A stretch of 64,000 nucleotides of DNA from a virus (Duplodnaviria > Heunggongvirae > Uroviricota > Caudoviricetes), in IMG/VR virus record IMGVR_UViG_3300020200_000004. The stretch is one strand, 5' to 3'. A program made the translations under genes and the position numbers. Shown piece after piece: positions 1 through 64,000 of the stretch. The notes under the pieces were generated by a model. The model ran no database searches and was not told where the DNA came from. It was given only the letters and a program-made list of their open reading frames with translations. How positions within the stretch are numbered: position 1 is the first letter of the stretch; each line of letters opens with the position of its first letter.

Positions 1-276
1 GGAATTGGCTGTATATGTCTCAAGCGGGGATTCAAATGATGGTTGAATTCTTGCCAAAGCTGCTAAATGGTAAATGGTGTCAAATTTAGGTAATTTCTTG
101 ATTTCTTTTAATGTAAGGTTTTCAACGTTTTCTTTTATCAATTTGGCTTCTGGATTTAGGTTTTCCATCTTTCCAGTTGATAAATTGTCTATAACAAAGA
201 CTTTTTCGCCTTGGGCAATTAACGAATCGACAAGGTGACTTCCAACAAAACCAGCACCGCCAGTTACAAGAATCAT
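1..276 (-). CDS. NAD-dependent epimerase/dehydratase (SDR family); N-terminal ~92 aa, the gene continues past the window start
   Basis: Reverse-complement translation from ATG at 276..274 reads MILVTGGAGFVGSHLVDSLIAQGEKVFVIDNL..., the Rossmann GxxGxxG motif of SDR epimerases; GGAG RBS upstream; no stop before the window edge. Confidence 0.6.
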   Translation of the reverse strand, partial: MILVTGGAGFVGSHLVDSLIAQGEKVFVIDNLSTGKMENLNPEAKLIKENVENLTLKEIKKLPKFDTIYHLAALARIQPSFESPLETYTANS

Positions 277-302
277 ATTTTACTCCTTTGTGCTATTATA
301 GT

Positions 303-332
303 AAAAAACCCTGACTTTCATCAGGGTTTTTG
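303..332. terminator. GC hairpin with U-runs on both strands (bidirectional intrinsic-terminator-like); possibly the subterminal hairpin of the TnpB element right end
   Basis: aaccctga-ctttca-tcagggtt stem-loop flanked by A-run and T-run; lies just 3' of the minus-strand tnpB. Confidence 0.5.
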
Positions 333-343
333 TCGATGCCCTT

Positions 344-459
344 GCTATCCTTTTTAGACCCACTTCTCAGTGGCCATTGTTTAAAGTCCCAAAGAATTAA
401 TACGACTGATAACCGAGCTATCCTTTTTAGACGCACTTCTCAGTGGCCATTATTTAGAG
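344..459. repeat. Two ~43-bp imperfect direct repeats (344-386 and 417-459) immediately 3' of minus-strand tnpB; candidate omegaRNA/right-end region
   Basis: gctatcctttttagacCcacttctcagtggccattGtttaAag versus gctatcctttttagacGcacttctcagtggccattAtttaGag. Confidence 0.5.
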
Positions 460-479
460 CCTCAAAGGATGAAATAAGG

Positions 480-1706
480 CTAACCATGCTTAAAAATATT
501 TTCATTATATAAATTTTTGAATTCTTTATTCAATTCTAGCAATCCTATTTCCCATATTCTTTTACCTCTTTCTTTTATATTGATTGCTGAATTTTTATCT
601 CTTCCTATAATAAAATTACATTTAGAACATTCAAAAGTTCTTGTGCCGCTTAATTTTTCATTTAAATGTTTGCAATTTGAGCAAAGCATTGTTGTATAAG
701 GTGTAGGCACTAATACAAATGGCAGTCCTTTATCTTCGCAAATTGTTATTAGCTTAGATATAATCTTGTCTTGACCAAAACTCCCATGCCTTTTACCTAC
801 TTTTAGATTATCAATGCATATGCAAAGTTGATTGTCTTCTATATGTTTAGTAATCTCCTTAACAATATTATCGTATAATCTTGTAAGTTTTTTGTGATAT
901 CTTTTTATTTTTTTCCATTTAGTAGTTTTATCTTTGTTAGCTGCTCTTAATTTGTTTTCTATGTTGCATATTCTTTTCATAATTGGATCATTTTTGGAAA
1001 TTATGTCTATTTTTCTTTCTTTAAAATTAATCATATCTGAAAAAACCATAAAAGTTTTTGGAGTTTTATTCAAATCGAATCCTAAAAAATCTTTGGGTTG
1101 ATATTTCCAAACCACAGGTTTTTTAGTTCTGGCGACAAAATAAAGCTTATTATCTATCGTTGTTAAATTGCCGCCTGCTTCTTCCTTAAGATATTCTTTA
1201 GACCTCATCATGGTGCCGAGCGGAATATCAAATGGAACCGATATATTCTTTTTATCCTTTGAAAAGAAAAATTTAAAATTAATTAACATTTTTTCTTTAT
1301 CAATAGAAACACATCCAGAATATATTTCTAATCCTTTATCATTTCTGTTTTTGAATTTAATATAAGAAGAAGATTTTTTGTTTCTTTTTATATAACTTTG
1401 ATATCTTTGCAGAACTTGCCTTAAAATTTGTCTTTTAATAGTTGTAATTGGTATGTTTTCTTTTTCTGCCAATAATTCTATTTCATTTTCATATAAATGG
1501 TCGGCTTGAGATTTTATGCTTTTAATTATTAGTTTTTTCGCTTTTAATTGTTTGAATACTTTTTTAGAAAAATGATCATACAAAGGAAATAAAAAATTCA
1601 GAAAATCTCTGTTGGTATTTAATAATTCTAGTTTTAAACATCTGTTCTTGGTTGTGCCAAATTTATAGTTGTTGTTTTGTATTTTGATTAATTCTTTTAT
1701 ATTCAT
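480..1706 (-). CDS. tnpB: TnpB-like RuvC nuclease (IS200/IS605 OrfB family), solo; no TnpA nearby
   Basis: 408 aa. RuvC-I-like FLGFDLN, RuvC-II-like ICIDNLKV (Asp where Glu is typical), zinc finger CSNC...CSKC, RuvC-III RDKNSAINI. Confidence 0.8.
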   Translation of the reverse strand: MNIKELIKIQNNNYKFGTTKNRCLKLELLNTNRDFLNFLFPLYDHFSKKVFKQLKAKKLIIKSIKSQADHLYENEIELLAEKENIPITTIKRQILRQVLQRYQSYIKRNKKSSSYIKFKNRNDKGLEIYSGCVSIDKEKMLINFKFFFSKDKKNISVPFDIPLGTMMRSKEYLKEEAGGNLTTIDNKLYFVARTKKPVVWKYQPKDFLGFDLNKTPKTFMVFSDMINFKERKIDIISKNDPIMKRICNIENKLRAANKDKTTKWKKIKRYHKKLTRLYDNIVKEITKHIEDNQLCICIDNLKVGKRHGSFGQDKIISKLITICEDKGLPFVLVPTPYTTMLCSNCKHLNEKLSGTRTFECSKCNFIIGRDKNSAINIKERGKRIWEIGLLELNKEFKNLYNENIFKHG

Positions 1707-1743
1707 GCAAATTAATATAAACTAAACAAACATATAATACAAT

Positions 1744-2664
1744 ATGAAAATTGATATACTTGGCTTCTACAACCAAAATGCTGGCGACTCTCAATATAAA
1801 GTCTCCTTCCCAATCCTTTTCCCTCATCATAAATTCAATTTTGTAAATGACATAAAACCAAACAAGGAAAGGGATTGCGTAATTTTAGGCGGTGGGGATG
1901 TATTAAATGACTATTTCTATAAAGAATTGCAAAAAGCAGATTGTAAGAAATATGCTATGTCTGTAGATAGATCGCCATTATCACCTAAATTTGAAGAGAT
2001 ATGCGAATCTATTATTTACAGAAATGAAGACTGTCCAGATTTTGCTTTCGCACTTAAGGCAAATAAAGAGAACGGAAAAAAACGTCTTAAAAGTTTAGCT
2101 CAAGGCATAAATTTATACGAAAATGTGATTGCTATTGTAGTTAATGCTTATTTGCAGAAACAAGGAACTGATCAATTAGCCAGAGAATATCTTAATTTTC
2201 AGAAAGTTGCGTTCGATTTGGCTCAGGTTATTGACGCCACAAATGCTAGCTTCATTTTTATCCCATTTTGCACATCTTTCCCAGCTAATGACTGTCTGAC
2301 GAATTCTGTGGTTTATTCTAAAGCAAAATTCTGGGATAAAAACTTGATGATTTTTGAACCATTGCCGTTTTATGACATTCTGGATATAATATCTGTTTGC
2401 CAAGCTTGTGTGACAACTAGACTTCATGCAGCCATTTTCTCCTGTATCGGCGGCACACCTTTTGTAGATTTAACTCATCATGATAAGAATAGAAGGTTTA
2501 TAGAATACATTGATAAGCCTTGGAGTTTAGATTATTGGCATTTTGATTCATCTAAATTAAAATTTTGGTTGGATGAATTCATTTTAAATCAAGAAAAATA
2601 TCGTGCGGAAGTAAGTAAAATAAAAGAAAAAATTGAATTTACAAATGTGAAAAATGCGATATAA
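1744..2664 (+). CDS. Polysaccharide pyruvyl transferase-like
   Basis: 306 aa; ILGGGDVLND and TRLHAAIFSCIGGTPFV resemble CsaB/WcaK-type pyruvyl transferase motifs. Confidence 0.4.
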   Translation: MKIDILGFYNQNAGDSQYKVSFPILFPHHKFNFVNDIKPNKERDCVILGGGDVLNDYFYKELQKADCKKYAMSVDRSPLSPKFEEICESIIYRNEDCPDFAFALKANKENGKKRLKSLAQGINLYENVIAIVVNAYLQKQGTDQLAREYLNFQKVAFDLAQVIDATNASFIFIPFCTSFPANDCLTNSVVYSKAKFWDKNLMIFEPLPFYDILDIISVCQACVTTRLHAAIFSCIGGTPFVDLTHHDKNRRFIEYIDKPWSLDYWHFDSSKLKFWLDEFILNQEKYRAEVSKIKEKIEFTNVKNAI

Positions 2665-2841
2665 TGTTGCATGGACAAATCATTGATGAGACGAGTTCTA
2701 ACTTACATGTTGGAAAATGATTTCACCAAGCCAATTGAGCAGGCAGTTGTTTTGGCCATGATGAATCGCCTAACTAAAGAAGAACAAGAAACTGTTGAAA
2801 GAATTTATAAAGAATTAATCGAAGAAGAAAAAGAGTGAAAA

Positions 2842-3669
2842 ATGGCTGAAAATACGAAGATTCAATGGACGCACCACACGCAAAATTTTTGGGTTGGCTG
2901 TACAAAAGTAGCGCATGGCTGTAAATTCTGTTACGCTGAAGAATTAATGGCTAATCGTTACAAAAGAGTTAAATGGGGGCCAGAAGGCGTTAGGTCTAAG
3001 ACAAAGACATGGCATGATCCTATTAGATGGAATAAGAAAGCAGGCGAATTAGGCGAAAAACAGAAAGTCTTTGCTTGTTCCTTGTGCGATGTATTTGAAG
3101 ATCGCCCAGAGTTAGTCCCTTGGAGAAAAGAAGCATTTGAATTAATAGATAAATGCCCAAATTTAGACTGGTTGATGTTAACTAAAAGACCTGGCAATAT
3201 AGTTGATATGTGGCCAGATACTTTCCCCACGTTAAGAGAGAATGTCTGGTTGGGCACAAGTATTTCATTACAGGACGAAGTGGATTCTGCTGTATCTGCT
3301 TTGTTGACTGCTAAGGAATTATGCCAGTATTTGTTTTTATCAGTTGAGCCTCAGATTGGCAAAATTGATTTATCAGACTATTTGTTTCCCGAACCGTTAG
3401 TGGATTGGGTTATTGTAGGTGGGGAAAGTAAACAAGGCAAGGAAGACCCAAGGCCATTTGATATTGAATGGGGTAGGTTTTTGTTGAATCAGTGTCAAGA
3501 AGCTAGTATCCCTTGTTTCATGAAGCAATTTGGTTCTATTGTTTACGATAATGGAGTCAGGGTGCATTTTAAGGATGGGCATGGTGGTGATTGGGATGAA
3601 TGGGCAGATGAATTACGTGTAAGGGAATGTCCAGAATCTGGCAAAGAACCACAATGGAGCAAAATATAA
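2842..3669 (+). CDS. Phage Gp37/Gp68-family protein (DUF5131-like)
   Basis: N-terminus IQWTHHTQNFWVGCTKVAHGCKFCYAE matches the Gp37/Gp68 IEWT..WNP..GC...GC..CYA pattern. Confidence 0.55.
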   Translation: MAENTKIQWTHHTQNFWVGCTKVAHGCKFCYAEELMANRYKRVKWGPEGVRSKTKTWHDPIRWNKKAGELGEKQKVFACSLCDVFEDRPELVPWRKEAFELIDKCPNLDWLMLTKRPGNIVDMWPDTFPTLRENVWLGTSISLQDEVDSAVSALLTAKELCQYLFLSVEPQIGKIDLSDYLFPEPLVDWVIVGGESKQGKEDPRPFDIEWGRFLLNQCQEASIPCFMKQFGSIVYDNGVRVHFKDGHGGDWDEWADELRVRECPESGKEPQWSKI

Positions 3670-3711
3670 AACTTTTCGACAAAGAAAAATGTTTGAAGCT
3701 GTTGGCCATTC

Positions 3712-3725
3712 TTAATTGTACCAAG
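3712..3725 (+). promoter_or_regulatory. Conserved motif TTAATTGTACCAAG, copy 1
   Basis: Exact 14-mer 8 nt upstream of ATG 3733. Confidence 0.5.
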
Positions 3726-3732
3726 TAGACCC

Positions 3733-4017
3733 ATGAAAACCATTTGGCAAAAAATTGGCAGTCGAAGCGGCCCAAGAAGTGATGAATTACCAAAACAAGT
3801 TCCAGAAAAAGGGACTTGGGATGATGACCGTGGACAAATTATTGCTTACCACATTGATCAAGATGGTAATGTAACTATCGGTGACGTTTTATGGCGTCGT
3901 GGTCGATGGGAAAAGCAATATGATAATGTAACTAAAAGGGATGAAATCAATTTTTGCCTTTATGGTCCAGGCTATTCTGACTATGAGTGCACATGTGTCA
4001 AGGTAGAAGAATTTTAA
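3733..4017 (+). CDS. Hypothetical protein (94 aa)
   Basis: ORF with ATG start directly after motif copy 1. Confidence 0.4.
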   Translation: MKTIWQKIGSRSGPRSDELPKQVPEKGTWDDDRGQIIAYHIDQDGNVTIGDVLWRRGRWEKQYDNVTKRDEINFCLYGPGYSDYECTCVKVEEF

Positions 4018-4094
4018 TTGTACATTGCAATTCGCACTTCATCCGTAAAGTGACCTGTATTTTAGCTATTCAGGTGTAGAATTGCAAGAGAATT

Positions 4095-4108
4095 TTAATT
4101 GTACCAAG
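4095..4108 (+). promoter_or_regulatory. Conserved motif TTAATTGTACCAAG, copy 2; a degenerate copy ttaattgtacattg lies at 4015-4028
   Basis: Exact 14-mer in the 240-bp intergenic region upstream of the sigma-factor gene. Confidence 0.45.
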
Positions 4109-4154
4109 AAGGGCATGAACCTTTTGGTTTTTCTGTGTCTCTTGTAAAAGGAGA

Positions 4155-4182
4155 TTGACAATTTCAGCATTTTCTGTACAAT
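4155..4182 (+). promoter_or_regulatory. Host-type sigma-70 promoter (TTGACA-16-TACAAT) upstream of the sigma-factor gene
   Basis: ttgaca at 4155-4160, 16-nt spacer, tacaat at 4177-4182, about 75 nt upstream of ATG 4258. Confidence 0.5.
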
Positions 4183-4257
4183 GATAGATTGCAGGGAATG
4201 CGGGCTTTCTGGGATGAAGGTCAAACAACCACACCACAGTACGAAAGGGTATCTTAA

Positions 4258-5220
4258 ATGGGGATTCCTAGCATTTCACTTTCCAAGGAAGAATTGGAAC
4301 AAAATTGCCGCATTATGCGTAAGGGTAACACAATCTTACGCAAGTTCAGCGAAATAACTGGACTCAGCTTAAAAGCATTCCGCATCCGTCTATTCAAGGT
4401 TGGTCCAGATGTAAAGGAGAACTGGCCTGAATTGACCTTGGCACAACTGGAAGAATTGCAATTTGGTTGGAAGGCAATTCAGCATATCAAGGCAATTGAA
4501 TGGGATATGATTCAGTGTTTTTCTCGCCTTGTGCATCAGCTTGCTTCTCGTTTTTGCAAAGGTTATCAGCTACGCACCAGTGGCTCAATTATTTCGATTG
4601 CCGATTGCGTTCAAGAAGCTACTTTAGCTTTAATTGATGCAATTTTCACTTATGATAATGAAAAAATTAAGTTTATTACCTATGCATTTACGTGTATCAG
4701 GAATAAGCTGACTCAGATGGTTGCCAAGAATGCTCCTCTTAGCCCATTGACAGGGGAAGTGCCTGATTTGATGCGTCGTTATGAGATTCAGAAGGCAAGT
4801 TATAATCGTCATGTGACTGATGATGAGGTTTTCGCTGATCTTAAGTTGGACGAGCGGGAAATTAAGATTTTGACCAAGGCTAAAGCTAAGGTTTGGACTT
4901 CTAGGGAATGGCGTGACACCGATGAATCTCGTAGTTTTTCAAATGACTATACTGAGGCTCGTCATGGCATTGAACATGAGAAGCCTTTCCCGGCTGACTT
5001 TGAAATTGAAGAAGTAATTGGCCGGGCTGGTTTGGATGAGATTGAGAAGAAGATCATTGCTACAGCTATACGTCCTTATGCTGGGTGGCAGACTGATCTT
5101 GCTGCAAACAATATCAATCCAAACACTGGCAAGCCTTATACCCGTCAGCGTATGGGTCAGATTGTGCATGCTGCCTATGATAAGGTTCGCAAGGCATTGG
5201 CGTTAACTGAGAGTAGGTAA
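4258..5220 (+). CDS. Sigma-70-family RNA polymerase sigma factor (phage-encoded)
   Basis: 320 aa; region-2-like ADCVQEATLALIDAIFTYDNEKIKFITYAFTCIRNKL (FxTYA..IR); C-terminal region-4-like TRQRMGQIVHAAYDKVRKAL. Confidence 0.55.
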   Translation: MGIPSISLSKEELEQNCRIMRKGNTILRKFSEITGLSLKAFRIRLFKVGPDVKENWPELTLAQLEELQFGWKAIQHIKAIEWDMIQCFSRLVHQLASRFCKGYQLRTSGSIISIADCVQEATLALIDAIFTYDNEKIKFITYAFTCIRNKLTQMVAKNAPLSPLTGEVPDLMRRYEIQKASYNRHVTDDEVFADLKLDEREIKILTKAKAKVWTSREWRDTDESRSFSNDYTEARHGIEHEKPFPADFEIEEVIGRAGLDEIEKKIIATAIRPYAGWQTDLAANNINPNTGKPYTRQRMGQIVHAAYDKVRKALALTESR

Positions 5221-5260
5221 GAGTGTGGTGTTTTAATTTTACTAAGCTCTCTTATCTCCT

Positions 5261-5296
5261 GCCTGTAGGGATAGCCTTAACCCCTACAGGCTTTTA
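5261..5296 (+). terminator. Rho-independent terminator after the sigma-factor gene
   Basis: cctgtaggg-atagccttaa-ccctacagg stem followed by cttttaatt. Confidence 0.6.
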
Positions 5297-5326
5297 ATTA
5301 TCTTTGTAAGGGACAATGAAAGCGGA

Positions 5327-5362
5327 GTGCCGTTCTATTCTTACGGGAATAGAAGGAAGCAC
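5327..5362 (+). promoter_or_regulatory. Conserved 36-nt hairpin element, copy 1 (UUACGGG loop; 3' arm overlaps the SD)
   Basis: gtgccgttctattcttacgggaatagaaggaagcac; 32 of 36 nt identical to 17143-17178; stem ttctattc/gaatagaa; AAGGAAG SD for GTG 5365 lies in the 3' arm. Confidence 0.5.
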
Positions 5363-5364
5363 CT

Positions 5365-6093
5365 GTGACAAACAATCTAATTAAATATCTGAATAAGCGT
5401 ATTATCCCTTGGCGAAACGATTTTGGGTTGCCAAGGGATATTGCCCATAAAACCCATAGCCCCGTTAATATTTTAATATTAAATGCGGCGACTGAGGTTA
5501 ATAGGTATAATTCACCTTTTTGGGCAACCAAGGAACAATGGAATTCAGTAGGTTGTAAAGTTAGATATTGGGAACAGCCAACTTTAAGTTATTACAACAA
5601 AGACCAAGTAGATGGAAGCTTTGCTTGTGCTGCTGACCCTGTTATGTCTTTTAATGAAGTTGATAAGTTAATTGTTGATACCAAGGTTAATATAAAGTTT
5701 TCGCATAAGCTTATTGCTGAATATCATTATCCACCCAATGATTACATTTTGTTTCCTTATAAAATTCATTTTGATATGGGAGAAGGTAAGGAAGCTGGGT
5801 ATTACAATGCAATTTTCCATGAATTAGCCCATTTTACAGAACCTAAATTGGGTTGGGAATCTGAAAAGTATGGTGTGCCGGTTACTGAGTTACGTGCTGA
5901 AATAGCTGCTGACTTCATCACTTCTTATCTGCGTCTCCCACGATTGGCTTTTAATTTAAGAAGTAACCATCACAAGTGGATGGCAGATTGGGTCATGGCT
6001 TTGTCCTATGCTCCAAATTTGCTTGTTGCGGCTGCTGCTTCGGCTTACAATGCATTTAGATTGATTGTGAAGAAATATGCTAACGTATATTGA
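5365..6093 (+). CDS. ArdC-like protein (N-terminal ssDNA-binding-like region plus HExxH metallopeptidase-like motif)
   Basis: 242 aa, GTG start; NRYNSPFWATKEQWNSVGCKVR resembles the ArdC-N (DUF1738) motif; HELAH motif downstream. Confidence 0.4.
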   Translation: MTNNLIKYLNKRIIPWRNDFGLPRDIAHKTHSPVNILILNAATEVNRYNSPFWATKEQWNSVGCKVRYWEQPTLSYYNKDQVDGSFACAADPVMSFNEVDKLIVDTKVNIKFSHKLIAEYHYPPNDYILFPYKIHFDMGEGKEAGYYNAIFHELAHFTEPKLGWESEKYGVPVTELRAEIAADFITSYLRLPRLAFNLRSNHHKWMADWVMALSYAPNLLVAAAASAYNAFRLIVKKYANVY

Positions 6094-6502
6094 AGGCGAT
6101 CTGTTTAATTCAAAATGCGAATATGTTATATGCACCGTGAACTGTATTGGTGTAATGGGAAAAGGAATTGCTTTAGAATTTAAGAAGCGATACCCAGAAA
6201 TGTACTTGGCTTATAGAGAGGCTTGTGATAAAGGGGAAGTTAAAATAGGAAAGATGTGGGTTTGGAATAATATTATAAATTTTCCCACTAAAGATGATTG
6301 GCGTAACCCTTCCAAGCTAGAGTATATTAAAGCTGGGTTGTTGGACTTGAAAGTGGTTGTAAGAGAAAGAGGAATAAAAAGTCTTGGGATGCCAAAATTA
6401 GGTTGCTCCAATGGAAAATTAACGTGGGAAGATGTTAAAAAGCTAATTGAGATATTTCATTCAGTGGTTCCAGAATTGGATTTGCAAGTTTATTTAAAAT
6501 GA
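6077..6502 (+). CDS. Macro-domain protein, OARD1/TARG1-like (terminal ADP-ribose glycohydrolase family)
   Basis: EGDLF...CTVNCIGVMGKGIALEFKKRYP and LGMPKLGCSNGKLTWEDV parallel human OARD1 EGDLF...[21 protein letters not shown] and LSMPRIGCGLDRLQWENV. Confidence 0.7.
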   Translation: MLTYIEGDLFNSKCEYVICTVNCIGVMGKGIALEFKKRYPEMYLAYREACDKGEVKIGKMWVWNNIINFPTKDDWRNPSKLEYIKAGLLDLKVVVRERGIKSLGMPKLGCSNGKLTWEDVKKLIEIFHSVVPELDLQVYLK

Positions 6503-7140
6503 TTAATCCTTTTCGCATTACTTTTTCTGGAGTAGATGATACAATTACTCCAGAAGCACTGGCCAGTTTCCAAGTAGACTATCCTGAAATCGACTTGGAA
6601 TGGGGGGTTTTGCTGTCCAAGAAAAGAGCGGGAACAGCAAGATATCCTAGCCTTGACTGGTTAGAGAAGGTAGCAAGATATACTATTTTTTTCAAAGATA
6701 AGTTTAAATTGAATTTAGCTGGTCATCTTCAGGGGCAATGGTTGCAAGAGGTAATAAATGGCGAATTCATGTTTCCTAGTTTGTGGAAAAAGTTATTCAG
6801 AAGGATGCAGTTAAATTTTCATGGGCAGACATTAAATGATAATTTTCCCAATAATTTGAAACTTCGTCCTTTAAATTGGGATATGGATTGCAATATATTC
6901 CAAGTTGTTAATGGCGATGATAGATTGGTGCATAAAGCAAGGAAATTAGGTATAAATGTTTATCCTCTTTATGACTCATCTTGTGGGAATGGCAAAGTAC
7001 CTGACTTTTGGATTAAAGGGTATTTTGATGTAAATGGTTTTGCAGGTGGGTTGGGACCGGATAATATAAAAGAAGAATGGTTTAAGATAGTCGATGCTGC
7101 TGATGGAAAAGACTTCTGGATTGATTGTGAAACACAATAA
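6499..7140 (+). CDS. Hypothetical protein (213 aa)
   Basis: ORF in operon-like + strand run; no motif recognised. Confidence 0.4.
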   Translation: MINPFRITFSGVDDTITPEALASFQVDYPEIDLEWGVLLSKKRAGTARYPSLDWLEKVARYTIFFKDKFKLNLAGHLQGQWLQEVINGEFMFPSLWKKLFRRMQLNFHGQTLNDNFPNNLKLRPLNWDMDCNIFQVVNGDDRLVHKARKLGINVYPLYDSSCGNGKVPDFWIKGYFDVNGFAGGLGPDNIKEEWFKIVDAADGKDFWIDCETQ

Positions 7141-7194
7141 GAACGGATGAAAAGTTTGATTTAGAGAAATGCAAGAAAGTTATAGAAAACATAT

Positions 7195-8241
7195 ATGAAA
7201 TTCACACATTTGCTAGAAATTAAATTAGGGACTTGGTTTGGCATCAAGGTTATTTTAGACTTATGTTTGGTTGTTTTATGGATAACCTTGGCGATAATAA
7301 ATTTCAGTTCTATTGCAATTATATTATCTGTTTATGCATTTGTGCTTTTGCATGAATTTGGGCATGCGTTAGTTGGTAGATATATGGGGTTAAATTGTTA
7401 TCAGATAAAGATATATCCATTTGGAGGGTGCGCCTCATTTAGTAGCGAAATGGATGTGGGATATAAAGAATTTTGGATGGTTGCTGCTGGTCCGTTTGTA
7501 AACATAGTATTGGCATATATCTTTTGTGGTTTGTATTTTGTTTGCCCAAGTTATTTTTTATCTCAATGCACCACTATTAATTTGGCATTAGCTATATTTA
7601 ATTTAGTCCCTCTTTTTCCTATGGATGGCGGGCGTCTTGCAAGAATAGTATTTAATAAAATATTCAACAATACAATAAAAGCTACTCGTTTAGTCAACAT
7701 TGTGGGAATACCCCTGGCTTTGGCCCTATTTGTATTAGCTGTATATTCTTCCAATTTCATTTTGGGCATTATTGCTTTAATAATGCCTTTGGCTGGTACT
7801 TATGAACTTTCTGAGTTAAAACATAAGAAAAAGGCAAAACTTTATTTAGAGGCAGCTTATGCAGCAAAGAATCATGATTATGAAACTCAAGAAAGAATAT
7901 CTAATGAATTACACAGTGACGGGACAAGTGATATAATTAAGAATTATTTTTATATCGAACCCGATTACAAACTGGATTATATCATAGAAGTTTTGGAAAG
8001 CGATTTGGAAGGATATAAAAAGACAGGAGAATTCTTGAAATTTGCTATAGATTTTCACAAGTCTGTAAATGAAAAATTAAAAACATTGCATAAAATGATA
8101 AATGAAGATTTCGCTGACGGAGTATATTACAGAACTAGATTGTGCATTGACAATTTACAGCATAGAGCTTACAGAAAAGAGTTGGAAGAAATTCTTGATA
8201 AGCGTGGTTATATGACAAGATATGCACCTTTTATTAATTAA
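7195..8241 (+). CDS. Site-2 protease family (M50) membrane zinc metalloprotease
   Basis: HEFGHAL (HExxH) in a hydrophobic segment plus NLVPLFPMDGG (LDG-type motif); multiple predicted TM helices. Confidence 0.7.
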   Translation: MKFTHLLEIKLGTWFGIKVILDLCLVVLWITLAIINFSSIAIILSVYAFVLLHEFGHALVGRYMGLNCYQIKIYPFGGCASFSSEMDVGYKEFWMVAAGPFVNIVLAYIFCGLYFVCPSYFLSQCTTINLALAIFNLVPLFPMDGGRLARIVFNKIFNNTIKATRLVNIVGIPLALALFVLAVYSSNFILGIIALIMPLAGTYELSELKHKKKAKLYLEAAYAAKNHDYETQERISNELHSDGTSDIIKNYFYIEPDYKLDYIIEVLESDLEGYKKTGEFLKFAIDFHKSVNEKLKTLHKMINEDFADGVYYRTRLCIDNLQHRAYRKELEEILDKRGYMTRYAPFIN

Positions 8242-8821
8242 CATGAATAAAATTAAGTTAAATAAGGTAGTTGACAGGCAATTTGTGCAAAAGCTATTGT
8301 CTGTAGGCAGAGCCTTTGATGTAGACCAAGGCGGATACTATGATGCCAGATCGGGAGTGGTAAATTTTTGGTGCGGGCCGGATAATAAGCCTTCTTGTTG
8401 GCCTAACGACATTAAAATTGGTGGTCTTAAGCATCCAAGGGATTATGTGGGCGGGTTATATTGGGAAGTAGAAGGGGACGAATTCCATCTTTATTTGGAA
8501 GCTGATCCGTTTAGTTTGCTTGAATTTAGGAGCGGCGACAGATATAATAAGGATTGTCTGTCCAAAGATGATTCGGATTCTGTTTTTGATTGGTTAAAAG
8601 AGCAAGCTGATGGTTTAATACGTTTGGCTGGTGTATCTGTGGAATCAAAGGGTACTAAATGCCCTTTTTGTGATTATGTTTCGCCGCCTACTGAACTTTT
8701 GAATGATTTAATGGATCATATGGAAGGGCATGATGGTGTAAAGGTTACAGGTATATTTATGGGTAAGTCAATTGTCATTGAAACCAACCGTGGCGACTTG
8801 ACATTAGAGGAAAGTTGGTAA
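8222..8821 (+). CDS. Hypothetical protein (about 193 aa; probable start ATG 8243)
   Basis: ORF; CPFCDY zinc-ribbon-like pair near the C-terminus. Confidence 0.4.
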   Translation: MHLLLINMNKIKLNKVVDRQFVQKLLSVGRAFDVDQGGYYDARSGVVNFWCGPDNKPSCWPNDIKIGGLKHPRDYVGGLYWEVEGDEFHLYLEADPFSLLEFRSGDRYNKDCLSKDDSDSVFDWLKEQADGLIRLAGVSVESKGTKCPFCDYVSPPTELLNDLMDHMEGHDGVKVTGIFMGKSIVIETNRGDLTLEESW

Positions 8822-8837
8822 AATAAGAGGGTTTGAA

Positions 8838-9173
8838 ATGGCAGCACCTAAGGGTAATGTTTATGCACAAAAGGAACAATATGCGTATCCATCTTATCAT
8901 GGTTCGCATAAGAGCATGGTCATGGAAGAGGAAACAAAGCAGTTGAAGGATAAAACTTTAACTGTATTGAAGGATGAATTTGGTCTTTATGTCACAAAGG
9001 CCAAATATCTTGACAATGGTTTGGCTGATCCTTATCGTAATGCTTGGCGTGGATATAGAAAGGAGCTTTACAGCAAGCTTATTGCACCTGTCAAGCCTGA
9101 TGAAAAAGAAAAGTCTTTGGTAGAGATTGAAGAAGAGTTGCAAGCTAACCTGGAACAAATCCTTAAAGATTAG
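8838..9173 (+). CDS. Hypothetical protein (111 aa)
   Basis: ORF with GGGTTTG-type RBS context; no motif recognised. Confidence 0.4.
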   Translation: MAAPKGNVYAQKEQYAYPSYHGSHKSMVMEEETKQLKDKTLTVLKDEFGLYVTKAKYLDNGLADPYRNAWRGYRKELYSKLIAPVKPDEKEKSLVEIEEELQANLEQILKD

Positions 9174-9181
9174 AGGCTAAA

Positions 9182-9577
9182 ATGAATGATATTGTAAGCA
9201 AAATTGAGAAATCGCTTAAAGAATGTTGGGCGACACCTGGAAGCGTATCTTTTAACAGTCGGTGTAGAGATGATATTTTTAATATTAGCATTTCACCGGC
9301 AGTTAGGGAAACAGTAGGTGGGGCTGAGGATGGTTCTCAGTCATATCCTCCCTTTGCTATGGAATTGAATAAGTTTATTGTCCAGGTATTTGATAAATGT
9401 CCCAAAATTACTTTAACTGGTCAAAATGGGGATGACGTTCCTTATCTTCATTTTAGGGGTAAAATTGGTGGGCAACTGTGTAATGTTATTGTGTTAACTA
9501 GGCCGCATAATACACAGCAAGTTGCAGAAATTTTCTATGCATATGGGCCTAAAGCTGGGACAGTTGAGAACAAGTGA
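9182..9577 (+). CDS. Hypothetical protein (131 aa)
   Basis: ORF; no motif recognised. Confidence 0.4.
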   Translation: MNDIVSKIEKSLKECWATPGSVSFNSRCRDDIFNISISPAVRETVGGAEDGSQSYPPFAMELNKFIVQVFDKCPKITLTGQNGDDVPYLHFRGKIGGQLCNVIVLTRPHNTQQVAEIFYAYGPKAGTVENK

Positions 9578-9586
9578 AGGAATATC

Positions 9587-9641
9587 CCCCAATCATATGT
9601 GAAAAAGGCAAAAATCTAACTGTTTTCACATATGATTGGGG
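9587..9641 (+). promoter_or_regulatory. Perfect 19-bp inverted repeat hairpin (17-nt loop) between genes; the 3' arm overlaps the SD of the RNA-ligase gene
   Basis: ccccaatcatatgtgaaaa ...17 nt... ttttcacatatgattgggg; SD ggggagaagg begins inside the 3' arm; ATG at 9651. Confidence 0.55.
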
Positions 9642-9650
9642 AGAAGGTTT

Positions 9651-10280
9651 ATGAAGGAATATCCAAAAATCTTGGGGGTGAGTGAAGCTAATGACAAGCC
9701 ATGTGTTGCTTTCTACAAATATGACGGGTCTAATCTAAGATTTGAATGGCGATTTAAGCGTGGGTGGTATAAATTTGGGACACGGCATAGATTATTTAAT
9801 GAAACAGACCCAGAATATGGTGAATCTGTATCTATATTTATGGCAAAATATGCTGATGGTATAGAAAAAATTTTAAAGGATAAATTCAAAAAAATAGAAT
9901 CTGCAATCGCATATTGTGAATTTTTCGGGCCGTATAGTTTTGCAGGAATCCATGAAGAAGCTTTTCTAGGCGTTAATTCTAACGCTCCTAAAGATTTAAT
10001 CCTTTTTGACGTAAATGTACATAAAAAAGGATTTATTCCACCGTGGCAGTTTCTTGATTTTTTTAATCATTTGCATATAGCCAAAGTTGTTTATGAAGGA
10101 CATTTTACCGAAGATTTTGTACAAGATATAAGAAATAGTGTCTATAATGTAGAGGAAGGTGTTATAGTAAAAGGAGGCCAATCTGTACATGAAATTTGGA
10201 TGAGAAAAATTAAAACTTACGCATATCTTAAAAAACTTAAAGAAAAATTTAAAATTAATTGGAAAAATTATTGGGAATAA
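9651..10280 (+). CDS. ATP-dependent RNA ligase (Rnl2-like nucleotidyltransferase domain)
   Basis: Motif I KYDGSNLR (KxDG lysine-adenylate), motif IV EEGVIVKGG, motif V IWMRKIK; about 210 aa. Confidence 0.6.
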   Translation: MKEYPKILGVSEANDKPCVAFYKYDGSNLRFEWRFKRGWYKFGTRHRLFNETDPEYGESVSIFMAKYADGIEKILKDKFKKIESAIAYCEFFGPYSFAGIHEEAFLGVNSNAPKDLILFDVNVHKKGFIPPWQFLDFFNHLHIAKVVYEGHFTEDFVQDIRNSVYNVEEGVIVKGGQSVHEIWMRKIKTYAYLKKLKEKFKINWKNYWE

Positions 10281-10345
10281 TGTATAATGTTAAATTGTGC
10301 CAAAATATAATATAGATGAATTGAGAAAATTGTATGAGAGCGTGC

Positions 10346-10392
10346 ACTATAATAATTTATTATGCCTGTCCAGAGGCTATAGTATCTGGAAG
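10346..10392 (+). repeat. 47-bp intergenic repeat element A, copy 1 (second copy at 17041-17087)
   Basis: actataataatttattatgcctgtccagaggctatagtatctggaag, identical at both loci. Confidence 0.6.
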
Positions 10393-10459
10393 GTGTAACG
10401 AATTACAAGAAAGATTTGGTTTAGAGTGGAAAAAATATGTGTGATTAATCTATTAAGAC

Positions 10460-11512
10460 ATGAGTTATGAATACGATTTAGAGATAATTATTCCGGTAGC
10501 TAATAAACAGCCATATCTTCAAAGAATTATTGATTTTAAAGAATTTAATTTGCTTAACATTAATAAGTATAAAATTATAATTAAACTTTTAGTCGGTCCA
10601 GAAGAGATGCCGGAAGATATTTTTGAAAAATGGCCCTGTGATGTAGAAAAAATTGCTTTTGCATCAAATATTCATGTATCTAAGATATACAATTATTACC
10701 TTTCATTAAAAGACGGAGATTTTAAAAAGACCAGATGGTTTGCTAAGTTTGATGATGATTCTATCAGTGATATAGATGGGATAATATCAAATCTAGATGC
10801 AGATTTTGATTGCGAAAGAGACTATTATTTAGCCACCAATATATTTTATGATGATCATGAAGTGGAAATTGAACTTTTGGAAGAATTGGGGTTTTCACGT
10901 TGGTTTAAACATCATAAAAAAGTTCATCATGAGTGTGAAGGATCAATTCTATCAAACACTGCATTAAGGCGTATATTAAATAATGAACAAGCTAGAAATT
11001 TTTTGGAAAGAAGAAAAGATATAGAAAAAGGGTTTTGCGATATCGCTTTGGGGTGTGCTGCTAGAATATGTAAAATACATCTAACAAAAGCAGAATTCAT
11101 GACGCATATGCATTTTTTACATAAATTCACTTTGTTTGGTGGCCATCTTGCTCATATTCATTTTTTGTCTCATGATCGTCGTGGAGAATTATATAATATT
11201 TTTAAGAAAGCCATTAATAATAAAATATGTCCTGATATAATTGCCGAGGAAATATGTGATAAAAGCTATTTGTTTTCTAGGGATGATGGGACAATAATTT
11301 CTACAGTAAAATTATCAAGAAATGGCAAGGTGACTGGTAAAAAATTAAATGATAATGAAACTTTTTGGGATGTGGAAGATAGTAAACTAAGATTTTTAAA
11401 TATAGAAGGGAAACCCAGCACTGTTTTTGATATGTATAATTTCAATAAAATGTCTGGACAATTCTTATTTGACAAAAAAATAACTCATATGTTGCAAAGA
11501 GTATATGAATAA
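10460..11512 (+). CDS. Putative glycosyltransferase (GT2-like)
   Basis: 350 aa; LEIIIPVANKQ N-terminus and FAKFDDDS (DxD-like) are weak GT-A fold hints. Confidence 0.3.
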   Translation: MSYEYDLEIIIPVANKQPYLQRIIDFKEFNLLNINKYKIIIKLLVGPEEMPEDIFEKWPCDVEKIAFASNIHVSKIYNYYLSLKDGDFKKTRWFAKFDDDSISDIDGIISNLDADFDCERDYYLATNIFYDDHEVEIELLEELGFSRWFKHHKKVHHECEGSILSNTALRRILNNEQARNFLERRKDIEKGFCDIALGCAARICKIHLTKAEFMTHMHFLHKFTLFGGHLAHIHFLSHDRRGELYNIFKKAINNKICPDIIAEEICDKSYLFSRDDGTIISTVKLSRNGKVTGKKLNDNETFWDVEDSKLRFLNIEGKPSTVFDMYNFNKMSGQFLFDKKITHMLQRVYE

Positions 11513-12278
11513 ACCATTGATGATGTTGTCCCTGCCGAATACTGGAACTGATTGGTTGGTTAAATGTTTATTAAAGACTAATAAGTATAATTATTCTAGG
11601 GAATTTTTCAACCCAATGGTGAACGAAAAGTATTGTGATATTTTATCGAAATGTTTTGGGTGTGAATATGCTTCTCTTGCGCATTTGATTGCTAAAGAGC
11701 CTATTTTGTCTTTGGCAACAAGTGTTTTAAATGATAGTTGGAATAAAGAAACATTTGATTTTACTAAAGAGACATTTTCTGCTTTTAAAATTGATTTCTT
11801 TTTTAAAAAATTTACTTGTTTTGTTTTATTCAGAAAAATAGAACAAAGTATGCCGTCGAATGTCTTTGAAAGGATATATCCATTAAGAAGCTGGTATGAT
11901 GCTATGTTTTTCTCTTTAATAGCCAATAAAGCATCTCTTGAGCCAGATATAAGAAAAATGGTTGAAGTTACTGAAAAATATGGTTTGATAGAGAGACAAA
12001 TAGCTGCTTTTGTGATATATTACAGCAAGTTACTTAAAGAAGCTAAAGATCGTCAACTTATTGTTTTGGAATATGATAAATTGCTTTCCTTTTCAGCGGT
12101 AAAATTAGTTGATTATTTGACGATTCCATTTATTTGCAATCCTACATTAACTGCATCTGAAGTTTTGGAAACTAGAAAACCACGAATGGATAATTTTTGC
12201 TCATTAGGGAAAAAAGCGGTTAAATTTAAAGAACTAATCACATCTTTTGCACCAGAAGAATACAAGGCTTTATGTTAA
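11505..12278 (+). CDS. Hypothetical protein, possibly sulfotransferase-like
   Basis: 257 aa; SLPNTGTDWL resembles the PAPS-binding PKSGTTW motif. Confidence 0.3.
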   Translation: MNKPLMMLSLPNTGTDWLVKCLLKTNKYNYSREFFNPMVNEKYCDILSKCFGCEYASLAHLIAKEPILSLATSVLNDSWNKETFDFTKETFSAFKIDFFFKKFTCFVLFRKIEQSMPSNVFERIYPLRSWYDAMFFSLIANKASLEPDIRKMVEVTEKYGLIERQIAAFVIYYSKLLKEAKDRQLIVLEYDKLLSFSAVKLVDYLTIPFICNPTLTASEVLETRKPRMDNFCSLGKKAVKFKELITSFAPEEYKALC

Positions 12279-12796
12279 AGGTTATGCCTAGATATCAAAC
12301 TGACAGACCTGATATAAGCGGGTGGTTCCTTGATTATGAAGGACGTTTTTATCATGATTTAGTCTCTAAAATTGAAAATGGTATTGTTGTCGAAATTGGT
12401 AATTGGCATGGGCTTTCATTATCATATGTTGTGGAAGTTTGTGCCCAGCAAAACAACAAAATTTATGCAGTAGACAAATTTCATTGCACTGAATTTCTTA
12501 AAAATTTTAAAAATTGGCCTCAAAATACAGTAGAATTAATTACAATGTCTTCGGCGGAAGCTTCACTTAAGTTTGATGACGCTTCTATAGACCTAGTTTT
12601 CATAGACGCAAATCACGAATATAATTCAGTGCATGCTGATATAAATGCTTGGATGCCTAAAATAAAAAAAGAAGGAATTATTTCAGGCCATGATTATTGT
12701 TTAGCTTGGCCTGGCGTTATAAAGGTTGTTGATTCTTTGCTTCCTAATAGAAAAATTCAAGATAGAATTTGGTATTGTAAGCTGGAGGGAATATGA
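12272..12796 (+). CDS. Class I SAM-dependent methyltransferase (Methyltransf_24 / macrocin-O-MT-like)
   Basis: VVEIGNWHG (motif I) and LVFIDANHEYNSV. Confidence 0.55.
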   Translation: MLKVMPRYQTDRPDISGWFLDYEGRFYHDLVSKIENGIVVEIGNWHGLSLSYVVEVCAQQNNKIYAVDKFHCTEFLKNFKNWPQNTVELITMSSAEASLKFDDASIDLVFIDANHEYNSVHADINAWMPKIKKEGIISGHDYCLAWPGVIKVVDSLLPNRKIQDRIWYCKLEGI

Positions 12797-12797
12797 A

Positions 12798-13994
12798 ATG
12801 GGCATGTATACAGAATTGGTTTTTGCTTCTGAACTTAAAAAAGACATCCCAGATGAAACTGTAAATCTTTTGGATTTAATGGTTCGTGGGGAAGGCAAAT
12901 TATTTGAAGAAACATTTTCAACTACGCTTCCAGATCATGAATTTGTTATCACTGGAAGCATCAAACAAAAGAGTGCTGAAGATGTTAAGGAATTGGTAGA
13001 TTTGACAGAAAAGTTCCTGCAAGAACAATCCATCTATAAAGGCAAAGCTGTTAAAGTTTCTTTTGAATGGCAAAGAATTAACAGACAGTTTGATCCTTCC
13101 CAAGACTGTCCGCAATTCATGAATTTGGAGAACGTTAAGGAAGATGACCTTATTTTTGGTGAAGATGTACAAAATGCCGTAAACATTGGTCTTTTTGCTC
13201 CACTTGAGAATGCTGATGCTTGCCGTCGTTATAAAGTACCGCTTAAGCGTGGTATTTTGCTGCATGGTCCATACGGCACAGGTAAAACTCTTTGTGCCAA
13301 TGTTACAGCTTTGAAAGCAAGAAAGCACGGTTTTACTTTCATTTATCTTGATAGTGTTGAAGACCTCAAGAAAGGTTTACAATTTGCGGCTCAACATGCT
13401 CCTGCTGTACTATTTGCAGAAGATATTGATCGTGTCACAAATGGGTCAAGAACTAAAGACCTTGACGCCATTCTTAACACTTTGGACGGCGTTGATACTA
13501 AGAATTGTGAAATCATTACAGTTTTTACCAGCAACCACATTGAAGATATTAATCCGGCTGCTTTGAGAATGGGCAGATTGGATACTTTAGTGGAAGTTAC
13601 TCCTCCTGATGCCGTTGCTGCTGTGCGTTTAGTTAAACTTTATGGGCGTGGCTTGCTTTCCCATAATATTAATTTTGATAAAGTGGGAGTAGCTTTGTCT
13701 GGTAATATTCCTGCATATATTAGGGAAACTGTAGAAAGGGCTAAGATTGCAGCTATTTCCAGGCTAAAAGGGCAAGACATTAATGGACATGTATTGGAGC
13801 AGGATTTGTTAAATGCTGCTTCTTCTATGAAGGTGCATGCTGAATTGCTTAAAGATAAGAAGAAGATTGTTAATCCCAACGCTGAGGTTTTGGTTAAGAT
13901 TCCTTCTCAGCACCAATTGGCTCAGACATTGCTTGGTGAACTTCACAAGAATGGGCAAGAGGTATTAGCAGCCTCCTCTGATGATTATGATTAG
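12798..13994 (+). CDS. AAA+ ATPase
   Basis: Walker A LLHGPYGTGKT, Walker B VLFAEDID, sensor region; start ATG 12798 with GGAGGGA RBS (the ORF track's upstream start at 12726 overlaps the previous gene). Confidence 0.7.
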   Translation: MGMYTELVFASELKKDIPDETVNLLDLMVRGEGKLFEETFSTTLPDHEFVITGSIKQKSAEDVKELVDLTEKFLQEQSIYKGKAVKVSFEWQRINRQFDPSQDCPQFMNLENVKEDDLIFGEDVQNAVNIGLFAPLENADACRRYKVPLKRGILLHGPYGTGKTLCANVTALKARKHGFTFIYLDSVEDLKKGLQFAAQHAPAVLFAEDIDRVTNGSRTKDLDAILNTLDGVDTKNCEIITVFTSNHIEDINPAALRMGRLDTLVEVTPPDAVAAVRLVKLYGRGLLSHNINFDKVGVALSGNIPAYIRETVERAKIAAISRLKGQDINGHVLEQDLLNAASSMKVHAELLKDKKKIVNPNAEVLVKIPSQHQLAQTLLGELHKNGQEVLAASSDDYD

Positions 13995-14059
13995 TGCCAA
14001 TTCCTTCATCAGAAGATGAATTGAAGCACATTAGTCTGTTCTGTCACCTTCCTTGGTGG

Positions 14060-14096
14060 GGCTGGATTATGGGAAACTGTAATCCAGCCTTTTTTC
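14060..14096 (+). terminator. Rho-independent terminator after the AAA+ gene
   Basis: ggctggatta-tgggaaactgt-aatccagcc followed by tttttt. Confidence 0.65.
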
Positions 14097-14131
14097 TTGA
14101 CAGCTAAAGGAAAAAGTGTTATAGAATTATT

Positions 14132-14416
14132 ATGTGGACTTCTGAAAAAAATGGTTGGGTAATTGCTTTTAAAGAACCATATCCAGAGACTTGTAATTAT
14201 GAAGAAATACAAGCAATTTTTAAGAAATTATTTTTAAAATTGCGACATATTTGCCCAAAAGGAGTAAAACTTAAGTCAGTGCAGTCATTAGTTGGCACTT
14301 TATTTGTCGCTGGTTCAAATGAAGCTTGCCTTGAACTACAAAAAAGGTTAAAATCCACTAATCTGGCTCATATGGAAGAAAACAGGAGTAAAGTGGAGAT
14401 TAGTTATGGAAAATGA
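14132..14416 (+). CDS. Hypothetical protein (94 aa)
   Basis: ORF after terminator. Confidence 0.35.
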   Translation: MWTSEKNGWVIAFKEPYPETCNYEEIQAIFKKLFLKLRHICPKGVKLKSVQSLVGTLFVAGSNEACLELQKRLKSTNLAHMEENRSKVEISYGK

Positions 14417-14544
14417 AAAATGCAAATTCATTGTGCCAACTTTCTGTGAATGGCAAATGTGTACTGATCCTTCTGCTTGTCCTTTCATAGATAAGCATGG
14501 GAATTGTAATAGACCCAAAGACGTAAAACAATGTCCAATAGAGG

Positions 14545-14802
14545 ATGAAAATGCCGTACATCAAGCAAAAAGATCGACCGAAGTTTGATAGTGCATTAAA
14601 AGATTTCCCCGTTCCTGATACAGAAGGCGAACTTAATTATATTTTAACTAAGTTATGCCATCAGTATATCCAAAAAAAGGGAAAAACATATTCTACTTAT
14701 AATCAAGTCGTTGGCGTATTAGACTGCGCCAAATTAGAGATTTATAGACGACACGTTGGAATTTATGAAGATCAGAAAATTATTGAAAATGGTGACGTGT
14801 GA
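14545..14802 (+). CDS. Hypothetical protein (85 aa)
   Basis: ORF. Confidence 0.3.
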   Translation: MKMPYIKQKDRPKFDSALKDFPVPDTEGELNYILTKLCHQYIQKKGKTYSTYNQVVGVLDCAKLEIYRRHVGIYEDQKIIENGDV

Positions 14803-15065
14803 ATGTAATTTATTCAAACGAACCTTTTAAAAATCACTCTCCTTCTATCTTCCTTGCGGGGCCAACAGTTAGGCGGCAGGATTTAAAATCGTGGCGTCCT
14901 AAAGCTATTGAGTTCCTTATTAAAGAATTAGAATTCAAGGGCGCTATTTATGTCCCTGAGTGGAATAAAAACTTACAGCCAGTTGATTATTTAACACAAG
15001 TTGAATGGGAACATTTAGGACTTGAAAACGCTACTTATATTAGTCGTACATTTTCAGGAGTGTAG
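14799..15065 (+). CDS. Nucleoside 2-deoxyribosyltransferase-like, apparently truncated (88 aa)
   Basis: SIFLAGPTVRR resembles the NDT-family YLAGP motif; the ORF ends where a minus-strand ORF begins. Confidence 0.3.
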   Translation: MNVIYSNEPFKNHSPSIFLAGPTVRRQDLKSWRPKAIEFLIKELEFKGAIYVPEWNKNLQPVDYLTQVEWEHLGLENATYISRTFSGV

Positions 15066-15340
15066 CTTAACCTTGAATTGATTCTATCTATTGAGGGACT
15101 GTAAGGATTTGCTTTGCCATTGTTTGTTTCTGTTGGAATGATTAAAGGCAGGCCAGTTATAGCACAAAGCCCATTTTGTTTATCCCATAAATTGCAAAGA
15201 AAATTAGTTGAAATGTTAAATTCTATATTTTTTCTTTTTGCTCTCCTTTTTGCGATTCGATTTAGTTCCACTAAACGACCTTTTATGCTTAAATAATAGT
15301 TGTGCCTGTATTCTTGAGAATAGCTTTTATTGGCTTTCAT
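15035..15340 (-). CDS. Hypothetical minus-strand protein with degenerate HNH/EndoVII-like motif (possible endonuclease remnant)
   Basis: 101 aa; NGLCAITGLP...SIDRI is loosely like the CxxC...DHDH nuclease pattern; one of few minus-strand ORFs. Confidence 0.3.
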   Translation of the reverse strand: MKANKSYSQEYRHNYYLSIKGRLVELNRIAKRRAKRKNIEFNISTNFLCNLWDKQNGLCAITGLPLIIPTETNNGKANPYSPSIDRINSRLSYTPENVRLI

Positions 15341-15501
15341 CCAATTTTGGTTAAGTATTTTAAGATGTTCTTTATGTTTTTGTCTATATTCTTTTAAATA
15401 TTTGCTCCTACAATCAATACACCAAGATTTATTTGTTGTGTTTTTGTGGCATCTAGAACATAATTTTATAACCTATAAAGAGTAACTTGATAGGATTTTT
15501 T

Positions 15502-16104
15502 ATGGCTAGATTCGTTGTGGCTGATTGGCATTTAGGGGAAAATAGATTTGAATTAATGAATCGACCATTTAGTTCTCAACAACAAATGGTTGATTATTTG
15601 ATTAAAAAACATAATCAAATAGTAGCCAAAGACGATGAAGTATTTATGCTGGGGGATGTTTGCTATAAAGAAACCCCAGAATATTTAAAATATGTTGCTG
15701 ACTTCAATGGAAAGAAAATTTTAGTCCGTGGTAATCATGACCGTGGTATTACAGATGAGGAATTCAAAAACTACTTTGAAGATATTATCCCTGAAGGAAA
15801 AGGGATAGAAATCAAGATCGAAGACATACCCTGTTATTTCACTCATTATCCTACACAGGGCAGGCAAGGATGTTTTAATGTAGTTGGCCACATTCATGCT
15901 GCTTGGAAATATCAATTGAATATGTTGAACTGCGGTGTGGATGTGCATCATTTCTCGCCAGTTAATCTATCCACTATTCCAATTCACTTCAAAGCAATCC
16001 ATGAGTATTATGATGAAGATATATGGGCAGCTTATTCCCCTCTCAATTCCTGCTATGTTGGCATAAGGGGGAAGAAGGGTACTTACTTTAAGAACCCAAG
16101 TTGA
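15502..16104 (+). CDS. Calcineurin-like metallophosphoesterase
   Basis: VVADWHLG, GDVCYKE, GNHDRG metallophosphatase motifs. Confidence 0.65.
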   Translation: MARFVVADWHLGENRFELMNRPFSSQQQMVDYLIKKHNQIVAKDDEVFMLGDVCYKETPEYLKYVADFNGKKILVRGNHDRGITDEEFKNYFEDIIPEGKGIEIKIEDIPCYFTHYPTQGRQGCFNVVGHIHAAWKYQLNMLNCGVDVHHFSPVNLSTIPIHFKAIHEYYDEDIWAAYSPLNSCYVGIRGKKGTYFKNPS

Positions 16105-16169
16105 TTTTTTGAAATTTTGAAATATAATACAGGAAGCACTCTTTCTAACAACTCAATGGAGTATCCTGT

Positions 16170-16589
16170 ATGCAAATGAAAGTCAAAAAGAAATTCGTCT
16201 TGACTGCGCATGTAAGGGAACGATATCTTGAAAGAATCAAAGAAATTCGCAAATATAAACCCCTCAGTGAATGCTTTGAAGAAGATTGCTATGAATGCAA
16301 AAAGCTAAAAAGAACGTTAGAATTAGAAGTTTATAACAATAAAAGGCAGCTTGACGAAGAGATTAAGGAAAGACTGAATCGAGCAACTTCTGAAAAGAGT
16401 TATTTGAACAATTCCTCTTTTATGTACAGTATTTATAAAAAGTATGGATACGATAGAAGGTTTGAATTGCTTTTAGACAAAGATGTGGTGTTTATAGTAA
16501 TTTTAGATGAAGCTAACGTAGTAGTTACTTGTATGAATTCTAGCACTACTATATTAGCTAATTATGCTTGTAAAAATAGGGTGATTTAA
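16170..16589 (+). CDS. Hypothetical protein (139 aa)
   Basis: ORF. Confidence 0.35.
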   Translation: MQMKVKKKFVLTAHVRERYLERIKEIRKYKPLSECFEEDCYECKKLKRTLELEVYNNKRQLDEEIKERLNRATSEKSYLNNSSFMYSIYKKYGYDRRFELLLDKDVVFIVILDEANVVVTCMNSSTTILANYACKNRVI

Positions 16590-16834
16590 TGAAGTGCCAA
16601 TGTCGATCTAAAGACTTTTTCCATGAATTGCAATGTCAAGGTGTTCAAAAGCATTCTGGGAAACATTGGGCTTATTGTCCGGCTGGTAATTTAATTTTGT
16701 GGCTCAATAAAAGGGAAGTTAAAAAGATAACTCCAATTACAATTATGCTTGAAGACATACCACCTGGCAGTAAAAGTTATATTTCTCCAGATAAGATGTT
16801 TGAAAAGAGATGGACAGTAATAAGGAGAAAGTAA
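16589..16834 (+). CDS. Hypothetical protein (81 aa)
   Basis: ORF. Confidence 0.3.
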   Translation: MKCQCRSKDFFHELQCQGVQKHSGKHWAYCPAGNLILWLNKREVKKITPITIMLEDIPPGSKSYISPDKMFEKRWTVIRRK

Positions 16835-17047
16835 ATGGGCGTAAGCTATAGTTCCAACCTTTGTGTTGGTGTTAAGATGAGTAAGGTATTTGAGATAAAG
16901 AATAAAACTGTACTTAAAACTAAATACAATCCTGACACTGGTGTTCCATATGAAAGCAAACTTATAGAAAAGGAGCTTTTGTTTTTTGGAAAAGTAATAG
17001 AAGAACCTGTTAAGTATTATCCTGGCGAATGGGCACTGCAACTATAA
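16835..17047 (+). CDS. Hypothetical protein (70 aa)
   Basis: ORF; its 3' end overlaps repeat element A copy 2. Confidence 0.3.
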   Translation: MGVSYSSNLCVGVKMSKVFEIKNKTVLKTKYNPDTGVPYESKLIEKELLFFGKVIEEPVKYYPGEWALQL

Positions 17048-17087
17048 TAATTTATTATGCCTGTCCAGAGGCTATAGTATCTGGAAG
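17041..17087 (+). repeat. 47-bp intergenic repeat element A, copy 2
   Basis: Identical to 10346-10392. Confidence 0.6.
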
Positions 17088-17142
17088 AAGTATGGAATGA
17101 ACCTAAATATAAGCAACAGAGATTAAATTAAGTGTAAACTTA

Positions 17143-17178
17143 GTGTCGTTTTATTCTTACGGGAATGGAAGGATGCAC
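17143..17178 (+). promoter_or_regulatory. Conserved 36-nt hairpin element, copy 2 (spans the start codon of the IDO-like gene)
   Basis: gtgtcgttttattcttacgggaatggaaggatgcac; 32 of 36 nt identical to 5327-5362. Confidence 0.5.
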
Positions 17179-18283
17179 AGCAACAGAGAGCAAACTAATG
17201 CGAAGTCACTTTTGGGATGTAGTGGTAAGGGGATTTTTACCCATTCGTGATCCTGTATTAAAGGGAGATTTATTTGAAAAAATACCCCTTACAGGATCAA
17301 GGAATGAAATATTTAATTATTTAAATCAAAATAAAGTTGATTTAACAGCATTTGTAAACAATGAAGAAGATTGTGAACGGCTCTTTAGAATGTATTCCTA
17401 TGCTGCTAGTGCCTTTATTCATTCCCAAAGTGAACCGCCTACAAACGTTCTACCAAAAGAAATAGCCGTACCTTTAGTTAAGTTCTCTCAGATACTAGAC
17501 AGAAAGCCAATTCTATCATATGGTAGCTATTGTTTAAATAATTGGCAAAGAATAGATGTTACCAAACCTGTAGAACTAGGTAATATTCGTTTATTGACGC
17601 ATTTTTGCCCTATTCCATATAATCGGGATGAAGCTTGGTTTATTCTGGTGCATGTGGATATAGAAAATTCAGCAGCTTTGGGTATTTTTGCTTGTCATTC
17701 GATGCTTTTGCAAGACCCCTTAACACCTGAATTTGCTTTCTTTGTGCTTAATCAGATAAAAACCAGTCTGATTAACATGAATAAAGCCTTGAATAGAATG
17801 CCAGAAGAATGTAGCCCAGAGCATTATTTTTTATTCGTTAGACCTTATATATTCAGCTTTGAAAATGTTGTTTATGAAGATTGTTTTCATGGTAAACCGC
17901 AAACTTTTAGGGGTGAAACAGGGGCACAAAGTTCTATAATACCTGCTTTTCTTGCAGCATTGGAGATAAAGCATAAAGATTCAATGTTGACTCATCATTT
18001 GCAGGAAATGCGGGATTATATGCCTAAAGACCATCGCATTTTCCTGAATAATTTAGAAAATAGTTCTGTGCATCTAAGGGAAGTGGCTAAGAAAGACAGC
18101 AAGTTAAAGCCTTTATATAATGAATGTTTAATGCAACTTATTGATTTTAGAGAAAAACATTTTGAATATGCTATTAACTATATTGCTAATAAAGTAGAGA
18201 ATCCTAAAGGTACAGGAGGAACACCTTATGTGCCTTGGCTTAAGCAGCTGAAAGAAGAGACTAAGCAGCAAATTTTGGAGTAA
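17165..18283 (+). CDS. Indoleamine 2,3-dioxygenase (IDO)-family heme dioxygenase-like protein
   Basis: GETGAQSS, LQEMRDYMPKDHRIFL and KGTGGTPYVPWLKQLK parallel human IDO1 GGSAGQSS, LQDMRRYMPPAHRNFL and KGTGGTDLMNFLKTVR; a His is present where IDO has its proximal His. Confidence 0.65.
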   Translation: MEGCTATESKLMRSHFWDVVVRGFLPIRDPVLKGDLFEKIPLTGSRNEIFNYLNQNKVDLTAFVNNEEDCERLFRMYSYAASAFIHSQSEPPTNVLPKEIAVPLVKFSQILDRKPILSYGSYCLNNWQRIDVTKPVELGNIRLLTHFCPIPYNRDEAWFILVHVDIENSAALGIFACHSMLLQDPLTPEFAFFVLNQIKTSLINMNKALNRMPEECSPEHYFLFVRPYIFSFENVVYEDCFHGKPQTFRGETGAQSSIIPAFLAALEIKHKDSMLTHHLQEMRDYMPKDHRIFLNNLENSSVHLREVAKKDSKLKPLYNECLMQLIDFREKHFEYAINYIANKVENPKGTGGTPYVPWLKQLKEETKQQILE

Positions 18284-18285
18284 AC

Positions 18286-18420
18286 ATGAAAGATTATTTA
18301 AGGACAATCAAGCTTGGCATCGGAGAAGGTGAACCCGGCAAGCAAGCATGTTGGATGAGTGCCCTTTCTGCGCATTTGGGCGGGGAATGGACAGATAGTT
18401 TGGAATGTGTTGATCCTTAA
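18286..18420 (+). pseudogene. Truncated member of a local paralog family (44 aa: MKDYLRTIKLGIGEGEPGKQACWMSALSAHLGGEWTDSLECVDP*)
   Basis: N-terminal homology to 47403.. and 48392..48943; stops where the paralogs continue. Confidence 0.45.
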
Positions 18421-19034
18421 ACTTTGAGGCAAATGGTCCTGGGTGGAGAGGAGACAATTATTATTTAACAGAAAAAGAAAATAATTGTTCGGTTTGTGGA
18501 GCTACAGAAGAATTAACTCGGCATCATGTTGTTCCATACAGTTATAGAAGATATTTCCCAGAAGAAGTAAAATCACATAATCATCATGATATTGTGCTTT
18601 TATGTGTTCCTTGCCATACCGAATATGAACGTGAGGCACGTAAATTTAAAAAGCAAATTATAATTAAGTATGGCATTTCGGTTAATGGTACTGGATATCA
18701 ATATGACCATGAAATAGCAATAGTTAAAAGGTTTTCTGGTACTTTATTGGAACATGCCGCTTTAATCCCACAAGCTAGAAAAGAGGAAATGTACCAAGTT
18801 ATAAAGGATTATTGCAAAAAAGATGTGACGACAGAAGATATGAAAAAGCTGGTTGAGACTTTAAACCCACATACATACTCAGAAGATCATTTAAAACATG
18901 CAGATGCAATTGCAAAACTGGTTGATATTCAGGAATTTGCTAGAGAATGGAGACAGCATTTTATTGATTCTATGCAGCCTAAATTCTTACCGCTTCATTG
19001 GGATGTGAATCGTTCTGTTTATAAGGAAAATTAG
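18414..19034 (+). CDS. HNH endonuclease domain ORF without a canonical start (frameshifted fusion to the upstream paralog fragment, or a remnant)
   Basis: Open frame reads ...DNYYLTEKENNCSVCGATEELTRHHVVPYSYRRYFPEEVKSHNHHDIVLLCVPCH (HNH motif). The N-terminal stretch DNYYLT resembles paralog NDLYYMDNK. No ATG, and no GTG/TTG before the internal GTG 18594 at which the ORF track opens this ORF. Confidence 0.45.
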   Translation, partial: SLNFEANGPGWRGDNYYLTEKENNCSVCGATEELTRHHVVPYSYRRYFPEEVKSHNHHDIVLLCVPCHTEYEREARKFKKQIIIKYGISVNGTGYQYDHEIAIVKRFSGTLLEHAALIPQARKEEMYQVIKDYCKKDVTTEDMKKLVETLNPHTYSEDHLKHADAIAKLVDIQEFAREWRQHFIDSMQPKFLPLHWDVNRSVYKEN

Positions 19035-19456
19035 TGTATTCATTTATATTTGCATGCATTTTAGATTTTGTAGTAATGAAGAAAGTAAGAAAGGTTCTTT
19101 TTCCACTCAAGACACCATCTGAAATCTTCCTAGCTAGAATGAAAAAATATGCTAGTTGTCTTATAAGGCATAGTTATTTTTATGTTAGTTCAGAGGAAAC
19201 GAGTAATTTTTTCAATATTTGTGCAGATTACCTTGATGCCATAAATACAGAAAAATGTCCTGATATGGCTAATTTTGTATTAAAAGAAAAATTAGAATTA
19301 ATAGACGCAAAATGGTATGCATTAACATATAGCTCATACAATGGTGAAAGTAATTATTTGACTTATACTGCTGAAGTATGGTATTATCGCATAACAGGAG
19401 ACGAAGACCCACTGGCTTCTAAAATGAGATATGTGGATATTTTAAAGAAGGTTTAA
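19034..19456 (+). CDS. Hypothetical protein (140 aa)
   Basis: ORF. Confidence 0.35.
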   Translation: MYSFIFACILDFVVMKKVRKVLFPLKTPSEIFLARMKKYASCLIRHSYFYVSSEETSNFFNICADYLDAINTEKCPDMANFVLKEKLELIDAKWYALTYSSYNGESNYLTYTAEVWYYRITGDEDPLASKMRYVDILKKV

Positions 19457-19457
19457 C

Positions 19458-21386
19458 ATGTTATTTTATGGTATTGTTGCTGGAATTTGCTTTGTAGCTT
19501 TTCTGATCTTTGTATGGCTTACTACAAGATACATACCTAATAACAAAATAGGTATTGTAGAGAAACTATGGTCCAGAAAAGGATCATTAGGCGAAGGTGA
19601 AATTGTTGCCTTGAAAGGTGAAATTGTTGCCTTGAAAGGTGAAGCTGGATTCCAACCAGAAGTCCTAAGAGGCGGCATTCACTTTGGTTATTGGAGATGG
19701 CAATATGCTGTCCACAAACGCAATTTGATTACTATCAGGCAAGGCAAGATTGGTTATGTATTCTCTAGAGCCGGACAGCCTTTATCTGCAACTCAAACAT
19801 TATGTAAATATGTTGAATGTAATAACTTCCAGAACGTAAAAGCTTTTCTTTCTAATGGCGGTCAGAAAGGTCGTCAAAGAGCAATTTTGCGTGAAGGTGT
19901 ATATGTTATCAACACAGCTATTTTATCTGTAATCACTGAACGGATTGTTTATTCAATGATTACGGATAAAGATGTTAACTTAAATGAATGGCAAAGTCAG
20001 CTAGCAGCAGTAAAAGGTTTTGATCCTATTATCATTGGTCATTCTTCCAATGAATCAGATGATATTGGCATTGTGACTACTCATGATGGTCCTGCTTTGG
20101 AAGATGGAGAAATCATTGCACCGGCAGTAGGCACATCTTCTTCTGATTCAAATTACCATAATAATTACCAAGATATTGAAGCGTTCTTAAGAGCGGGTGG
20201 CAGAAGAGGTTTGCAATATGCCACACTTTTAGATGGTACTTATTTCATTAATAGGTGGTTTGCTACTGTTGAACATATTAAAAAGGCAGTTGTTCCTATA
20301 GGTTCAGTAGGAGTTGTAGTAAGCTATTATGGGCGTCAAGGGGCTGATACTTCTGGAACTCAATTTAGGCATGGCGAAAGGGTACATCAAGGCGAAAAGG
20401 GTGTTTGGGAATCTACTCTTGGGCCTGGCAAGTATCCCTTTAACAATTATGCAGGCCAGATCATTTTAGTACCTACTACCAATTTCGTGCTGCATTGGGT
20501 GACAGGCAAGAGTGAATCGCACAAATATGATGAAAGTTTAAAGTCTATAGATTTAATTACTAAAGATGCTTATGAACCACTTTTGCCTTTAAGTGTGGTG
20601 GTGCATATTGATTACCAGAAAGCACCTAGCGTTATTCAAAGATTTGGTGATGTTAAGCAGCTTATTACGCAGACTTTAGACCCATTGTTAAGTGCTTATT
20701 TCAGGGACGTGGCACATAAAAAGACTATGCTTGAGTTAATCCATTCTAGAGACGAAATTCAAGCGCAAGCCAGGAAGGAATTGCAGGCTAAGTTTTCCCA
20801 ATTTGATATTGAATGTGTTGATGTTTTAATTGGTCGCCCCGAATCCTATTCAGATGATGGCAAAATTGAGAATTTACTTGAGCAATTGAGGTTAAGGCAA
20901 TTAAGTCTTGAACAAATTGAGACTTATAATAAGCAAAAGCAAGCAGCAACTACAGAACAGACTTTAAATGAAGCTTTGGCCCATGCTGCTATGCAAAAGG
21001 AATTAACGGGTTCTAAGATTCATATTGAGATTACTTCTAATAATGCCGAAGCTGATCTTGCTAAGGCCAAGAAAGAGGCAGAAAAGACGATTGTTATTGC
21101 AAAAGCAGATAGCGAAAAGGCTAAATTGCAAGGTGTTGGTGATAGTTCTAAAATTCAATTGGTAGGTAGTAGTGAAGCTGAGGTTTTGCAGAAGAAGATT
21201 GCTTCTTTTGGTGATTCTAAACTTTATGCTTTGTCCGTGATTGCTGAAATGCTTTCTAATAGCAAGCAACCTTTAGTGCCTTCTACTATGTTGGGTGGCA
21301 ATAATTCTAATACATTATTGACTGCTTTAATGTCCTTAATGGTTAATGAAAAATTAAGTGTTTCTCCACAAGAGCCTCAAATTTAA
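19458..21386 (+). CDS. SPFH/band-7 flotillin-like membrane protein
   Basis: N-terminal TM helix, SPFH-like core (IGIVEKLWS...QPEVLRGGIHF), C-terminal Ala/Lys/Glu-rich coiled coil like YqiK/flotillin; contains a 2x21-bp tandem repeat (GEIVALK x2). Confidence 0.6.
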   Translation: MLFYGIVAGICFVAFLIFVWLTTRYIPNNKIGIVEKLWSRKGSLGEGEIVALKGEIVALKGEAGFQPEVLRGGIHFGYWRWQYAVHKRNLITIRQGKIGYVFSRAGQPLSATQTLCKYVECNNFQNVKAFLSNGGQKGRQRAILREGVYVINTAILSVITERIVYSMITDKDVNLNEWQSQLAAVKGFDPIIIGHSSNESDDIGIVTTHDGPALEDGEIIAPAVGTSSSDSNYHNNYQDIEAFLRAGGRRGLQYATLLDGTYFINRWFATVEHIKKAVVPIGSVGVVVSYYGRQGADTSGTQFRHGERVHQGEKGVWESTLGPGKYPFNNYAGQIILVPTTNFVLHWVTGKSESHKYDESLKSIDLITKDAYEPLLPLSVVVHIDYQKAPSVIQRFGDVKQLITQTLDPLLSAYFRDVAHKKTMLELIHSRDEIQAQARKELQAKFSQFDIECVDVLIGRPESYSDDGKIENLLEQLRLRQLSLEQIETYNKQKQAATTEQTLNEALAHAAMQKELTGSKIHIEITSNNAEADLAKAKKEAEKTIVIAKADSEKAKLQGVGDSSKIQLVGSSEAEVLQKKIASFGDSKLYALSVIAEMLSNSKQPLVPSTMLGGNNSNTLLTALMSLMVNEKLSVSPQEPQI

Positions 21387-21972
21387 GGATAAAGAAATGA
21401 CTTATATTGAACTTGTTAAAGCGGTGGCGAACGATATCGAAATAGCTTTTATTAGCTATGGATTAACTCCTGTTTTCGGGAGTTTTGGGGATGGAATAAA
21501 CACTGGCTGTGCTGTTACAGCTTTATCAAAGAATAGTAGTCTTAAACGTGATCATGGCAACAAGCATTTTGATGTAATAGCTGCCAAGGCGCTTCAGGAA
21601 AAATATAGTTTGGGACATTTCAGCACAGAGGTAGTTCACGGTATTGTTTCAGGCTTTGACTGTTGGCCTGGCGATGAAATTTTTGATGCCTGTTCGGATA
21701 TTGTTGGGCGCAAGACCTTCACTCTTAAGTTTAGACATGCCAAAGAATTTATAGGTTTTCAACTTTTGTCTGATCCGAAAGCGTGGATAGACGACACTTT
21801 CAAATTAAGCAGGAAACTTAAAGAGACTGGAATATTAATTGGAATGCTTGTTCGACTCCGTTTGTCCAGAAAGATCAAGAAAAATGCTTACATGGATAAA
21901 AACAAAGAAAGAAAGCTTGAAGATAGTAATAGCAATCGGATTAAAGAAGACAGCGATTGTTGTTGCGTCTGA
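21358..21972 (+). CDS. Hypothetical protein, paralog family B member 1
   Basis: VKAVANDIEIAFISYGLTPVFGSFGDGINTGCAVTAL is paralogous to 22500..22988. Confidence 0.4.
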   Translation: MFLHKSLKFKDKEMTYIELVKAVANDIEIAFISYGLTPVFGSFGDGINTGCAVTALSKNSSLKRDHGNKHFDVIAAKALQEKYSLGHFSTEVVHGIVSGFDCWPGDEIFDACSDIVGRKTFTLKFRHAKEFIGFQLLSDPKAWIDDTFKLSRKLKETGILIGMLVRLRLSRKIKKNAYMDKNKERKLEDSNSNRIKEDSDCCCV

Positions 21973-22528
21973 TAATGATTCAATTTTAGACGAAGTATCT
22001 GATTATGGGCCTTTTGTAAATGAAATAGGCATATTAAAACACAAGGAATATGATAATGTGCCTGGACTTTATTTATGGCAAGGAACGTGGGCGGTGGTGC
22101 CTTCATCTGGATTTGCAGAAGAGGGTGCGGATTCATATGTTGAGTACGAAGGGGAAATGACTTGCCTGCTAAATGCTGAGAATTTTTTGGATAAAGAAAT
22201 TGGGGAATATGAATCTGAGAAAGAAATTGCAGAAATTACTGAACCAAGCTCCCACGCAAAAGTAGTTATAGCAATTGGTTTAAGCCAAAAAGCAATTGTA
22301 CTTTCTTCTGATAACGAGAGGGTATTGCAGGATATTGAAGATATAAGCTCTGATATAGATGACTTAGGCATTTTTAAACCTAAAGATTACAATAATCCCC
22401 CTGGACTTTATTTATGGGAAGGTGAAGTCCATTGTAAATTTGATTGGAATGACGAAGATGCTTATCTAGAATTTAAAGGTGAATTAACTAGCTTGGCAAA
22501 TGCAGGAAAAGCTTATGATGATTGTTGA
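21839..22528 (+). CDS. Hypothetical protein with internal tandem domain duplication
   Basis: Two ~90-aa repeats (VIAIGLKKTAIVVASDND...PGLYLWQGTW / VVIAIGLSQKAIVLSSDNE...PGLYLWEGEV); the start may lie downstream of 21839. Confidence 0.4.
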   Translation: MECLFDSVCPERSRKMLTWIKTKKESLKIVIAIGLKKTAIVVASDNDSILDEVSDYGPFVNEIGILKHKEYDNVPGLYLWQGTWAVVPSSGFAEEGADSYVEYEGEMTCLLNAENFLDKEIGEYESEKEIAEITEPSSHAKVVIAIGLSQKAIVLSSDNERVLQDIEDISSDIDDLGIFKPKDYNNPPGLYLWEGEVHCKFDWNDEDAYLEFKGELTSLANAGKAYDDC

Positions 22529-22988
22529 ATTTATCAAAAAGGTAGCTAATGACATTGAAATGGCCTTTATTAGCCAAGGCATAACACCTGTTTTCAAATC
22601 ATGGGGCAATAGCAAGACTACTGGCTGTGCTTTAACTGCATTGAATCTTGCTAATGGCGTAATATTAAGATTTACTTCGCCAGAGGCTTTTAGTGAAACA
22701 TTGAAAACACTTGAAAAATTATATGGTTTATCCTCAAAAGCTGCTTATTGCCTTAGAAGTGGTATTCTTATGGGATATGATAGCAACATTGGAACTAAAT
22801 TAATGCTTTTAACATTTGGAGGGAAAGCGGCTTTCATTAGGGATACTTCAAAGATGAGGATAGACATAGAATTAATCTCTCCTTATGATTATTATTTCGT
22901 AGGCAAACTGATAGGTCAATTAGTTCAGAAAAGAATTCTAAGAAAAGTTAAAGAAGAAACTGTACCTGCTTGTTTAATTGGAGCATAA
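22500..22988 (+). CDS. Hypothetical protein, paralog family B member 2
   Basis: IKKVANDIEMAFISQGITPVFKSWGNSKTTGCALTAL. Confidence 0.4.
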   Translation: MQEKLMMIVEFIKKVANDIEMAFISQGITPVFKSWGNSKTTGCALTALNLANGVILRFTSPEAFSETLKTLEKLYGLSSKAAYCLRSGILMGYDSNIGTKLMLLTFGGKAAFIRDTSKMRIDIELISPYDYYFVGKLIGQLVQKRILRKVKEETVPACLIGA

Positions 22989-23232
22989 AATGACAGTTAT
23001 TGAATTTATTAAAAAAGTGGCTAATGATGGCAAAAAGAAAATCTTAACGCTAATGCTCTTATTATTGAATTTGCAAAGAAATTTAAACATAATATAAAAG
23101 TATTAGGCGAAATGGGAGAATATAGCAAACCAGATTATTTCTTCGCTGGACAATTAATAGGCAAACTCATTCAGAAAAGAATTCTAAGAAAAGTTAAAAA
23201 AGAAACTGTGCCTGCTTTAGTTGGAGTGTAAA
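22989..23232 (+). pseudogene. Decayed third copy of paralog family B
   Basis: MTVIEFIKKVANDGKK... then stops and frame changes; the 3' piece FAGQLIGKLIQKRILRKVKKETVPALVGV matches the end of 22500..22988. Confidence 0.45.
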
Positions 23233-23425
23233 ATGAGTTAGAAAGAAAAAGGACTCCAAGATTAAAGAAGATGCTCGTAATAAAGCCCAAGCCATTTTAG
23301 ATTTCTATATTTCAGCAAAAGTAGATGGCCTAAATGAAATAAAACAAATTTTACATGAAATCCATGATGATATGGGCGGCGATTATGGGTTTTCTGGAGA
23401 TTGGTGGAAAAACACTAAATAGTTA

Positions 23426-24412
23426 ATGGAATTCAAGACCTTTATAGAAAATCAATATAAACTTTTTGGCAAAGATGCTCAAAGAATTACAACAAATGAG
23501 CTAAAACTAGTCTTTTATGAACTAAAGACTCTCATTGGTAACTCTTTCCCAGAAATGGAACTTACAAGGTGGCTTCCCGCTAAAGAAGATCACGGCGATA
23601 TTGATATCCTTGCTCATTCTCGGCAAACACCCGTCAAAGACATTCTTGCAGCTAATTTAGGCAACCAATTAGTCAAATTCAGCAAGAATGGCAACGTCAA
23701 TTCTTTTTTATTCAAAAGCAATCTAATCAACAAAGTCGTTCATGTCGATCTTATTACTTCTCCACCCGATTTGATGGATGCAAAACGTAATTATTATGCC
23801 TTTGGTGATGCCAGCTTTGTAATAGGTGTTATATCTAAAAAACTACATTTTAAATATGGGACAGAAGGGTTCTTTAAGAGATTTAAGGATCAAGGAACAA
23901 TCTGGCACGATATTCCAGTTACTAATAATATGAAAGAAGCCATGTTGATTCTTGGCTTTTCTAATCCTGACCAATTTAATCAAATTAAGACTAATGATGA
24001 TACTGTAGCTTTTATCGCTACCAATCCTTTTATTGATTCCAGTTGGTTTATGCATGAGAATTTAATTTCTAAAGATAAACAGAGCCAGAATCGCAGAAAA
24101 GGCGCTGATTATATTCTTGATAAACTTAAAAGCTTAAATTTAAAAGGTAAAATTACAGATGAAGACTATTTCTTTAAAACCCTTTATCCTGAAAAATATA
24201 AAGAAGTTGAAGAACAAAAGGTAGCATTAAATCAAAAAGCATATGTTAAAGCTTCCAATTATAATGGTTATTGGTTAATGAATAAATTTGGCATTAAGCC
24301 TGGACCGCAAATAGGAAATATATTAAGATTAATGACTCAGAAGTATGGCGATCAATTGGATAATGTGCCAGAACCAGAAGCGATAGAGTTTGTCAAGGGA
24401 ATTATGAAATGA
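23426..24412 (+). CDS. Hypothetical protein, possibly Pol-beta-superfamily nucleotidyltransferase
   Basis: 328 aa; GNSFPEME...HGDIDIL fits the [GS]x9-13 DhDh pattern. Confidence 0.3.
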   Translation: MEFKTFIENQYKLFGKDAQRITTNELKLVFYELKTLIGNSFPEMELTRWLPAKEDHGDIDILAHSRQTPVKDILAANLGNQLVKFSKNGNVNSFLFKSNLINKVVHVDLITSPPDLMDAKRNYYAFGDASFVIGVISKKLHFKYGTEGFFKRFKDQGTIWHDIPVTNNMKEAMLILGFSNPDQFNQIKTNDDTVAFIATNPFIDSSWFMHENLISKDKQSQNRRKGADYILDKLKSLNLKGKITDEDYFFKTLYPEKYKEVEEQKVALNQKAYVKASNYNGYWLMNKFGIKPGPQIGNILRLMTQKYGDQLDNVPEPEAIEFVKGIMK

Positions 24413-24828
24413 CCTTTGAGGAAATTAAGAAAGCATGGTTCAAAGCGAAGATAGGATTTGTTGATGAGTCCGATCTTAGGTTGATTAAATCTGAAGTGTT
24501 TGATGATCGAATATGTATGTTTTATAAGTGTCCATGCGGTAGTGATCATTATGCAATGCGTTTTATGGTACAAGAAGGTTATTCGCAATATCCATCATGT
24601 ATTCTCAATTGTTTTGTTAATAATCATCAATGGGGTATAAAGGTTGCTGATGTTGCCGCTATTATAAAAGAAGAGGAAGAAAAGTATCTTCGACTTATAG
24701 AACGGGCACCAAAGATTATCAAGAAAGTTATTGCCCAACGTGGAATGTCGGAGGAAACATTATTTTTCTTGGAAAATACACATGGCATTGATCGTGAAAT
24801 GGTTTCTATTATAGAATTAAATCTATAA
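24409..24828 (+). CDS. Hypothetical protein (139 aa)
   Basis: ORF. Confidence 0.35.
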   Translation: MTFEEIKKAWFKAKIGFVDESDLRLIKSEVFDDRICMFYKCPCGSDHYAMRFMVQEGYSQYPSCILNCFVNNHQWGIKVADVAAIIKEEEEKYLRLIERAPKIIKKVIAQRGMSEETLFFLENTHGIDREMVSIIELNL

Positions 24829-24869
24829 ATCCTATTGTAAAACAGAGATAAATATGTTATATTTAACTA

Positions 24870-26042
24870 ATGCTTGTAGCAGAACGACATTATATACAAG
24901 AAACACTTGAAATTGTCCGACTATGTACATTAAGCAAAGAACTTTACAATAAATGCAATTTCTTGATGAGGCAAGCATGGTTTATAAATGAAAAATTACC
25001 TAATATAAATTTGCTTGTTCGAGAGACAAAGCCATTAGACTGTTACAAAAACCTTCACAACACCAAAACAGCAGCACAAACAATACGTAAATGTCTTGTA
25101 GATTGGGCAAACTTCCTCAAAACCCTGAAAGCATACAAGAAAGACCCAACAAAATTCAAAACTAGACCTAAACCGCCTTATTATAAAAATAAACTCACAC
25201 AAATTATATTCTTTAATGAAACTATCAAGAAAAGACCATTGAAACAAGATGTAATTACCCCAACGAACAATCTATTTTCAATTAAAAGTGACATTAAAGA
25301 ATTTAAGCAAGTAATGATTACTCCTAAAACATTTGGTTTTATAGTAGACATTCAATATGAAAAAGAAGTCAAGAAAGTAAAAGTAAGCAAGAATAGGTTT
25401 GCCTGTATAGATGTTGGTGTAAATAATTTAGCTACGATAACTTCAAACCAACTGGAGCATCCCATATTGGTTAATGGTCGCATACTAAAAAGCATCAATA
25501 GATTCTATAATAAAAAACCTAATAAGAATAATAGTAGGAAACGTTATTTCCGTATTGAGAATTATTTCCATCATGCTTCTAAATTTATAATTGATTTATG
25601 TATTAAACATAAAATTGGCAAAATCATTATCGGTAAGAATGATGGTTGGAAGCAATTTTCTAAAATACGAAAAGTACAAAACCAAAATTTTCAATATATT
25701 CCTTTTTATAAATTTTTAGATAAGATTAAGTATAAAGCAACATTAGCGGGCATTGAAGTTATATTTACTGAAGAATCATATACAAGTAAAGCAAGTTTCC
25801 TTGACCATGATTCAATACCAACTTATAAAAAAGGCAATAAACCTCCTACTTTTTCTGGTAAAAGAGATAAAGGAATGTATAGAACATTTAGACCTATTCA
25901 TGCTGACGTGAATGGAAGTTTAAACATAGGATGTAAAGTATTCGGGGATAAAGTCTACAAGGCTTTCCCTGATAGGAGCATTGCCGCAATGCCAGTACGA
26001 ATTAATCCATTGAAGATTTTTGCATATAACAGCAAAAATTAG
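24870..26042 (+). CDS. tnpB: TnpB-like protein (OrfB_IS605 family), apparently nuclease-dead (TldR-like)
   Basis: 390 aa. RuvC-I FACIDVGVNNLA and RuvC-III HADVNGSLNIGCK are present. The RuvC-II position reads KIIIGKNDGW (Gly where the catalytic Glu is expected). The zinc-finger cysteines are absent (ESYTSKASFLDHDS...). Confidence 0.65.
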   Translation: MLVAERHYIQETLEIVRLCTLSKELYNKCNFLMRQAWFINEKLPNINLLVRETKPLDCYKNLHNTKTAAQTIRKCLVDWANFLKTLKAYKKDPTKFKTRPKPPYYKNKLTQIIFFNETIKKRPLKQDVITPTNNLFSIKSDIKEFKQVMITPKTFGFIVDIQYEKEVKKVKVSKNRFACIDVGVNNLATITSNQLEHPILVNGRILKSINRFYNKKPNKNNSRKRYFRIENYFHHASKFIIDLCIKHKIGKIIIGKNDGWKQFSKIRKVQNQNFQYIPFYKFLDKIKYKATLAGIEVIFTEESYTSKASFLDHDSIPTYKKGNKPPTFSGKRDKGMYRTFRPIHADVNGSLNIGCKVFGDKVYKAFPDRSIAAMPVRINPLKIFAYNSKN

Positions 26043-26049
26043 ATTAATT

Positions 26050-26240
26050 CTCAAACTTAGATTTATTTATTTCTAGGAACGGTGGACTATTCAATGTTCT
26101 GAGTGTAAAAGACATACTTGGCCCAATTTAGGTGTCAACTGCCCTGCTGGGTGCGATGTTGCTCTTAGTGCATGTTACGCTTGGTGGTATGGATATCAAA
26201 ATGAAAAGTCTTTTGATGCCGTAAAATTGATATACAGTAA
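26050..26240 (+). ncRNA. Candidate omegaRNA / guide-RNA region 3' of TnpB-like gene 2
   Basis: Locally GC-richer, structured segment (gtcaactgccctgctgggtgcgatgttgctcttagtgcatgttacgcttggtgg) immediately downstream of the tnpB-like stop; by analogy with IS200/IS605 right ends. Confidence 0.3.
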
Positions 26241-26268
26241 AGTTAATTGGTTAAAATCTATATAATGC

Positions 26269-27021
26269 ATGCTTTCTTTGCATGCTAGGAAAAAAAGTCC
26301 TCCAGTACCGCCAATTACATTAAGAGAATATTATTTTTCACAAGATAACCAGGCATTTCTATTAAGTGGGCAAGTTGATTTCAATAAGATGATGGCCGGT
26401 ATCAATCTTCCTATAAATTCTCACATCTTAGAAATAGGTTGTTGTACAGGTAGAGTGTTACGCAATTTTTGGCCTGTATTGAAAAAATATAGAGTTGATG
26501 GTTGTGATATAGAACCGGCATATGTTCAATGGTGTAGAGAACATATGAATCCAATGCGATTCTATTTTCCTGAAGAAATTCCTTTAAATACTTATGATTT
26601 TGTTTATTGCCAATCTGTATTTACTCATATTCCAAATCCAATTCCAGATTTATTTAAAATAAGGAAATTTCTCAAGAAAGATGGTTTATTTTATGTAACA
26701 ATTCATGATGAAGTTGATTTAGAAAGAATAAAGGGATTTCCAGAGAAAGAACAGTTACGTCGTTTTATCGAAGACTATGTTAATTTAAATGAATTTCATG
26801 TGTCCACAATCTATTCAATTGCTCTAGAACAAGGAAGAAATTGTAAAGTTTTCTATAACAGAGACTTTTTTGTAAAATTAGCTTCTTATGCTGGATTTAA
26901 ATTAATAAAAATAGTTGACAAAGCACATAGAAATGGCACTACGCAAACTGGACTGTTATTCCGTACATATCTTCAACAAAAATCAGAGGTTTGCATTATT
27001 TTCAAAAAAAGTGTCATTTGA
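26269..27021 (+). CDS. Class I SAM-dependent methyltransferase
   Basis: ILEIGCCTGRVL (motif I), DGCDIEP (motif II acidic), VYCQSVFTHI. Confidence 0.6.
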   Translation: MLSLHARKKSPPVPPITLREYYFSQDNQAFLLSGQVDFNKMMAGINLPINSHILEIGCCTGRVLRNFWPVLKKYRVDGCDIEPAYVQWCREHMNPMRFYFPEEIPLNTYDFVYCQSVFTHIPNPIPDLFKIRKFLKKDGLFYVTIHDEVDLERIKGFPEKEQLRRFIEDYVNLNEFHVSTIYSIALEQGRNCKVFYNRDFFVKLASYAGFKLIKIVDKAHRNGTTQTGLLFRTYLQQKSEVCIIFKKSVI

Positions 27022-27116
27022 TGTTTATTTTTGGAAAACATCTGCTATAATAAAAGTGTAAGGCAAAAGGGCCTTGCGATTTTGCAGTAAAAGACTGCGT
27101 AGAAAAGGAGAACGAA

Positions 27117-28154
27117 ATGTTAGAGCAAATGTTTGAGTCCGTGCGCACACTTCTTAATTCCCACAATCAAGTAATCGGTGAAGGAAATCCTGGGTATGTA
27201 AACCCTGATGAATTTCTTACTGCCATTAAAGTTGCTGGTGGGACAAGTGAAGAAAGATTGAAAAGAATGTCCCATGAGGATATTTTGCATTTTCTTCCAA
27301 AGACTAATTATCTACCTATTATGTTGGCCAAGGATATTGCAAAGGTATTCCGTGGCAATGATAGTGTGAACCATATCGAAACAGATACGGTCGAAGCACA
27401 AAGCCGTAAGCCTGTCACATCTAAAAAGGCTGATAGGATGAGTTTGCGTGAACTTATCCAAAATTATGATCCTGAAGAAAATAATGCTGTTTCCAAGCGG
27501 CTTAAAGAGGTTTCTAGAAATGAACCTTTTATTGTGTTTTCAACTGATAATGCTGTTAATGTTGAAGTTACTTTAAAGTTATTGCTAGAAGTTAAAGGTG
27601 GTTTTGACGGTAGAACCGATTATAAAGTTGGCAATGACATATTTCCAGTCTACAAAGTTGGTGAAAGAACCGATTATTATGTAGATGAGAATCCGCTTTA
27701 TGATAATCGCCCTTTGCGGCCTGATGGTACTTGTGATCAAACAGGAAGGTCATGGGAAGGTGTTGAACTTAAAATAAGGCAGCTAGTCAGGTTGGCTGTA
27801 GCAACTGGAGAACTTCATGTTAGCTTGGAAAATGCAAATAACATCTTGGATATGGTTTTATCTACAGATGCTTGGAGCAAGTTGACAACAAGGTATCGTA
27901 AGGCTACACTTAAGTTTAATGAACTTAGCAAGACTGGCGAATTACCTAAGTTAAAGATGGCATTGGGGGTTGCCCGCAAACGCCCTTTTGAGGATGGGAA
28001 GAAGGTTGTATTTATTAAAGAATCTTCTCCCAAAAACAAGCGTGGCCAACAGAACGCTGGAATTTGGCAGTATCCAATTGGCGGTGGGGTTGCTCATCCT
28101 GATTGCATATACAAAAATGATGGCGGTAAGTGGACGATGAATGTTGAAAAGTAA
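27117..28154 (+). CDS. Hypothetical protein (345 aa)
   Basis: ORF with AAGGAGAA RBS. Confidence 0.4.
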   Translation: MLEQMFESVRTLLNSHNQVIGEGNPGYVNPDEFLTAIKVAGGTSEERLKRMSHEDILHFLPKTNYLPIMLAKDIAKVFRGNDSVNHIETDTVEAQSRKPVTSKKADRMSLRELIQNYDPEENNAVSKRLKEVSRNEPFIVFSTDNAVNVEVTLKLLLEVKGGFDGRTDYKVGNDIFPVYKVGERTDYYVDENPLYDNRPLRPDGTCDQTGRSWEGVELKIRQLVRLAVATGELHVSLENANNILDMVLSTDAWSKLTTRYRKATLKFNELSKTGELPKLKMALGVARKRPFEDGKKVVFIKESSPKNKRGQQNAGIWQYPIGGGVAHPDCIYKNDGGKWTMNVEK

Positions 28155-28161
28155 AACTTTT

Positions 28162-28210
28162 AGCAAGTGCAGGTATTTTAATTGTACCAAGTACCTGCAC
28201 TTGCTTTTTC
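28162..28210 (+). terminator. Rho-independent terminator whose 16-nt loop is motif copy 3 (TTAATTGTACCAAG at 28178-28191)
   Basis: agcaagtgcaggta / tacctgcacttgct 14-bp stem, loop ttttaattgtaccaag, then tttttc. Confidence 0.6.
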
Positions 28211-28239
28211 TTAAAATTTAAATTACAAAGGAAATTAAT

Positions 28240-29004
28240 ATGAAAAAGCAAAAAAAAGACAAGCCTACTACGATTATTTCTGTAATTTTAGATAAAAGCG
28301 GAAGTATGGGCGGGCGTGAAAAAGAAATAGTAGCTGGATATAATGAACAAATCCAGCAAGCTAAATTAAGTTCTAAAGATCAAAATATATTGTTTAATTT
28401 GATTTCGTTTAATGGCGAGGTCAGCGAGCATCATTGGGGTCAAAAAGTAGAAGAATTACAAGAAGCTACAGTTGAAGACTATCAACCTGAAGGATCAACA
28501 GCACTTAGGGATGCTGTAGGTTATACGATAGATAAACTGTTAAAGACTACAGACCCAACTGATCCTAATGTTGCGTATTTAGTTATTATAATGTCTGATG
28601 GTGCCGAAAATGCATCTAGGCATTATTCTCCATATGAATTGCAAAGAGTTAAATCGCAGGCAGAAGAACATAAAAACTTTACTTTCACCTATATGGGATG
28701 TTCAGAGGCAATTGTAAAACAAGTAGCTGCTGAATATTCTATACCGTTGTCAAATTGTGCTGTTTGGAGTAATAACAGTGTAGGCAGTACAGAATTTGCA
28801 TATAAGGCTAGTAATAAGAGAATGAGTGAAAAGTATCTTAGTGCTAGAAGTGTTGGCAAGGGTGTATTAAATGACGTATATAGTGATACAGGTGGCATGG
28901 CTAATTTTGCTCCTGAAGAGGCAGCAGATTCAGTTGTACCAGATGTATCAGTAGTAACACCTGATAAGTTTAATATAACCAATACTGTAGATGTTCAGGG
29001 TTAA
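28240..29004 (+). CDS. von Willebrand factor type A (vWA) domain protein
   Basis: MIDAS-like ILDKSGSMGG near the N-terminus; a second metal-coordinating segment SDGAENAS. Confidence 0.55.
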   Translation: MKKQKKDKPTTIISVILDKSGSMGGREKEIVAGYNEQIQQAKLSSKDQNILFNLISFNGEVSEHHWGQKVEELQEATVEDYQPEGSTALRDAVGYTIDKLLKTTDPTDPNVAYLVIIMSDGAENASRHYSPYELQRVKSQAEEHKNFTFTYMGCSEAIVKQVAAEYSIPLSNCAVWSNNSVGSTEFAYKASNKRMSEKYLSARSVGKGVLNDVYSDTGGMANFAPEEAADSVVPDVSVVTPDKFNITNTVDVQG

Positions 29005-29038
29005 ATAAAAAAGGAACCCCTGTGCAATGGACAAATAA

Positions 29039-29803
29039 ATGAAAAGTGACTTTGCAAAAATCGTAACGGAGAGGCCAAGAGCAGGGGGCGGCTATAAAAA
29101 CCCAAAAGGTTGGAATGCCCGTTCTCAACATCGTACTGCCAATCAATGTGAACAGGAAAACTGGCCCAAAAGGGAAAAAATCCGACAAAAATGGCAGTCC
29201 AGTTTCGGTGAGAAACAATTCACCGATGTTCTTGGCCCTCTCTACGGTTATCTTTTAAAGCAAGTTGGGCGTCATTGGGATGATGTATTTTCCGAAATCT
29301 GCGAGAATCTACCAGCCAATAACACCAATACCAGCCATGTCAGGGACCACGTTTTCGATTTCGTTGAGGTTGACGTGGTTATGGTTGATGGCGTTCCTTG
29401 TTATCGCAGAAGCTTTGGAAAATATACTTGGTTAAAGAAACAAGAATGGACTCCCTTGAGCGTCTATGGAAGTCGCCAATTCCAATTGTATGTTAATCCC
29501 GAAAATGGTTTACTCTGCAAACTTGAGAAAAAGAAAGAAGTCAAGAAGGACAAAAAAGAAGGCAAAGGTGTCATTGTAGACGATACCCATCAATACCATA
29601 AGATTGATGGAGTTTGGTATCTGTTGGCACTTAAGATCGTTAACCGTCATCCTGAATATTACGAACTTTTCTATGATGTTGGTTACAAAAAGAACTTTCG
29701 TGACTCTGAAATGTTCCGCCATTATGGAAAACGTTGCTATTGCATTCACAAAACTCAATTAAACAAACGACAAATCAAAAAGGCTAAATTAAATGGAGAA
29801 TAG
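29039..29803 (+). CDS. Hypothetical protein (254 aa)
   Basis: ORF. Confidence 0.4.
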   Translation: MKSDFAKIVTERPRAGGGYKNPKGWNARSQHRTANQCEQENWPKREKIRQKWQSSFGEKQFTDVLGPLYGYLLKQVGRHWDDVFSEICENLPANNTNTSHVRDHVFDFVEVDVVMVDGVPCYRRSFGKYTWLKKQEWTPLSVYGSRQFQLYVNPENGLLCKLEKKKEVKKDKKEGKGVIVDDTHQYHKIDGVWYLLALKIVNRHPEYYELFYDVGYKKNFRDSEMFRHYGKRCYCIHKTQLNKRQIKKAKLNGE

Positions 29804-30218
29804 GCCATTAATAGGTGTCGCTACTTGTATTTTCAAAGACGGTCAAGTTTTATTAGGTTTGCGTAAAGGTAAGCATGCCAATAATACATGGGGATTTCCT
29901 GGCGGGCATCTTGAATTCGGAGAAAAAATAGAAGATTGTGCCAGAAGAGAAATAGCTGAAGAAGTTGATGTGGAAGTAAATTGTTTAAGTTTTATATCAG
30001 TTGTTGGCAATGTTTATGAAGAAGAAAATAAACATTATTTGACAATACTTTATACAGCCAATTATGTTTCTGGTGATTTAACAGTAAAAGAACCAGATAA
30101 ACACTTGGAATGGAAATGGTTTCCCATCTGTGATTTGCCAGAAAACTTAATGCCTCCTGCCAAGAAATTTTTGAAGGAACTTAGTAAAGATACTTTGTGT
30201 TCGGTTATAATTGAATGA
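29793..30218 (+). CDS. NUDIX hydrolase
   Basis: Nudix box GFPGGHLEFGEKIEDCARREIAEEVDV (Gx5Ex7REUxEExGU). Confidence 0.8.
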   Translation: MENRPLIGVATCIFKDGQVLLGLRKGKHANNTWGFPGGHLEFGEKIEDCARREIAEEVDVEVNCLSFISVVGNVYEEENKHYLTILYTANYVSGDLTVKEPDKHLEWKWFPICDLPENLMPPAKKFLKELSKDTLCSVIIE

Positions 30219-30392
30219 CACAACAACAAAATTTTTTAAATTCTTTGGTTGAAATGCTCAAGGCATTAAATGATGATGAGAGAACAGAAGTTTTAAATAA
30301 TTTCTGTCGATCTTGCGGTACGTATATACAGAGTAGTGATTGGGCCGACTTGAATTATTGTTATTCGTGTTCCCCTGACCCTAGAGAATAAC

Positions 30393-30797
30393 ATGAGCAT
30401 TTTTGCAGATAGATTGAAAACCCTTCTTACGGTGGACAATAGCTGTTTTGCCTATACATTAAAAGAATGGGCTTATATATTACACAGACCCGTTGAGCGA
30501 ATAGAAGATTGGTTTAATGATAAAGATATACCTAGTTTTTATACTTTAAACCTTATAACTATAGTTTTTGAGCATTCCAGCGATATGAATGTGGAAGCCT
30601 TAGCCCAATTTAAAGAATTGTTTGACATGAATCCTCTTGATATATCGCCGCATGGGGCTAGAATGTTGCCTTCCCTTGGGGAATACATCAAACGCACTAT
30701 TTTTTCCGACGAATCCAGTATATTAGCAAAACTAAATAAAGATGAGCAAGCTGAATACCTATTAAATAAATATGCAAGCCAGCAAACTACCAATTGA
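30393..30797 (+). CDS. Hypothetical protein (134 aa)
   Basis: ORF. Confidence 0.35.
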   Translation: MSIFADRLKTLLTVDNSCFAYTLKEWAYILHRPVERIEDWFNDKDIPSFYTLNLITIVFEHSSDMNVEALAQFKELFDMNPLDISPHGARMLPSLGEYIKRTIFSDESSILAKLNKDEQAEYLLNKYASQQTTN

Positions 30798-31278
30798 GTC
30801 TGCATTACTTATAACCCCAACTCGTCAGATAGATGAAAGAGGGTCGCTTTTAGAAGTCTTTAATGAAGATGTTTTCAGGAAAAATGGTATAAACAATAAA
30901 TGGGTAGGTATTGAAGCCCATGTTTCTAACAAAGATGTTATTCGTGGCATTTATATTACAGATTTTGCCAAGATAATAAGCTGTGTTAGTGGTAATGTTT
31001 TTTGTGCTATTGTAGACATGCGAATAGGTTCTAAGACTTATTTTCAACATATTGGTGTTGGTCTTAGTCCTGATATTGGAGTTCAATTATTTGTTCCTCC
31101 TGGTTGTGGGTATGGTTTCTTTTGCCATGTGGATAGTTCTGTATTGGTTTTACAAGAAGGCATACAAAAAGAACGTGTTTTGAAATATAATGATCAAAAA
31201 ATTAAAATAAATTGGCCTAAACCTTCTGGGGCTGATTATATTTTATCATTAAGGGATAGATTAGCCCAATGCAATTAA
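30772..31278 (+). CDS. Cupin-fold protein, dTDP-4-dehydrorhamnose 3,5-epimerase (RmlC)-like
   Basis: ALLITPTRQIDERGSLLEVFNEDVF...NKDVIRGIYI parallels RmlC ...p.vf.DeRG.f.E.f......S.kgvlRGLH. Confidence 0.45.
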   Translation: MQASKLPIESALLITPTRQIDERGSLLEVFNEDVFRKNGINNKWVGIEAHVSNKDVIRGIYITDFAKIISCVSGNVFCAIVDMRIGSKTYFQHIGVGLSPDIGVQLFVPPGCGYGFFCHVDSSVLVLQEGIQKERVLKYNDQKIKINWPKPSGADYILSLRDRLAQCN

Positions 31279-31456
31279 ATAAACTTTTTCCAGATAGAGT
31301 AGACGTTATAAGTCGTGAAACTATGATGAATGTAACTGATATTATAGCTTGGATTTATGATAAGAATCCAGATATAGTATTGGAAGTATTTAAAGCATTA
31401 GGCAAGAAGCATAAAGATTCATTGAACCAGTTAGAAAATTATTTGGACATATACCG

Positions 31457-31918
31457 ATGATGTACAGAACAAATCAAGAATGGTTTGATTTGATTGCAAA
31501 GGATTATCCTAATGAAGATTGGGATGCTGTTCCTGATGTGGAAACTTTACCAGATATTTATAAGGTTTGTGGTAAATTTAAAAGCAAATTCAATTGCAGT
31601 GATTCATTTGTTGTTATAACTGAATTTAAAACATTGGAAGAGGCGAAAGCACAAGTGGAAAGGTGTAAAACTACCTGGGGTGTTGAATTTGATTCCATTG
31701 AGATAAAATCACAAAAGCCTAAAGAAGCTCTTTGGAAGTCATGGGCTAAAGAATTACGTGAAAAGCTAATGGAAGAAACCGCTCCTGATGTTGTTCTTTC
31801 TCCAGAAGGTGCAGAACTTTGGGAAAAGATTGAAAATGATCCAAATTCTCCCGTAGGCCGTCCAGTCAATCATGTACGAAGAAGATTACCTGAAAAATCT
31901 GATAAAATTGATAAATAA
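31457..31918 (+). CDS. Hypothetical protein (153 aa)
   Basis: ORF. Confidence 0.35.
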   Translation: MMYRTNQEWFDLIAKDYPNEDWDAVPDVETLPDIYKVCGKFKSKFNCSDSFVVITEFKTLEEAKAQVERCKTTWGVEFDSIEIKSQKPKEALWKSWAKELREKLMEETAPDVVLSPEGAELWEKIENDPNSPVGRPVNHVRRRLPEKSDKIDK

Positions 31919-31921
31919 GGG

Positions 31922-32179
31922 ATGAAAACATTTAATCAATTTTTCGAAGCAGTTGATGAGCCGGTAGCTGGTTATGAAGATTTTATGGCAAATAGGCCAC
32001 CTAAAGAGTTAGACCCTTTTCAAACAGCAGCACAAGAGGCACAAGACCATCTTAAACAGGCAATGGCGTCTATAAGTAAAATGTTACAAAATCCAATGGG
32101 CTGGGAACAACATCTTAATGCTTTTATTGAACAATTGAATGTTATGAGCCAAAATTTGAACTATTTGCAACACAAGTAA
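31922..32179 (+). CDS. Hypothetical protein (85 aa)
   Basis: ORF. Confidence 0.3.
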   Translation: MKTFNQFFEAVDEPVAGYEDFMANRPPKELDPFQTAAQEAQDHLKQAMASISKMLQNPMGWEQHLNAFIEQLNVMSQNLNYLQHK

Positions 32180-32186
32180 GGCTTTT

Positions 32187-32200
32187 TTAATTGTACCAAG
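32187..32200 (+). promoter_or_regulatory. Conserved motif TTAATTGTACCAAG, copy 4
   Basis: Exact 14-mer, 8 nt upstream of ATG 32209. Confidence 0.5.
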
Positions 32201-32208
32201 AGGCAGCA

Positions 32209-32472
32209 ATGAAACTTTTATTTTTTTCTGCCCCTGGTTGCGGTCCTTGCACCCTATTTTTCCCCATTGTGGAGAAAATTTCAGCAGATTTAAATTTAGA
32301 ATTAGAGAAAATTGACGTTTCAGAGAACCTGGATTTAGCTGTGAAATATGGCATTGGCAGCATTCCACAGCTTTTAGTCTTGGAAAATGATAATGTTAAT
32401 GGTCGCCTTGTCGGTTTGTGTAATGAAAATGATGTATTTAAACTTCTTCAAGAATCAACAACAAAAATGTAA
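32209..32472 (+). CDS. trxA: Thioredoxin
   Basis: MKLLFFSAPGCGPCTLFFP with CGPC active site; about 87 aa. Confidence 0.75.
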   Translation: MKLLFFSAPGCGPCTLFFPIVEKISADLNLELEKIDVSENLDLAVKYGIGSIPQLLVLENDNVNGRLVGLCNENDVFKLLQESTTKM

Positions 32473-32482
32473 ATAATTAATA

Positions 32483-33412
32483 ATGTCTACGCCTTTACAG
32501 AAGAAATGGGCTGCAAAAAGTATTGATGCAGATGATGTTTATAACTATGATGATGACTCAATAACATTTGTCTATGCACCAAAAAATGACAAATTGTACA
32601 CAAGTAAATATCCCGATACACATATTGAAGTTGGTTATCAATTAAGTCCAGAAGAACAAGCTGCCCTTAAAGATATTAGCCGAAAAGCAATGCTTAATAA
32701 AGGTTATATTTTAGGCAGGATGGGGCATTTGCCTTGGAGCAAAGTAGAAGGCAGAGCATCAAATCAAGAAGATGCATTTGTTATTCCAGTTATAGCCTTC
32801 TGGAATCAAATTAACTTTACAGAAGCACAAATTAAGAGAACTTTACAGAAATTGATGGAAGCGTATCCAGGCTATTTCATTGTTCCTGCAAACGAAGTAG
32901 TTGTAACAGGCGAAAGAGGAAATGGTGTTAAAACTTCCTTTTTATCAGATTGGGGAATGGAAATATCAGGAGAACCCCAATCAAAAAAAAGAGATGCCCC
33001 TGATTGCAAAGCACTTGAAAAAATAGACATTTTAGGCAAACCTTATGGACTGCAAGGCATTCTGGGGGCTATTCATTCTACCAAAGGCGAAGAACTAGGC
33101 TACCTAAGAGGCTCTTTCTGTAGTGCTTATCCTATAAAAAGACAACAAGCACAGGAAAAAGACTGCCCATTGCAAGCTAAAATGCTAGATGCCCTTTCAA
33201 GCAAATTTAAATGTGGTGAAAATGACTGGAATAAATACGTAAATGCTGGTAAATTTGCCAGAAGGCAGCAACTTAAAAATATTTTCTCTAAACCAGAAGA
33301 AATTGATAAAAATTTTAGAACACAAAAAGAAATCGATGCCGCTTGGGATGAACTAATGAACAAAAAGGAATGTGTTTTAAATTTCAAATCCTGGCTAACT
33401 TCCAAAAATTGA
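32483..33412 (+). CDS. Hypothetical protein (309 aa)
   Basis: ORF. Confidence 0.4.
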   Translation: MSTPLQKKWAAKSIDADDVYNYDDDSITFVYAPKNDKLYTSKYPDTHIEVGYQLSPEEQAALKDISRKAMLNKGYILGRMGHLPWSKVEGRASNQEDAFVIPVIAFWNQINFTEAQIKRTLQKLMEAYPGYFIVPANEVVVTGERGNGVKTSFLSDWGMEISGEPQSKKRDAPDCKALEKIDILGKPYGLQGILGAIHSTKGEELGYLRGSFCSAYPIKRQQAQEKDCPLQAKMLDALSSKFKCGENDWNKYVNAGKFARRQQLKNIFSKPEEIDKNFRTQKEIDAAWDELMNKKECVLNFKSWLTSKN

Positions 33413-33617
33413 AATTTACTTTTCAAAAAAAAGCTATACAATGAAGTATGGTGCGAGCTTATTGGTCCCAAAATAAACTAATTGTTGAACAAGTTTCACC
33501 CGAAAAAGAGGCAGAATTGGCCGATTTTGTACAGGAAACCCTAGATTTGGTTGGCATAGCTGTATTTGAAGGTATGGCCTATTCAACCGAAGCAACTGCC
33601 AGAGAAAAGTTGGAATT

Positions 33618-33631
33618 TTAATTGTACCAAG
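33618..33631 (+). promoter_or_regulatory. Conserved motif TTAATTGTACCAAG, copy 5
   Basis: Exact 14-mer about 41 nt upstream of ATG 33673 (AAGGAG RBS lies between). Confidence 0.5.
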
Positions 33632-33672
33632 AACCGGAATCAGAGTTAAAAATAACAAAAAAGGAGCTAATC

Positions 33673-34587
33673 ATGCGTCAAATTAGTTTTATTGTCACAA
33701 ATGATGGGTCTATCTGTGCCTTTGCTAATAACAAGGCTTTCCCTCCCATCGCCAAAGATCATCCCAAGTATAACCAAGTAAAACAAGCCATCAAAGATGA
33801 CAATGTTGATGAACTTAGTAAGCTTGTGGATATTGTGCAGCAGATTATCAATTTCTCTGATGGCAAGGTTGAAATCAAGGATGGGGTAGTTTATTACAAC
33901 GGTCAGGCAATGCATAACGTGTTGACTAATAGGATTATTGGTCTTATGCGTGAAGATTTCCCATTTGCCCCTGTAGTTAAGTTTTTTGATAACTTGATGC
34001 AGAACCCATCTAGTTCCTCTGTAAATGAGCTATACACGTTCCTAGAGCATCGTGCGCTACCTATTACGGAAGATGGTCATTTCCTTGCCTATAAGCACGT
34101 TAGGGACGATTGGACTGATATTTGGACTGGCAAGATTGATAATAGTGTTGGCAAGGTTGTTGAAATTATCAGGAACCAAGTTGACGATGACCGCAACAAG
34201 GGCTGTTCTTATGGTTTGCATTGTGGAACCATTGAATATGTTAAAAACTATTCTGGTTCTGGTTGCAATGATGGTGGTCATTACATCATTGTTAAGGTTA
34301 ATCCCAAGGATGTAGTTTCTGTGCCGTTGGAATCAAATTGCACTAAGCTACGTACTTGCCGCTATGAAGTCCTTGGCATTTATAGTGGTGATTTGGTTGC
34401 TCCGCTTTATAATAATATGGGTGGGCCTCCTACTACCTTTGATGACCCAGAGGATGAAGAGGAAGAGTACGAAGATTTTGATTTGGATAACGAAGAAGAG
34501 GAAGAGGAAGAGGAAGACGTTTTGGAAGCTGAGTTAGTAGACCCAACGGATTCCGATCATAGGTCTTTTAACCCAAATAACAATTAA
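33673..34587 (+). CDS. Hypothetical protein with poly-acidic C-terminal tail
   Basis: 304 aa from ATG 33673 (RBS AAGGAG); C-terminus DDPEDEEEEYEDFDLDNEEEEEEEEDVLE. Confidence 0.45.
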   Translation: MRQISFIVTNDGSICAFANNKAFPPIAKDHPKYNQVKQAIKDDNVDELSKLVDIVQQIINFSDGKVEIKDGVVYYNGQAMHNVLTNRIIGLMREDFPFAPVVKFFDNLMQNPSSSSVNELYTFLEHRALPITEDGHFLAYKHVRDDWTDIWTGKIDNSVGKVVEIIRNQVDDDRNKGCSYGLHCGTIEYVKNYSGSGCNDGGHYIIVKVNPKDVVSVPLESNCTKLRTCRYEVLGIYSGDLVAPLYNNMGGPPTTFDDPEDEEEEYEDFDLDNEEEEEEEEDVLEAELVDPTDSDHRSFNPNNN

Positions 34588-34807
34588 TGTCTAATAAACT
34601 TAATTTGACATTTGAACAATTGTGGGATACTTTTGTTTTGGCCAATCCTATAATTGGTGAAGGTCAGGAAATAACTATACCCACATTATTGATAAAGCAA
34701 TTATGTGAAGTATCTTACGAAATAGGCCAAACCTACGAAGAAATTGAAGATTTCCAGGCAGCAATTGATGAAATAGAACGTTTAAAAAAGAAATTAGAGG
34801 AATAGTT

Positions 34808-35023
34808 GTGCGTTGGATATTTATTTTAGTTTGTTTTTTAATTTGTTCTTGCAGTAATAATAGCGACAAGGATTCAGGCCGTTGCCGTTGCGAGAAACCG
34901 ACACCGGGCCATCATTGCACTTGTTATGCAGATTGTACATGTAAAGAAAACGATAAGTGCAAGAATTGGTATTGCACATGTAGTAAAAGCCCAACAGAAG
35001 GTAAACCTTGGCCTAAAAGGTAG
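34808..35023 (+). CDS. Small Cys-rich putative lipoprotein (71 aa)
   Basis: Signal peptide with lipobox-like FLICSCS; 14 Cys in the mature part. Confidence 0.35.
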   Translation: MRWIFILVCFLICSCSNNSDKDSGRCRCEKPTPGHHCTCYADCTCKENDKCKNWYCTCSKSPTEGKPWPKR

Positions 35024-35231
35024 TTAAAATAATGTAAAAATGTTTCGCCCACATTTTTTACACCATCTTTTACCTTTATAGGAACTTTTAAATAAAGGAA
35101 ACCAAGTGCCACACCAAGGGCAACGAAGGGCAATTAAACCACCTAGAAAACTAAGTATAGCCATCAAAACTGTGAATCCCATAATTTATATATGAGCCGT
35201 TATAAAGTAAGTTAAAATAAGAGGAAACACA

Positions 35232-35924
35232 ATGTTGAATGAAAACAAGATGGACCTTAATTTATTTTGCAATAATCCAATATCAGCGATAAGGGCTATT
35301 TTAGCATGGCATTGGGGCAATCCTTTAATTGGCGAAGGTAATCTTTCTAAAGACTTAGTAAGGGGATTACGTCTTACTAATAAATTTTGCAATGGTGATA
35401 CCGATAATTTTACTCAATGGGATTTTTGGATTTTTCTTGATGAAAATGGAAAGAAAAGATGTAGCAAATGTCAAATAACAAAAGATACAGAAGATTTTAA
35501 AACTTCCAATAATTCCAAAGATGGTTACAAATCTGCTTGTATGAGATGTGAAAAAAATAGTGATTTGCTGAGCCAATATGGTATAACTTTGAAGCAATAT
35601 GAGGCAATAGAAAAGAATCAAAATCATTGTTGTGCTATATGTGAATCAAAAGACTCAAAAATTCCTAGAAAACATAGAAAAACTAAAATAGATGTATTTT
35701 GTGTAGACCATGACCACGATACAGGCGAAATAAGAGGTTTACTTTGTTTTAATTGTAATACTGGATTAGGGCAGTTTAAAGATTCTGCCGATGTTCTGGG
35801 AAACGCTTTGTGTTATTTGAGGAAGTTTAATTGTACCAAGAACGAGAAAAGTTCAACGAACAATCAAATAGGAAATACAAATGATTTTGGTACAGAACCC
35901 ATTGAATTTGGAAAAGTCTGCTGA
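35232..35924 (+). CDS. Recombination endonuclease VII-family protein (C-terminal EndoVII domain)
   Basis: HCCAICES...VDHDHDTGEIRGLLCFNCNTGLG matches the EndoVII CxxC...DHDH..G..RGLLC..CN..LG signature. Confidence 0.7.
   Translation: MLNENKMDLNLFCNNPISAIRAILAWHWGNPLIGEGNLSKDLVRGLRLTNKFCNGDTDNFTQWDFWIFLDENGKKRCSKCQITKDTEDFKTSNNSKDGYKSACMRCEKNSDLLSQYGITLKQYEAIEKNQNHCCAICESKDSKIPRKHRKTKIDVFCVDHDHDTGEIRGLLCFNCNTGLGQFKDSADVLGNALCYLRKFNCTKNEKSSTNNQIGNTNDFGTEPIEFGKVC
35827..35840 (+). promoter_or_regulatory. Conserved motif TTAATTGTACCAAG, copy 6 (inside the 3' end of the EndoVII ORF)
   Basis: Exact 14-mer 40 nt upstream of ATG 35881. Confidence 0.45.
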
Positions 35925-37920
35925 TGTTAAGCCATCTACTTTTAGGATTAAAGCGTCTCAAAAAGCTTTTGCGATCTTGTCGTCTGGTTTATATTCAGAT
36001 AAGGTGTCATCGACCATCCGTGAATTGTCTACCAATGCCGCTGATGCCCATATCGCTGCTGGCAACAAGGAATCTTTTACCGTTCATCTGCCCAATACCC
36101 TTGAACCATTTTTCTCCGTAAAGGACAATGGCACTGGACTTTCCGAACATCACCTTAATACCCTTTATACAACCTATTTTGAATCAGATAAAACTCATTC
36201 AAATGACTTTACTGGTTGCTTGGGATTGGGCAGTAAGAGTCCATTTAGCTATACCGATCAATTCACCGTTGAAAGCCGATTCAATGGCAACAAGTATACC
36301 TATAGTTGCTTCATTGATCAGGATGGATTGCCTTCTATCGCCAAGATGGGTGAAGAAGTTACTGAAGAATCCAACGGTCTAGAAGTTAAGTTTGCTGTTA
36401 AAAGTTCTGATTTCTGGGAATTTCAGAATAAGGCATCAAATATTCTATCTTGGTTTAATCCTCAGCCTAATGTTGTTGGCGTTGCTGGGTTTGAACTTAC
36501 GCAACGAGAATACATTAGGAAAACTGATAAGTATGCTCTCCGCAAGGAAAAGCATTATGGTGATGCGAGCCGATTGATCATGGGTAATGTTGCTTATAAG
36601 CTGTCTACCTACAGTCTTGGCAACAAGGTTAGTTTGGATGAACTTGACCGGCAGATTCTAGATTGGGGCTGTGAAATCTTTGTCCCAATTGGCACTGTTG
36701 AAGTAACTGCAAACCGTGAAGATATTACTTATACTGAAAATAGTGCTAAGGTCATTAAGGAATGTCTTGCTGAAGCTGTCAAGGATGTTAGGGGAGAAAT
36801 TGATAACATGATAGCTTCCGCTCCTACAATTTGGGAAGCTAGGCGTGTTCTCCATGATTCTCACCATTCCATCATTGGCAAGATTAAGAATTTAACTTCT
36901 GCTACTTGGAATGGTCAGGAAATTCATAGTTATGTAAGTTCTGCCAAGTGGAATGAAAAGAACCCTGACAAGGAAATTAATATTCAGTTTTTGCGACGTA
37001 AGAAGGAACGTTTCGCAAAGAGCAATGGGCATAGCCACATTCACGCTGATAACAAGCCCATTTATGTGAATGACTTGGGGCATGGTGGTTACACAAGGGT
37101 TTTGCATGATTTAAATAAGAAACGCACAGATGAAGCTTACTTGCTGCAAAACAATAACGTAAGTTTCTTGGAAGAAGCTGGACTAAAAGAAATTGTAATT
37201 CGTGCTAGTTCTTTACCTAAGCCTGAAAGCAAGCGTTCTTATGTTCCACGTCGCAAGGGAGTAAGGGCACAGCTTAATCGTTGGGTTGAATCTCATTCCT
37301 ATAAAAAAGAAGCTTGTTCATATTGGCAACCAGCTGACGTTGATTTGGAACAAGGTGGCATTTATGTAGAAATGTCTTACTATAAATATACGTTGTTTGG
37401 TAATGAAGGTAATAGCCCAGACGGTTTGGAGTCTACCATCAGCGCTTTGTCGGCTTTCCATGAATCTGAGGATGGAAAATTGGAAGTTTTTGGAATTCGT
37501 TCGGCTGATAAGAAGATTCTGGAAAAGATGGATAACTGGATTAGCCTTGACGATTATATCAAGGAAGTTGTTGAAGCTAATGAATATCTTGATGCCACTA
37601 TCAAGATGAATAATGAATGGACTCATTATCGTGACAATCTTGCCGAAGCTTTCTTTAATGATGATTTGAGTGAAAAAACCTTATTTGGCCGTTATGTGGA
37701 ATATTGCAAAAAGGCTTACAAGGCTCATTCCAGTGAAAGTCGGGCATATATTAGACTGTGCGGTTTGGTTAATAAGAACATTGGAACTGGAACTAAGTTA
37801 AAGGAAATGCGGGATGAATTGCAGGCCAAGTATCCTTTGATTAGTTTTCTTAGTTCTTACGATACTCCTTACAACAGTAAAACTTTTAAGGCAGCACTTT
37901 TGAAATATGTGAAGGAGTAA
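35881..37920 (+). CDS. GHKL-family ATPase (Hsp90-like N-terminal ATP-binding domain)
   Basis: 679 aa; N-box IRELSTNAADAH, G1 box VKDNGTGLS, G2-like GCLGLGSKSPFSY (compare Hsp90 ELISNASDA / DTGIGMT / GQFGVGFYSAF). Confidence 0.5.
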   Translation: MILVQNPLNLEKSADVKPSTFRIKASQKAFAILSSGLYSDKVSSTIRELSTNAADAHIAAGNKESFTVHLPNTLEPFFSVKDNGTGLSEHHLNTLYTTYFESDKTHSNDFTGCLGLGSKSPFSYTDQFTVESRFNGNKYTYSCFIDQDGLPSIAKMGEEVTEESNGLEVKFAVKSSDFWEFQNKASNILSWFNPQPNVVGVAGFELTQREYIRKTDKYALRKEKHYGDASRLIMGNVAYKLSTYSLGNKVSLDELDRQILDWGCEIFVPIGTVEVTANREDITYTENSAKVIKECLAEAVKDVRGEIDNMIASAPTIWEARRVLHDSHHSIIGKIKNLTSATWNGQEIHSYVSSAKWNEKNPDKEINIQFLRRKKERFAKSNGHSHIHADNKPIYVNDLGHGGYTRVLHDLNKKRTDEAYLLQNNNVSFLEEAGLKEIVIRASSLPKPESKRSYVPRRKGVRAQLNRWVESHSYKKEACSYWQPADVDLEQGGIYVEMSYYKYTLFGNEGNSPDGLESTISALSAFHESEDGKLEVFGIRSADKKILEKMDNWISLDDYIKEVVEANEYLDATIKMNNEWTHYRDNLAEAFFNDDLSEKTLFGRYVEYCKKAYKAHSSESRAYIRLCGLVNKNIGTGTKLKEMRDELQAKYPLISFLSSYDTPYNSKTFKAALLKYVKE

Positions 37921-37922
37921 AC

Positions 37923-38162
37923 ATGGAGTTATATTTACTTTGGATTAGCTGGGGTGATTATGATGATAAGGAAGATCATTTATTGGGAGTGTATAGTTCC
38001 CTAGATGAACGTCAAGCTGCTATTAAGCGATATGAAAGTAATGGTAATTGTTGGATATTCAAGGATGGAAAGCCTTTTGCCTCTGATGCACAATATACTT
38101 TTCAGAAAACAGAAATAAACAAGGACATTTATCTTGAAAAACCTCTTGAAAAACCTAATTAA
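37923..38162 (+). CDS. Hypothetical protein (79 aa)
   Basis: ORF. Confidence 0.3.
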   Translation: MELYLLWISWGDYDDKEDHLLGVYSSLDERQAAIKRYESNGNCWIFKDGKPFASDAQYTFQKTEINKDIYLEKPLEKPN

Positions 38163-38448
38163 AGCTATAAAATGTTTGAAGAAGTATCGTGACCAACTTG
38201 GCAAAAAGGATTTAACTTATGCTGATCAAGTGATGAAAGAACTTCAAAATCACATCGTCAGTTTGTCCAGGCATTTAACCTTCATGTTGGAGTTTGATCA
38301 ACATGCTACAGACCTTAATCTTTATGAAAAGTCTGAGGTTGCAGCTAAGAATATTGTAAAGGCTACCAAGCTTTACCGTGAAAGGACTGGTGTTGGACTT
38401 ACCGAGGCACATAAAGCTGTTCAACAATATGTAAAAGATCGAGACTAA
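38134..38448 (+). CDS. Hypothetical protein (104 aa)
   Basis: ORF. Confidence 0.3.
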   Translation: MKNLLKNLIKAIKCLKKYRDQLGKKDLTYADQVMKELQNHIVSLSRHLTFMLEFDQHATDLNLYEKSEVAAKNIVKATKLYRERTGVGLTEAHKAVQQYVKDRD

Positions 38449-38690
38449 TGATGAAACCACAATGGTTATACTCTGAGTGTTCTCTATTTATCAGGAAAAT
38501 ACTTAAAGCTAAAACTGATGTTGAACGAACGGCAACGGCTCGAAAATGGGCTGATTGGCTTGAAGCAAGAGGAGATAGAGAATATGTTGAGTGGCTTCGT
38601 CATCCAAAACTTTCCTGGGAGACAAAAAACGGCTATGTAGTATGGCAAGTGCATCCTTGATCTAACAGTGGTCATGGGTGCAGTAGTAGG

Positions 38691-38972
38691 GTGGATAATG
38701 ACTGGTGGACGATTTATTATCCAACTGAAGAATGGACCAATAGTTCCCACGCTGAAAGTTTATTGAAAGCTTGGATTAAAAATGGTGTTGGTTTAGAGAA
38801 ATATCCTTGGACTAAGATTGTTTCAGAAAGAATTGGTTTAATTAATAAGTGGAATCAATTAGTTGAAGAGTGCAAAGACGAAAAGAACTTGCAGCATATA
38901 ATGAAGAACAAGATATTAAAGAATTTGAAAGGCTTAAAAAAAAGTTTGGTGATGGTGGCGTTTGGATTTTAG
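38691..38972 (+). CDS. Hypothetical protein (93 aa)
   Basis: ORF. Confidence 0.3.
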   Translation: MDNDWWTIYYPTEEWTNSSHAESLLKAWIKNGVGLEKYPWTKIVSERIGLINKWNQLVEECKDEKNLQHIMKNKILKNLKGLKKSLVMVAFGF

Positions 38973-38991
38973 TTAAGCCAAAGGGGTAATA

Positions 38992-39300
38992 ATGAAATTC
39001 TATACTGCCGAAAAGATTATGGAATTGTTTTGTTCTCCCACAAGAGAATTTGTTATTACTACAATCTCCGACAATGGGGCAATTAGAGTTTGGAATGGTA
39101 TTGATTTTGAGTTTCCTAATGATGATCCTTGGGGATACAAGAATTTAAAAGCTGCTCAAAGGGTTGCCAATAAGATTGAAAAAGACAAAGGTATAAAGAC
39201 TAAAGTTTGTTTTTGGGTTCATTCTGAAGATGATTATAAGCCAATTGAAAAATACGCTAAAATGACCGGTAAACGCTGGGAAGGGTGTCCGACGCAATAG
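38992..39300 (+). CDS. Small hypothetical protein translationally coupled to the cas12-like gene (candidate accessory)
   Basis: 102 aa; its stop TAG at 39298-39300 overlaps taGcATG with the start of the 1020-aa effector gene. Confidence 0.4.
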   Translation: MKFYTAEKIMELFCSPTREFVITTISDNGAIRVWNGIDFEFPNDDPWGYKNLKAAQRVANKIEKDKGIKTKVCFWVHSEDDYKPIEKYAKMTGKRWEGCPTQ

Positions 39301-39301
39301 C

Positions 39302-42300
39302 ATGTCGCAATTTAAGACAGTTGAGAATTTTAAGGATATTTTAATGTTAAAAGAAAAAACTACTTTGCGATCCTATCAGCTGCTTCTATTAGATAATCAT
39401 GATTTAGTAGAAAAGACGATAGATGTTTATACAAAAGGAGCTTCTGCTTGGTTGGACTTTTGGCTTACTGTTTTGGGCGGTATAGAATTTGAGATGATTC
39501 CATTATCTCCTCTTAGCAGTTATTGTATTACTAAAAAATTAAAGAGGAAATCCCAAGAAGATAAAGAAATATTTATTCCTATTAGCGAAGAAGCTTTATT
39601 GTTTGGCTGTTGGTTTTCTTTAGAAACGAATAGCAATTCGCCATTCATTATTTCTGTTCAAGATGTTTGGAACAAGTTCAAATCTTATCTGCCGAATAAT
39701 GTGAAAATAAGCTACAATTGGGAAAGAACTATCAAAGCACAAATTAATTCCTTTGTGTCTGAGAATACTTGTTGGGTAGATAGAAGAAAAGCATTTCAAG
39801 ACCTATCATTTAAAATTAATGTTGCTGATCTTGTTTGTAAAAAAGATTTTTGGCTTAATAAAGATGTGGATAGCAAATTGTATATGAGAAGTGCCTTGGG
39901 GCAATGGTGGAATGATGGAACAAAATCAGATTGGGTTAATCTTAAAATTAAATGTGAACAGTCTATAAAATTTATCGAACAAGAATCAGATATCAGAAAT
40001 GCAAAAACAAAAATTCTACAATCTCTTGGATTGCCAGATATAGCAGAAGCTAAAGAAATTGGCAAAGCTTATGGCAAAAAAGGAAAGCCTTCCAGAGTGT
40101 TTATTAAATTGGAAAAATTAACAGAAGATACTACCAAAGACCAATTGGTTAAGGAATTTCAAGAAGAAATTGTAAACGCAGAAGAACATGTTGCTTTTAA
40201 GCGTTGTCCCTGGCATGCGAAAATTAGAGAAAACATTGAAAAAGCAATAGGTGTAAGTTATTTTAATGAAAAAGGTAATAGTAGTCAAAATAATTTTGGA
40301 GAAATGGGCAATCTTGCTCTTGAAAAAATTAAAAGTTGGAAATCTAATTTTTTTAATGTCTTAGGAGAAAGATATCATAACTGTAAATCTGATTTCCATG
40401 ATTCAGAGGTAAAAGAATGGTTTGAAGAATACAAAAAAACAAACAAACAACTTAGAAATAGCAGCCTTTCAGGACTTGAAAAAGTATTTGATTTACTAGA
40501 TAACAAGTCTTTTGAAGATGCTATTAAAGAAGCCCAAAAATCCTACAACATTCTTGGAAGAAGATTTGGAGACGCTAACTTTTTCAACTTTTTAGGCAAT
40601 AAAATTCAGTCCAGAAAGGACAAAGATTGGTTGAAATTAATACGAGAATATGATAATTGGGATAATGTAAATTACAAATTTATAAATCATAAAAGTCCAA
40701 GACTTAAGCATTTTGGGGATGATCACTTAGCCACTCCTAGATTTGGGGAGTCAAGACCAACAGGCAATATCAAAAGCACAACTGGAAATAGTCACTCAAT
40801 TACATTGAATGTTTTCGATGGCAAATCATTCAAACTGACTAAAATTAATTCTGCTTGCAAAAGATTGTCTAATGAAATTAAAGATAATCAATCAATTAGA
40901 CAGACTAAGTTATCTGGAAAAATCTTTGAAAACTATCGAATTCTTCCTAAGAGTTTAGTTAAAAAGGGTGGACTTAAACTTTGTAAACAAAATGATAAAT
41001 GGTATGCCCATCTAACAGTCAATTTGCCAGTATTTGAAAAAGCTTCATGGCAAAAATTGATGAAAACCGGCACCATAATAATGAGTATAGACCCTGGTAT
41101 TAGAAGTTCTATATCATATACTATATTTGAAATATTTGAATGTGATCGAGATACAGATTATTTTATTGAAAATGGCATTACTCATGTGAAAATACATTCA
41201 TGGGAAGATCATAGTGGTACTAAGTTTAAAGTGCCTCATAATAATTTGTGGGTTAAATTGTTGGAATGGGGACATATTCGTGATCTACAACCTATTGGCG
41301 AAAATGGTTATCGTCAGTGCAGATTAGATGGTGGAACAAACACCAATTTAGACTCAGAAGAAATAGAATTTTGGAAATATCTTTTAATAACTGGTGTTGA
41401 GCAAAAAGACATGCCTGATCCTTTGCCAAAAAGGTCTGAATATTCTAGAATTATTGCAAATTTAATTAACAAGTGGTATACAAACAAATCAAAAGAAATT
41501 ACAGATAAGGTTAAACAACTAAATATTAATGATCCTGTAGAGTTTTCAAAAACTTTACAACATGTAAGAAAAGAAAGCGATTTATCATCAGAATTATTGA
41601 TAAAGGCGTCCCAAATATTATTTGTAAATAATTCAGATAAAATTGGGAGAGGCGGGTTATCCTATGCTAGAATTAAGATGCTCCAAACACTTTCTTCTGC
41701 TTGTAATAAATTCTTAAAAGTTAAAGAAAATAATGCAGAAATTATTGAATTTCAGAATTTTCTTAGAAAGAAAATTAATGCCATAAGAACGGAACGAGTA
41801 AGAATTACTGTAAACAAAGTTTTGCATGAAGCTGTCAATAACAAAGTAAATCTAATTCTATATGAAAATACCCAACTAAAATCTTCTTCCAGTTCCCCCA
41901 GAGGTCTTAATAGAAGTATAACATCCTGGTGCCCGTCAAAAGTAATCGAAGAATTGAAAAAACAAATAGATTTGTTGCCAATTTCTATAATGGGAGTAAA
42001 CTCTGCTTATACGTCTCATAACTGTTTTGTAACTTGCAAGAAAAAATGTCGTTATGATAAAGTTCATTTAGATGATCTTAATATTGAGCCTTGGAAAGAA
42101 AGAATAACCGATATTTTTACAAAAAAACAATTAAGCTTAACTGATTGTTTGTTGAAAAAAGGTTGGGAAAATTTCCTGAAAGAAAATGACTTGATGAGCT
42201 ACAAACAAATACCTGAATTTGTTAAAAACAAAAAAGCTTTTTGTTTAGTTCCCTCCAGGACAGGAAAATTGTTTGTTACAGAAATTGGAGAATTGAATGC

Positions 42301-42364
42301 TGATATCGCCGCTGCTGCTACAATAGGAATGAAAGGTCTTGCAATAATCCTATCCAAAGCTTAA
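39302..42364 (+). CDS. cas12: Cas12-family (type V) CRISPR effector-like protein, RuvC-only single effector; subtype not assignable by eye
   Basis: 1020 aa. C-terminal RuvC split in TnpB/Cas12 order: RuvC-I IIMSIDPGIRSS (D597), RuvC-II NLILYENTQLKS (E855), Cys/His cluster HNCFVTCKKKC (906-916), RuvC-III GELNADIAAAATIGMKGL (D1001). About 590-aa N-terminal helical region. The gene lies immediately upstream of a co-oriented CRISPR array. Confidence 0.75.
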   Translation: MSQFKTVENFKDILMLKEKTTLRSYQLLLLDNHDLVEKTIDVYTKGASAWLDFWLTVLGGIEFEMIPLSPLSSYCITKKLKRKSQEDKEIFIPISEEALLFGCWFSLETNSNSPFIISVQDVWNKFKSYLPNNVKISYNWERTIKAQINSFVSENTCWVDRRKAFQDLSFKINVADLVCKKDFWLNKDVDSKLYMRSALGQWWNDGTKSDWVNLKIKCEQSIKFIEQESDIRNAKTKILQSLGLPDIAEAKEIGKAYGKKGKPSRVFIKLEKLTEDTTKDQLVKEFQEEIVNAEEHVAFKRCPWHAKIRENIEKAIGVSYFNEKGNSSQNNFGEMGNLALEKIKSWKSNFFNVLGERYHNCKSDFHDSEVKEWFEEYKKTNKQLRNSSLSGLEKVFDLLDNKSFEDAIKEAQKSYNILGRRFGDANFFNFLGNKIQSRKDKDWLKLIREYDNWDNVNYKFINHKSPRLKHFGDDHLATPRFGESRPTGNIKSTTGNSHSITLNVFDGKSFKLTKINSACKRLSNEIKDNQSIRQTKLSGKIFENYRILPKSLVKKGGLKLCKQNDKWYAHLTVNLPVFEKASWQKLMKTGTIIMSIDPGIRSSISYTIFEIFECDRDTDYFIENGITHVKIHSWEDHSGTKFKVPHNNLWVKLLEWGHIRDLQPIGENGYRQCRLDGGTNTNLDSEEIEFWKYLLITGVEQKDMPDPLPKRSEYSRIIANLINKWYTNKSKEITDKVKQLNINDPVEFSKTLQHVRKESDLSSELLIKASQILFVNNSDKIGRGGLSYARIKMLQTLSSACNKFLKVKENNAEIIEFQNFLRKKINAIRTERVRITVNKVLHEAVNNKVNLILYENTQLKSSSSSPRGLNRSITSWCPSKVIEELKKQIDLLPISIMGVNSAYTSHNCFVTCKKKCRYDKVHLDDLNIEPWKERITDIFTKKQLSLTDCLLKKGWENFLKENDLMSYKQIPEFVKNKKAFCLVPSRTGKLFVTEIGELNADIAAAATIGMKGLAIILSKA

Positions 42365-42451
42365 AATGGCTCTGTTCGTTGATCTTTGACATCTTATTTT
42401 TAAGTTTATTTTAAACAGAAAGCAAACTGTTATCAGTTTTTCTTTCTGTTC

Positions 42452-42489
42452 AGTCTCTCGCCCTTATTTAAAAATAAGGGCGAGAGACT
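42452..42489 (+). other. Perfect 15-bp-stem hairpin between the cas12-like gene and the CRISPR array (terminator-like but without a U tract)
   Basis: agtctctcgccctta-tttaaaaa-taagggcgagagact. Confidence 0.45.
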
Positions 42490-42713
42490 ATGTGGTGAAA
42501 AACGTTGGAAAAGAAAATTTTTCTTAAGTCCTGATGAATTAAGCTTTTGCGATAAAGTTATCCTGTGCTGCCTATCGCTCGTTTTAAGTCTTTATTTGAA
42601 AAAGGTTTATGGCATCAAACCAATAAAATTCGGATATGCAGTTGTTCTAAAGTAATTGCCTCTCGCATACTTGTTTGTAAGTTGTTTTATTAAAAGGCTT
42701 TATGCAAATGAGC
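42490..42713 (+). promoter_or_regulatory. AT-rich CRISPR leader (putative)
   Basis: About 220 nt AT-rich sequence directly upstream of the first, non-degenerate repeat; the degenerate repeat is at the far end of the array. Confidence 0.4.
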
Positions 42714-44534
42714 GTTGCAATAGATTAAAACAATGTGCTGTTATTGGCACTTCGGCGTCATCGTCGGCATGGCCGCCCTGGTCCTGGTTGCAATAGATTA
42801 AAACAATGTGCTGTTATTGGCACACCAATGGCCAGTTTCAGAAAAGCACTTTTTCAATGTTGCAATAGATTAAAACAATGTGCTGTTATTGGCACAAATA
42901 AAACCAGCCAGTAACCGCTATATCCGCAAAAGTTGCAATAGATTAAAACAATGTGCTGTTATTGGCACTATTTGATTGTACATTGCATTACAATCGCCGT
43001 TTTTGTTGCAATAGATTAAAACAATGTGCTGTTATTGGCACCCAAAGGCCAGTCTCCGCCTTTGGCGCTCAAGAGCGTTGCAATAGATTAAAACAATGTG
43101 CTGTTATTGGCACCGATACAATGAAAGTAATCACGTGCACGATGGCAAGGTTGCAATAGATTAAAACAATGTGCTGTTATTGGCACGTCAAATATGGAGT
43201 AGGATGAAGGGCGAATTTTGGAGTTGCAATAGATTAAAACAATGTGCTGTTATTGGCACTGGAGGCTAAGGACTAACAAGAAGAAACTAGGAATGGTTGC
43301 AATAGATTAAAACAATGTGCTGTTATTGGCACGGAGTCCAGATACCATAGTTAATTCGTTGCAATAGATTAAAACAATGTGCTGTTATTGGCACACTAAT
43401 CAGCCAATCTTCTTAGGTGTTGATCTTTCGTTGCAATAGATTAAAACAATGTGCTGTTATTGGCACCGAACCGCCCTTGCCGCCGCCGTACACCTTAATG
43501 GTGTTGCAATAGATTAAAACAATGTGCTGTTATTGGCACTATCCGCAAAAAAAGAATGTGTCAATGCAAGGGTATTGTTGCAATAGATTAAAACAATGTG
43601 CTGTTATTGGCACCCAGCTTGGCAATCTGTCCTTCAATGTGCGTTCTTTGTTGCAATAGATTAAAACAATGTGCTGTTATTGGCACTATAGTGTATGCAC
43701 CGACTAATATATAATAGTAGCGTTGCAATAGATTAAAACAATGTGCTGTTATTGGCACTTTTTGGTCCTCGTCGTGGCCGTACACGTGATCGAGGTTGCA
43801 ATAGATTAAAACAATGTGCTGTTATTGGCACTCCAGTTATTGCTTGTTACTGAGAGAAGGGCTGGGCAGCGTTGCAATAGATTAAAACAATGTGCTGTTA
43901 TTGGCACTATAGCAATCGATTATCTCCGCATCGTCCAGTAGATGTTGCAATAGATTAAAACAATGTGCTGTTATTGGCACCTGCGCAGCGTAGAAGGTTG
44001 TTTCGTCGATGACCTGGTTGCAATAGATTAAAACAATGTGCTGTTATTGGCACAAACGTGACAAAGAGGTTGCAATAGATTAAAACAATGTGCTGTTATT
44101 GGCACATGAATTCGCCAGTGGCGACATGTCGGTCCGTGTCTGGTTGCAATAGATTAAAACAATGTGCTGTTATTGGCACTTGATGCTCTGCCCCAGACTT
44201 TCGTGGAAATCCGTGTTGCAATAGATTAAAACAATGTGCTGTTATTGGCACGGCATTTGCTTAGCCACCTCCGCACTCTTACACTTCTGTTGCAATAGAT
44301 TAAAACAATGTGCTGTTATTGGCACAATGTTCCAGACTTGCTACTACCTAATATGTTTCCGTTGCAATAGATTAAAACAATGTGCTGTTATTGGCACGTG
44401 CGAAGGTTGCCGGACTGCTTATGTTGCAATAGATTAAAACAATGTGCTGTTATTGGCACTGGAACGCACTTTTTCTTTTTTGCGATGCAGCAAGGAAGTT
44501 GCAATAGATTAAAACAATGTGCTGTTATTAGCAC
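42714..44534 (+). CRISPR. CRISPR array: 26 direct repeats of 37 bp (GTTGCAATAGATTAAAACAATGTGCTGTTATTGGCAC), 25 spacers
   Basis: Most spacers 35-37 nt; outliers 39, 38, 25, 25 and 15 nt. Repeat 4 carries a 1-nt deletion. The last repeat (44498-44534) is degenerate (..TTAGCAC). A 3' stem GTGC-N8-GCAC sits in each repeat next to the spacer. Same orientation as the cas12-like gene. Confidence 0.95.
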
Positions 44535-44670
44535 TCCAAGCAGCAACATTCCTGATCGTTTAGCTGAAATTTATAGTAAAGATGATCCTGTGCCGCCTCA
44601 AGTATGGGAAGCAGTTAAAGAAGTCCGAAAAGGAATGGGCATGATGTGGCATTACGCAGGAGATTAATTT

Positions 44671-45186
44671 ATGTCATTGATTTTAGCTAAGTCTGCTCCT
44701 AAACTGGAGGTTAAAACTTTTGGTATTGTGCCAATTCCTTCATTAGAAGATGAATTGAAGCACCCCAACATATGGATTCGTACCAGAGATTCTAAAGAAG
44801 TAGATTTTGAAATAGATTTTATTGATTTTAATCAAATATTGGATTGTTATTTTGGATTTAAACCATCGGCAGACATATTTTCCATTGACGAAGAGGAGAT
44901 GGAATTTTGGTTCGGTAGTAATAATTGGGCAGAAAATTGCATTCTATTCAAATTCAAAACCAATGACGCTAATGTATTTGCCATTGATGAAACAGATTTC
45001 AAAGTAATGGCACAATATGTTTATACCAATACAGATTTAATAGCAAATGACGTAAGATTAAATTATTTGGGAAGGCATAAAAAGAAGTCAGAAAAACTAA
45101 AAAGAGGGCAAGATTTATTTGATTGGTTGCTTTCTTTGAAATTGGTCGATGGTTTTAATACAAAAAACAAAAGGCTTGCAAAATAA
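44671..45186 (+). CDS. Hypothetical protein (171 aa)
   Basis: First ORF after the array. Confidence 0.4.
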   Translation: MSLILAKSAPKLEVKTFGIVPIPSLEDELKHPNIWIRTRDSKEVDFEIDFIDFNQILDCYFGFKPSADIFSIDEEEMEFWFGSNNWAENCILFKFKTNDANVFAIDETDFKVMAQYVYTNTDLIANDVRLNYLGRHKKKSEKLKRGQDLFDWLLSLKLVDGFNTKNKRLAK

Positions 45187-45187
45187 C

Positions 45188-45904
45188 ATGACATTTTGGC
45201 AAGAAGCAAAGGGGTTGGCCAAGTCTTTATGGTTCGACCCTTTTTGGTATTTGATGTTATTTTTGATAACATTTGGGCCGGTTCTTAGTCATGGAGAATT
45301 TCCTTGGTGGACTTGGCTATGGATTCCAGGGTCTATTCTGGTTATGTTCTTTATTATATTGTGCAAGCAAAGATATGGCTACCGTTGGAATAAGGAAGAG
45401 GAAGATGCCAAAGACCCTATGCGGTATAGCGTGAAAAAAGTAAAGTTTAGCATGGAAAAAGGTGGAAATTCTGTGAATACTGAAATTATTGTTAGATATG
45501 CCAGAAAAGAAGACGCACATACTTTATATCAACTTTATAATGGCGATTGGTCTAACTTTATAATGTTGGGGCATAGTTTTTATGAATATGAAGAAATGAT
45601 ATTGGCTTCTCATGTTAAAGTAATTGGGGCTTTTAGAGAAGATGCGTTTCTTGAAATTAAAACTTCGACAGCAGTTGGAATTTTAATTGCAGTTGATGTA
45701 GTTTGCTGGGGGTATTTGGATATAATTTATGTTGATGAAGAATATAGAAAATTAGGTGTTGGCAAGAGAATGATAGATTTACTTATAGCATCTAATCCCA
45801 AATGGAAAAAACTGGAAGCTGGGGATATAAATGAGAATGAGAAGATAAAAGAAATGGGTTTTCAGTACGTTGAACCTTTAAATTGGTGCGTGAAAAGCTT
45901 ATGA
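45188..45904 (+). CDS. Membrane-anchored GNAT-family N-acetyltransferase
   Basis: Two N-terminal TM helices (LWFDPFWYLMLFLITFGPVL / LWIPGSILVMFFIILC) then GNAT motif A IIYVDEEYRKLGVGKRMIDLL. Confidence 0.55.
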   Translation: MTFWQEAKGLAKSLWFDPFWYLMLFLITFGPVLSHGEFPWWTWLWIPGSILVMFFIILCKQRYGYRWNKEEEDAKDPMRYSVKKVKFSMEKGGNSVNTEIIVRYARKEDAHTLYQLYNGDWSNFIMLGHSFYEYEEMILASHVKVIGAFREDAFLEIKTSTAVGILIAVDVVCWGYLDIIYVDEEYRKLGVGKRMIDLLIASNPKWKKLEAGDINENEKIKEMGFQYVEPLNWCVKSL

Positions 45905-46077
45905 TAACAAGTGATGATCCTCTTACTGCAAAATTGATAAAGCTTTTGAACCGGGCACATGATATAATATGGCTCAATGCTTTAGAACCTATTTATAAAG
46001 AAGAGGTTTTGTCACAAGCAGAAATTGAAGCTTTTCTGATGGAAGTTGAGGAAGTAATATATAAGCCAAACCCAAAA

Positions 46078-46151
46078 GCCCCTGTAGTTTAATTGTGCAA
46101 AACGTGCTACTTTAGATAGCTAAGATGTGGGTTCGAATCCTGCCAGGGGCG
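46078..46151 (+). tRNA. tRNA with predicted anticodon UUA (ochre/UAA-suppressor-type)
   Basis: Cloverleaf by hand: acceptor gcccctg/caggggc, D-stem gttt/aaac, anticodon stem gcta/tagc with loop cTTTAga (U33, anticodon TTA, R37), variable loop aagat, T-arm gtggg-ttcgaat-cctgc. One t-t mismatch at the top of the anticodon stem. Confidence 0.5.
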
Positions 46152-46180
46152 TTAGTTTCATTGCATATTTACTATGATAT

Positions 46181-46651
46181 GTGATGAAGAAAACAAAACC
46201 AACACAACTTAATGAACAAATATTACAAAAAATAATTCCAAATTGTATTTCTTACAGCGAAGTGTTTAGGCAATTAGGTATGGTTCCTGCTGGTGCCAAT
46301 TATAGAACCTTGCATAAGTATGTTAAATTATGGAATATTGATGTATCTCACATTGAGGCACGTACTTGGCATAAACATATAAGTAATGGGAGGGGCAGAC
46401 CTTTAGAAGAAATTTTGGTTAAAGGCAGATTCGAGACGGGACACATTCTAAAAAAAAGACTTATAGCAGCAGGAATCAAAAAACATGCTTGCGAAGGATG
46501 TGGTTTAACTGAATGGCGTGGCAAGTCAATTCCTTTAGAAGTTCACCATAAAGACGGGGATAGGAATAACAACTTGCTTGTAAGTCTTGTGATGAAAAAA
46601 ACCGAAAAACAAAAATTTCTTGGCCATCCTGTGAAGAACTTCAATCAATGA
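46181..46651 (+). CDS. HNH homing endonuclease; the reading frame appears broken near 46578, and the C-terminal part continues in another frame to about 46750
   Basis: CEGCG...LEVHHKDGDRNNNL (HNH core). After NNLL the +1 frame reads CKSCDEKNRKT...AVGRQLGVSDRAVHKRLKNH, the usual ..NLQLLCKSC.. plus HTH tail of these enzymes. Confidence 0.6.
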   Translation: MMKKTKPTQLNEQILQKIIPNCISYSEVFRQLGMVPAGANYRTLHKYVKLWNIDVSHIEARTWHKHISNGRGRPLEEILVKGRFETGHILKKRLIAAGIKKHACEGCGLTEWRGKSIPLEVHHKDGDRNNNLLVSLVMKKTEKQKFLGHPVKNFNQ

Positions 46652-46732
46652 TAAAATCTTCTTCATTTTTAGCTGTTGGAAGGCAATTAGGAGTTTCAGA
46701 TAGGGCAGTTCATAAGCGGTTAAAGAATCATT

Positions 46733-47401
46733 GTGGAATCAAAAATGAGTAAAATTAAAGTTTTAACTATAGAAGAAGCTATGTGGAATATAGGCCAATA
46801 TAAACCTAGCAAAGTCAGACTTCCAAAGAAACTAGTTGAAATTGGAAAACTGAAAATCCATGCAGACACACAATATTACGATGCCTTTGCTAATTATTAT
46901 AGCAGGCTAAAAACTCAATTGCCACATGATAAGTTCTGGCAAATAATTGAATTTCTAAGAAAGCTAATCGCAAATCGTGGTTTCACCTATGACAAATTAA
47001 AAACTTCCATAGATGAATTGTTCCGGCTAACTGCAACTGGAGAAAGCGAACACCCTGAAGGTGGTTTTGATGGTCCACATGTTGCATATAATTTCAAGGA
47101 CTTATTGCAGTTCTGCTTTACATATGAAGGAATTTCCGATAAAATAGACCAGAAGCTTGATGACTTTTCTCTTGGCAGTGATGATTCTAGAGGCGATTTG
47201 ATGGATTCACTGCCCTTGGCTGGTGTAAAAGTGTACGAAAATATACTAAATGGCACAGTCAAGAATGAGCAAGATTTAGAAAAAGAATTGAAGTCATTGG
47301 CTAAAAAATGGTATGAGTTTATCCGAAATGGCGAAAACTATGTGTGGATGACATTAAAGGAAGAAGCGGCAAGTAGAGCCTTAAATCTAATGATGGAGTA
47401 A
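46733..47401 (+). CDS. Hypothetical protein (222 aa)
   Basis: ORF. Confidence 0.4.
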   Translation: MESKMSKIKVLTIEEAMWNIGQYKPSKVRLPKKLVEIGKLKIHADTQYYDAFANYYSRLKTQLPHDKFWQIIEFLRKLIANRGFTYDKLKTSIDELFRLTATGESEHPEGGFDGPHVAYNFKDLLQFCFTYEGISDKIDQKLDDFSLGSDDSRGDLMDSLPLAGVKVYENILNGTVKNEQDLEKELKSLAKKWYEFIRNGENYVWMTLKEEAASRALNLMME

Positions 47402-47402
47402 C

Positions 47403-48095
47403 ATGAAAGATTATCTAAGAACAATTAACTTGGGGTAGGGAGTCGGTGAATCTGGCAAGCAAGCATGTTGGATGAGCGCTCTTTCTGCTCATTTGGGTGG
47501 GGAATGGACCGATACATTAGATTGCGTTGATCCTATCATTAATAGCCTTTGCATAATTATTAATGATCTTTATTATATGGACAATAAGGGCAGAACCAAT
47601 GACATTATGAAATTTGGTTTGTTTGCTCCATTGGGAACTAAAGGCACTTGGAAAGATACTGAGAAAAGACTATTTAAACTTGCGGATATTGCTATAAGAA
47701 AATGGGCAGCAACCGTGAGTTTTCATACAGGATTTATACAAGATGAAAAATTCCTAAGAAATTTGGATGAAATTGTAGATTTGCCTAGTCTTCGTAAAGC
47801 TAGAAATGATATTGAAATTGCAGCTTGTTATTTAATGAGTGAATTGGACATAATAATTTATCATATAAAAGGCATTTTGATAATCCACGAAACTTGCAAG
47901 AGAGAAATGATAGCTAATTTATATAAGTTTACTGGAATTTTGATAGATCATATGGGTAGAAACGTTCTCGTAAAAGATCATTTATATTCTGCACTAAGAG
48001 AACTAATTGAAATGGGTCCACATGCACCAGAAGAACCTGAATATCCTGCTTGTGGTATTCCAAAGTTTCAAGAACTAGTAGGTATTAAAACATAA
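47403..48095 (+). CDS. Paralog family A member with an in-frame TAG at codon 12 (pseudogene, internal restart at 47472, or stop-codon readthrough)
   Basis: MKDYLRTINLG-TAG-GVGESGKQACWMSALSAHLGGEWTDTLDCVDPIINS... The paralogs have Ile/Phe at the TAG position. C-terminus LIEMGPHAPEEPEYPACGIPKFQELVGI is shared with 48392..48943. Confidence 0.45.
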
Positions 48096-48110
48096 ACTAA
48101 AAGAATTAGT

Positions 48111-48136
48111 GGATTAAAACAATGTGCTGCTGGCAC
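48111..48136 (+). repeat. Orphan degenerate CRISPR repeat (solitary repeat unit) about 3.6 kb downstream of the array
   Basis: ggattaaaacaatgtgctg-ctggcac versus array repeat agattaaaacaatgtgctgttattggcac (18 nt exact, then a 3-4 nt deletion); intergenic between two paralog genes. Confidence 0.55.
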
Positions 48137-48147
48137 ATAGGTATTAA

Positions 48148-48390
48148 ATGTCAAAGTTAACTGTTAGGACTATCTTTAATGGTGCAATGAATGCCAAGTA
48201 TGAAGTTAGTATTCCTCTTAACAAGAAAGAAACAGAGGAACTTAAAAGTGCTTTGGAAGTGGTAAGAAAGTATGAGAAACAAGCTTTAGACGCCACAAAG
48301 GTATCTAGAAAGACAGAAGCAGTTGTAATTGATTATCTGGTTAAATCAAATAGTGTGCTTATCTCTGTTGAAGCTGGAGGTTTTGGTTAA
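48148..48390 (+). CDS. Hypothetical protein (80 aa)
   Basis: ORF starting 12 nt after the orphan repeat. Confidence 0.35.
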   Translation: MSKLTVRTIFNGAMNAKYEVSIPLNKKETEELKSALEVVRKYEKQALDATKVSRKTEAVVIDYLVKSNSVLISVEAGGFG

Positions 48391-48391
48391 A

Positions 48392-48943
48392 ATGAATGAT
48401 TATCTTAAAACAATCAAGCTAGGATTTGGCAAAGGCAAAAGGGGAGAACAAGGATGTTGGATGAGGGTGTTCCACATTGCAGATACTGTTATTAGAGAGT
48501 GGACGCCAACTGTGTTAAGAAATTATTGGCACGGTTTACGGATCGGTTGTCCAATGCACCTTTTATATCAAAAAATTGCTGATAAATTAGAAGAAATGCC
48601 TAAAATTTCAAAAGAAACATCTAAACTTTATCGTGTTTTAGATACTTTAAATGAAATGGAAATTAAAGAATTAAAATCTGCAAAAACTATTATTATGGCT
48701 GCATGTTTTCTTTCCATTAAACATAGTCGTATAATGTGTGATGGCATTGCCGATTCCGTTGTTGGCACATTTCCTTGGCCTTGGTTAGAATTGAATGCCG
48801 ACCGTGATCATAGAAAATACCTAAAGACCAAAGTTTACCCATTGTTAAGAGAACTAATCGAAATGGGACCACATGCACCAAAAGAATCAGAATATCCTGC
48901 TTGTGGTGTACAAAAGTTCAAGGAAGCGGTGGGAATAGTTTAA
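48392..48943 (+). CDS. Paralog family A member, intact (183 aa)
   Basis: MNDYLKTIKLGFGKGKRGEQGCWM... ...LIEMGPHAPKESEYPACGVQKFKEAVGIV; GGAGG RBS. Confidence 0.5.
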   Translation: MNDYLKTIKLGFGKGKRGEQGCWMRVFHIADTVIREWTPTVLRNYWHGLRIGCPMHLLYQKIADKLEEMPKISKETSKLYRVLDTLNEMEIKELKSAKTIIMAACFLSIKHSRIMCDGIADSVVGTFPWPWLELNADRDHRKYLKTKVYPLLRELIEMGPHAPKESEYPACGVQKFKEAVGIV

Positions 48944-48953
48944 TTGTACCAAG
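48940..48953 (+). promoter_or_regulatory. Conserved motif TTAATTGTACCAAG, copy 7
   Basis: Exact 14-mer 8 nt upstream of ATG 48962. Confidence 0.5.
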
Positions 48954-48961
48954 CAAATGCC

Positions 48962-50032
48962 ATGCAACCATATTTTCAATTTTTCAGGGAAGGGGAAAAT
49001 CCACCCTCTCCTAACTGTCGTAATTGGTATCTTGACCCATCTAACCCAGAGTCCCCATATTACGGGTTCGTGGGTAATGAGAATGCTATTAAGAGGCTTG
49101 TCCGTATTGACTTTAATGCTTTGGGTAAGTTCAATCATGCCACAGAGGGATTAAATGTGGCGGTTATTGGTCCTGCTGGTACTGGCAAGACTAGCCTCGT
49201 AAAGCGTCACAATAGGGCTAGAATGCTTCCGTTTGTGGAAATTAGCCCAAAGTCCGTCAAGAACACTCAGGATTTATTTAAAGAAATCTCAGGTGTTGCA
49301 TTTAGGTCTGGCGTGACCCTTGAGAAGCAGAATAATGGGTTTTACCTTCCGCCAATGGACATTTTCATTGACGAAGTTCATGCCCTTCATAACAACATGG
49401 TCCAAGGATTGCTTAAAGCTACTGAACCCAGCGATAGCATCCTTGTTACCTCTGAGGGCATGACGGTTAATTGTAAAAATATCCACTGGATTATTGCTAC
49501 AACTGACCGTGGTAAGCTGTTTGATGCCTTTGATACCCGTTTCATAAAGATTCAACTGCATCTTTATGACAAGGAAACGATGGCTCAGATTGTAAATGCC
49601 CATTATCCTAACTGGTCTATGGACGTTTGTAGGCTGGTTGCCCATTATAGCTCCAGGGTTCCTAGAGAAGCTATTGCATTCGCTAAGGAAATGACTTTGG
49701 AATATAACATGAATCCTGGCAATTGGGAATCAGTAGCAAAGCAAATAGCCTGTGATAATGAAATTGACCCTTGGGGAATGACTTATCAGCGGCTTAAAAT
49801 CCTTAAAGCATTAGGCCAACACCCGGTTTCTGCTGCTAGACTTCCTGGCGTGGCTGAATGTAAAATCGAAGAATTGGATAAGTTTGTTCTGCCCTGGTTG
49901 CTTGAATCGACTCCAGATCAGGCGGCAATGGTTTCTGTTAGCAGCAAAGGTTATTGTATAACTGAGGCTGGAGTTGAGCAATTGGAAGTCAGGGGTATTG
50001 AGTATAACAAAGACGTACTTGAGGCTGCATAA
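48962..50032 (+). CDS. ruvB: RuvB-like AAA+ ATPase (Holliday-junction branch-migration helicase homolog)
   Basis: Walker A VIGPAGTGKTSL, IFIDEVHAL (RuvB LIDEIHRL), IIATTDRGKLFDAFDTRF (RuvB LIGATTRAG...LRDRFG), C-terminal winged-helix-like region. Confidence 0.6.
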   Translation: MQPYFQFFREGENPPSPNCRNWYLDPSNPESPYYGFVGNENAIKRLVRIDFNALGKFNHATEGLNVAVIGPAGTGKTSLVKRHNRARMLPFVEISPKSVKNTQDLFKEISGVAFRSGVTLEKQNNGFYLPPMDIFIDEVHALHNNMVQGLLKATEPSDSILVTSEGMTVNCKNIHWIIATTDRGKLFDAFDTRFIKIQLHLYDKETMAQIVNAHYPNWSMDVCRLVAHYSSRVPREAIAFAKEMTLEYNMNPGNWESVAKQIACDNEIDPWGMTYQRLKILKALGQHPVSAARLPGVAECKIEELDKFVLPWLLESTPDQAAMVSVSSKGYCITEAGVEQLEVRGIEYNKDVLEAA

Positions 50033-50290
50033 AATGGGAGCTAAGTCAACGGTAGACATTACTAGGGCTGAAGCTCTCTGTTTTATTTTTGGCCATCTGG
50101 AGAATGCAGATAATAAAACGATAGCAGCTGTATTGGATAAATGATGCACTGTATGAAAATGAGAAAGAAAGTTTAGGACTCCATAACTTTTGGGTGTATG
50201 ATGAGTAAGCAATACAATAATTTTGATACATTTTGTAAAACAAGATTGGTACGAAAATAATGTGCCAAGTGATTTGTGGAAGCTTAAACA

Positions 50291-50563
50291 ATGAATAATT
50301 ATCAGCCAGAAATAGGGCAGATGTGTTTTGGGCAACAGTGGAAGAAATATGAAGGCAGCAATCTTCTTATTGCCGCATTACAGGCTATTGATAGTGAGCT
50401 TAGGCGTATAATGTGGAATGCCAATCAAGAGGAATACAATTCACCATTTGATAATACCGGCAACAGATATAAAAATGATGTATTTGAAGTCCAGGCTTAT
50501 TCTTGGGATGATTCCTATGAACAACCTTTTAACTTTAAATGGGACAATGTAGAGGTTAGCTGA
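50291..50563 (+). CDS. Hypothetical protein (90 aa)
   Basis: ORF. Confidence 0.3.
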   Translation: MNNYQPEIGQMCFGQQWKKYEGSNLLIAALQAIDSELRRIMWNANQEEYNSPFDNTGNRYKNDVFEVQAYSWDDSYEQPFNFKWDNVEVS

Positions 50564-50646
50564 TATAAGTATTTAGGGCGTGGAGTTTCCGTTAATCAAG
50601 AACTATGCCCAGATAGAATCAATAAGATGTTGGATGCTTGTCTTGA

Positions 50647-51063
50647 ATGTTTAGAGAAGTTGGAACAATTAAGGGATTAATTTTGATAGCTGAATACTAC
50701 CTTCAAAGCAGTCATTATCTTCATCGGGCATATGCTGCTGGAGTACGTGCTGCACAAAGCGATAATGATTATTGTCGCATTCATGTTATGTATCAGAAAT
50801 TTAATCCTGGTTATAAATTAGTGCTGCATAAGGATGGGGATTATTGTTATAAAAGAGTAGTTATATTAAATTTATCTGGATATGCCAATTTGCTGTTCTC
50901 TAAATATGAATATATTCCTCTTGATGGCGTACCTGTCTATCATTATGTACATGCTGGTGATATCGTTTATATGGAAGGTGACTCATTGGATAGATACTAT
51001 CATGGTATTCCTCACATGCCGGTAGAAAGATTGTTATCAGGTATTACAAATAATGGCCGTTGA
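50647..51063 (+). CDS. Hypothetical protein (138 aa)
   Basis: ORF. Confidence 0.35.
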   Translation: MFREVGTIKGLILIAEYYLQSSHYLHRAYAAGVRAAQSDNDYCRIHVMYQKFNPGYKLVLHKDGDYCYKRVVILNLSGYANLLFSKYEYIPLDGVPVYHYVHAGDIVYMEGDSLDRYYHGIPHMPVERLLSGITNNGR

Positions 51064-51259
51064 ATGGTGTCAATATGAGCATATATGTCTTGGAATCATA
51101 AGCCAATTTGAAAGAGTTAGGCAAAGATGTGGCTATGGAAAAGTCAAAGTTCCTCCAAGAGTACGTTGTAAGAAATGCAAGAAAAGATTTAAGCCTTATT
51201 TTAAAACAGATCATGATGGTGATTTAAGGTGGTATTTGCCCAAGCATAAATGAGACAAC

Positions 51260-51622
51260 ATGGAACATCCTATGATTAATGATGGAATTTTAAAACTCGC
51301 ATACGGGCAAGAAGCTTATACTCCAGATGCAGGCAAAATTCCCGTTGGCACAATAGTTTTATGTGGTTTGTGCGGAGATAAATGTAATGAAACCAGAAAT
51401 GAATATGGGCCTAGAAGTTATGCGATGTCAATGTTGGGGTCAAAATCACATTATGATTGTTGGCTTTGCTCCAATAGAGAGGCAAGATGGCATATTCAAG
51501 CACAAAGACTTAGAAGAGAGGCCAGAAATTCTCCAAGTGCTACGATAGAAAGAATATTGTTGGAAGAAATGGAACAGGTTATAAAGACCAGAAAACAAAC
51601 AAAAGAAAATGTATATCCATGA
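51260..51622 (+). CDS. Hypothetical protein (120 aa)
   Basis: ORF; several Cys pairs. Confidence 0.3.
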   Translation: MEHPMINDGILKLAYGQEAYTPDAGKIPVGTIVLCGLCGDKCNETRNEYGPRSYAMSMLGSKSHYDCWLCSNREARWHIQAQRLRREARNSPSATIERILLEEMEQVIKTRKQTKENVYP

Positions 51623-51987
51623 ACGAACCACTTTCATATCAACGATTACTTGAAATAACTGATGGGCATCCTGAACAAGAATATATCTTTAAATTCATTT
51701 TAAATAATGAAAGAAAGACTATTAGTAGGCTTTCTGAATTGAGAAAATCTGAAAATGAGTTAAACAAGCTGAAACGGAAAGCTGAGGATAAGTTTAAAAA
51801 GCTAGAAGAACGGACTAAAAAATTAGACAAAAGAATTAAAAAGGCTGGAAATATTAAAACTTACAAAGGTCTAAAAGAATTAAATGTGCATTTGGAATAT
51901 ATTATCAAACAACCAGAGAAATATAAAGAATTGGAAAGCAAAATAAGTGAACTAGCCAAGTTAATAACTGACTATATTAGTGCATGA
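51619..51987 (+). CDS. Hypothetical Lys/Glu-rich coiled-coil protein (122 aa)
   Basis: ORF. Confidence 0.3.
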   Translation: MNEPLSYQRLLEITDGHPEQEYIFKFILNNERKTISRLSELRKSENELNKLKRKAEDKFKKLEERTKKLDKRIKKAGNIKTYKGLKELNVHLEYIIKQPEKYKELESKISELAKLITDYISA

Positions 51988-52271
51988 AAAAATTAAGTGT
52001 TGTTTTCTTTGGAAGTCTATTGGGGTTAACCATTCTCGGCAGCGGTTCCCTTTTACTAATTAAATTCCGTAACTTTTTTATTGGTAATCCTTACGTTTAT
52101 CAAAAAGATACGAAAACGGAAGGAATCGTAGCTTGCCTTTTAACTGGCTTGGCTATGATTTTTATGTTTACAGGCTTGTATTTTACGATAGAATTAACTT
52201 GGTTCCTTTTAGCTTTAGTGGGCTATTTGGGTGTTTCCTTTATAATGTGGCAAAAGATGTTTTTAAACTAA
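51984..52271 (+). CDS. Hypothetical small membrane protein (95 aa)
   Basis: Three hydrophobic segments. Confidence 0.3.
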   Translation: MKKLSVVFFGSLLGLTILGSGSLLLIKFRNFFIGNPYVYQKDTKTEGIVACLLTGLAMIFMFTGLYFTIELTWFLLALVGYLGVSFIMWQKMFLN

Positions 52272-52309
52272 TCCTTGTCATCTGGTAGCGGAACATAAAG
52301 GAAAAATAA

Positions 52310-53233
52310 ATGAATGATAAGGTAAAAGGAGCATTGTGGGGAGGAGTTGTGGGAGATTCAGCTGGGATGTGCGCCGAATTCCTTCCGAGAGGGAGTTTTC
52401 CACCAATTACTGGATATAGAAGCGGTGGGCCATTCAATTTAGAAAAAGGGGCATTCACCGATGACACTTCTATGGCCTTGTGTTTGGCTGATAGCATTGC
52501 CACTGTTGGTTGGGACTTGAAAGATCAATTGAAACGGTATGTAGATTGGTATGAAAATGGAAAATATTCAGTAAATGGTAAATGTTTTGATATTGGCTGT
52601 ACAACTAGGCATGCTTTAAATGAATTTATTCGTACTGGAGAAGTTAATGCAGACCTAGACGAAAATGCTTCTGGCAATGGTTGCATAATGAGACTTTCTG
52701 CCGTTCCAGCCTATTATAGATATCTTTTCCCTCACTATTTGCCTGAATTAATGGTAAAGGCCGAAGAGTCTAGTGCAACAACTCACGGAAGCGAACAATG
52801 CAAATCTAGTTGTCGTTATATGACTGCAATTATTTGTGCTTTTATTCATGGAGATTATACAAAAGATGAAGTTTTATCAACAAATTGGAGAATACTAAAA
52901 GAAATTGAAAACTTAAAGCCTTTGCATCCTTTAGTTAAAACTATTGCAAATGGCAGTTTTAAAACAAAAACTTTAGAAGAAATTGATTCATCAGGATGGG
53001 TGATTGCTACGCTTGAAGCGGCAATTTATTCATTTTATCATTCGAATAGTTTTGAAGAAGCAGTATTTCGTTCTTGCAACATGGGATTAGATGCAGATAC
53101 GGTAGGTTGCGTTACAGGCCAAATTGCTGGTGCGTATTATGGTTTTGATGCTATCCCCAAGGAACTAATTGAAGGTTTGAGTAGAAAAGACATGCTGGAA
53201 GAATATTTCGGCAAGTTATATAAAGGAAACTAA
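52310..53233 (+). CDS. ADP-ribosylglycohydrolase (ARH/DraG family)
   Basis: GALWGGVVGDSAGM and GAFTDDTSMALCLADS N-terminal signatures; C-terminal GLDADTVGCVTGQIAGAYYG. Confidence 0.8.
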   Translation: MNDKVKGALWGGVVGDSAGMCAEFLPRGSFPPITGYRSGGPFNLEKGAFTDDTSMALCLADSIATVGWDLKDQLKRYVDWYENGKYSVNGKCFDIGCTTRHALNEFIRTGEVNADLDENASGNGCIMRLSAVPAYYRYLFPHYLPELMVKAEESSATTHGSEQCKSSCRYMTAIICAFIHGDYTKDEVLSTNWRILKEIENLKPLHPLVKTIANGSFKTKTLEEIDSSGWVIATLEAAIYSFYHSNSFEEAVFRSCNMGLDADTVGCVTGQIAGAYYGFDAIPKELIEGLSRKDMLEEYFGKLYKGN

Positions 53234-53283
53234 AATGTTAATTGGTGCTATAGGATACGATTCTAAGGCTATTATTGTAAGTT

Positions 53284-53754
53284 ATGAAAACCGTCACTCT
53301 CACAAGCAAATTGATCTGTCCTTATTGTAAAACAAGGCAAGAATACAAGGCTATAGATTATTTTGTTTATAACCGTGCTGGTCCTAAACATGCTAAAAAC
53401 ACCTTGGCCAGAAAAACTATGACCGGATTACTAATTACTGAAGAATTGCTGGAATCCCTTGGGGCAACAAAAATAGGCAATGCTTGGGAACTAAATTCTA
53501 GGGGATATTTGTTTTCTTTCGAGAAACCTAAACCTCGGAAGGGAGTAACTTATCCTCCTAATCAGTGGGAGCTTAGTTGCCCTGGATCAGCATATAGCCA
53601 TTCCGTAGATAATTTAAGTGAATGCTTTGGCTTTATAGCAAATGCATCCTTTGCTTCTGGTAAGGAATATAAATTGCATGAAATTAGGGATGCTCTTGGT
53701 ATTGGCGGTGCAATTGGTAGCTCAGCTAATATTATAACCCCACAAATGGATTAA
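53284..53754 (+). CDS. Hypothetical protein (156 aa)
   Basis: ORF; CPYC motif at N-terminus. Confidence 0.35.
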   Translation: MKTVTLTSKLICPYCKTRQEYKAIDYFVYNRAGPKHAKNTLARKTMTGLLITEELLESLGATKIGNAWELNSRGYLFSFEKPKPRKGVTYPPNQWELSCPGSAYSHSVDNLSECFGFIANASFASGKEYKLHEIRDALGIGGAIGSSANIITPQMD

Positions 53755-53934
53755 ATATGAAATTCTCTCTTGACCCTCAAAAAGAAGTTGAAAAATTAAG
53801 TAAAGCTACTTGGTGTGATAAATTTGTGGCTGATTTCATTCGAGAACGTGGAATTGATGCCCTTAGCCGTTTATCAGCCAGGGGAGCTATTGGTGAATTT
53901 TATCATTGGTTAGACGAACAAGGCAAAATTAAAC

Positions 53935-54624
53935 ATGATTAATGAACTAGGTCCGACTGGAGATTTTCGCTGTCCAAAATGCAAAAACAGCCTCCAAAAT
54001 AGCGTTGTTGGGGACAAATATCGTTGCGCAAATTGTAAGCACGATTGGAAACCTACCATTGTCGATTGGGCATTAAAGATTGCAACCGAAGCGCATATTT
54101 ATCAAAAGAGGAAATGGGCTACTGGAACGGCAGAAGTTCCTTATATTGTCCATCCAATCCGTGTTGCTAAAAAGATTGCTACGTTAAAAGGCACTACTGA
54201 AGTTGACGTTGCAGCAGCTTTAGTCCATGATTTAGCGGAAGATGTTGCTATTCCCCAAAAGAAAGTTGCAGAATATAATCAGCTTGTTGAAGAAAAGTGT
54301 GGTAAGTTAGTTCTTGAATTGATGTGGGAACTTACTAATCCAACGGAAGGACCGGAATGGGCAGATGTTCCAAGGACTGAGAAGAGAAAGCATGATTGGC
54401 AGCATTTAGCTCAAGTTTCTGATCGTGCCAAACGTATTAAAATGGTTGATCGCTGGGATAATGTCAGTGACTTTGGCAATGCTCCGTCCAGGCTTGTTTT
54501 CAAATACATCCCAGAAAGTTATCATCTTTTAAGTATGACTCGTTATGTTGATGAAGAAATGGGTCAAGAATTAGAAGATGCAATTAAGGCATTAGAAAAA
54601 CGTTATAAACACAAAAATGGCTAA
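53935..54624 (+). CDS. HD-domain (p)ppGpp hydrolase (small alarmone hydrolase, RelA/SpoT-HD-like) with N-terminal zinc ribbon
   Basis: EAHIYQKRKWATGTAEVPYIVHPIRVA...AAALVHDLAEDV...IKMVDRWDNV parallels the SpoT HD GEPYI.HPL.VA..AALLHDVVEDT...IKLADRLHNM; CPKC/CANC pairs at the N-terminus. Confidence 0.7.
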   Translation: MINELGPTGDFRCPKCKNSLQNSVVGDKYRCANCKHDWKPTIVDWALKIATEAHIYQKRKWATGTAEVPYIVHPIRVAKKIATLKGTTEVDVAAALVHDLAEDVAIPQKKVAEYNQLVEEKCGKLVLELMWELTNPTEGPEWADVPRTEKRKHDWQHLAQVSDRAKRIKMVDRWDNVSDFGNAPSRLVFKYIPESYHLLSMTRYVDEEMGQELEDAIKALEKRYKHKNG

Positions 54625-54896
54625 CCAAATTAAAGTGACTGGTCCGACACAATTTGCACAGAAATGTTTGAAAGACATTGAAGTTGGAGAATGTTTTTCT
54701 ACGGAACATGAAGAAGTATACATAAAAAGTAATGTTTTAGATAATATTGATGAAAATGAAATTGGTTGTTATTGCCTTTTGTTAAATGAAACAACAATTG
54801 AGAATCCTGGCTATATTCATACTTTAAAACAAACCATGTTAGTGTACCCGTTAACTTGTACGATCCAAATAGAAAGAATTTCAAAGGAGAATTAAA

Positions 54897-55352
54897 ATGA
54901 TTTCGATTGCTGGATTGAGTAAAGGTGCTGTTTTAGCTGCATTGTATAACCGTAGCCGACCACAAGGCATGGGTTTCCTTCATTATGATCCCACGCCTAT
55001 GACCGAAGAAATTGCCAATGAACTTCTAGCCCAAACTCAATATTTTGATTATGTTAAAGGTCGGGTAATGAAAGTTGACCTGAAGAAAAATGAATTTGAT
55101 GAACGTCTTTATGACAGGGATAATGGACATGGAGCGGCCCAAAGTGCTATCAATGAAGTCTTGAAAGGTCAAGTTAATTCAGAAAAGCTACAGGAAGATC
55201 ATAATGCTTCCAAGTCTGCTGCTGCTTTGGAAGCGTATGTTGGAATGCAAACGCCTACCAAATATGAAAAGGATTGCGTTACAATGGGTCTGGATGACGT
55301 TGCTGATATTTTAGGACCGGCTGTGAAAAAAGCTTTAAACCCGGAGAGTTAA
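54897..55352 (+). CDS. Hypothetical protein (151 aa)
   Basis: ORF. Confidence 0.35.
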   Translation: MISIAGLSKGAVLAALYNRSRPQGMGFLHYDPTPMTEEIANELLAQTQYFDYVKGRVMKVDLKKNEFDERLYDRDNGHGAAQSAINEVLKGQVNSEKLQEDHNASKSAAALEAYVGMQTPTKYEKDCVTMGLDDVADILGPAVKKALNPES

Positions 55353-56192
55353 ATGCCAATTTTAGCCAAAACAGCTAAAAAGCTTGGAAAATCTGCAACA
55401 CCACGTTCTGATCGTAAAGAACTAGTAATGCTACGTGTTTCTATAGCTAAACTTGCTAGAAAATTAAAAGTAGATTATGGAGATTTATGTTTTACTGATG
55501 CAATATTTATGTTTTACTGATGCAATTTATGAAGAAATTTGCGCAAAAGCTAGAAGAAAAGAGCGGGGCTGGAACAGACTTGTAAGTGAATGTTATAAGA
55601 AAATTACAAAGATTCATAGGCAAATTTGTCAAATGCTGGCTATAACAAAGGAGCTTAAAATTGAAGGTTATGAAGTACAAGAATTATGATGTTTATTTGC
55701 AATACAAAAAGTATTATAATGGCAGAGTGTGCATTCAACTGACGCATGCACATGACCATGATCCAGTTGCAATTGCTACAGTAAATTTACCTGATGATGA
55801 ATTGGGCGAAGGGGAAGTTTTCATCAAGAACTATTCAGAGAATGAAGGAATGCTTGAATGGCTTGAGAAAAATGGCATTGTGGAACGAACCGGGAGGGTA
55901 GTACCAAGTGGATATGTAACAATTCCAGTTTGCAGGTTGCTTAAGTAATGGCTTTAATATCTTATATTACATGCTCTGTTTGTCAGCAAGAGAAAACAGT
56001 TAGCCACAGTGCATCTGATTGGCCTCCTGAAGTTTGTGATGAATGTGTAGAGAAGAAAAAAGAACAGGATAAAGAAGTGTATCTGGCGTGGTGCGCTAGT
56101 TTGCCGATTGAGGAAAGATTGGTAAAGATTGAGACGGCTTTATATGATTTGGAAAGAAAACCGCCGCCTTTTGATAGTAATACGCTTATAGG

Positions 56193-56672
56193 ATGAAATA
56201 TATGTATACGTTTGAGGAACATTTAGACAACTTAATTAGACATATAGAATTAGTAAGAGAAGCCTGTATTTTAATGGGCAAGAGGCTTATAGCACAAGGT
56301 AGAAAAGATCATGGACGATTATTGATAATGCGGGGGCATATGCATGATGTAAGCAAATTCACTGGCATAGAATTTGACTACCTTCACGTTGGTCCAGATG
56401 TAAATCAAGTAGAATTAGAGGATATGCAAGAATTAGTTGGAGGCTATATTGAACCTCTTACTTTTGAAGGTTTTACAGGCTATGTCAACGAAGAAGGCAA
56501 AATGATGGGGTTGATTTATAATGAATTAGCTACAACTTTTTGCTTCAAAAATAACCTTGGCTTGAGAGATGATGATTATATAGTTGGCAATTTGCTTTTA
56601 CTAGGCCCAATTGATGAAAACGGCGATGATACAGATGTGCCTCATTTTGTTCAAAAGAATCTAGGTTTTTAG
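56193..56672 (+). CDS. Hypothetical protein (159 aa)
   Basis: ORF. Confidence 0.35.
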   Translation: MKYMYTFEEHLDNLIRHIELVREACILMGKRLIAQGRKDHGRLLIMRGHMHDVSKFTGIEFDYLHVGPDVNQVELEDMQELVGGYIEPLTFEGFTGYVNEEGKMMGLIYNELATTFCFKNNLGLRDDDYIVGNLLLLGPIDENGDDTDVPHFVQKNLGF

Positions 56673-56897
56673 ACTATATTAAATTATGGCAGCAAGAGAA
56701 CTAGACGCAAAAAGAGAACTTAAAAGACTGCAAATAGTCAGCAGAAGCCAAACTGCGCAATTTAACAATATGGTCAGATTGGCAAATGCTGTAGCCCAAG
56801 AAAACGCTAATTTAAAAAAAGCTATTGGAGAATTGATTAAAGTCAAATCAGATCATCCAAATTACGAAAAAGTAGTAGCTGCTGCAAAAGCACTACT

Positions 56898-56911
56898 TTA
56901 ATTGTACCAAG
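56898..56911 (+). promoter_or_regulatory. Conserved motif TTAATTGTACCAAG, copy 8
   Basis: Exact 14-mer 6 nt upstream of ATG 56918. Confidence 0.5.
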
Positions 56912-56917
56912 ACAGTC

Positions 56918-57199
56918 ATGCGAAAACTCATTCTAAGTCTGATTATTGTTTTAGCAATTCTTAATCCTGCTTATGCCAGGAATCTACGTAATTTCAGGCC
57001 AATTACACCTGGATTGCCGATTCAAACTCAATGGCAAATGCGTCAAGCACAATGGATGCAGCAACAATATATCATGCAGCAACGGTATATTCAAAATTAC
57101 CAGCTATTAATGCAACAGAGAATGCAATGGTGGCTTATTACTAGGCAGCAACAAATCAACATGTGGCTTTATTGGCGAGCTATGATGTATGGATATTAG
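56918..57199 (+). CDS. Secreted Gln/Met/Trp-rich small protein (93 aa)
   Basis: Signal peptide MRKLILSLIIVLAILNPAYA then QWQMRQAQWMQQQYIMQQRYIQNYQLLMQQRMQWW. Confidence 0.4.
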   Translation: MRKLILSLIIVLAILNPAYARNLRNFRPITPGLPIQTQWQMRQAQWMQQQYIMQQRYIQNYQLLMQQRMQWWLITRQQQINMWLYWRAMMYGY

Positions 57200-58023
57200 T
57201 TTAGAAGAATATCAAAAAGCATGCTCATGACTGACGAACAAGAATTTGAATCTGAATCTTCCTTTAAGTATTACAAACGATATGCCAATGGGCAACTTGT
57301 AATTGTTACCCAAAGACCATTTAATACCCAATTGACGATTGGAAGAGACTGGTCAAGTTGGGACAAGGGTTATTGATACAAAGATACAGCTTCGGCGGTC
57401 GCTGCGGCACAAACCTTTGATCCAGAACGAGATATTGAACCTGATGGCTGGTTTCGCTGTCCTGTAGATGGCAGACGAAGGCCAGATGGGGATAAAACTA
57501 AGGAATATTATAATATGTAAAGGAGGATGCAAGTGATCTGTAACTATGGCGACAGCGTTCAGTTCAACAATGATGGTCAAGGAGATTGGAGAACTGGAAC
57601 AATAATAGGGCGAAGCATGGAAAATGGAGTAGGGCCTTTTGTTTGGATAGAAATGTTTGACGGAATGCGAGTGATGGTGCTTGAATCTAACGTGATTACT
57701 TGGAGCGTTCCCTTTCCTAAATACTCACAATTTCCTAACTAAACTAAGGGTCATTATGAATACTTTACGTGAAGGTCTTGAAACCTTAGCTGGACAATTT
57801 GATAGATTTCATAAAGAACTTGCTTCTCTTAAACAAAGTGCCATTATTTCACAGCAAGAAAAAAGCAATTAAGTTTTTGGATGAACCTGGCTTGTACGAT
57901 TTAGGTGATAAAGATGATAAATATGATGATTATCAGGTTGTGTTTTTTAATAGAGACGAAAGCATTTGGCAACTTCTAAAATGAGGTTGATTTATCTTGA
58001 AATTTAGTATATAATTATTTCAT

Positions 58024-58094
58024 GGCCCCATAGCTTAAGAGGAAAGCAGGGTGCTTATAACGCCAAGACGGTAGTGCGACTCTACCTGGGGCTA
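58024..58094 (+). tRNA. tRNA, predicted anticodon UAU (Ile, AUA-reading); short
   Basis: Acceptor ggcccca/tggggct, D-arm gctt-aagagga-aagc (GG in loop), anticodon loop cTTATAa, T-arm ggtag-tgcgact-ctacc; the anticodon stem has one mismatch and one G-U pair. Confidence 0.45.
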
Positions 58095-58267
58095 CTTTAA
58101 AGGCTAACAAATGAATTTTGAAGCTGATAGACCTGTTTTTGAAAATATGACCAAAGAAGAACTAATTGCTATATTAGACAGTTTTCGCAGTTCTTTGGTT
58201 AACTGTGAAGATGCTGGTGGATTCTGTTTATATGTTGGCAAACGTTTAAAGGTTAGTTGCGAATCAG

Positions 58268-58624
58268 GTGCTTATGATGATGAGTAAAACTTTTGAAGTT
58301 AAACCAGAACATATTAAGTTATTGCAAAGAGCATACATCGATTGGCAAGATTGTGAAACTGGCGCTCCTGCAATTGACCCTAAAAGGCCATATGGCAATA
58401 GCTATGTTGTAGGTGATATTTTTGAAATTTTGGAATGGAAACATCCAGAAGAAGATGATGATTTAGATGAGGAATTTGAAGATTTAGAAGATAAGGCAAT
58501 GACTTTACATCAAGAAACTCAAACTGTCTTGCAAATTCTAGTTAGTAATATAAGTGTTGGTATCAGTCCTGGGAAGTATAGACAAGTTGAAGAATATAGC
58601 AATGAATGGGTTAGAGTGAAATGA
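58268..58624 (+). CDS. Hypothetical acidic protein (118 aa)
   Basis: ORF. Confidence 0.35.
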   Translation: MLMMMSKTFEVKPEHIKLLQRAYIDWQDCETGAPAIDPKRPYGNSYVVGDIFEILEWKHPEEDDDLDEEFEDLEDKAMTLHQETQTVLQILVSNISVGISPGKYRQVEEYSNEWVRVK

Positions 58625-58668
58625 AAGTTAAATGGGCAAAGGAAGTTGAGAAGGAATGCAAAAAGTTT

Positions 58669-58682
58669 TTAATTGTACCAAG
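58669..58682 (+). promoter_or_regulatory. Conserved motif TTAATTGTACCAAG, copy 9 (no + strand ORF immediately downstream)
   Basis: Exact 14-mer; followed by the minus-strand HNH gene and then a tRNA-like gene. Confidence 0.35.
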
Positions 58683-58686
58683 GTAG

Positions 58687-59397
58687 TTAGGCAACAATTG
58701 AAATTAAAGCAGTGGAATTTATTTCCCATAAGTTGTGGTCTAACTCCCAATGACAATTTCTACATAAAGATATAAGATTGCTGAGTTGATTTATGTCATT
58801 AACAATTGTTTCCTTGGGAAAACTCCGTATTGGCTTAATGTGGCAGACTTCGTAGTGTTTATCATAACCACATTTGACGCAATATTTTGGTAGACTTGAT
58901 TCTCTGTATTTTGTCCTAGCGTGTTCTCTTATTCTCGCATAGATTTGGTATTTGTATTTATAATGAAATTCTTTTATAGCTATTTTACCAAGACTCTCTA
59001 ATGAAATTTTATTTGTTTCTGGTTTATTCGTTATGCATTTTTCGCAATATTTTTTCCTCGAAGCAATAGGGTCATTACAGACACGGCAATAACCTTTAGG
59101 CTTTCGTTTTGGGCAATGAACATTAGTATGTATTGCGCAGCATCTAGAGGAACAGAATTTGGGGTTTAAAGTTGGTTTTTCACAAAGATGGCATGGATGA
59201 AGTTTTCTATAATGTCTTGAAACATCAGTATTGAATATTTCTTTTATTGCATTAGCCCATGAACCGAATCTATTTTTAATTGTTGTTCTGGCATATTGGC
59301 CTAATTTGTCATAATGTTTTGAAGTAGGTATTTTATTTATTTGTTCAAAAACTAATTTTATATCTTCGGCTATTTGTTCTTTGGTTAATCTATACAT
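58687..59397 (-). CDS. HNH homing endonuclease with multiple zinc-finger Cys clusters
   Basis: 236 aa on the minus strand; C-terminal EVCHIKPI...NLISLCRNCHWELDHN (HNH); CHLC..., CRVC..., CEKC..., CVKC pairs. Confidence 0.6.
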   Translation of the reverse strand: MYRLTKEQIAEDIKLVFEQINKIPTSKHYDKLGQYARTTIKNRFGSWANAIKEIFNTDVSRHYRKLHPCHLCEKPTLNPKFCSSRCCAIHTNVHCPKRKPKGYCRVCNDPIASRKKYCEKCITNKPETNKISLESLGKIAIKEFHYKYKYQIYARIREHARTKYRESSLPKYCVKCGYDKHYEVCHIKPIRSFPKETIVNDINQLSNLISLCRNCHWELDHNLWEINSTALISIVA

Positions 59398-59492
59398 ATT
59401 ATATTAGAGTGCCATTTCGATTTTTATAAGGAGTATTTTATAAAAATTTTGTTTGAAAAAAGTAAAGTATGTGATATAATATATTATTAAAT

Positions 59493-59569
59493 GCCCCTGT
59501 ACCGGCTCCGGTTTCTACCCGGATGTACCGTAATTGGAATAGATGCAGGTTCGAGTCCTGCCAGGGGTG
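59493..59569 (+). tRNA. tRNA-like gene (canonical acceptor and T-arm; candidate anticodon arm with UCU/Arg; the D region does not fold canonically)
   Basis: Acceptor gcccctg/caggggt, T-arm gcagg-ttcgagt-cctgc, hairpin tccgg-tttCTac-ccgga; the 5' and 3' ends are near-identical to the tRNA at 46078. Confidence 0.35.
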
Positions 59570-59854
59570 CTTTTATCACTTTTAATAGCTTAAAAAGTCA
59601 GGCTGGCATAACAATGACATTCAACTTCATCTAATTGCATATGTATCGTGCTGAAATGTCTAAACAAAAGCAAAGAGTAATTGAAGCAAAACGTCTTGCT
59701 AATATATGGCATTTAACTCTTGCTTGCAGAGCAAAAATAACTCGTCCCGTTATTCCTTACTATCCTTATTATGGATCAGGGATTTATGGTGTTCCAGTTG
59801 CCGTAAAAATTCAATATGTTTGGTGTGAATGTTACAAGTGCAAAGGTTTAAATA

Positions 59855-60181
59855 ATGAAAATTAAATTCTGCATTGCCCTATTGCTTTTAGTAGGATGTA
59901 AGCAACAAAGTGAGAAAAAGGATTTGGATTGGCACATAGCGGATCGATCCAGGTTTATGAGTGAAAATCGGCAGGCTGTTCGCATTCTAAGCATTGATGA
60001 CGAAGGAGCATTCCGTAAAGTCGAAGTAGAAGGCATTGTAACAAAAGAAAGAACGTGGGCATATTTTCGGAAAAGTACAAAACCAAAAGTAGGCGAAATC
60101 TGGCGTGTTAATCCTGTGGCTGACGGGAAAATAGCTTGGTTTGAACTTTCTTGGACACCTGCTTCTCTGGAGGATAAATAA
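59855..60181 (+). CDS. Putative lipoprotein (108 aa)
   Basis: MKIKFCIALLLLVGCKQQ: signal peptide with LVGC lipobox. Confidence 0.4.
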   Translation: MKIKFCIALLLLVGCKQQSEKKDLDWHIADRSRFMSENRQAVRILSIDDEGAFRKVEVEGIVTKERTWAYFRKSTKPKVGEIWRVNPVADGKIAWFELSWTPASLEDK

Positions 60182-60965
60182 TGTCATCAGAATTTCTAGA
60201 AGGATACAGAGCGGTTCTTCAGGCGGAAATAAAAAAATATAATACCGCAACAAGAATCAAATTACGTTTAATAGATGATGATGACAAAATTGCTTATGGC
60301 GAATTTGAGGTTGAAGAGTTAACAAAATTTTTAGAAGAAGTGAAAAATGGCTGTGACAAAAGGTGAAATCAGAACATGGTTGCTTGAAGCTAAAAAAGAA
60401 GGTGCAACACACGTTATTGTAGTTTGCGACACATTTGACTACGATGATTATCCAGTTAAAGTAATGCCTGGAGAAGATGCGAAAAAAAGGGCATTTCAGA
60501 TTAATGGAAACGACATATGATAAAAAATGTGCGTGACCAACATCATGTTTTCTTGGAAGGATTGAAAAGCACCACACCTAAATTACTTAACCCCAAAGAA
60601 GGCGTAACTTACCATGAATTTATAATGGGAAGCTAAATGAGAAATATCAAAACCTATACTGTTGTTCTTAATCGTCCACACACTAATTCATTTCTTATGT
60701 TGGAAATCGAAGCTAAGGACTTTGATAATGCATGCTGTCAGGCTTTACACAACATGGATGAATGGGTGATTGCTGATATGCCTATTGATGAGGGATATGA
60801 ACAGAAGCGTGATAATGGTGAATCATGAATAAAGTAATTGTGGATGATAAGTTTAACTTAATCCCAGCATATAGTTTGATTAAAGGTCAACTTGGTATAA
60901 TACATGCTCCAGAAGGCGAAGAAACTAAGTATGATGGTTGGGTTTTACTATAAATGGAATAAACC

Positions 60966-61358
60966 ATGAACGAACGAATTAACTTATCTGATACTCCTAT
61001 TAGTGCCATTACCAAGCTATGTGAAGGTAATCCAGGGGCATTAACTGTACTTGCCAATATCTTAAAAGAGGGTGGCAAGATTGATCCTGATGCTGGATTC
61101 GGTGAACCATTCTTTATAATCCTTAATTTCGATAGTTATAATATCTATGGGCCTAGAATTTGGATGTTGTATAAGGATGTATGCGAACAGAAGCTTGATA
61201 AAACGATTGCGATGGTAAGAGCTACCCAAATGGGGTTTATTAGTGCAAGTAAATTAAATTTTGCAATCGACAATGGTGGGGCTGGATTAGACGTTGAGGC
61301 TGTTTGTAAGCAAGTAAAAGAACGTTTGCCTAATTTTCAATTCAAAGAAGAAGTTTAA
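60966..61358 (+). CDS. Hypothetical protein (130 aa)
   Basis: ORF. Confidence 0.35.
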   Translation: MNERINLSDTPISAITKLCEGNPGALTVLANILKEGGKIDPDAGFGEPFFIILNFDSYNIYGPRIWMLYKDVCEQKLDKTIAMVRATQMGFISASKLNFAIDNGGAGLDVEAVCKQVKERLPNFQFKEEV

Positions 61359-61368
61359 TTGTACCAAG
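61355..61368 (+). promoter_or_regulatory. Conserved motif TTAATTGTACCAAG, copy 10
   Basis: Exact 14-mer about 118 nt upstream of ATG 61487. Confidence 0.4.
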
Positions 61369-61486
61369 AAGGTTAAAACCCCTCCTAATGCGTCCAGATT
61401 AGCTTATAATAAGTTTTGTAAGTTAAAATGAGATTCGGATCGTTAAATGGGTCTGGATGCGTTATAATTGAATTTAAAGGGATAAA

Positions 61487-61978
61487 ATGGGATATGAGAC
61501 TAAGATGTATGTGGTTAAGCCTTATGGGTTTGCAGATGATGTACCACATGGTCAGGTTATTTGCAGTATTGATCTTTGCAAATGTGATGAGGATGGGGCT
61601 GTAGGAAGGTTGGTAAGTGATTCACACAGTTTTAAAGATAAAAATCCTACATTTGCTTTGTATAATGATTTTCATCCAGATGGGCAACTTGGCGCAATTG
61701 AAAAATTACAAAAATTGCATGATGAATTAAAGGATAATGGGCATAAAGAACTAATACAGGAAGTTATTGATTATGTAGAAGACCCAGGACATTGCACCAA
61801 AGATAATTATGATGACTTTTTTGGTGTTATTTCGATTGATGATATGATTGAGGCATTGGAGAAGGATATTGCCAGCGAAAAAGTGCCGTATCGCAGGTTT
61901 GTAATTGCTTTGGATATGCTGCAATCTGTTAAAAAGAACTTCCAAGAGAAAGTGAAGATTCTTACATACGGGCACTAA
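61487..61978 (+). CDS. Hypothetical protein (163 aa)
   Basis: ORF. Confidence 0.4.
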   Translation: MGYETKMYVVKPYGFADDVPHGQVICSIDLCKCDEDGAVGRLVSDSHSFKDKNPTFALYNDFHPDGQLGAIEKLQKLHDELKDNGHKELIQEVIDYVEDPGHCTKDNYDDFFGVISIDDMIEALEKDIASEKVPYRRFVIALDMLQSVKKNFQEKVKILTYGH

Positions 61979-61985
61979 ATTATGT

Positions 61986-62504
61986 ATGTTGAGTTTTATG
62001 GACTGGCTTGAGAGTGTTTATCGTATAGACCAAAACCCAATTAGTGATTTTTCATCGGATTTAAAAACTTATTACAGAAGTCCAGATTGGAGCAGTAGCG
62101 GTTCATTCTCTAATCAAGAAAATATACCTAAAGATTGGCTAAAGGAAGTAGGTTTGTTTGGCGGAAAACTAAAAAATATAATTCCTTATGCCACACCTAG
62201 AAATGTAAGATGGATTGTCACAAAGGATTTAAGCCGCCCTACAGTCATATTTGCTGAAAAAGATAAACAGGCGATTACTTCTTATCGGCCTTATTTATCT
62301 AAATTTTCTCAATCGTCATTTACTCAGCAATCAAATGGAGAATTTTTCAGTCATGACCCTAAACAAGCGATGAAACAGGAAATGATTAGGAATCCGTTGC
62401 GTTTTATGCAAAAATGGTATAATGTTAAATTTGTGCCTAATTTAGATGATTATGCCAAGCAGTTGAAGTCACAAGATATCAATTTTGACTCAGAAGGGTT
62501 ATAA
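61986..62504 (+). CDS. Hypothetical protein (172 aa)
   Basis: ORF. Confidence 0.4.
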   Translation: MLSFMDWLESVYRIDQNPISDFSSDLKTYYRSPDWSSSGSFSNQENIPKDWLKEVGLFGGKLKNIIPYATPRNVRWIVTKDLSRPTVIFAEKDKQAITSYRPYLSKFSQSSFTQQSNGEFFSHDPKQAMKQEMIRNPLRFMQKWYNVKFVPNLDDYAKQLKSQDINFDSEGL

Positions 62505-62509
62505 GATTT

Positions 62510-62523
62510 TTAATTGTACCAAG
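62510..62523 (+). promoter_or_regulatory. Conserved motif TTAATTGTACCAAG, copy 11
   Basis: Exact 14-mer 7 nt upstream of ATG 62531. Confidence 0.5.
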
Positions 62524-62530
62524 AGAAAAC

Positions 62531-62833
62531 ATGAAAGTGAAATTAGAATTATACAAGTATGGTGGAATTAGTTGTTTGGATGAAGGTTGCATATTTAAGC
62601 GTGAATGTGCAAATCATATGACTGCTGGAGACTTTAGATCAGAAGATGGATTTACTCCTCAGTTGGAAGAAAAAAATGGCGAATATTTCTGTGCTACTAA
62701 AGATGCAGAAATTGATGAGTGGTATAGCTGTGAATATGGCACAACTTATCCCGAAGGAAGGGAAAAATTGGGCGATGGAGCTATGACACAGAAGGATTTA
62801 AAGTTGGTATCCGTTATCAACTATGTAATCTAG
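62531..62833 (+). CDS. Hypothetical protein (100 aa)
   Basis: ORF. Confidence 0.4.
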   Translation: MKVKLELYKYGGISCLDEGCIFKRECANHMTAGDFRSEDGFTPQLEEKNGEYFCATKDAEIDEWYSCEYGTTYPEGREKLGDGAMTQKDLKLVSVINYVI

Positions 62834-63019
62834 GTTTGGCGTCCATCTGAATCTAGCACAAGTGCAGTTTTTTTTGCAGCAGCTTCCGGCACAATTGATT
62901 CTGTAAATTTTTCCATCCCTTCTAAGCACCAGACTTCCATGATCTTTTTTGCTGCACCCGCATTTGCAAATTTCTACTTTTTTTGCTTTTTTTGTTGCCA
63001 GCATGACTTCTTCCCCCAA
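62798..63019 (-). CDS. Hypothetical Cys-rich small protein on the minus strand (73 aa)
   Basis: ORF with 11 Cys (CKCGC, CAGSCC, CTC); uncertain. Confidence 0.25.
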   Translation of the reverse strand: MGEEVMLATKKAKKVEICKCGCSKKDHGSLVLRRDGKIYRINCAGSCCKKNCTCARFRWTPNLDYIVDNGYQL

Positions 63020-63432
63020 TCTTGAACATTGTTGTTAAAACCTAGATGCCAATACAAAAATATTGAAAACGTTGAAATTTGCAGGAAAAACGATAGAATG
63101 CTGTGTGTAGATGGGCATTCACTGTGCGATTTCGGGCAATTGATTTCCTATGACTGAGCAAAATTTTACATTACCTGATTGTAGACTTCCTGATGCGAAT
63201 GGCAAGAGAAATCTCCAGATGATTTCGATTTGTTAACTGCTTCCAAAAAGGCGCTAAAGGATTGCCCATTTTGTGGCCGAAGTCCTATTACTATTTGCAC
63301 AGTGAACGATAAAACGGGAATATACGGATGTCAAGTAACTTGCGATGTATTTTGTGGTATTAGTTTATTTTTTAGTGCTTATGATAGAGAAACAGCAAGA
63401 AAAGGTGCAATTGAAAGGTGGACTAAGAGAAT

Positions 63433-64000
63433 ATGAACGTTGATGATTTAGGTTCACGCATGAAACTTTTTGAAGGACAGACTGAAGGAAATTTAATTCC
63501 TATGCTTCCTGCAATGTGCCGAATTGATGGAAGATCGTTTTCTAGTTTCACAATGGGACTTCGCAGACCATATGATGAACGTCTTTCTAAGTTAATGGTT
63601 GATACTACTAAATTTTTGGTCAAAGAGACTTGTGCAACTTGTGGTTATACTCAGTCGGATGAAATTACTTTATCGTGGTATCACCCTACAATGCAAACCC
63701 AGATGTTTTTTGATGGTAGAATCCAAAAAATCAATTCTGTGGTCGCCAGCATGACCTCTGTTTACTTTATTTCGCAGATTTTAACTAATGATGCATTGCC
63801 AATTGAATATGCTGCTAAATTGCCTCATTTTGATTGTAGGGTTTGGAATGTACCCAAATTAGAAGAAGCAGTTAATTGTTTCATGTGGAGAGAGTGGGAT
63901 TGTACCAAAAACTCAGTTTCAATGGCTGCGCAAAATTACTACAAGCACAAAGAATTAATGGGCAAGCACAGCGGAGAACTCCAAGAATTGCTTTTTCAAA
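63433..64000 (+). CDS. tRNA-His guanylyltransferase (Thg1)-like protein; partial, continues past the window end
   Basis: CRIDGRSFSSF (Thg1 RLDGRNFHRF), GYTQSDEITL (Thg1 AYGQSDEYSF), CRVWNVPKLEEAVNCFMWREWDC; no stop before position 64000. Confidence 0.65.
   Translation, partial: MNVDDLGSRMKLFEGQTEGNLIPMLPAMCRIDGRSFSSFTMGLRRPYDERLSKLMVDTTKFLVKETCATCGYTQSDEITLSWYHPTMQTQMFFDGRIQKINSVVASMTSVYFISQILTNDALPIEYAAKLPHFDCRVWNVPKLEEAVNCFMWREWDCTKNSVSMAAQNYYKHKELMGKHSGELQELLFQ

Follow-up and report, generated by a model that had tools for sequence, protein, structure and literature searches.

A repeated 14-nucleotide motif upstream of genes in a large freshwater phage is most likely a phage-specific promoter

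Introduction

The 14-mer TTAATTGTACCAAG recurs just upstream of genes in a 64,000-nucleotide stretch of viral DNA (IMGVR_UViG_3300020200_000004; hereafter the window) and, judging from sequence comparison, most likely serves as a promoter specific to this phage. The window covers an early-type region of a large uncultivated freshwater phage, with genes for a sigma factor, rIIA and rIIB. On balance, we favour a reading in which the 14-mer is a sense-strand, single-element phage promoter, the sigma factor encoded at 4258 is its probable reader and some of the resulting mRNAs are leaderless. Phage-specific single-element promoters are a known kind, of which this motif would represent a new case. 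In this study, the anatomy, conservation, orientation and spacing statistics of the motif are described in the window and in related huge phages, including the complete 595-kb genome LR756511, whose rIIA and sigma factor are 37% and 31% identical, respectively, to those of the window phage.

Features of the window (coordinates, strand, description):

3712..3725, +, motif copy 1; ATG of a 94-aa ORF (3733) 7 nt on; short-spacer class, cATG
4014..4027, +, degenerate copy TTAATTGTACATTG; TTAATTGTAC part kept; its TAA is the stop of ORF 3733-4017
4095..4108, +, motif copy 2; ATG of the sigma gene 149 nt downstream
4155..4182, +, TTGACA-16-TACAAT promoter of the canonical sigma-70 type; after motif copy 2 and ahead of the sigma gene
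4258..5220, +, phage sigma-70 family factor, 320 aa, regions 2 to 4; candidate motif reader
28162..28212, +, intrinsic-terminator-like hairpin, 17-bp stem and T-run; motif copy 3 in the loop and stem top
28178..28191, +, motif copy 3; VWA-domain ORF (28240) 48 nt downstream
32187..32200, +, motif copy 4; thioredoxin ATG (32209) 8 nt on
33618..33631, +, motif copy 5; rIIB (33673) 41 nt downstream; its TAA is the upstream ORF stop
35827..35840, +, motif copy 6; rIIA (35881) 40 nt downstream; in the 3' tail of an inserted EndoVII-like ORF
48940..48953, +, motif copy 7; ATG of an AAA/clamp-loader-like ORF (48962) 8 nt on; its TAA is the upstream ORF stop
56898..56911, +, motif copy 8; ATG of a 93-aa ORF (56918) 6 nt on
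58669..58682, +, motif copy 9; an inserted HNH gene intervenes before the + strand tRNA at 59493-59569
58687-59397, -, HNH endonuclease gene, faced by motif copy 9
61355..61368, +, motif copy 10; next ORF starts at 61428 or 61487, at 59 nt or 118 nt
62510..62523, +, motif copy 11; ATG of a 100-aa ORF (62531) 7 nt on

Motif copies in the window

All 11 exact copies claimed in a preliminary description of this DNA were recovered at their positions, without exception on the + strand, where approximately none would be expected (0 in 100 dinucleotide-preserving shuffles), and a k-mer screen of the window returned TTAATTGTACCAAG as the sole strongly over-represented intergenic k-mer. The degenerate copy, which carries three mismatches to the 14-mer, also exists; its start had been placed at 4015, one base away from its true span of 4014-4027. 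The motif was said to lie always just upstream of genes, and this holds for ten of the 11 copies. The exception, at 58669, faces the minus-strand HNH gene and is explained by the insertion of that gene. Although non-coding DNA makes up just about 13% of the window, no copy lies inside a conserved gene body; the one at 35827 falls in the EndoVII-like ORF (35232-35924), within a 3' tail that is not conserved. In four copies the preceding gene has its stop codon in the TAA of the motif (at 33621, 48943, 56901 and 61358).

When the window copies are aligned, conservation stops within 1-3 nt of the 14-mer. No conserved upstream element or -35 partner, no conserved -10 at a fixed distance downstream and no conserved structure were seen around these copies. 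The T-runs that supposedly precede the motif shrink to a T at -1 in 10/11 copies, with a T at -2 in just 7/11. Five copies are followed within 6-8 nt by an ATG, as had been reported, the spacers being 7, 8, 8, 6 and 7 nt at 3733, 32209, 48962, 56918 and 62531, respectively; the thioredoxin start at 32209 is fixed by the CGPC active site at residues 11-14. It is true that such spacers leave no room for a Shine-Dalgarno (SD) sequence; the argument is a weak one, since a strong SD core occurs in only 24% of the ORFs called in the window. The suggestion of a combined transcription and translation signal therefore finds no support here, with six copies lying 40-150 nt from the ATG.

Two further candidates were rejected. 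A host sigma-70 promoter (TTGACA-17-TATAAT), taken as -35 and -10 hexamers 16-18 nt apart, gave no + strand match at the motif copies among the matches listed in scans of 1-20000 and 27000-37000; canonical sigma-70 promoters were found elsewhere in the window, at 4155, 14097 and 42386. The irregular spacing of the motif and the lack of any longer repeat unit do not fit a mobile element, a MITE or a CRISPR repeat, and the CRISPR repeat of the window is a 37-mer unrelated to the motif.

Conservation in related phages

Related huge phages carry versions of the motif that share its GTAC core. Unchanged or drifted, it stands at equivalent places in these relatives, ahead of rIIA, of rIIB and of the sigma gene. 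The genes it precedes, these three together with small ORFs, are of classical early type. Four lineages with just 45-48% identity between their rIIA proteins have nothing conserved upstream of rIIA and rIIB except TAAyTGTACCAA, an island of conservation within orthologous upstream regions that are otherwise unalignable. Across 12 loci, 48 copies are co-oriented with the genes and none is reversed. The lineage-specific variants TAACTGTACCAAC, CTGTACCATGA, AACCGTACCATGA, GTAAGCCGTACTAG, AAATTGTACG and CATGGTACGGT all retain GTAC, and motif divergence tracks rIIA divergence across lineages. The flanks of GTAC are uniform within each genome and drift between lineages, which suggests a fast-evolving phage-encoded reader rather than a conserved primary sigma factor.

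Over the whole genome of LR756511, AGCTGTAC occurs 134 times compared with approximately 16 expected, and the motif changes strand where the genes change strand. The first 19 kb contain 55 copies, arranged as a terminal array with what would be one promoter per gene. Between 300 and 595 kb, the region of the DNA polymerase, helicase, RNR and portal genes, the motif is almost absent, and no second over-represented motif was found in that other half of the genome.

Spacing to the start codon and predicted transcription start

In LR756511, for which the gene calls are crude, ATGs fall into two classes of distance from GTAC, with a peak at 10-11 nt (16 cases), no case at 15-21 nt and a broad distribution from 22 nt up. 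A few relatives have spacings that fall inside this gap (16-20 nt). A T or C precedes the ATG in 16/16 members of the peak class, compared with 51% for genes in general, and the copies outside the peak are enriched in T at position 10 and in A at position 11 after GTAC. The short class of the window, with 10-12 nt from GTAC to the ATG, matches the LR756511 peak; C precedes four of its five ATGs and CA precedes the fifth. In the window copies, the seventh base after the 14-mer is always A or C. Together, the bimodal spacing and the pyrimidine before the ATG place the predicted start about 11 nt after GTAC, at the first purine some 7 nt after the 14-mer. With this start, leaderless mRNAs are predicted for five window genes: those at 3733, 32209, 48962, 56918 and 62531 would yield mRNAs without a leader or with one of 1-2 nt, and the other copies would give leaders of 35-145 nt.

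The TA of GTAC, invariant across lineages, would lie at -13/-12 or -12/-11 from the spacing-inferred start. We propose that the motif acts as a single element with no -35 partner, in which TACCAA would be the -10-type element. The invariant GTAC would contribute, at the upstream edge of this element, the T and A that are captured by region 2 of sigma-70-family factors, TTAATTG would form an upstream extension and the final G would lie just downstream of the element. Counting the A of ATG as +1 puts TAC at -13 to -11, one position upstream of the canonical numbering, and TACCAA does not end in the T that is usual for the hexamer.

The sigma factor as candidate reader

The ORF at 4258-5220 is indeed a sigma factor, as had been described: it matches Pfam Sigma70_r2 (E 3.7e-11) and its profile aligns to RpoD 355-604. 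In our reading of the alignments, it appears to keep Y430 of the -11A-capturing aromatics in region 2.3, and the W433 position seems to be F in the window and W in relatives (F.TYA[F/W]). It carries a region-4-like C-terminus, which could imply use of a -35 element, but the motif copies show no such element. Its sole match in the phage database is LR756511, which has a single sigma of this family, and it has no detectable relation to gp36 of phiEco32.

In the window, in LR756511 and in the relatives L007, L008, L141, L142/L012 and L143, the sigma gene is directly preceded by the motif of the respective lineage. Among motif-bearing genes of the window, only the sigma gene also has a perfect TTGACA-16-TAnnnT promoter, and a perfect TTGACA is likewise found upstream of the sigma genes of L007, L008 and L141, though not those of LR756511 and L142. 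The phage sigma is the best candidate reader because its gene alone also has a conserved canonical sigma-70 promoter. The proposal of a phage promoter producing leaderless or short-leader mRNAs is backed by the footprint, the strict co-orientation and the bimodal spacing with a pyrimidine/purine signature at the predicted start; the link between the motif and the sigma factor at 4258 is circumstantial. In the proposed mechanism, a phage-encoded specificity factor, most likely this sigma, would direct the host core RNA polymerase to the motif. The sigma would be made first from its own canonical promoter at 4155-4182 and would then boost its own expression through the copies at 4014 and 4095. 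Since phage sigmas usually serve middle or late genes and the motif marks genes of early type, the sigma gene could simply belong to the regulon and not encode its reader.

A terminator-like hairpin at motif copy 3

The hairpin reported around the 28178 copy was confirmed, with a 17-bp stem (28162-28178 with 28189-28205), a 10-nt loop UAAUUGUACC, a dG of -25.8 kcal/mol and z = -5.4; it is followed by UUUUUCUU. The first T and the final AAG of the motif belong to the stem. The motif as such is not an intrinsic terminator, a GC-rich hairpin with a T-run being present at this copy only: no terminator-like site was among the matches listed at the other five copies in 1-20000 and 27000-37000, and reading the flanks of the remaining five by eye revealed no hairpin with a T-run. 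The idea of a terminator-promoter cassette fits the hairpin at 28162, and in the relatives L136 (2804) and L007 (3748) a terminator hairpin directly precedes the motif. At 28162-28205 the motif would sit inside the hairpin as a compact cassette; transcripts starting in the 3' arm could not form the hairpin and would escape termination.

Alternative explanations

An unlikely alternative is that the motif marks an early promoter class, which the host holoenzyme or an injected factor would read at time zero, and that the sigma product acts on promoters of a different class, located in the genome half with the replication and structural genes. The early type of the motif-bearing genes, the 55-copy terminal array of LR756511 and the lack of the motif from the DNA polymerase/portal half all agree with this, as does the role of known phage sigmas, T4 gp55, SPO1 gp28/gp34 and 7-11 gp47 driving middle or late genes (see also PMC8948821). 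However, the motif is unlike the canonical sigma-70 promoters that the same phages carry in sense orientation, and its drift between lineages with uniformity within genomes suggests a phage-encoded reader. An early class would also make the pairing of a canonical promoter with the motif at the sigma gene redundant, and the other genome half shows no second over-represented motif.

We regard it as improbable that the motif is the site of a non-sigma phage DNA-binding protein that recruits or blocks the host RNA polymerase, like the T4 MotA box. Such a protein would suit the 14 invariant contiguous bases, which exceed the need of most sigma elements, and the partly symmetric core (TTG TAC CAA), and within-genome uniformity with lineage drift suits any phage-encoded reader. 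There is, however, no conserved -10 at a fixed distance downstream, a downstream promoter could not express the five genes whose ATGs lie within 6-8 nt, and the sharp peak at 10-11 nt, together with the pyrimidine at -1, points to the motif itself as what positions the start.

A role in RNA, either as the cleavage site of a sequence-specific endoribonuclease that generates mature 5' ends or as a site for the ribosome or a translational regulator, is very improbable. The motif does lie in 5' regions, five times beside the ATG and once in a hairpin loop, but at six copies the start codon is 40-150 nt away and in several of these cases has an SD-like sequence of its own nearby, and conserved structure is absent. 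Moreover, the motif overlaps upstream stop codons and, in relatives, directly follows terminators, where upstream transcripts would end.

Hardly any weight attaches to the opposite strand being the functional one, with the reverse complement CTTGGTACAATTAA serving as an extended -10 (TGgTACAAT) for antisense transcription into the 3' end of the upstream gene. TACAAT with TG two bases upstream is near-consensus, one copy was flagged on the minus strand by a promoter scan (33649-33621) and reverse complements give TACnnT hexamers in several lineages. Against this, the fixed 10-12-nt distance to the sense ATG, the preceding pyrimidine and the CTTGG and TTAA flanks would go unexplained, 48/48 copies lie strictly just upstream of sense genes, and the L138 and L137 variants lose the last-position hexamer T in antisense orientation. 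Equally doubtful is a promoter for a phage single-subunit or non-canonical RNA polymerase (T7, N4 or phiKZ/AR9 type), which the contiguous invariant 14-17 nt with an AT-rich 5' part and 3' purines would resemble in its T7-class form, as a crude sequence-motif search of ORFs of at least 80 aa in LR756511 and the window (a part of its genome) detected neither DFDGD (beta-prime) nor a T7-like motif A with motif C, and the encoded sigma implies use of the host core enzyme.

Relation to known systems

The favoured reading, a single-element phage promoter, can be placed beside several known systems. Lambda cI is expressed from PRM as a leaderless mRNA, and the transcripts predicted here similarly lack an SD and start on the AUG or no more than 1-2 nt away from it; the difference is that, on spacing statistics, they would form a systematic class comprising approximately 45% of the copies in the window and 14% in LR756511. 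T7-class promoters are likewise uninterrupted, near-invariant blocks (14-20 nt) that immediately precede genes and in some cases follow a terminator directly; in contrast, a crude motif test found no single-subunit polymerase gene in the window or in LR756511. The late promoters of T4 (TATAAATA) consist of a -10 element only, are read by gp55 on the host core and occur many times per genome. A -10-only promoter present in many copies, with a phage sigma on the host core as its reader, is what is predicted here, whereas gp55 is truncated, acts on late genes and depends on gp33 together with the sliding clamp; the sigma in the window is full-length, the motif genes are early-type and the sequence is unrelated.

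For SPO1 gp28 and 7-11 gp47, the host holoenzyme transcribes an early sigma gene, the product of which redirects the core (see also PMC8948821). A comparable sigma cascade in a large lytic phage is proposed here, but the SPO1 and 7-11 promoters are bipartite, with -35 and -10 elements (GTAAtg-16-aCTA in 7-11), and a second element was not detected at the motif. For the gp36 sigma of phiEco32, the promoter is one element, tAATGTAtA, and transcription begins 6-8 bp downstream of it (PMC8948821). Both systems would combine a phage sigma-70 family factor on the host core, here a candidate, with one highly conserved element lacking a -35 (PMC8948821), and there is a loose sequence resemblance (TAATGTA compared with TAATTGTA). 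They differ in that gp36 is reported to be without region 4 homology, whereas the sigma in the window has a region-4-like C-terminus, and in that gp36 promoters are middle/late, whereas the present motif precedes genes of early type.

Placement of the motif in the window

The preliminary description had reported an exact 14-mer lying just upstream of genes, and a recount of the 64-kb window likewise gave 11 exact copies of TTAATTGTACCAAG, all on the + strand, starting at 3712, 4095, 28178, 32187, 33618, 35827, 48940, 56898, 58669, 61355 and 62510. The 14-mer was absent from 100 dinucleotide-preserving shuffles and, a CRISPR-like array aside, no intergenic words but those made from it show strong over-representation. 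A degenerate copy with three mismatches lies at 4014-4027. Conservation around the motif consists of a T at position -1 in 10 of 11 copies and weak purines on the 3′ side, and extends no further; no second element was seen 15-35 nt upstream or downstream of the window copies. The MotA-box style and a bipartite promoter were both ruled out, there being neither a -35-like element nor a fixed downstream -10. Non-coding DNA makes up ~13% of the window by our own ORF set, and no copy falls in a conserved gene body; the TAA of the motif is the stop codon of the upstream ORF in four copies, and the copy at 35827, before rIIA, is within an inserted EndoVII-like ORF, in its non-conserved 3′ tail. The window genes are nearly all on the + strand, and the recognizable ones are of early or accessory type.

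Features of the window
480-1706 (-) and 24870-26042 (+), two TnpB/Cas12f-like (OrfB_IS605) genes
4258-5220, sigma-70 family factor
33673, rIIB
35232-35924 (+), EndoVII-like homing-endonuclease-like gene, inserted beside a motif copy
35881, rIIA
58687-59397 (-), HNH gene with homing-endonuclease repeat, inserted beside a motif copy
46078-46151, 58024-58094 and 59493-59569, three tRNA genes
Elsewhere in the window, a thioredoxin gene, a gene for an AAA/clamp-loader-like protein, and macro and ADP-ribosyl-glycohydrolase domains

The HNH gene parts one motif from its presumed target, and the EndoVII-like gene runs through a motif into the rIIA start. Partial copies are found at 63899-63910 (ATTGTACCAAAA), near the window's 3′ end, where nothing is annotated, and at 5233-5246 (TTAATTTTACTAAG), directly past the sigma stop codon and without GTAC. 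Restriction avoidance need not be invoked, GTAC being undepleted in the window (93 observed, 97 expected). An NtcA-type site (GTA-N8-TAC) was rejected on inspection by eye. Nor is the motif an N-terminal coding extension, its TTG being in frame with the ATG only at the 8-nt spacer. The phage is known from freshwater metagenomes, with identical contigs in JGI 3300020193, JGI 3300020214 and several SRA and ENA assemblies; its longest contig on record is 112 kb, and no microdiversity signal was seen, since its contigs in other samples are 100% identical.

Conservation in related phages

Homologues of the sigma factor are very few. Those of rIIA are many and occur on contigs of up to ~620 kb, which marks the clade as one of huge phages. 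The same or a drifted motif was found at the same places in every relative with fetchable DNA.

Motif variants at related loci (locus; protein identity to the window; motif and placement)
L007; sigma 36%; TAAyTGTACCAAG before sigma and the next AAA gene
L008; sigma 40%; TAACTGTACCAAG before sigma
L133; rIIA 48%; TAAyTGTACCAAG, two copies before rIIA
L136; rIIA 45%; TAATTGTACCAAG before rIIB, rIIA and a third gene
L134; rIIA 46%; TAACTGTACCAAC, five copies, including the rIIB and rIIA upstream sites
L138; rIIA 40%; TAAACCnTCTGTACCATGA, five copies
L139 and L141; rIIA 42% and sigma 40%; AACCGTACCATGA, including the site before sigma
L137; rIIA 39%; GTAAGCCGTACTAG, three copies
L012 and L142; sigma 24%; AAATTGTACG, six copies, two before sigma
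L143; sigma 25%; TTCATGGTACGGT, two copies, one before sigma

Over 12 loci the lineage patterns gave 48 forward and 0 reverse matches, and TAAyTGTACCAA is the sole conserved island in the alignment of rIIA/rIIB upstream regions from four lineages. GTAC is the invariant part in all lineages, and the flanks drift with phylogenetic distance. The L143 motif, present in only two copies, resembles the reverse complement of that of L141; the palindromic GTAC core may account for this, since the L143 motif aligns directly with the L142 variant. L142 also encodes, at 8076-8456 near its sigma gene, a small protein bearing the C-terminal domain of the RNA polymerase alpha subunit (PF03118), which may be another component of transcription hijacking. 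TnpB/Cas12f-like genes are also present in L007, L136 and L139.

Megablast of the first 25 kb of the window against 50,697 phage records gave no match, and no rIIA-related loci were found in IMG/VR, where a scan for the exact 14-mer yielded, among the matches listed, single chance-level matches in unrelated contigs. Scans with the sigma profile matched one 527-kb contig only in IMG/VR, gave two weak matches, both in high-GC contigs, in metagenome contigs and none in bacterial genomes.

Distribution over a complete 595-kb genome

Among phage-database records, only LR756511.1, a 595-kb uncultured phage, combines a close rIIA (37%) with a sigma of this kind (31%); it was analysed over its full length. 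Its version of the motif is TTrmAGCTGTACwAAa. For AGCTGTAC, 134 occurrences were counted, where ~16 would be expected on both strands. Forward copies (n = 55, about one per 300 bp) occupy 0.7-19 kb, a stretch of + strand genes, and reverse copies 19-293 kb, a stretch of - strand genes; past 300 kb there are just three. The motif-free half holds the DNA polymerase (336 kb), helicase (372 kb), ribonucleotide reductase (444 kb) and portal (531 kb) genes. Among strand-specific 8-10-mers of the genome none approaches the motif in over-representation, and no comparable word was found in the motif-free half. The genome-wide count against gene class that had been proposed at the outset, run here in a relative, shows the motif behaving as a class-specific and orientation-bound signal. 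We regard it as very likely that the 14-mer is a promoter.

At 700-19200 (L145) some 55 small genes form an array, each with its own TAAAGCTGTACTwA. This left-end form differs from the gCAGCTGTACAA form dominant at 19-300 kb, a difference that hints at two promoter sub-classes.

The reader of the motif

Who reads this promoter is less certain, and the balance leans slightly towards the phage sigma factor. Its alignment covers regions 2 to 4 of primary and group-3 sigmas (RpoD 355-604; FliA/WhiG and cyanobacterial RpoD-like models). Among the + strand matches listed by promoter scans of 1-20000 and 27000-37000, none called the motif as a sigma-70 promoter, and textbook TTGACA-16/17-TAnnnT promoters, oriented in the sense direction, are present in these phages as well. 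The motif flanks are uniform within a genome and different between lineages, a pattern that suggests a fast-evolving, phage-encoded reader. Crude motif searches of the window and of LR756511 revealed no phage-encoded RNA polymerase; LR756511 has one sigma of the same family. The failure to be called as sigma-70, the lineage-uniform flanks and the lack of a phage polymerase in these searches argue against the host primary sigma as the reader. The numbers of sigma-70-like promoters in each half of LR756511 favoured neither the model of a phage sigma nor that of a host reader.

The sigma gene always has its lineage's motif upstream, and is the only motif-bearing gene of the window that also has a perfect canonical promoter (4155-4182). 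A perfect TTGACA also precedes sigma in L007, L008 and L141; by our own estimate, its chance occurrence within ~150 nt in all four is of the order of 1e-6. A canonical promoter and a motif at the sigma gene fit what a positive-feedback cascade requires. The canonical -10 elements before sigma, TGTACAAT in the window and TGTACAGT in L141, indicate that the TA of GTAC can occupy the expected -12/-11 of the sigma factor, which by our reading of the alignments retains the tyrosine of region 2.3 and has an aromatic residue at the position of W433. A direct precedent for a single-element phage sigma promoter is the phiEco32 gp36 system, in which transcription from the single element tAATGTAtA starts 6-8 bp downstream.

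Several observations speak against the sigma link. The genes behind the motif are of early type, the dense terminal array included, and known phage sigmas usually serve later gene classes. The protein has a region-4-like end, yet there is no -35 element. Finally, co-occurrence fits a member of the regulon as well as its reader, and a non-sigma DNA-binding activator is a possible reader.

Predicted start site and leaderless transcripts

In LR756511 the spacing between GTAC and the ATG of the following ORF (45 codons or longer), counted from the last base of GTAC, is bimodal: a group of 16 lies at 10-11 nt, the interval 15-21 nt is empty, and a wide spread begins at 22 nt. An ATG-ORF lies at 8-13 nt from 14% of motif copies against 2.6% of non-motif GTACs. 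In all 16 peak cases a T or C precedes the ATG, against 51% for genes in general, and the other 115 copies are enriched in T at position 10 and A at position 11 past GTAC. This pyrimidine(-1)/purine(+1) combination is typical of start sites. The five short spacers of 6-8 nt first described in the window (genes 3733, 32209, 48962, 56918 and 62531) were borne out; they place the ATG 10-12 nt past GTAC, with C before it in four and CA in the fifth, and base 7 past the 14-mer is A or C only. Relatives add cases at 11 nt (L137) and 12-13 nt (L142), and a few have intermediate spacings of 16-20 nt, so the 15-21-nt gap is not absolute.

The simplest reading of these spacings is that transcription starts ~11 nt past GTAC, the 5′ end being predicted at the first purine ~7 nt past the 14-mer. 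An ATG at this position would give a leaderless mRNA; elsewhere, the leader would be long enough for an initiation region of its own. The earlier argument that the short spacers leave no room for a Shine-Dalgarno sequence is right as to distance in the five genes and weak on its own, because only 24% of called window ORFs have a strong SD core (background 9%). The reverse complement, CTTGGTACAATTAA, reads as a near-consensus extended -10 promoter. An antisense promoter is nevertheless a very unlikely reading, as it would leave the fixed distance to the sense ATG and the strict upstream placement unexplained.

The terminator hairpin described around the copy at 28178 was confirmed at 28162-28205 (dG -25.8 kcal/mol, z -5.4), followed by a T-run. 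With a sense start ~7 nt past the motif, transcripts from this copy would begin within the 3′ arm and be unable to form the terminator, and those from upstream would stop there. Terminator hairpins lie immediately 5′ of the motif in L136 (2804) and L007 (3748), which we infer to be the uncompressed form of this arrangement. A signal acting at the RNA level is unlikely, as many copies are far from a start codon and some lie just past terminators. Between 14058 and 14125, before ORF 14132, there is a host-type junction unlike those of the motif type, made up of a strong intrinsic terminator with a 15-bp stem and T-run and, immediately after it, a canonical TTGACA-17-TATAGA promoter.

Relation to known systems and significance

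No published account of the motif was found in the searchable literature, string searches matching only primer sequences, nor was anything relevant found there in papers on huge-phage promoters; the phage G paper relied on a generic tool for promoter prediction. The motif is very likely of a kind already well known, the phage-specific single-element promoter, here probably sigma-dependent. What is new is to find such a promoter motif in uncultivated huge phages, to which we would add, from the comparisons, a GTAC core kept down to 24% sigma identity, the partition of a 595-kb genome and a predicted leaderless class.

A bolder reading, which we consider improbable, is that a clade of huge phages with genomes of up to ~600 kb has a private GTAC-core promoter code that co-evolves with a dedicated phage sigma acting near time zero and drives more than 100 early transcription units, a sizeable fraction of them truly leaderless. 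Such a sigma would be either carried inside the virion or produced immediately from a single promoter of host type, and early expression would be shielded from competition by host sigmas and freed from SD-dependent initiation.

Nearly all that is known of huge phages comes from metagenomes, and a lineage-tracking motif offers a sequence-only means of sorting their genomes into expression classes; in LR756511 it cleanly parts a 300-kb accessory half from the replication/structural half. It can also flag leaderless genes and so correct start codons, gives a precise and cheap 5′-end prediction, and suggests promoter-sigma pairs for synthetic use.

Other features of the window

In the region 39302-44470 a tract resembling a CRISPR array holds ~25 copies of the 37-nt repeat GTTGCAATAGATTAAAACAATGTGCTGTTATTGGCAC at a period of 72-73 bp; no copy of the 14-mer serves this locus, and a perfect TTGACA lies at 42386 in the putative leader. 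Directly before the repeats is a 1020-aa ORF (39302-42364) with no match in Pfam or PHROG; in PDB it matches, only faintly (E 0.14), a C2c1/Cas12b RuvC-like protein, and it is a candidate phage-borne Cas12-like effector. The tRNA at 59493-59569 was detected by a local scan only (36 bits) and was missed by ARAGORN and the whole-window Rfam scan. That at 46078-46151 has the unusual anticodon TTA of an ochre (UAA) suppressor; stop-codon recoding in phages is mostly of TAG or TGA. Also unusual, as an auxiliary gene of a phage, is the indoleamine 2,3-dioxygenase homologue at 17165-18283 (Pfam IDO, E 5e-58).

Follow-up and report, generated by a model that had tools for sequence, protein, structure and literature searches.

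Operator hairpins over the start region of a cistron are found in the replicase genes of MS2 and Qβ (coat protein), in phage Mu mom (opened by Com) and in T4 gene 43. REP/MITE-like palindromes include the Rickettsia RPEs, which are inserted in frame. In T4-type phages, PeSLs combine a terminator stem-loop with a conserved sigma70-type promoter, and have been proposed to act as gene-cassette movers (PMC2839356, PMC4122927). Racr elements are solitary repeat units near anti-defense genes, defined by their close match (about 90% identity or more) to a known CRISPR repeat (PMC10651486). Cas12i processes its own pre-crRNA, contacting mainly the backbone of a stem-loop that is closed by G:C next to the guide (PMC8190297).

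The phage contig studied here (Caudoviricetes; IMG/VR record IMGVR_UViG_3300020200_000004) carries a 36-nt hairpin that is new as a family, yet is a familiar kind of element. The window, i.e. the whole 64,000-nt stretch that was analyzed, was the subject of an earlier note reporting two hairpin copies that overlap translation starts. Its GC content is 35%, and its genes lie on the + strand (one TnpB-like gene, 480–1706, is listed as –). They comprise a sigma factor, ArdC-like, Macro-domain, M50 peptidase, IDO-like, T4-like rIIB, endonuclease VII and two TnpB-like genes. Identical contigs are present in several JGI, Logan and ENA assemblies, and the JGI sample series presumably represents Lake Tanganyika metagenomes. 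The TnpB-like (OrfB_IS605/Cas12f-TNB) genes at 480–1706 (–) and 24870–26042 (+) share the phage with a Cas12i-like effector. A tandem 66-nt repeat (335–400 and 408–473) is found on the 3' side of the gene at 480–1706. Three 80-nt stretches at gene starts (18280–18359, 47397–47476 and 48386–48465) are 73–79% similar (…ATGAAAGATTATTTAAG…GCATGTTGGATGAG), and look like a small paralogous gene family with a common N-terminus.

A dispersed family of 36-nt sense-strand hairpins

The coordinates of both window copies (A1 and A2) and their 32/36 identity, as first described, were confirmed on the + strand (Table 1). In 100 shuffles, zero matches to the 36-nt hairpin were obtained at 3 mismatches. Predicted RNA folding energies were −14.1 kcal/mol for A1 and −13.9 kcal/mol for A2, with z about −5 against shuffled controls. 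The copies differ at four positions (C4U, C9U, A25G and A32U). The first three each convert a Watson-Crick pair to G·U, as in the earlier description that stem substitutions keep pairing possible through G-U, and A32U is a change within a two-base bulge. Because C4U, C9U and A25G make G·U pairs, the reverse strand of A2 does not fold (−0.8 kcal/mol, z +0.3). The loop had been drawn as the 7-nt UUACGGG; prediction instead gave a UACG tetraloop with U·G and C-G as closing pairs.

Further copies were sought with a covariance model built from A1 and A2, then rebuilt from six copies. Over the window A1 and A2 were the sole A-type members, so that the description of the hairpin as present twice holds inside the window but not beyond it, where the family reaches at least nine 36-nt hairpins (A1–A9) of eight distinct sequences. 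Seven further copies, six of which are placed in Table 1, lie past the window on the next 8.8 kb of the contig (locus L023), and another is in a second contig. The earlier note had called for this search and had named an absence of further copies as one outcome that would count against its reading; because additional copies exist, that objection falls away. The A copies scored 45–62 bits, and the next-best matches 15 bits or less.

Table 1. Coordinates of the hairpins and of the features around them (window positions unless another locus is named).
Feature	Position	Strand	Remarks
Hairpin A1 (GTGCCGTTCTATTCTTACGGGAATAGAAGGAAGCAC)	5327–5362	+	covariance model score 60.3 bits; stem probability 0.98–1.0 in context
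Hairpin A2 (GTGTCGTTTTATTCTTACGGGAATGGAAGGATGCAC)	17143–17178	+	covariance model score 57.6 bits
Hairpin A3	L023 12131	+	covariance model
Hairpin A4	L023 12493	+	covariance model; identical to A3
Hairpin A8	L023 12894	+	covariance model
Hairpin A9	L023 13726	+	covariance model
Hairpin A5	L023 13806	+	covariance model
Hairpin A6	L023 15594	+	covariance model
Hairpin A7	L048:10537–10572 (IMGVR_UViG_3300020200_000014)		AUG begins 72-aa ORF; lone copy in contig
Hairpin B1 (GTGCCAATTCCTTCATCAGAAGATGAATTGAAGCAC)	13994–14029	+	found by first covariance model
Hairpin B2	44728–44763	+	35/36 identical to B1
Hairpin C1 (GTGTGAACCATATCGAAACAGATACGGTCGAAGCAC), candidate	27364–27399	+	motif scan; inside 345-aa ORF
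Terminator-like hairpin (10-bp GC-rich stem, then TTTT)	5261–5295	+	after sigma-factor gene, 31 nt before A1
ArdC-like anti-restriction gene (ArdcN + zincin MPTase)	5365–6093	+	GTG start 2 nt past A1
58-nt segment with TATAAT and small hairpin	17041–17098	+	45 nt before A2
25-codon upstream ORF	17173–17250	+	begins at conserved AUG of A2
IDO-like gene	17198–18283	+	start per public gene calls, 20 nt after A2
Cas12i-like type V effector, 1020 aa	39302–42364	+	adjoins array
CRISPR array, 26 repeats of 37 nt	42714–44534	+	repeat GTTGCAATAGATTAAAACAATGTGCTGTTATTGGCAC
Motif TTTAATTGTACCAAG	3716, 4099, 28182, 32191, 33622, 35831, 48944, 56902, 58673, 61359, 62514, 63900; 3 beyond window	+	

The A copies are spread over ~75 kb of the phage genome and are 75–97% alike in pairwise comparison. 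Start-to-start distances are 11,816 nt in the window and 362, 401, 832, 80 and 1,788 nt beyond it; this irregular repeat-spacer periodicity led us to reject a CRISPR array. Alignment of 7 copies together with 50 nt on the 5' side and 40 nt on the 3' side showed that similarity spans exactly bases 1–36, with unrelated flanks. The copies are intergenic and begin 1–106 nt past the preceding same-strand gene, except that A8 follows a divergent gene. Six are packed into 3.5 kb of small ORFans (34–128-aa ORFs without Pfam hits). The second contig, from IMG/VR and the same lake as the main phage, is 85 kb long. It has no detectable protein similarity to the main phage genome and zero TTGTACCAA motifs, and its A7 suggests that a hairpin-plus-gene cassette was passed between co-occurring phages.

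Searches outside these contigs returned little. Exact patterns of the 21-nt A core gave chance matches only in IMG/VR, in GTDB species genomes (one genome per species) and in JGI metagenome contigs. Broader A patterns in IMG/VR yielded one real extra locus, on two contigs from the same lake. Searching GenBank phages by blastn, with the element or with the sigma-ArdC region, gave nothing or chance matches in tail-fiber genes. A protein-based search of IMG/VR found no ArdC or IDO relatives, and the nearest ArdC homologue has 38% identity. A GHKL-ATPase-domain (HATPase_c_3) protein, encoded at 35881–37920, was taken to be the product of a conserved core gene. The hairpin is absent from the loci of three relatives with 42–48% identity to this protein (L052, L054 and L050), which have a different motif in common. 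In current databases the hairpin family appears confined to Lake-Tanganyika phages.

Rfam 15 gave only two tRNA hits in the window and nothing relevant near A1 (E up to 10), and no relevant match over the copy cluster (E up to 1). One of the two, at 46078–46151, is a tRNA with anticodon UUA, which would read the UAA stop; the ORFs look intact with the standard code. The second tRNA-like match (58024–58094) comes from Rfam only.

The A fold is closed by a stem of 4–5 bp, GUGC(C)/G..GCAC. A bulge and a small internal mismatch follow, then a 9-bp upper stem rich in A/U and G·U that is topped by the tetraloop. Across 14 pairs in nine copies (eight distinct), 99.1% of cells are standard pairs; registers slid by 1–3 columns gave 38–68% pairing. 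Both sides change at three pairs: 3–34 (G-C/A-U), 9–26 (C-G/U-A) and 13–22 (U-A/C-G), the last two running through U·G. U15·G20 is constant across the A copies. Covariation values, which rest on the 8 distinct sequences, were matched by 1/500 column shuffles. In a 116-nt context the inner stem formed with a probability of 0.82–1.0 in 9/9 copies, and the closing stem was weak in A2, A4 and A8 (0.02–0.35). The closing stems of A8 and A9 are GUAY/GUAC. Together with the related B and C hairpins described below, 12/12 members are carried by the sense strand. Read from copies that are few and related, this pattern is good evidence for an RNA fold under selection, or at least for one that is specific to the sense strand.

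Positions relative to translation starts

Within the hairpin, AAGGA at positions 27–31 is invariant and AUG at 31–33 is present in 8/9 copies. SD-like GGGA, GGGG or GGAG occupies positions 19–23, in the loop and 3' arm, 7–8 nt before the AUG. Because the copies are 75–97% alike, the near-invariance of AAGGAUG (27–33) may partly reflect recent spread, not selection. A1 is the exception, with AAG at 31–33 where the family has AUG. Its 3' arm holds AAGGAAG, ideally spaced 7 nt before the GTG at 5365 that also starts the ArdC-like gene in independent gene calls, which bears out the proposal that this arm contains the SD of that gene.

The second copy had been described as spanning the ATG of the IDO-like gene. 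An ATG at 17165 does lie inside the 3' arm of A2, in frame, as an alternative start; recorded calls, however, begin at 17198, and no gene starting at 17165 is on record. In A2 the family's AUG lies at 17173 and opens a short ORF that overlaps the start of the IDO-like gene at 17198 in another reading frame. Elsewhere the AUG at 31–33 is itself the start of a called gene, of 94 aa for A5 and 72 aa for A7. The A3 and A6 AUGs begin ORFs of 10 and 8 codons, respectively, each with its stop 2 nt before the main ATG, a classic geometry for translational coupling. A6 itself begins 1 nt past a stop codon. The A8 AUG begins a 32-codon ORF that overlaps the next start. A9 opens a 4-codon ORF only, as does A4 one of 6 codons; A4 lies between convergent genes, without a downstream + gene. 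Distances from element to main start range from −5 to +57 nt. The two genes originally paired through the hairpin are indeed unrelated, but they belong to a larger set, since the dispersed family precedes at least 7 unrelated cistrons.

Because SD-like sequences and an AUG lie inside the hairpin, its simplest and likeliest reading is a structured translation-initiation module. We give an even chance to the fuller proposal, drawn from sequence and predicted folding, that the 36-nt hairpin is a portable structured translation-initiation operator common to many early-type genes. Two features are those of such operators: a sense-strand RNA helix kept by compensatory change, and the SD and/or initiation codon of the cistron within that helix (the AUG in A5 and A7, the SD in A1). 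The suggestion of a shared cis-regulatory RNA is to this extent upheld, in that a discrete, covarying sense-strand structure at or near gene starts encloses an SD-like sequence and a start codon.

Such an operator would work by hiding the ribosome-binding site and start codon in the folded hairpin, the downstream cistron being translated once the hairpin opens or is bound. Translation might then follow one of three routes: the downstream cistron could be read directly from the AUG of the element, initiation could occur at a GTG 2 nt downstream of it, or termination-reinitiation could proceed via a short leader ORF. Unrelated, mostly small early-type or anti-defense genes would be placed under one post-transcriptional control, exerted by an RNA-binding protein or by an intrinsic low-stability switch. 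That translation is affected at all, and that some trans-acting factor exists, we infer; none of the annotated genes could be recognized as a candidate RNA-binding regulator. If this reading is correct, one 36-nt RNA module brings many unrelated phage genes, the anti-restriction and IDO-like genes among them, under common translational control and moves along with gene cassettes. The result would be an RNA regulon of compact form and a regulatory part that is portable and ready for use. Rfam lacks the motif, whose source is a lineage of large freshwater phages that has hardly been sampled.

Signals for transcription were also inspected around the window copies. The 58-nt segment upstream of A2 has a 93%-identical copy at 10346–10403, both lie upstream of unrelated genes, and it is possible that the segment at 17041–17098 is the promoter of the A2/IDO transcript. 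A promoter consensus scan of 4000–19000 found 78 promoter-like sites versus 59.0 ± 6.7 in shuffles. We considered whether the hairpin marks the 5' end of transcripts and rejected this, because the −10-like hexamers 0–9 nt from the element lack consistent spacing. The hairpins are not intrinsic terminators either, as they are followed by CCTGTG, AGCAAC and the like, with no U-tract; the only terminator-like site overlapping an A hairpin is a 14-nt stem at the start of A1, without a T-run.

A separate motif, TTTAATTGTACCAAG, has 15 copies within some 75 kb; all are on the + strand, and many stand 5–10 nt before an ATG without SD. Relatives carry TTAACTGTACCAACTGG as its counterpart. From its placement, TTTAATTGTACCAAG is likely a clade-specific promoter giving near-leaderless mRNAs, perhaps read by the phage sigma factor (4258–5220).

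Related hairpins, the phage CRISPR system and other readings

Two further hairpin types share the outline of family A. B1 overlaps the end of an AAA-ATPase gene at its stop codon, and an intrinsic terminator follows 28 nt later. B2 is located 57 nt into a called 171-aa ORF and 194 nt past the CRISPR array. C1, whose inner helix is of a third type, is the weakest candidate member. As in A1, all three are 36 nt long with 5' GUGY and 3' GAAGCAC, and their inner helices differ from it. GAAGCAC occurs 7 times on the + strand and 0 times on the – strand, with GTGY exactly 36 nt upstream in 4/7 cases. This spaced pattern was thus seen 4 times versus 0.017 expected from dinucleotide shuffles. The B pattern had no match in IMG/VR. 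In CRISPR repeat families, length and termini are typically constant and the compensated helix between them varies. The B and C members lie at a stop codon or inside ORFs, without AUG at 31–33, so that a role in starting translation does not by itself account for the whole family. A strong hairpin at 6524–6559 (−14.8 kcal/mol), 25 nt into ORF 6499–7140, has the AAGCAC tail of the family but lacks GTGY at its 5' end; it is perhaps a degenerate relative.

The phage also encodes its own CRISPR system. No Pfam family matched its effector, for which about 38 distant relatives turned up among 1.84 billion representative proteins, the nearest at 40% identity; the profile built from these relatives matches Cas12i2 over nearly the full length (E 9e-44). 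The array repeat ends in a 3' hairpin (GUGCUGUUAUUGGCAC) whose closing stem, GUGC/GCAC, is also found in the hairpins, and the bases after the closing stem match as well (GUGCYGUU). The Cas12i1 repeat reads …GUGCCCAUCGUUGGCAC, to which we give no evidential weight here. A solitary degenerate array repeat (GGATTAAAACAATGTGCTG-CTGGCAC, loop 3 nt shorter) is intergenic at 48112–48136, 3.6 kb from the array and 11 nt upstream of the ATG at 48148. Searches for a tracrRNA-like anti-repeat returned nothing convincing, the array-repeat pattern gave one chance hit in IMG/VR, and at L055, the locus of the closest Cas12i-like homologue, the sequence does not extend far enough to show an array. Several side observations concern the array. 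Its spacers are GC-richer than the phage, and a 10-nt match to the repeat end (TTATTGGCAC) occurs at 48523–48532. Right past the last degenerate repeat, 44 codons (44536–44667) read as a protein C-terminus (…DDPVPPQVWEAVKEVRKGMGMMWHYAGD*), as if the array abuts or overwrote a gene's start.

These similarities raise the prospect that the hairpins mimic crRNA handles and are bound or processed by the Cas12i-like effector, with the mRNA being repressed, stabilized or used for guide loading. We regard this as unlikely. In its favor are the four closing pairs and next bases (GUGCYGUU) that the array repeat has in common with A, B and C, the Cas12i2 match of the effector family, and the ability of Cas12i to process pre-crRNA and to recognize a simple G:C-closed stem-loop (PMC8190297). 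The solitary repeat at 48112–48136 likewise stands 11 nt before a start codon, and three divergent subfamilies have retained 36 nt and their termini (4 versus 0.017 expected). The match, however, covers just 4–8 nt and was noticed post hoc, and the GUAY/GUAC closing stems of A8 and A9 depart from it. The elements are 36 nt compared to the 16–17 nt of a Cas12i handle, and the 5' flank of the repeat (AAAACAAU), which sits in the Cas12i processing pocket, is not conserved upstream of them, leaving only GUGC/GCAC (+YGUU) in common. Nothing elsewhere in the 75 kb gave a meaningful match to the sequences downstream of the elements. As candidate guides with a target in the genome they were rejected, their matches being not above chance.

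The link between the hairpins and the CRISPR repeat is a putative one. That the A, B and C hairpins and the 48112 repeat are all ligands of the effector via the GUGC/GCAC stem seems quite unlikely from the sequence comparison. If it were true, the phage CRISPR nuclease would double as a post-transcriptional regulator of a host-takeover regulon that represses, stabilizes or processes mRNAs. Alternatively, the effector would take guides straight from phage mRNAs. The closing-stem match raises the question of whether phage-borne Cas effectors bind their own mRNAs.

A role in RNA processing or stability, modeled on T7 RNase III sites, would make the hairpin an endoribonuclease site or a protective mRNA-end hairpin. 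The hairpin is stable and discrete, and its placement is intercistronic: A6 begins 1 nt past a stop, B1 overlaps another, and A4 occupies a 3' region with convergent genes on either side. T7-type RNase III sites have about two helical turns of dsRNA and an internal loop, compared to 14 bp in total here, which is short for RNase III. With no U-tract there is no intrinsic terminator, and the invariant AAGGAUG and the uORF-to-ATG coupling geometry are left unexplained. A processing site seems a decidedly unlikely explanation of the family.

We give a similarly low probability to the element acting as DNA, shuffling gene cassettes in the manner of a mobile mini-palindrome or a hotspot of recombination, with an incidental RNA fold. 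Sharp 36-nt borders between unrelated flanks would fit, as would the lone copy in an unrelated 85-kb phage contig of the same lake, and the identical A3 and A4 stand on either side of one 78-aa ORF, as direct repeats left by a cassette insertion would. Clustering among ORFans resembles that of T4 PeSLs (PMC4122927), and 36 nt corresponds to 12 codons, with B2 and C1 within ORFs. Against it, 12/12 members are on the sense strand, and recombination does not need the G·U-type and both-side changes that keep the fold on that strand alone. No Y1/RAYT-type transposase was seen among the genes, only two TnpB-like ones. Both a processing or stability role and cassette shuffling are conceivable and compatible with the translation-start reading.

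Very unlikely, finally, is that the hairpins are RNA anti-CRISPRs, solitary units that mimic the repeats of a host or rival phage and soak up Cas proteins from anti-defense leaders: 36 nt is a typical CRISPR-repeat length, the termini are conserved around a variable compensated inner hairpin, A1 precedes the ArdC and Macro-domain genes, the 44 nt that separate A9 and A5 recall a mini-array, and racr-acr co-transcription is documented (PMC10651486), but no array or other A core was found in GTDB species genomes, JGI contigs or IMG/VR outside Lake-Tanganyika phage contigs, A9 and A5 are only about 75% alike, the element AUG serves as a gene start, and nine copies across mRNA leaders depart from the SRUs known to date. 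The A-core genome scans lend no support to a Racr-type decoy of host repeats.

Comparison with known systems

REP/MITE elements resemble the hairpin in being short palindromes with sharp borders and many copies, sometimes in ORFs in multiples of 3 nt. REPs are oriented either way and rely on a RAYT transposase, whereas here one strand is used, RNA-level structure is kept and no RAYT was seen. The Cas12i (type V-I) repeat is likewise a simple stem-loop, G:C-closed and directly 5' of the following sequence (PMC8190297). Its handle measures 16–17 nt and follows a conserved single-stranded 5' flank, whereas the elements, 36 nt long, lack that flank and lie outside arrays.

Racr (PMC10651486) and viral crRNA-like RNAs (bioRxiv 10.1101/2024.10.29.618823) are also repeat-sized solitary intergenic phage hairpins near anti-defense genes, some of which are co-transcribed with the downstream gene. 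The A copies are intergenic, B2 and C1 are intragenic, and promoter-like hexamers lie upstream at inconsistent offsets. In contrast to Racr, the hairpin has a much higher copy number, doubles as a translation start and has no matching CRISPR repeat in the A-core scans.

PeSLs, short conserved regulatory motifs, are similar in that they recur among the ORFans of large myovirus genomes, within plastic regions. The phage here has the T4-like genes rIIB and endonuclease VII, and 6 copies lie between variable ORFans in 3.5 kb. Only the 36-nt hairpin is conserved, however, with an SD and AUG in place of a U-tract. We rejected assignment as a PeSL cassette because the promoter beside the hairpin is not conserved in the 7-copy flanks; there is also no U-run after the stem.

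The operators of MS2/Qβ, Mu mom and T4 gene 43 are small (20–40 nt) sense-strand hairpins at the 5' end of a cistron that include the SD or initiation codon, as is the case here. Those operators are single-copy and have a known protein partner, whereas here the hairpin is repeated before many genes and would often act through a short coupled leader ORF.

What the first reader, a model, noticed from the sequence alone, without database searches (positions are those of the whole stretch)
6077..6502. OARD1/TARG1-like macro domain, one of two candidate ADP-ribosylation-reversal enzymes
The 141-aa protein aligns by eye along its whole length with human OARD1/TARG1 (EGDLF..., ...MGxGIAxxFKK..., ...MPxxGCGxxxLxWExV...). 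Bacterial relatives include the DarG antitoxin macro domain that removes DarT ADP-ribose from DNA. An ADP-ribosylglycohydrolase lies at 52310. A phage carrying both may counter ADP-ribosylating defence or toxin systems.
Basis: partly seen in the sequence, partly recalled or inferred. Interest (0 to 1): 0.55.

Follow-up and report, generated by a model that had tools for sequence, protein, structure and literature searches.

The report
Phage copy of DarG antitoxin macrodomain
This phage gene encodes a stand-alone copy of the enzyme half of the bacterial DarG antitoxin. It most likely strips ADP-ribose off phage DNA to defeat the DarT2 defence toxin, a counter-defence already shown experimentally in phages PhiKZ and T4, so this is a new example of a known trick.

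Summary
The ORF at 6077..6502 (+) is real and encodes a 141-aa macrodomain. It is far closer to the macrodomain of bacterial DarG antitoxins: M. tuberculosis DarG E 4.5e-44, 52% identity, TM 0.98, rmsd 0.9 Å on a pLDDT 97.6 model.

Every experimentally important TaqDarG residue is kept (N22, K29, catalytic K80→K72, W83→W75). TARG1's Asp125 is replaced by Gly, as in DarG.

The protein covers only the N-terminal half of the DarG profiles and lacks the DarT-binding domain. No DarT homologue was detected in the window. The context is a large phage (RIIA/RIIB, endonuclease VII, clamp loader), and the nearest record is a 595-kb uncultured phage.

It therefore matches the published "AdfM" class of phage anti-DarT2 macrodomains (PhiKZ gp104, 34% identity). 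The function is inferred from homology, not tested.

The ADP-ribosylglycohydrolase at 52310 is also real. It is Tri1/DraG-like (arginine-specific) and lies 46 kb away, so it is not physically linked to the macro gene.

This is a new member of a known kind, of modest interest.

The parts
6077..6502 (+). Stand-alone DarG-type macrodomain gene (141 aa), a predicted ADP-ribosyl-DNA glycohydrolase of the AdfM-like orphan-antitoxin kind. Key residues: N22, K29, T71, K72 (catalytic Lys), W75, and the loop G109-C-S-N112-G113.
   Evidence: Searches cover the ORF, Pfam Macro, and PDB DarG at 4.5e-44. PADLOC DarG matches at 2e-57 over profile positions 1-143 of 329. NCBIfam antitoxin_DarG matches at 5e-56 over positions 2-146 of 338. 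The AF2 model has pLDDT 97.6, and Foldseek gives 5m3i TM 0.98. Identity to PhiKZ AdfM is 34%.
5365..6093 (+). Upstream neighbour: an ArdC-like protein (ArdC N-terminal ssDNA-binding domain plus an HExxH zincin metallopeptidase). It overlaps the macro start by 17 nt. This is context; a functional link is not shown.
   Evidence: Pfam ArdcN matches at 2.7e-09 and MPTase-PolyVal at 9.7e-11. An ArdC-like gene also lies upstream of the macro gene in the distant relative LR756511. It is absent from four other homologue contexts.
6499..7140 (+). Downstream neighbour: a 213-aa protein from a rare family, start-stop coupled to the macro gene through an ATGA overlap. It may be a divergent TrpF/PRAI-like TIM barrel, truncated at the C-terminus. 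This is context; a functional link is not shown.
   Evidence: There is no Pfam, PHROG, NCBIfam or PDB hit. Only 9 homologues exist, and one is named phosphoribosylanthranilate isomerase by UniRef. The profile's only PDB hits are TrpF, at E 0.86. hhalign gives a co-linear match at 12% probability. Homologues elsewhere are not next to macro genes.
4155..4182 (+). Near-consensus sigma-70 promoter-like site (TTGACA-16-TACAAT, 11 of 12). It lies in the intergenic gap ahead of the same-strand run sigma factor - ArdC-like - macro - 213 aa - M50 protease. It suggests early transcription by host RNA polymerase; this is an inference.
   Evidence: The total number of promoter-like sites in the region is not above the shuffled expectation, so this rests on the quality and position of one site.
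52310..53233 (+). Second ADP-ribose eraser in the window: an ADP-ribosylglycohydrolase of the Tri1/DraG (arginine-ADP-ribose) branch. It is 46 kb from the macro gene and not physically linked to it.
   Evidence: Pfam PF03747 matches at 4e-63. PDB hits are 2cwc at 6e-53, Tri1 6dre at 1.8e-52 and DraG at 1e-22. NCBIfam Tri1 scores 4.8e-72 and 242.7 bits, below its 490-bit cut-off.

Best explanation
The gene encodes a catalytically competent DarG-type macrodomain: the enzymatic N-terminal half of the DarG2 antitoxin, without the C-terminal DarT-binding half and without a toxin gene. The proposed mechanism is as follows. When a host DarTG2 system is triggered by infection, DarT2 ADP-ribosylates thymidines in single-stranded phage DNA and blocks replication or packaging. 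The phage macrodomain binds the ADP-ribose in its conserved pocket (N22, T71, and the G109/N112/G113 loop). Trp75 is positioned, as proposed for DarG, to stack on the modified thymine. Lys72 then catalyses cleavage of the ribose-thymine bond, restoring unmodified DNA. It would thus act as an enzymatic orphan antitoxin of the AdfM type, independent of the exact DarT2 sequence.

Shown here: the ORF, the fold, DarG-level homology, conservation of all residues tested in DarG and AdfM, absence of the DarT-binding domain, no detectable DarT in the window, phage context, and long residence in this phage lineage.

Inferred: enzymatic activity, DNA-thymidine specificity, early expression, and the anti-DarT2 role.
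For: Sequence. M. tuberculosis DarG macrodomain 5m3i matches at E 4.5e-44 and T. aquaticus DarG 5m31 at 1.5e-34, against TARG1 at 3.9e-10. PADLOC DarG matches at 2e-57 and NCBIfam antitoxin_DarG at 5e-56.

Structure. The AF2 model has pLDDT 97.6. Foldseek gives 5m3i TM 0.98 and rmsd 0.9 Å, and ADPr-bound Taq DarG 5m3e TM 0.96.

Residues. In TaqDarG, K80A is inactive and N22A, K29E and G119E are strongly impaired (PMC5179494). Here these positions are K72, N22, K29 and S111. K72, N22 and W75 are invariant in 107 homologues. Position 111 varies naturally (G58, S15, N11, A10), and active PhiKZ AdfM has Ala there.

Sufficiency. The isolated TaqDarG macrodomain is sufficient as an antitoxin (PMC5179494).

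Precedent. PhiKZ AdfM is 34% identical over its full length (E 3e-29). It removes DarT2 ADP-ribose from DNA, is impaired by N23A (window N22), and is needed on DarTG2 hosts (PMC13309987).

Relatives. Nine of ten long (290-370 aa) close relatives pass the curated DarG cut-off at full length, so the protein sits among true antitoxins.

No toxin. phmmer --max on the six-frame translation and tblastn, both with a P. aeruginosa DarT2, found nothing. No ART or DarT Pfam domain appears among the called genes.

Phage context. RIIA matches at 2.9e-117 and there is a clamp loader, plus rIIB and endonuclease VII. The gene order is colinear with the 595-kb phage LR756511. Homologues sit in phage contigs, one directly upstream of a DNA polymerase A gene.
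Against: No activity or phenotype was measured, and the host is unknown, as is whether it carries DarTG2. The window is only part of a genome of at least 112 kb, so a DarT or other ADP-ribosyltransferase elsewhere in the phage cannot be excluded. The DarT search used a single DarT2 query, and the PADLOC family list showed only 25 of 30 families. The G58-F69 hairpin loop is the shortest in the family, 10 residues against a mode of 14, and the effect of this on DNA binding is unknown. Ser replaces Taq G119, although that is a common natural variant. T4 AdfM counters DarTG2 without the catalytic Lys, which shows that sequence features do not map simply onto this phenotype. Substrate specificity within the TARG1/DarG class cannot be read from sequence with certainty, because TARG1 itself acts on both protein and DNA ADP-ribose (PMC8501950 abstract).
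Confidence: 0.74

Rival explanations
1. It erases ADP-ribose from substrates other than DarT2-modified thymidine. Candidates are Glu/Asp-linked protein ADP-ribose as for TARG1, phosphate-linked ADP-ribose on RNA or DNA ends, or marks written by other defence ADP-ribosyltransferases. It would still be counter-defence, but against a different system.
For: The fold and catalytic Lys are shared with TARG1. The same phage carries a Tri1-like arginine-ADP-ribose hydrolase, a SpoT-like HD hydrolase and a NUDIX enzyme, which suggests broad investment in nucleotide and ADP-ribose conflicts. Viral macro substrate ranges are poorly defined (PMC9503650).
Against: It is 34 orders of magnitude closer to DarG than to TARG1. 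It lacks TARG1 Asp125 (Gly113). It keeps the DarG-specific N22 and W75, which are invariant in the family. [quoted passage not shown]
Confidence: 0.13
2. It is a housekeeping processor of small ADP-ribose metabolites: an ADP-ribose-1''-phosphate phosphatase or O-acetyl-ADP-ribose deacetylase, as the database labels 'phosphatase', 'Appr-1-p processing' and 'regulator of RNase III' suggest. It might be tied to RNA repair or NAD turnover.
For: The PHROG 335 label is 'phosphatase'. JGI names its homologues 'O-acetyl-ADP-ribose deacetylase'. Phage records use 'Appr-1-p processing' and 'phosphatase'. There is weak partial similarity to Poa1p, at E 4e-5 over residues 2-59.
Against: These labels are inherited generic names, and even the M. 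tuberculosis DarG crystal entry is titled 'RNase III inhibitor'. The YmdB/MacroD-type NCBIfam model scores only 17.5 bits against a 246-bit cut-off. Poa1p is a much poorer match than DarG in both sequence and structure.
Confidence: 0.07
3. It is the immunity half of a phage-borne DarT-macro pair, either a toxin-antitoxin or addiction module or a phage weapon against host or competitor DNA, with the toxin gene lying outside this window.
For: One phage record, Thermus phage phiMa, has a DarT2 homologue (40% identity, E 1e-33) ending 69 nt upstream of its macro gene. The window covers only part of the genome.
Against: In known systems darT sits immediately next to darG. Here the flanking genes are an ArdC-like protein and a TrpF-like protein. 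No DarT was detected in the 64-kb window. Only 1 phage record in 50,697 has a detectable DarT2 homologue, whereas 379 have the macro homologue, and the nearest relative LR756511 is not among the DarT hits.
Confidence: 0.04
4. It is a non-catalytic ADP-ribose binder or sensor, or a decaying gene.
For: The hairpin loop is the shortest in the family, and there is a Ser at the Taq G119 position.
Against: All catalytic and binding residues are intact. The identical sequence occurs on 12 contigs from several samples. The gene has been retained in a colinear position at 49% identity in a deeply diverged relative. The model is confident and matches active enzymes at 0.9 Å.
Confidence: 0.02

Closest known systems
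AdfM of Pseudomonas phage PhiKZ (gp104), anti-DarT factor macro (PMC13309987)
   Same: Both are phage-encoded stand-alone macrodomains of DarG2 type with no DarT-binding domain. They are 34% identical over the full length (E 3e-29). They share the tested Asn (N23 in AdfM, N22 here), the PTK catalytic Lys, the Trp, and the GCxNG loop.
   Different: The window protein is closer to bacterial DarG (52% to Mtb) than to PhiKZ AdfM, and falls outside the AdfM branch in a rough NJ tree. PhiKZ AdfM has a 9-residue insertion before the last strand and is imported into the phage nucleus. The window phage has a sigma factor and rIIA/rIIB, and nothing in the window points to a nucleus-forming phage. Activity is demonstrated for gp104 and only inferred here.
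DarG antitoxin macrodomain of DarTG2 toxin-antitoxin systems (M. tuberculosis 5m3i, T. aquaticus 5m31/5m3e; PMC5179494)
   Same: This is the closest sequence and structure match: E 4.5e-44, 52% identity, TM 0.98, rmsd 0.9 Å. All mutationally defined residues are conserved. The isolated macrodomain is known to be sufficient as an antitoxin.
   Different: The window protein lacks the C-terminal DarT-binding domain of about 190 residues; it covers profile positions 1-143 of 329 and 2-146 of 338. There is no adjacent darT gene. It is phage-encoded, and an 8-residue hairpin loop is deleted.
Human TARG1/OARD1 (4j5q/4j5r/4j5s)
   Same: It has the same macrodomain subclass fold (TM 0.84-0.86) and a catalytic Lys in the equivalent TK position. 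TARG1 can also remove DarT-type DNA ADP-ribose (PMC8501950 abstract).
   Different: Identity is only 26% and E 3.9e-10. Asp125 of TARG1 is Gly here, and TARG1 lacks the DarG-type Asn22 and Trp75 equivalents.
AdfM of phage T4 (Tk.4) (bioRxiv 10.1101/2025.11.20.689424)
   Same: It is a phage stand-alone macrodomain with the same proposed role, and its knock-out sensitises T4 to DarTG2.
   Different: It is only 23% identical (E 1e-8). It has Thr-Gln where DarG, PhiKZ AdfM and the window protein have Thr-Lys, so it is a different macrodomain lineage.
AdfN (T4 30.3) and other phage NADAR orphan antitoxins against DarTG1 (PMC11825919)
   Same: It follows the same strategy: the phage carries the enzymatic part of the defence system's own antitoxin and erases the DNA mark.
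   Different: It has an unrelated fold (NADAR) and a different lesion (guanine ADP-ribose written by DarT1).

Membership tests
Macro domain superfamily (Pfam PF01661) | Profile match above the curated gathering score | tested here: met
   E 2.6e-13 and 50.4 bits against a 22-bit cut-off, covering residues 20-123.
Macro domain superfamily (Pfam PF01661) | Three-layer alpha/beta/alpha macro fold | tested here: met
   The AF2 model has pLDDT 97.6 with six strands and four helices. 173 PDB macrodomain-type matches have E <= 1e-3.
DarG-type (DarG2) macrodomain | Closest sequence and structural relatives are DarG macrodomains | tested here: met
   5m3i E 4.5e-44 and 5m31 1.5e-34. TM 0.98 and 0.96. 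PADLOC DarG 2e-57.
DarG-type (DarG2) macrodomain | Catalytic Lys (TaqDarG K80) plus the supporting Asn22, Lys29 and Trp83 | tested here: met
   K72, N22, K29 and W75 are present. K72, N22 and W75 are invariant in 107 homologues. The residue roles come from PMC5179494.
DarG-type (DarG2) macrodomain | Hydrolysis of thymidine-linked ADP-ribose on ssDNA | not testable with these tools
   This needs a biochemical assay with a DarT2-modified oligonucleotide.
Full-length DarG antitoxin of a DarTG2 toxin-antitoxin system | C-terminal DarT-binding domain | tested here: not met
   The protein ends at residue 141 and matches only positions 1-143 of 329 (PADLOC) and 2-146 of 338 (NCBIfam).
Full-length DarG antitoxin of a DarTG2 toxin-antitoxin system | NCBIfam antitoxin_DarG equivalog cut-off (250 bits) | tested here: not met
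   It scores 190.4 bits. Nine of ten long relatives pass at 264-455 bits.
Full-length DarG antitoxin of a DarTG2 toxin-antitoxin system | Adjacent darT toxin gene | tested here: not met
   The flanking genes are ArdC-like and TrpF-like. No DarT2 homologue was found in the six-frame translation of the window.
AdfM-type phage orphan antitoxin (PhiKZ gp104 type) | Phage-encoded, stand-alone DarG2-like macrodomain homologous to gp104 | tested here: met
   34% identity, E 3e-29, full length. Phage context is shown.
AdfM-type phage orphan antitoxin (PhiKZ gp104 type) | Conserved active-site Asn whose mutation (N23A) impairs gp104 | tested here: met
   N22 aligns with gp104 N23.
AdfM-type phage orphan antitoxin (PhiKZ gp104 type) | Protects the phage from DarTG2 and rescues DarT2 toxicity | not testable with these tools
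   This needs genetics or co-expression assays.
TARG1/OARD1 | Catalytic dyad Lys84 and Asp125 | tested here: not met
   The Lys is present (K72), but the Asp125 position is Gly113, which is invariant in the family.
TARG1/OARD1 | TARG1 is the nearest family | tested here: not met
   E 3.9e-10 and 26% identity, against E 4.5e-44 and 52% for DarG.
MacroD/YmdB-type ADP-ribose-binding protein / O-acetyl-ADP-ribose deacetylase | NCBIfam PRK00431-type equivalog match | tested here: not met
   17.5 bits against a 246-bit cut-off.
ADP-ribosylglycohydrolase (ARH/DraG/Tri1), for ORF 52310..53233 | Pfam PF03747 full-length match | tested here: met
   E 4e-63, profile positions 1-287 of 287.
ADP-ribosylglycohydrolase (ARH/DraG/Tri1), for ORF 52310..53233 | Tri1 ADP-ribosylarginine hydrolase equivalog cut-off (490 bits) | tested here: not met
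   242.7 bits at E 4.8e-72. It lacks the N-terminal ~66 profile positions. It is Tri1/DraG-like but not an equivalog.

The most novel reading that the evidence does not exclude
The same-strand run ArdC-like ssDNA-binding metalloprotease, DarG-type macrodomain and TrpF-like barrel works as one module for ADP-ribosylated single-stranded DNA. ArdC and macro overlap by 17 nt, and macro and the TrpF-like gene share an ATGA start-stop overlap. In this reading the ArdC-like protein would recruit to ssDNA or degrade the toxin, the macrodomain would erase the mark, and the TrpF-like enzyme would act on the released or base-linked ribosyl product. An ArdC-like gene also lies upstream of the macro gene in the deeply diverged 595-kb relative. 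Alternatively, this DarG-proximal stand-alone clade may target a DNA or RNA ADP-ribose lesion other than the DarT2 mark.
Probability: 0.07. Interest if true: 0.6.

Novelty: new member of a known kind. Interest (0 to 1): 0.25.

Why it matters
It adds an environmental example, probably from a huge phage, to the recently established class of phage orphan antitoxins that enzymatically erase DarT2 DNA ADP-ribosylation. It also shows that this class extends beyond nucleus-forming chimalliviruses and T4. Some phage copies are nearly as similar to bona fide bacterial DarG (about 50% identity) as DarGs are to each other. This supports capture of the antitoxin's enzymatic half from the defence system itself.

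On the practical side, 379 GenBank phage records carry homologues, mostly labelled 'phosphatase', 'Appr-1-p processing' or 'hypothetical'. Those labels could be updated.

The co-occurrence with a Tri1-like arginine-ADP-ribose hydrolase, a SpoT-like HD hydrolase and a NUDIX enzyme suggests that this phage invests broadly in undoing nucleotide-based host attacks. Nothing here overturns current understanding.

Tried and rejected
- The single-sequence AlphaFold model was unusable (pLDDT 33.7). It was replaced by a model built on a 107-sequence alignment.
- Megablast of 8 kb around the gene against GenBank phages found nothing. Relatives were found only at the protein level.
- TARG1 orthology was rejected (see the membership test).
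- The YmdB/MacroD and Poa1p readings were rejected on score.
- A DarT partner was sought with phmmer --max and tblastn over the six-frame window, and in PADLOC and Pfam annotations. None was found.
- A conserved ArdC-macro pairing was tested. It is absent in four stand-alone homologue contexts, although an ArdC-like gene lies 1.7 kb upstream of the macro gene in LR756511.
- The small coupled ORF downstream of three homologues is unrelated to the window's 213-aa neighbour.
- The TrpF-like reading of the 213-aa neighbour stays inconclusive: PDB profile E 0.86, hhalign probability 12%.
- Homologues of the 213-aa neighbour are not next to macro genes, so a conserved macro-TrpF pair was rejected.
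- TAA recoding, suggested by the UAA-reading tRNA, was rejected for this window because TAA is the commonest stop, in 32 of 53 genes.
- Recent horizontal acquisition was not supported: gene GC is 34.7% against 35.5% for the window, and gene order is colinear with a diverged relative.
Full report
**Observation.** The ORF at 6077..6502 on the + strand exists exactly as described (141 aa, ATG start, TGA stop). Its start overlaps the stop of the upstream gene by 17 nt. Its stop overlaps the start of the downstream gene in an ATGA arrangement. It passes the Pfam Macro domain model (E 2.6e-13, 50.4 bits against a 22-bit cut-off). The identical protein, with identical neighbours, is found on 12 independent metagenome contigs from several samples. 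It is therefore a real, stable gene rather than an assembly artefact.

**What it is.** TARG1 is not the nearest relative. Against all PDB sequences, the best matches are the macrodomains of the DarG antitoxins of M. tuberculosis (5m3i, E 4.5e-44) and Thermus aquaticus (5m31, E 1.5e-34), then the Thermosipho DarTG fusion (7omu, 2.8e-23). TARG1 follows only at about 4e-10. A single-sequence AlphaFold run failed (pLDDT 34). A model built on an alignment of 107 homologues is excellent (pLDDT 97.6, pTM 0.91). It superposes on Mtb DarG at TM 0.98 and 0.9 Å (52% identity) and on ADP-ribose-bound Taq DarG at TM 0.96. TARG1 gives TM 0.84-0.86 at about 2.2 Å.

The defence-system library PADLOC assigns it to DarG (2e-57), but only to profile positions 1-143 of 329. 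NCBI's curated 'antitoxin DarG' equivalog model matches at 5e-56, but over positions 2-146 of 338. It therefore scores 190 bits, below the 250-bit cut-off. The protein is the enzymatic half of DarG without the C-terminal DarT-binding half.

**Active site.** Jankevicius et al. (PMC5179494) showed that TaqDarG K80A is inactive, that N22A, K29E and G119E are strongly impaired, and that W83 is positioned to stack on the modified thymine. In the window protein these positions are K72, N22, K29, S111 and W75. K72, N22, T71, W75, G109 and G113 are invariant across the 107 homologues. Position 111 is naturally variable (Gly 58, Ser 15, Asn 11, Ala 10), and the biochemically active PhiKZ AdfM has Ala there. 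TARG1's second catalytic residue, Asp125, aligns with the invariant Gly113, as in all DarGs. The one structural peculiarity is the shortest hairpin loop in the family: 10 residues between G58 and F69, against a mode of 14. This loop is not among the residues listed as contacting ADP-ribose.

**Evolutionary placement.** An exhaustive HMMER scan of 1.84 billion cluster representatives found 10,096 relatives, 218 of them at E <= 1e-30. The top hits mix stand-alone proteins (141-190 aa) with proteins of 290-370 aa that carry the macrodomain at the N-terminus. Nine of ten such long relatives pass the curated DarG cut-off over the full profile. In a rough neighbour-joining tree without bootstrap, the window protein sits in a clade of 25 stand-alone proteins. 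That clade nests inside a larger group containing the Mtb and Taq DarG macrodomains. PhiKZ AdfM lies outside that group.

**Genomic context.** The window is gene-dense and almost entirely on one strand. It contains an RIIA homologue (PHROG 612, 2.9e-117) and a clamp loader. It also has rIIB, endonuclease VII, thioredoxin and NUDIX genes, a sigma factor, two tRNAs and homing or transposon-type nucleases. The same protein occurs on a contig of 111,954 bp.

The nearest catalogued relative, for both the macro protein (49%) and RIIA (37%), is the 595-kb uncultured phage LR756511. In that phage the order sigma factor, ArdC-like, macro and three downstream genes is colinear with the window, at 30-57% protein identity. 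The gene's GC content (34.7%) matches the window (35.5%). The macro gene is thus an old resident of this phage lineage.

Four other close homologues sit in phage-like neighbourhoods. Three are in a conserved neighbourhood with ClpP and Ro60/TROVE, two of them on contigs of about 400 kb and one on a 69-kb contig. The fourth overlaps the start of a family-A DNA polymerase gene.

**No toxin partner.** A P. aeruginosa DarT2 sequence (from PMC13309987) finds nothing in the six-frame translation of the window, either by phmmer with filters off or by tblastn. No ADP-ribosyltransferase Pfam domain appears among the genes called across the window. The immediate neighbours are an ArdC-like protein and a 213-aa protein of a rare family. 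Across 50,697 phage records, 379 carry a homologue of the macro protein. Only one, Thermus phage phiMa, carries a detectable DarT2 homologue, which ends 69 nt upstream of its macro gene. This makes 'immunity to the phage's own DarT' an unlikely general role.

**Mechanism.** The best explanation is an orphan-antitoxin counter-defence. After infection, host DarT2 ADP-ribosylates thymidines in single-stranded phage DNA. The phage macrodomain then hydrolyses the ribose-thymine bond through Lys72 and restores the DNA.

Three published results support the inference. The isolated TaqDarG macrodomain is sufficient as an antitoxin (PMC5179494). PhiKZ gp104 (AdfM) removes DarT2 marks in vitro, is impaired by N23A, rescues DarT2 toxicity and is needed on DarTG2 hosts (PMC13309987); it is 34% identical to the window protein over its full length. 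T4 Tk.4 (also named AdfM) is conditionally essential on DarTG2 hosts (bioRxiv 10.1101/2025.11.20.689424).

T4 Tk.4 is only 23% identical to the window protein and has Gln in place of the catalytic Lys. The two published AdfMs are therefore different macrodomain lineages, and the window protein belongs with the DarG/PhiKZ type.

A near-consensus sigma-70 promoter (11 of 12) lies upstream of the sigma-factor gene that heads this same-strand run. That is compatible with early expression, but it rests on a single pattern match. Activity, substrate and phenotype are all inferred.

**The second enzyme.** ORF 52310..53233 is a full-length ADP-ribosylglycohydrolase (PF03747, 4e-63). It is closest to a Thermus ARH (2cwc, 6e-53), to the Tri1 immunity protein (6dre, 1.8e-52) and, more distantly, to DraG. 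NCBIfam places it nearest the Tri1 ADP-ribosylarginine hydrolase, at 242.7 bits, below the 490-bit equivalog cut-off. It lies 46 kb from the macro gene. It belongs to the DraG/Tri1 branch, whose named members hydrolyse arginine-linked ADP-ribose on proteins. The two genes are therefore parallel tools rather than a pair. A published survey reports macro domains in about 56% of jumbo phages and ARH-type domains in about 5% (PMC9503650). Carrying both is less common but not new.

**Side lead.** The 213-aa downstream gene has no hit in Pfam, PHROGs, NCBIfam or PDB, and only nine homologues in 5.8 billion proteins. By eye it carries TrpF-like motifs, and one homologue is named phosphoribosylanthranilate isomerase by UniRef. 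A profile of the family hits only TrpF structures in PDB, but at E 0.86. The window copy is 30-50 residues shorter at the C-terminus than all its homologues. Its homologues are in phage contigs near RNA ligases or methyltransferases, not near macro genes.

**Verdict.** It is a new member of a known kind, of modest interest.

Noticed in passing
window 46078..46151 (+): A tRNA with anticodon UUA, which reads the UAA stop codon. ARAGORN calls it 'tRNA-Stop', and Rfam tRNA scores it at 57.4 bits. TAA is nevertheless the commonest stop in the window (32 of 53 genes), and read-through of TAA does not reveal obvious recoded genes, so its role is unexplained.
   Followed up: partly
window 58024..58094 (+): A second tRNA, found by Rfam (53.6 bits) but not reported by ARAGORN.
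   Followed up: no
window 6499..7140 (+): A 213-aa protein of a very rare family (9 homologues), coupled to the macro gene by an ATGA overlap. It may be a divergent TrpF/PRAI-like TIM barrel, and it is truncated by 30-50 residues relative to its homologues. The evidence is inconclusive.
   Followed up: partly
window 5365..6093 (+): An ArdC-like protein (ssDNA-binding ArdC N-domain plus an HExxH zincin peptidase) immediately upstream of, and overlapping, the macro gene. An ArdC-like gene also lies upstream of the macro gene in the 595-kb phage LR756511.
   Followed up: partly
window 53935..54624 (+): An HD_4 / RelA-SpoT-type hydrolase domain protein three genes downstream of the ARH. It may be a phage alarmone hydrolase.
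   Followed up: no
window 29793..30218 (+): A NUDIX hydrolase of 141 aa. It could in principle process free ADP-ribose released by the erasers, but this was not examined.
   Followed up: no
window 17165..18283 (+): A protein matching Pfam IDO (indoleamine 2,3-dioxygenase, PF01231). As far as I know this is an unusual domain for a phage genome.
   Followed up: no
window 480..1706 (-) and 24870..26042 (+): Two TnpB/Cas12f-like ORFs (Cas12f1-like TNB and OrfB_IS605 domains) inside the phage-like window.
   Followed up: no
window 7195..8241 (+): A membrane M50 (site-2 protease) family peptidase with an HEFGH motif, in the same gene run as the macro gene.
   Followed up: no
window 42365..44380: A stretch of about 2 kb with no ORF of at least 90 aa on either strand. 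It begins with strong hairpins just after the 1020-aa gene, for example a 17-bp perfect stem at about 42452..42489.
   Followed up: no
Thermus phage phiMa MH673674.1, 26364..26957 and 27026..27466: The only phage record of 50,697 with a detectable DarT2 homologue (40% identity, E 1e-33). The homologue ends 69 nt upstream of the phage's DarG-like macro gene, so this looks like a phage-borne DarT-macro pair.
   Followed up: no
L017 (phage T4 NC_000866) 8923..9390 (-), gene tk.4: T4 AdfM (Tk.4) aligns with Thr-Gln where DarG, PhiKZ AdfM and the window protein have the catalytic Thr-Lys. The two proteins published as 'AdfM' are therefore not the same macrodomain lineage.
   Followed up: partly
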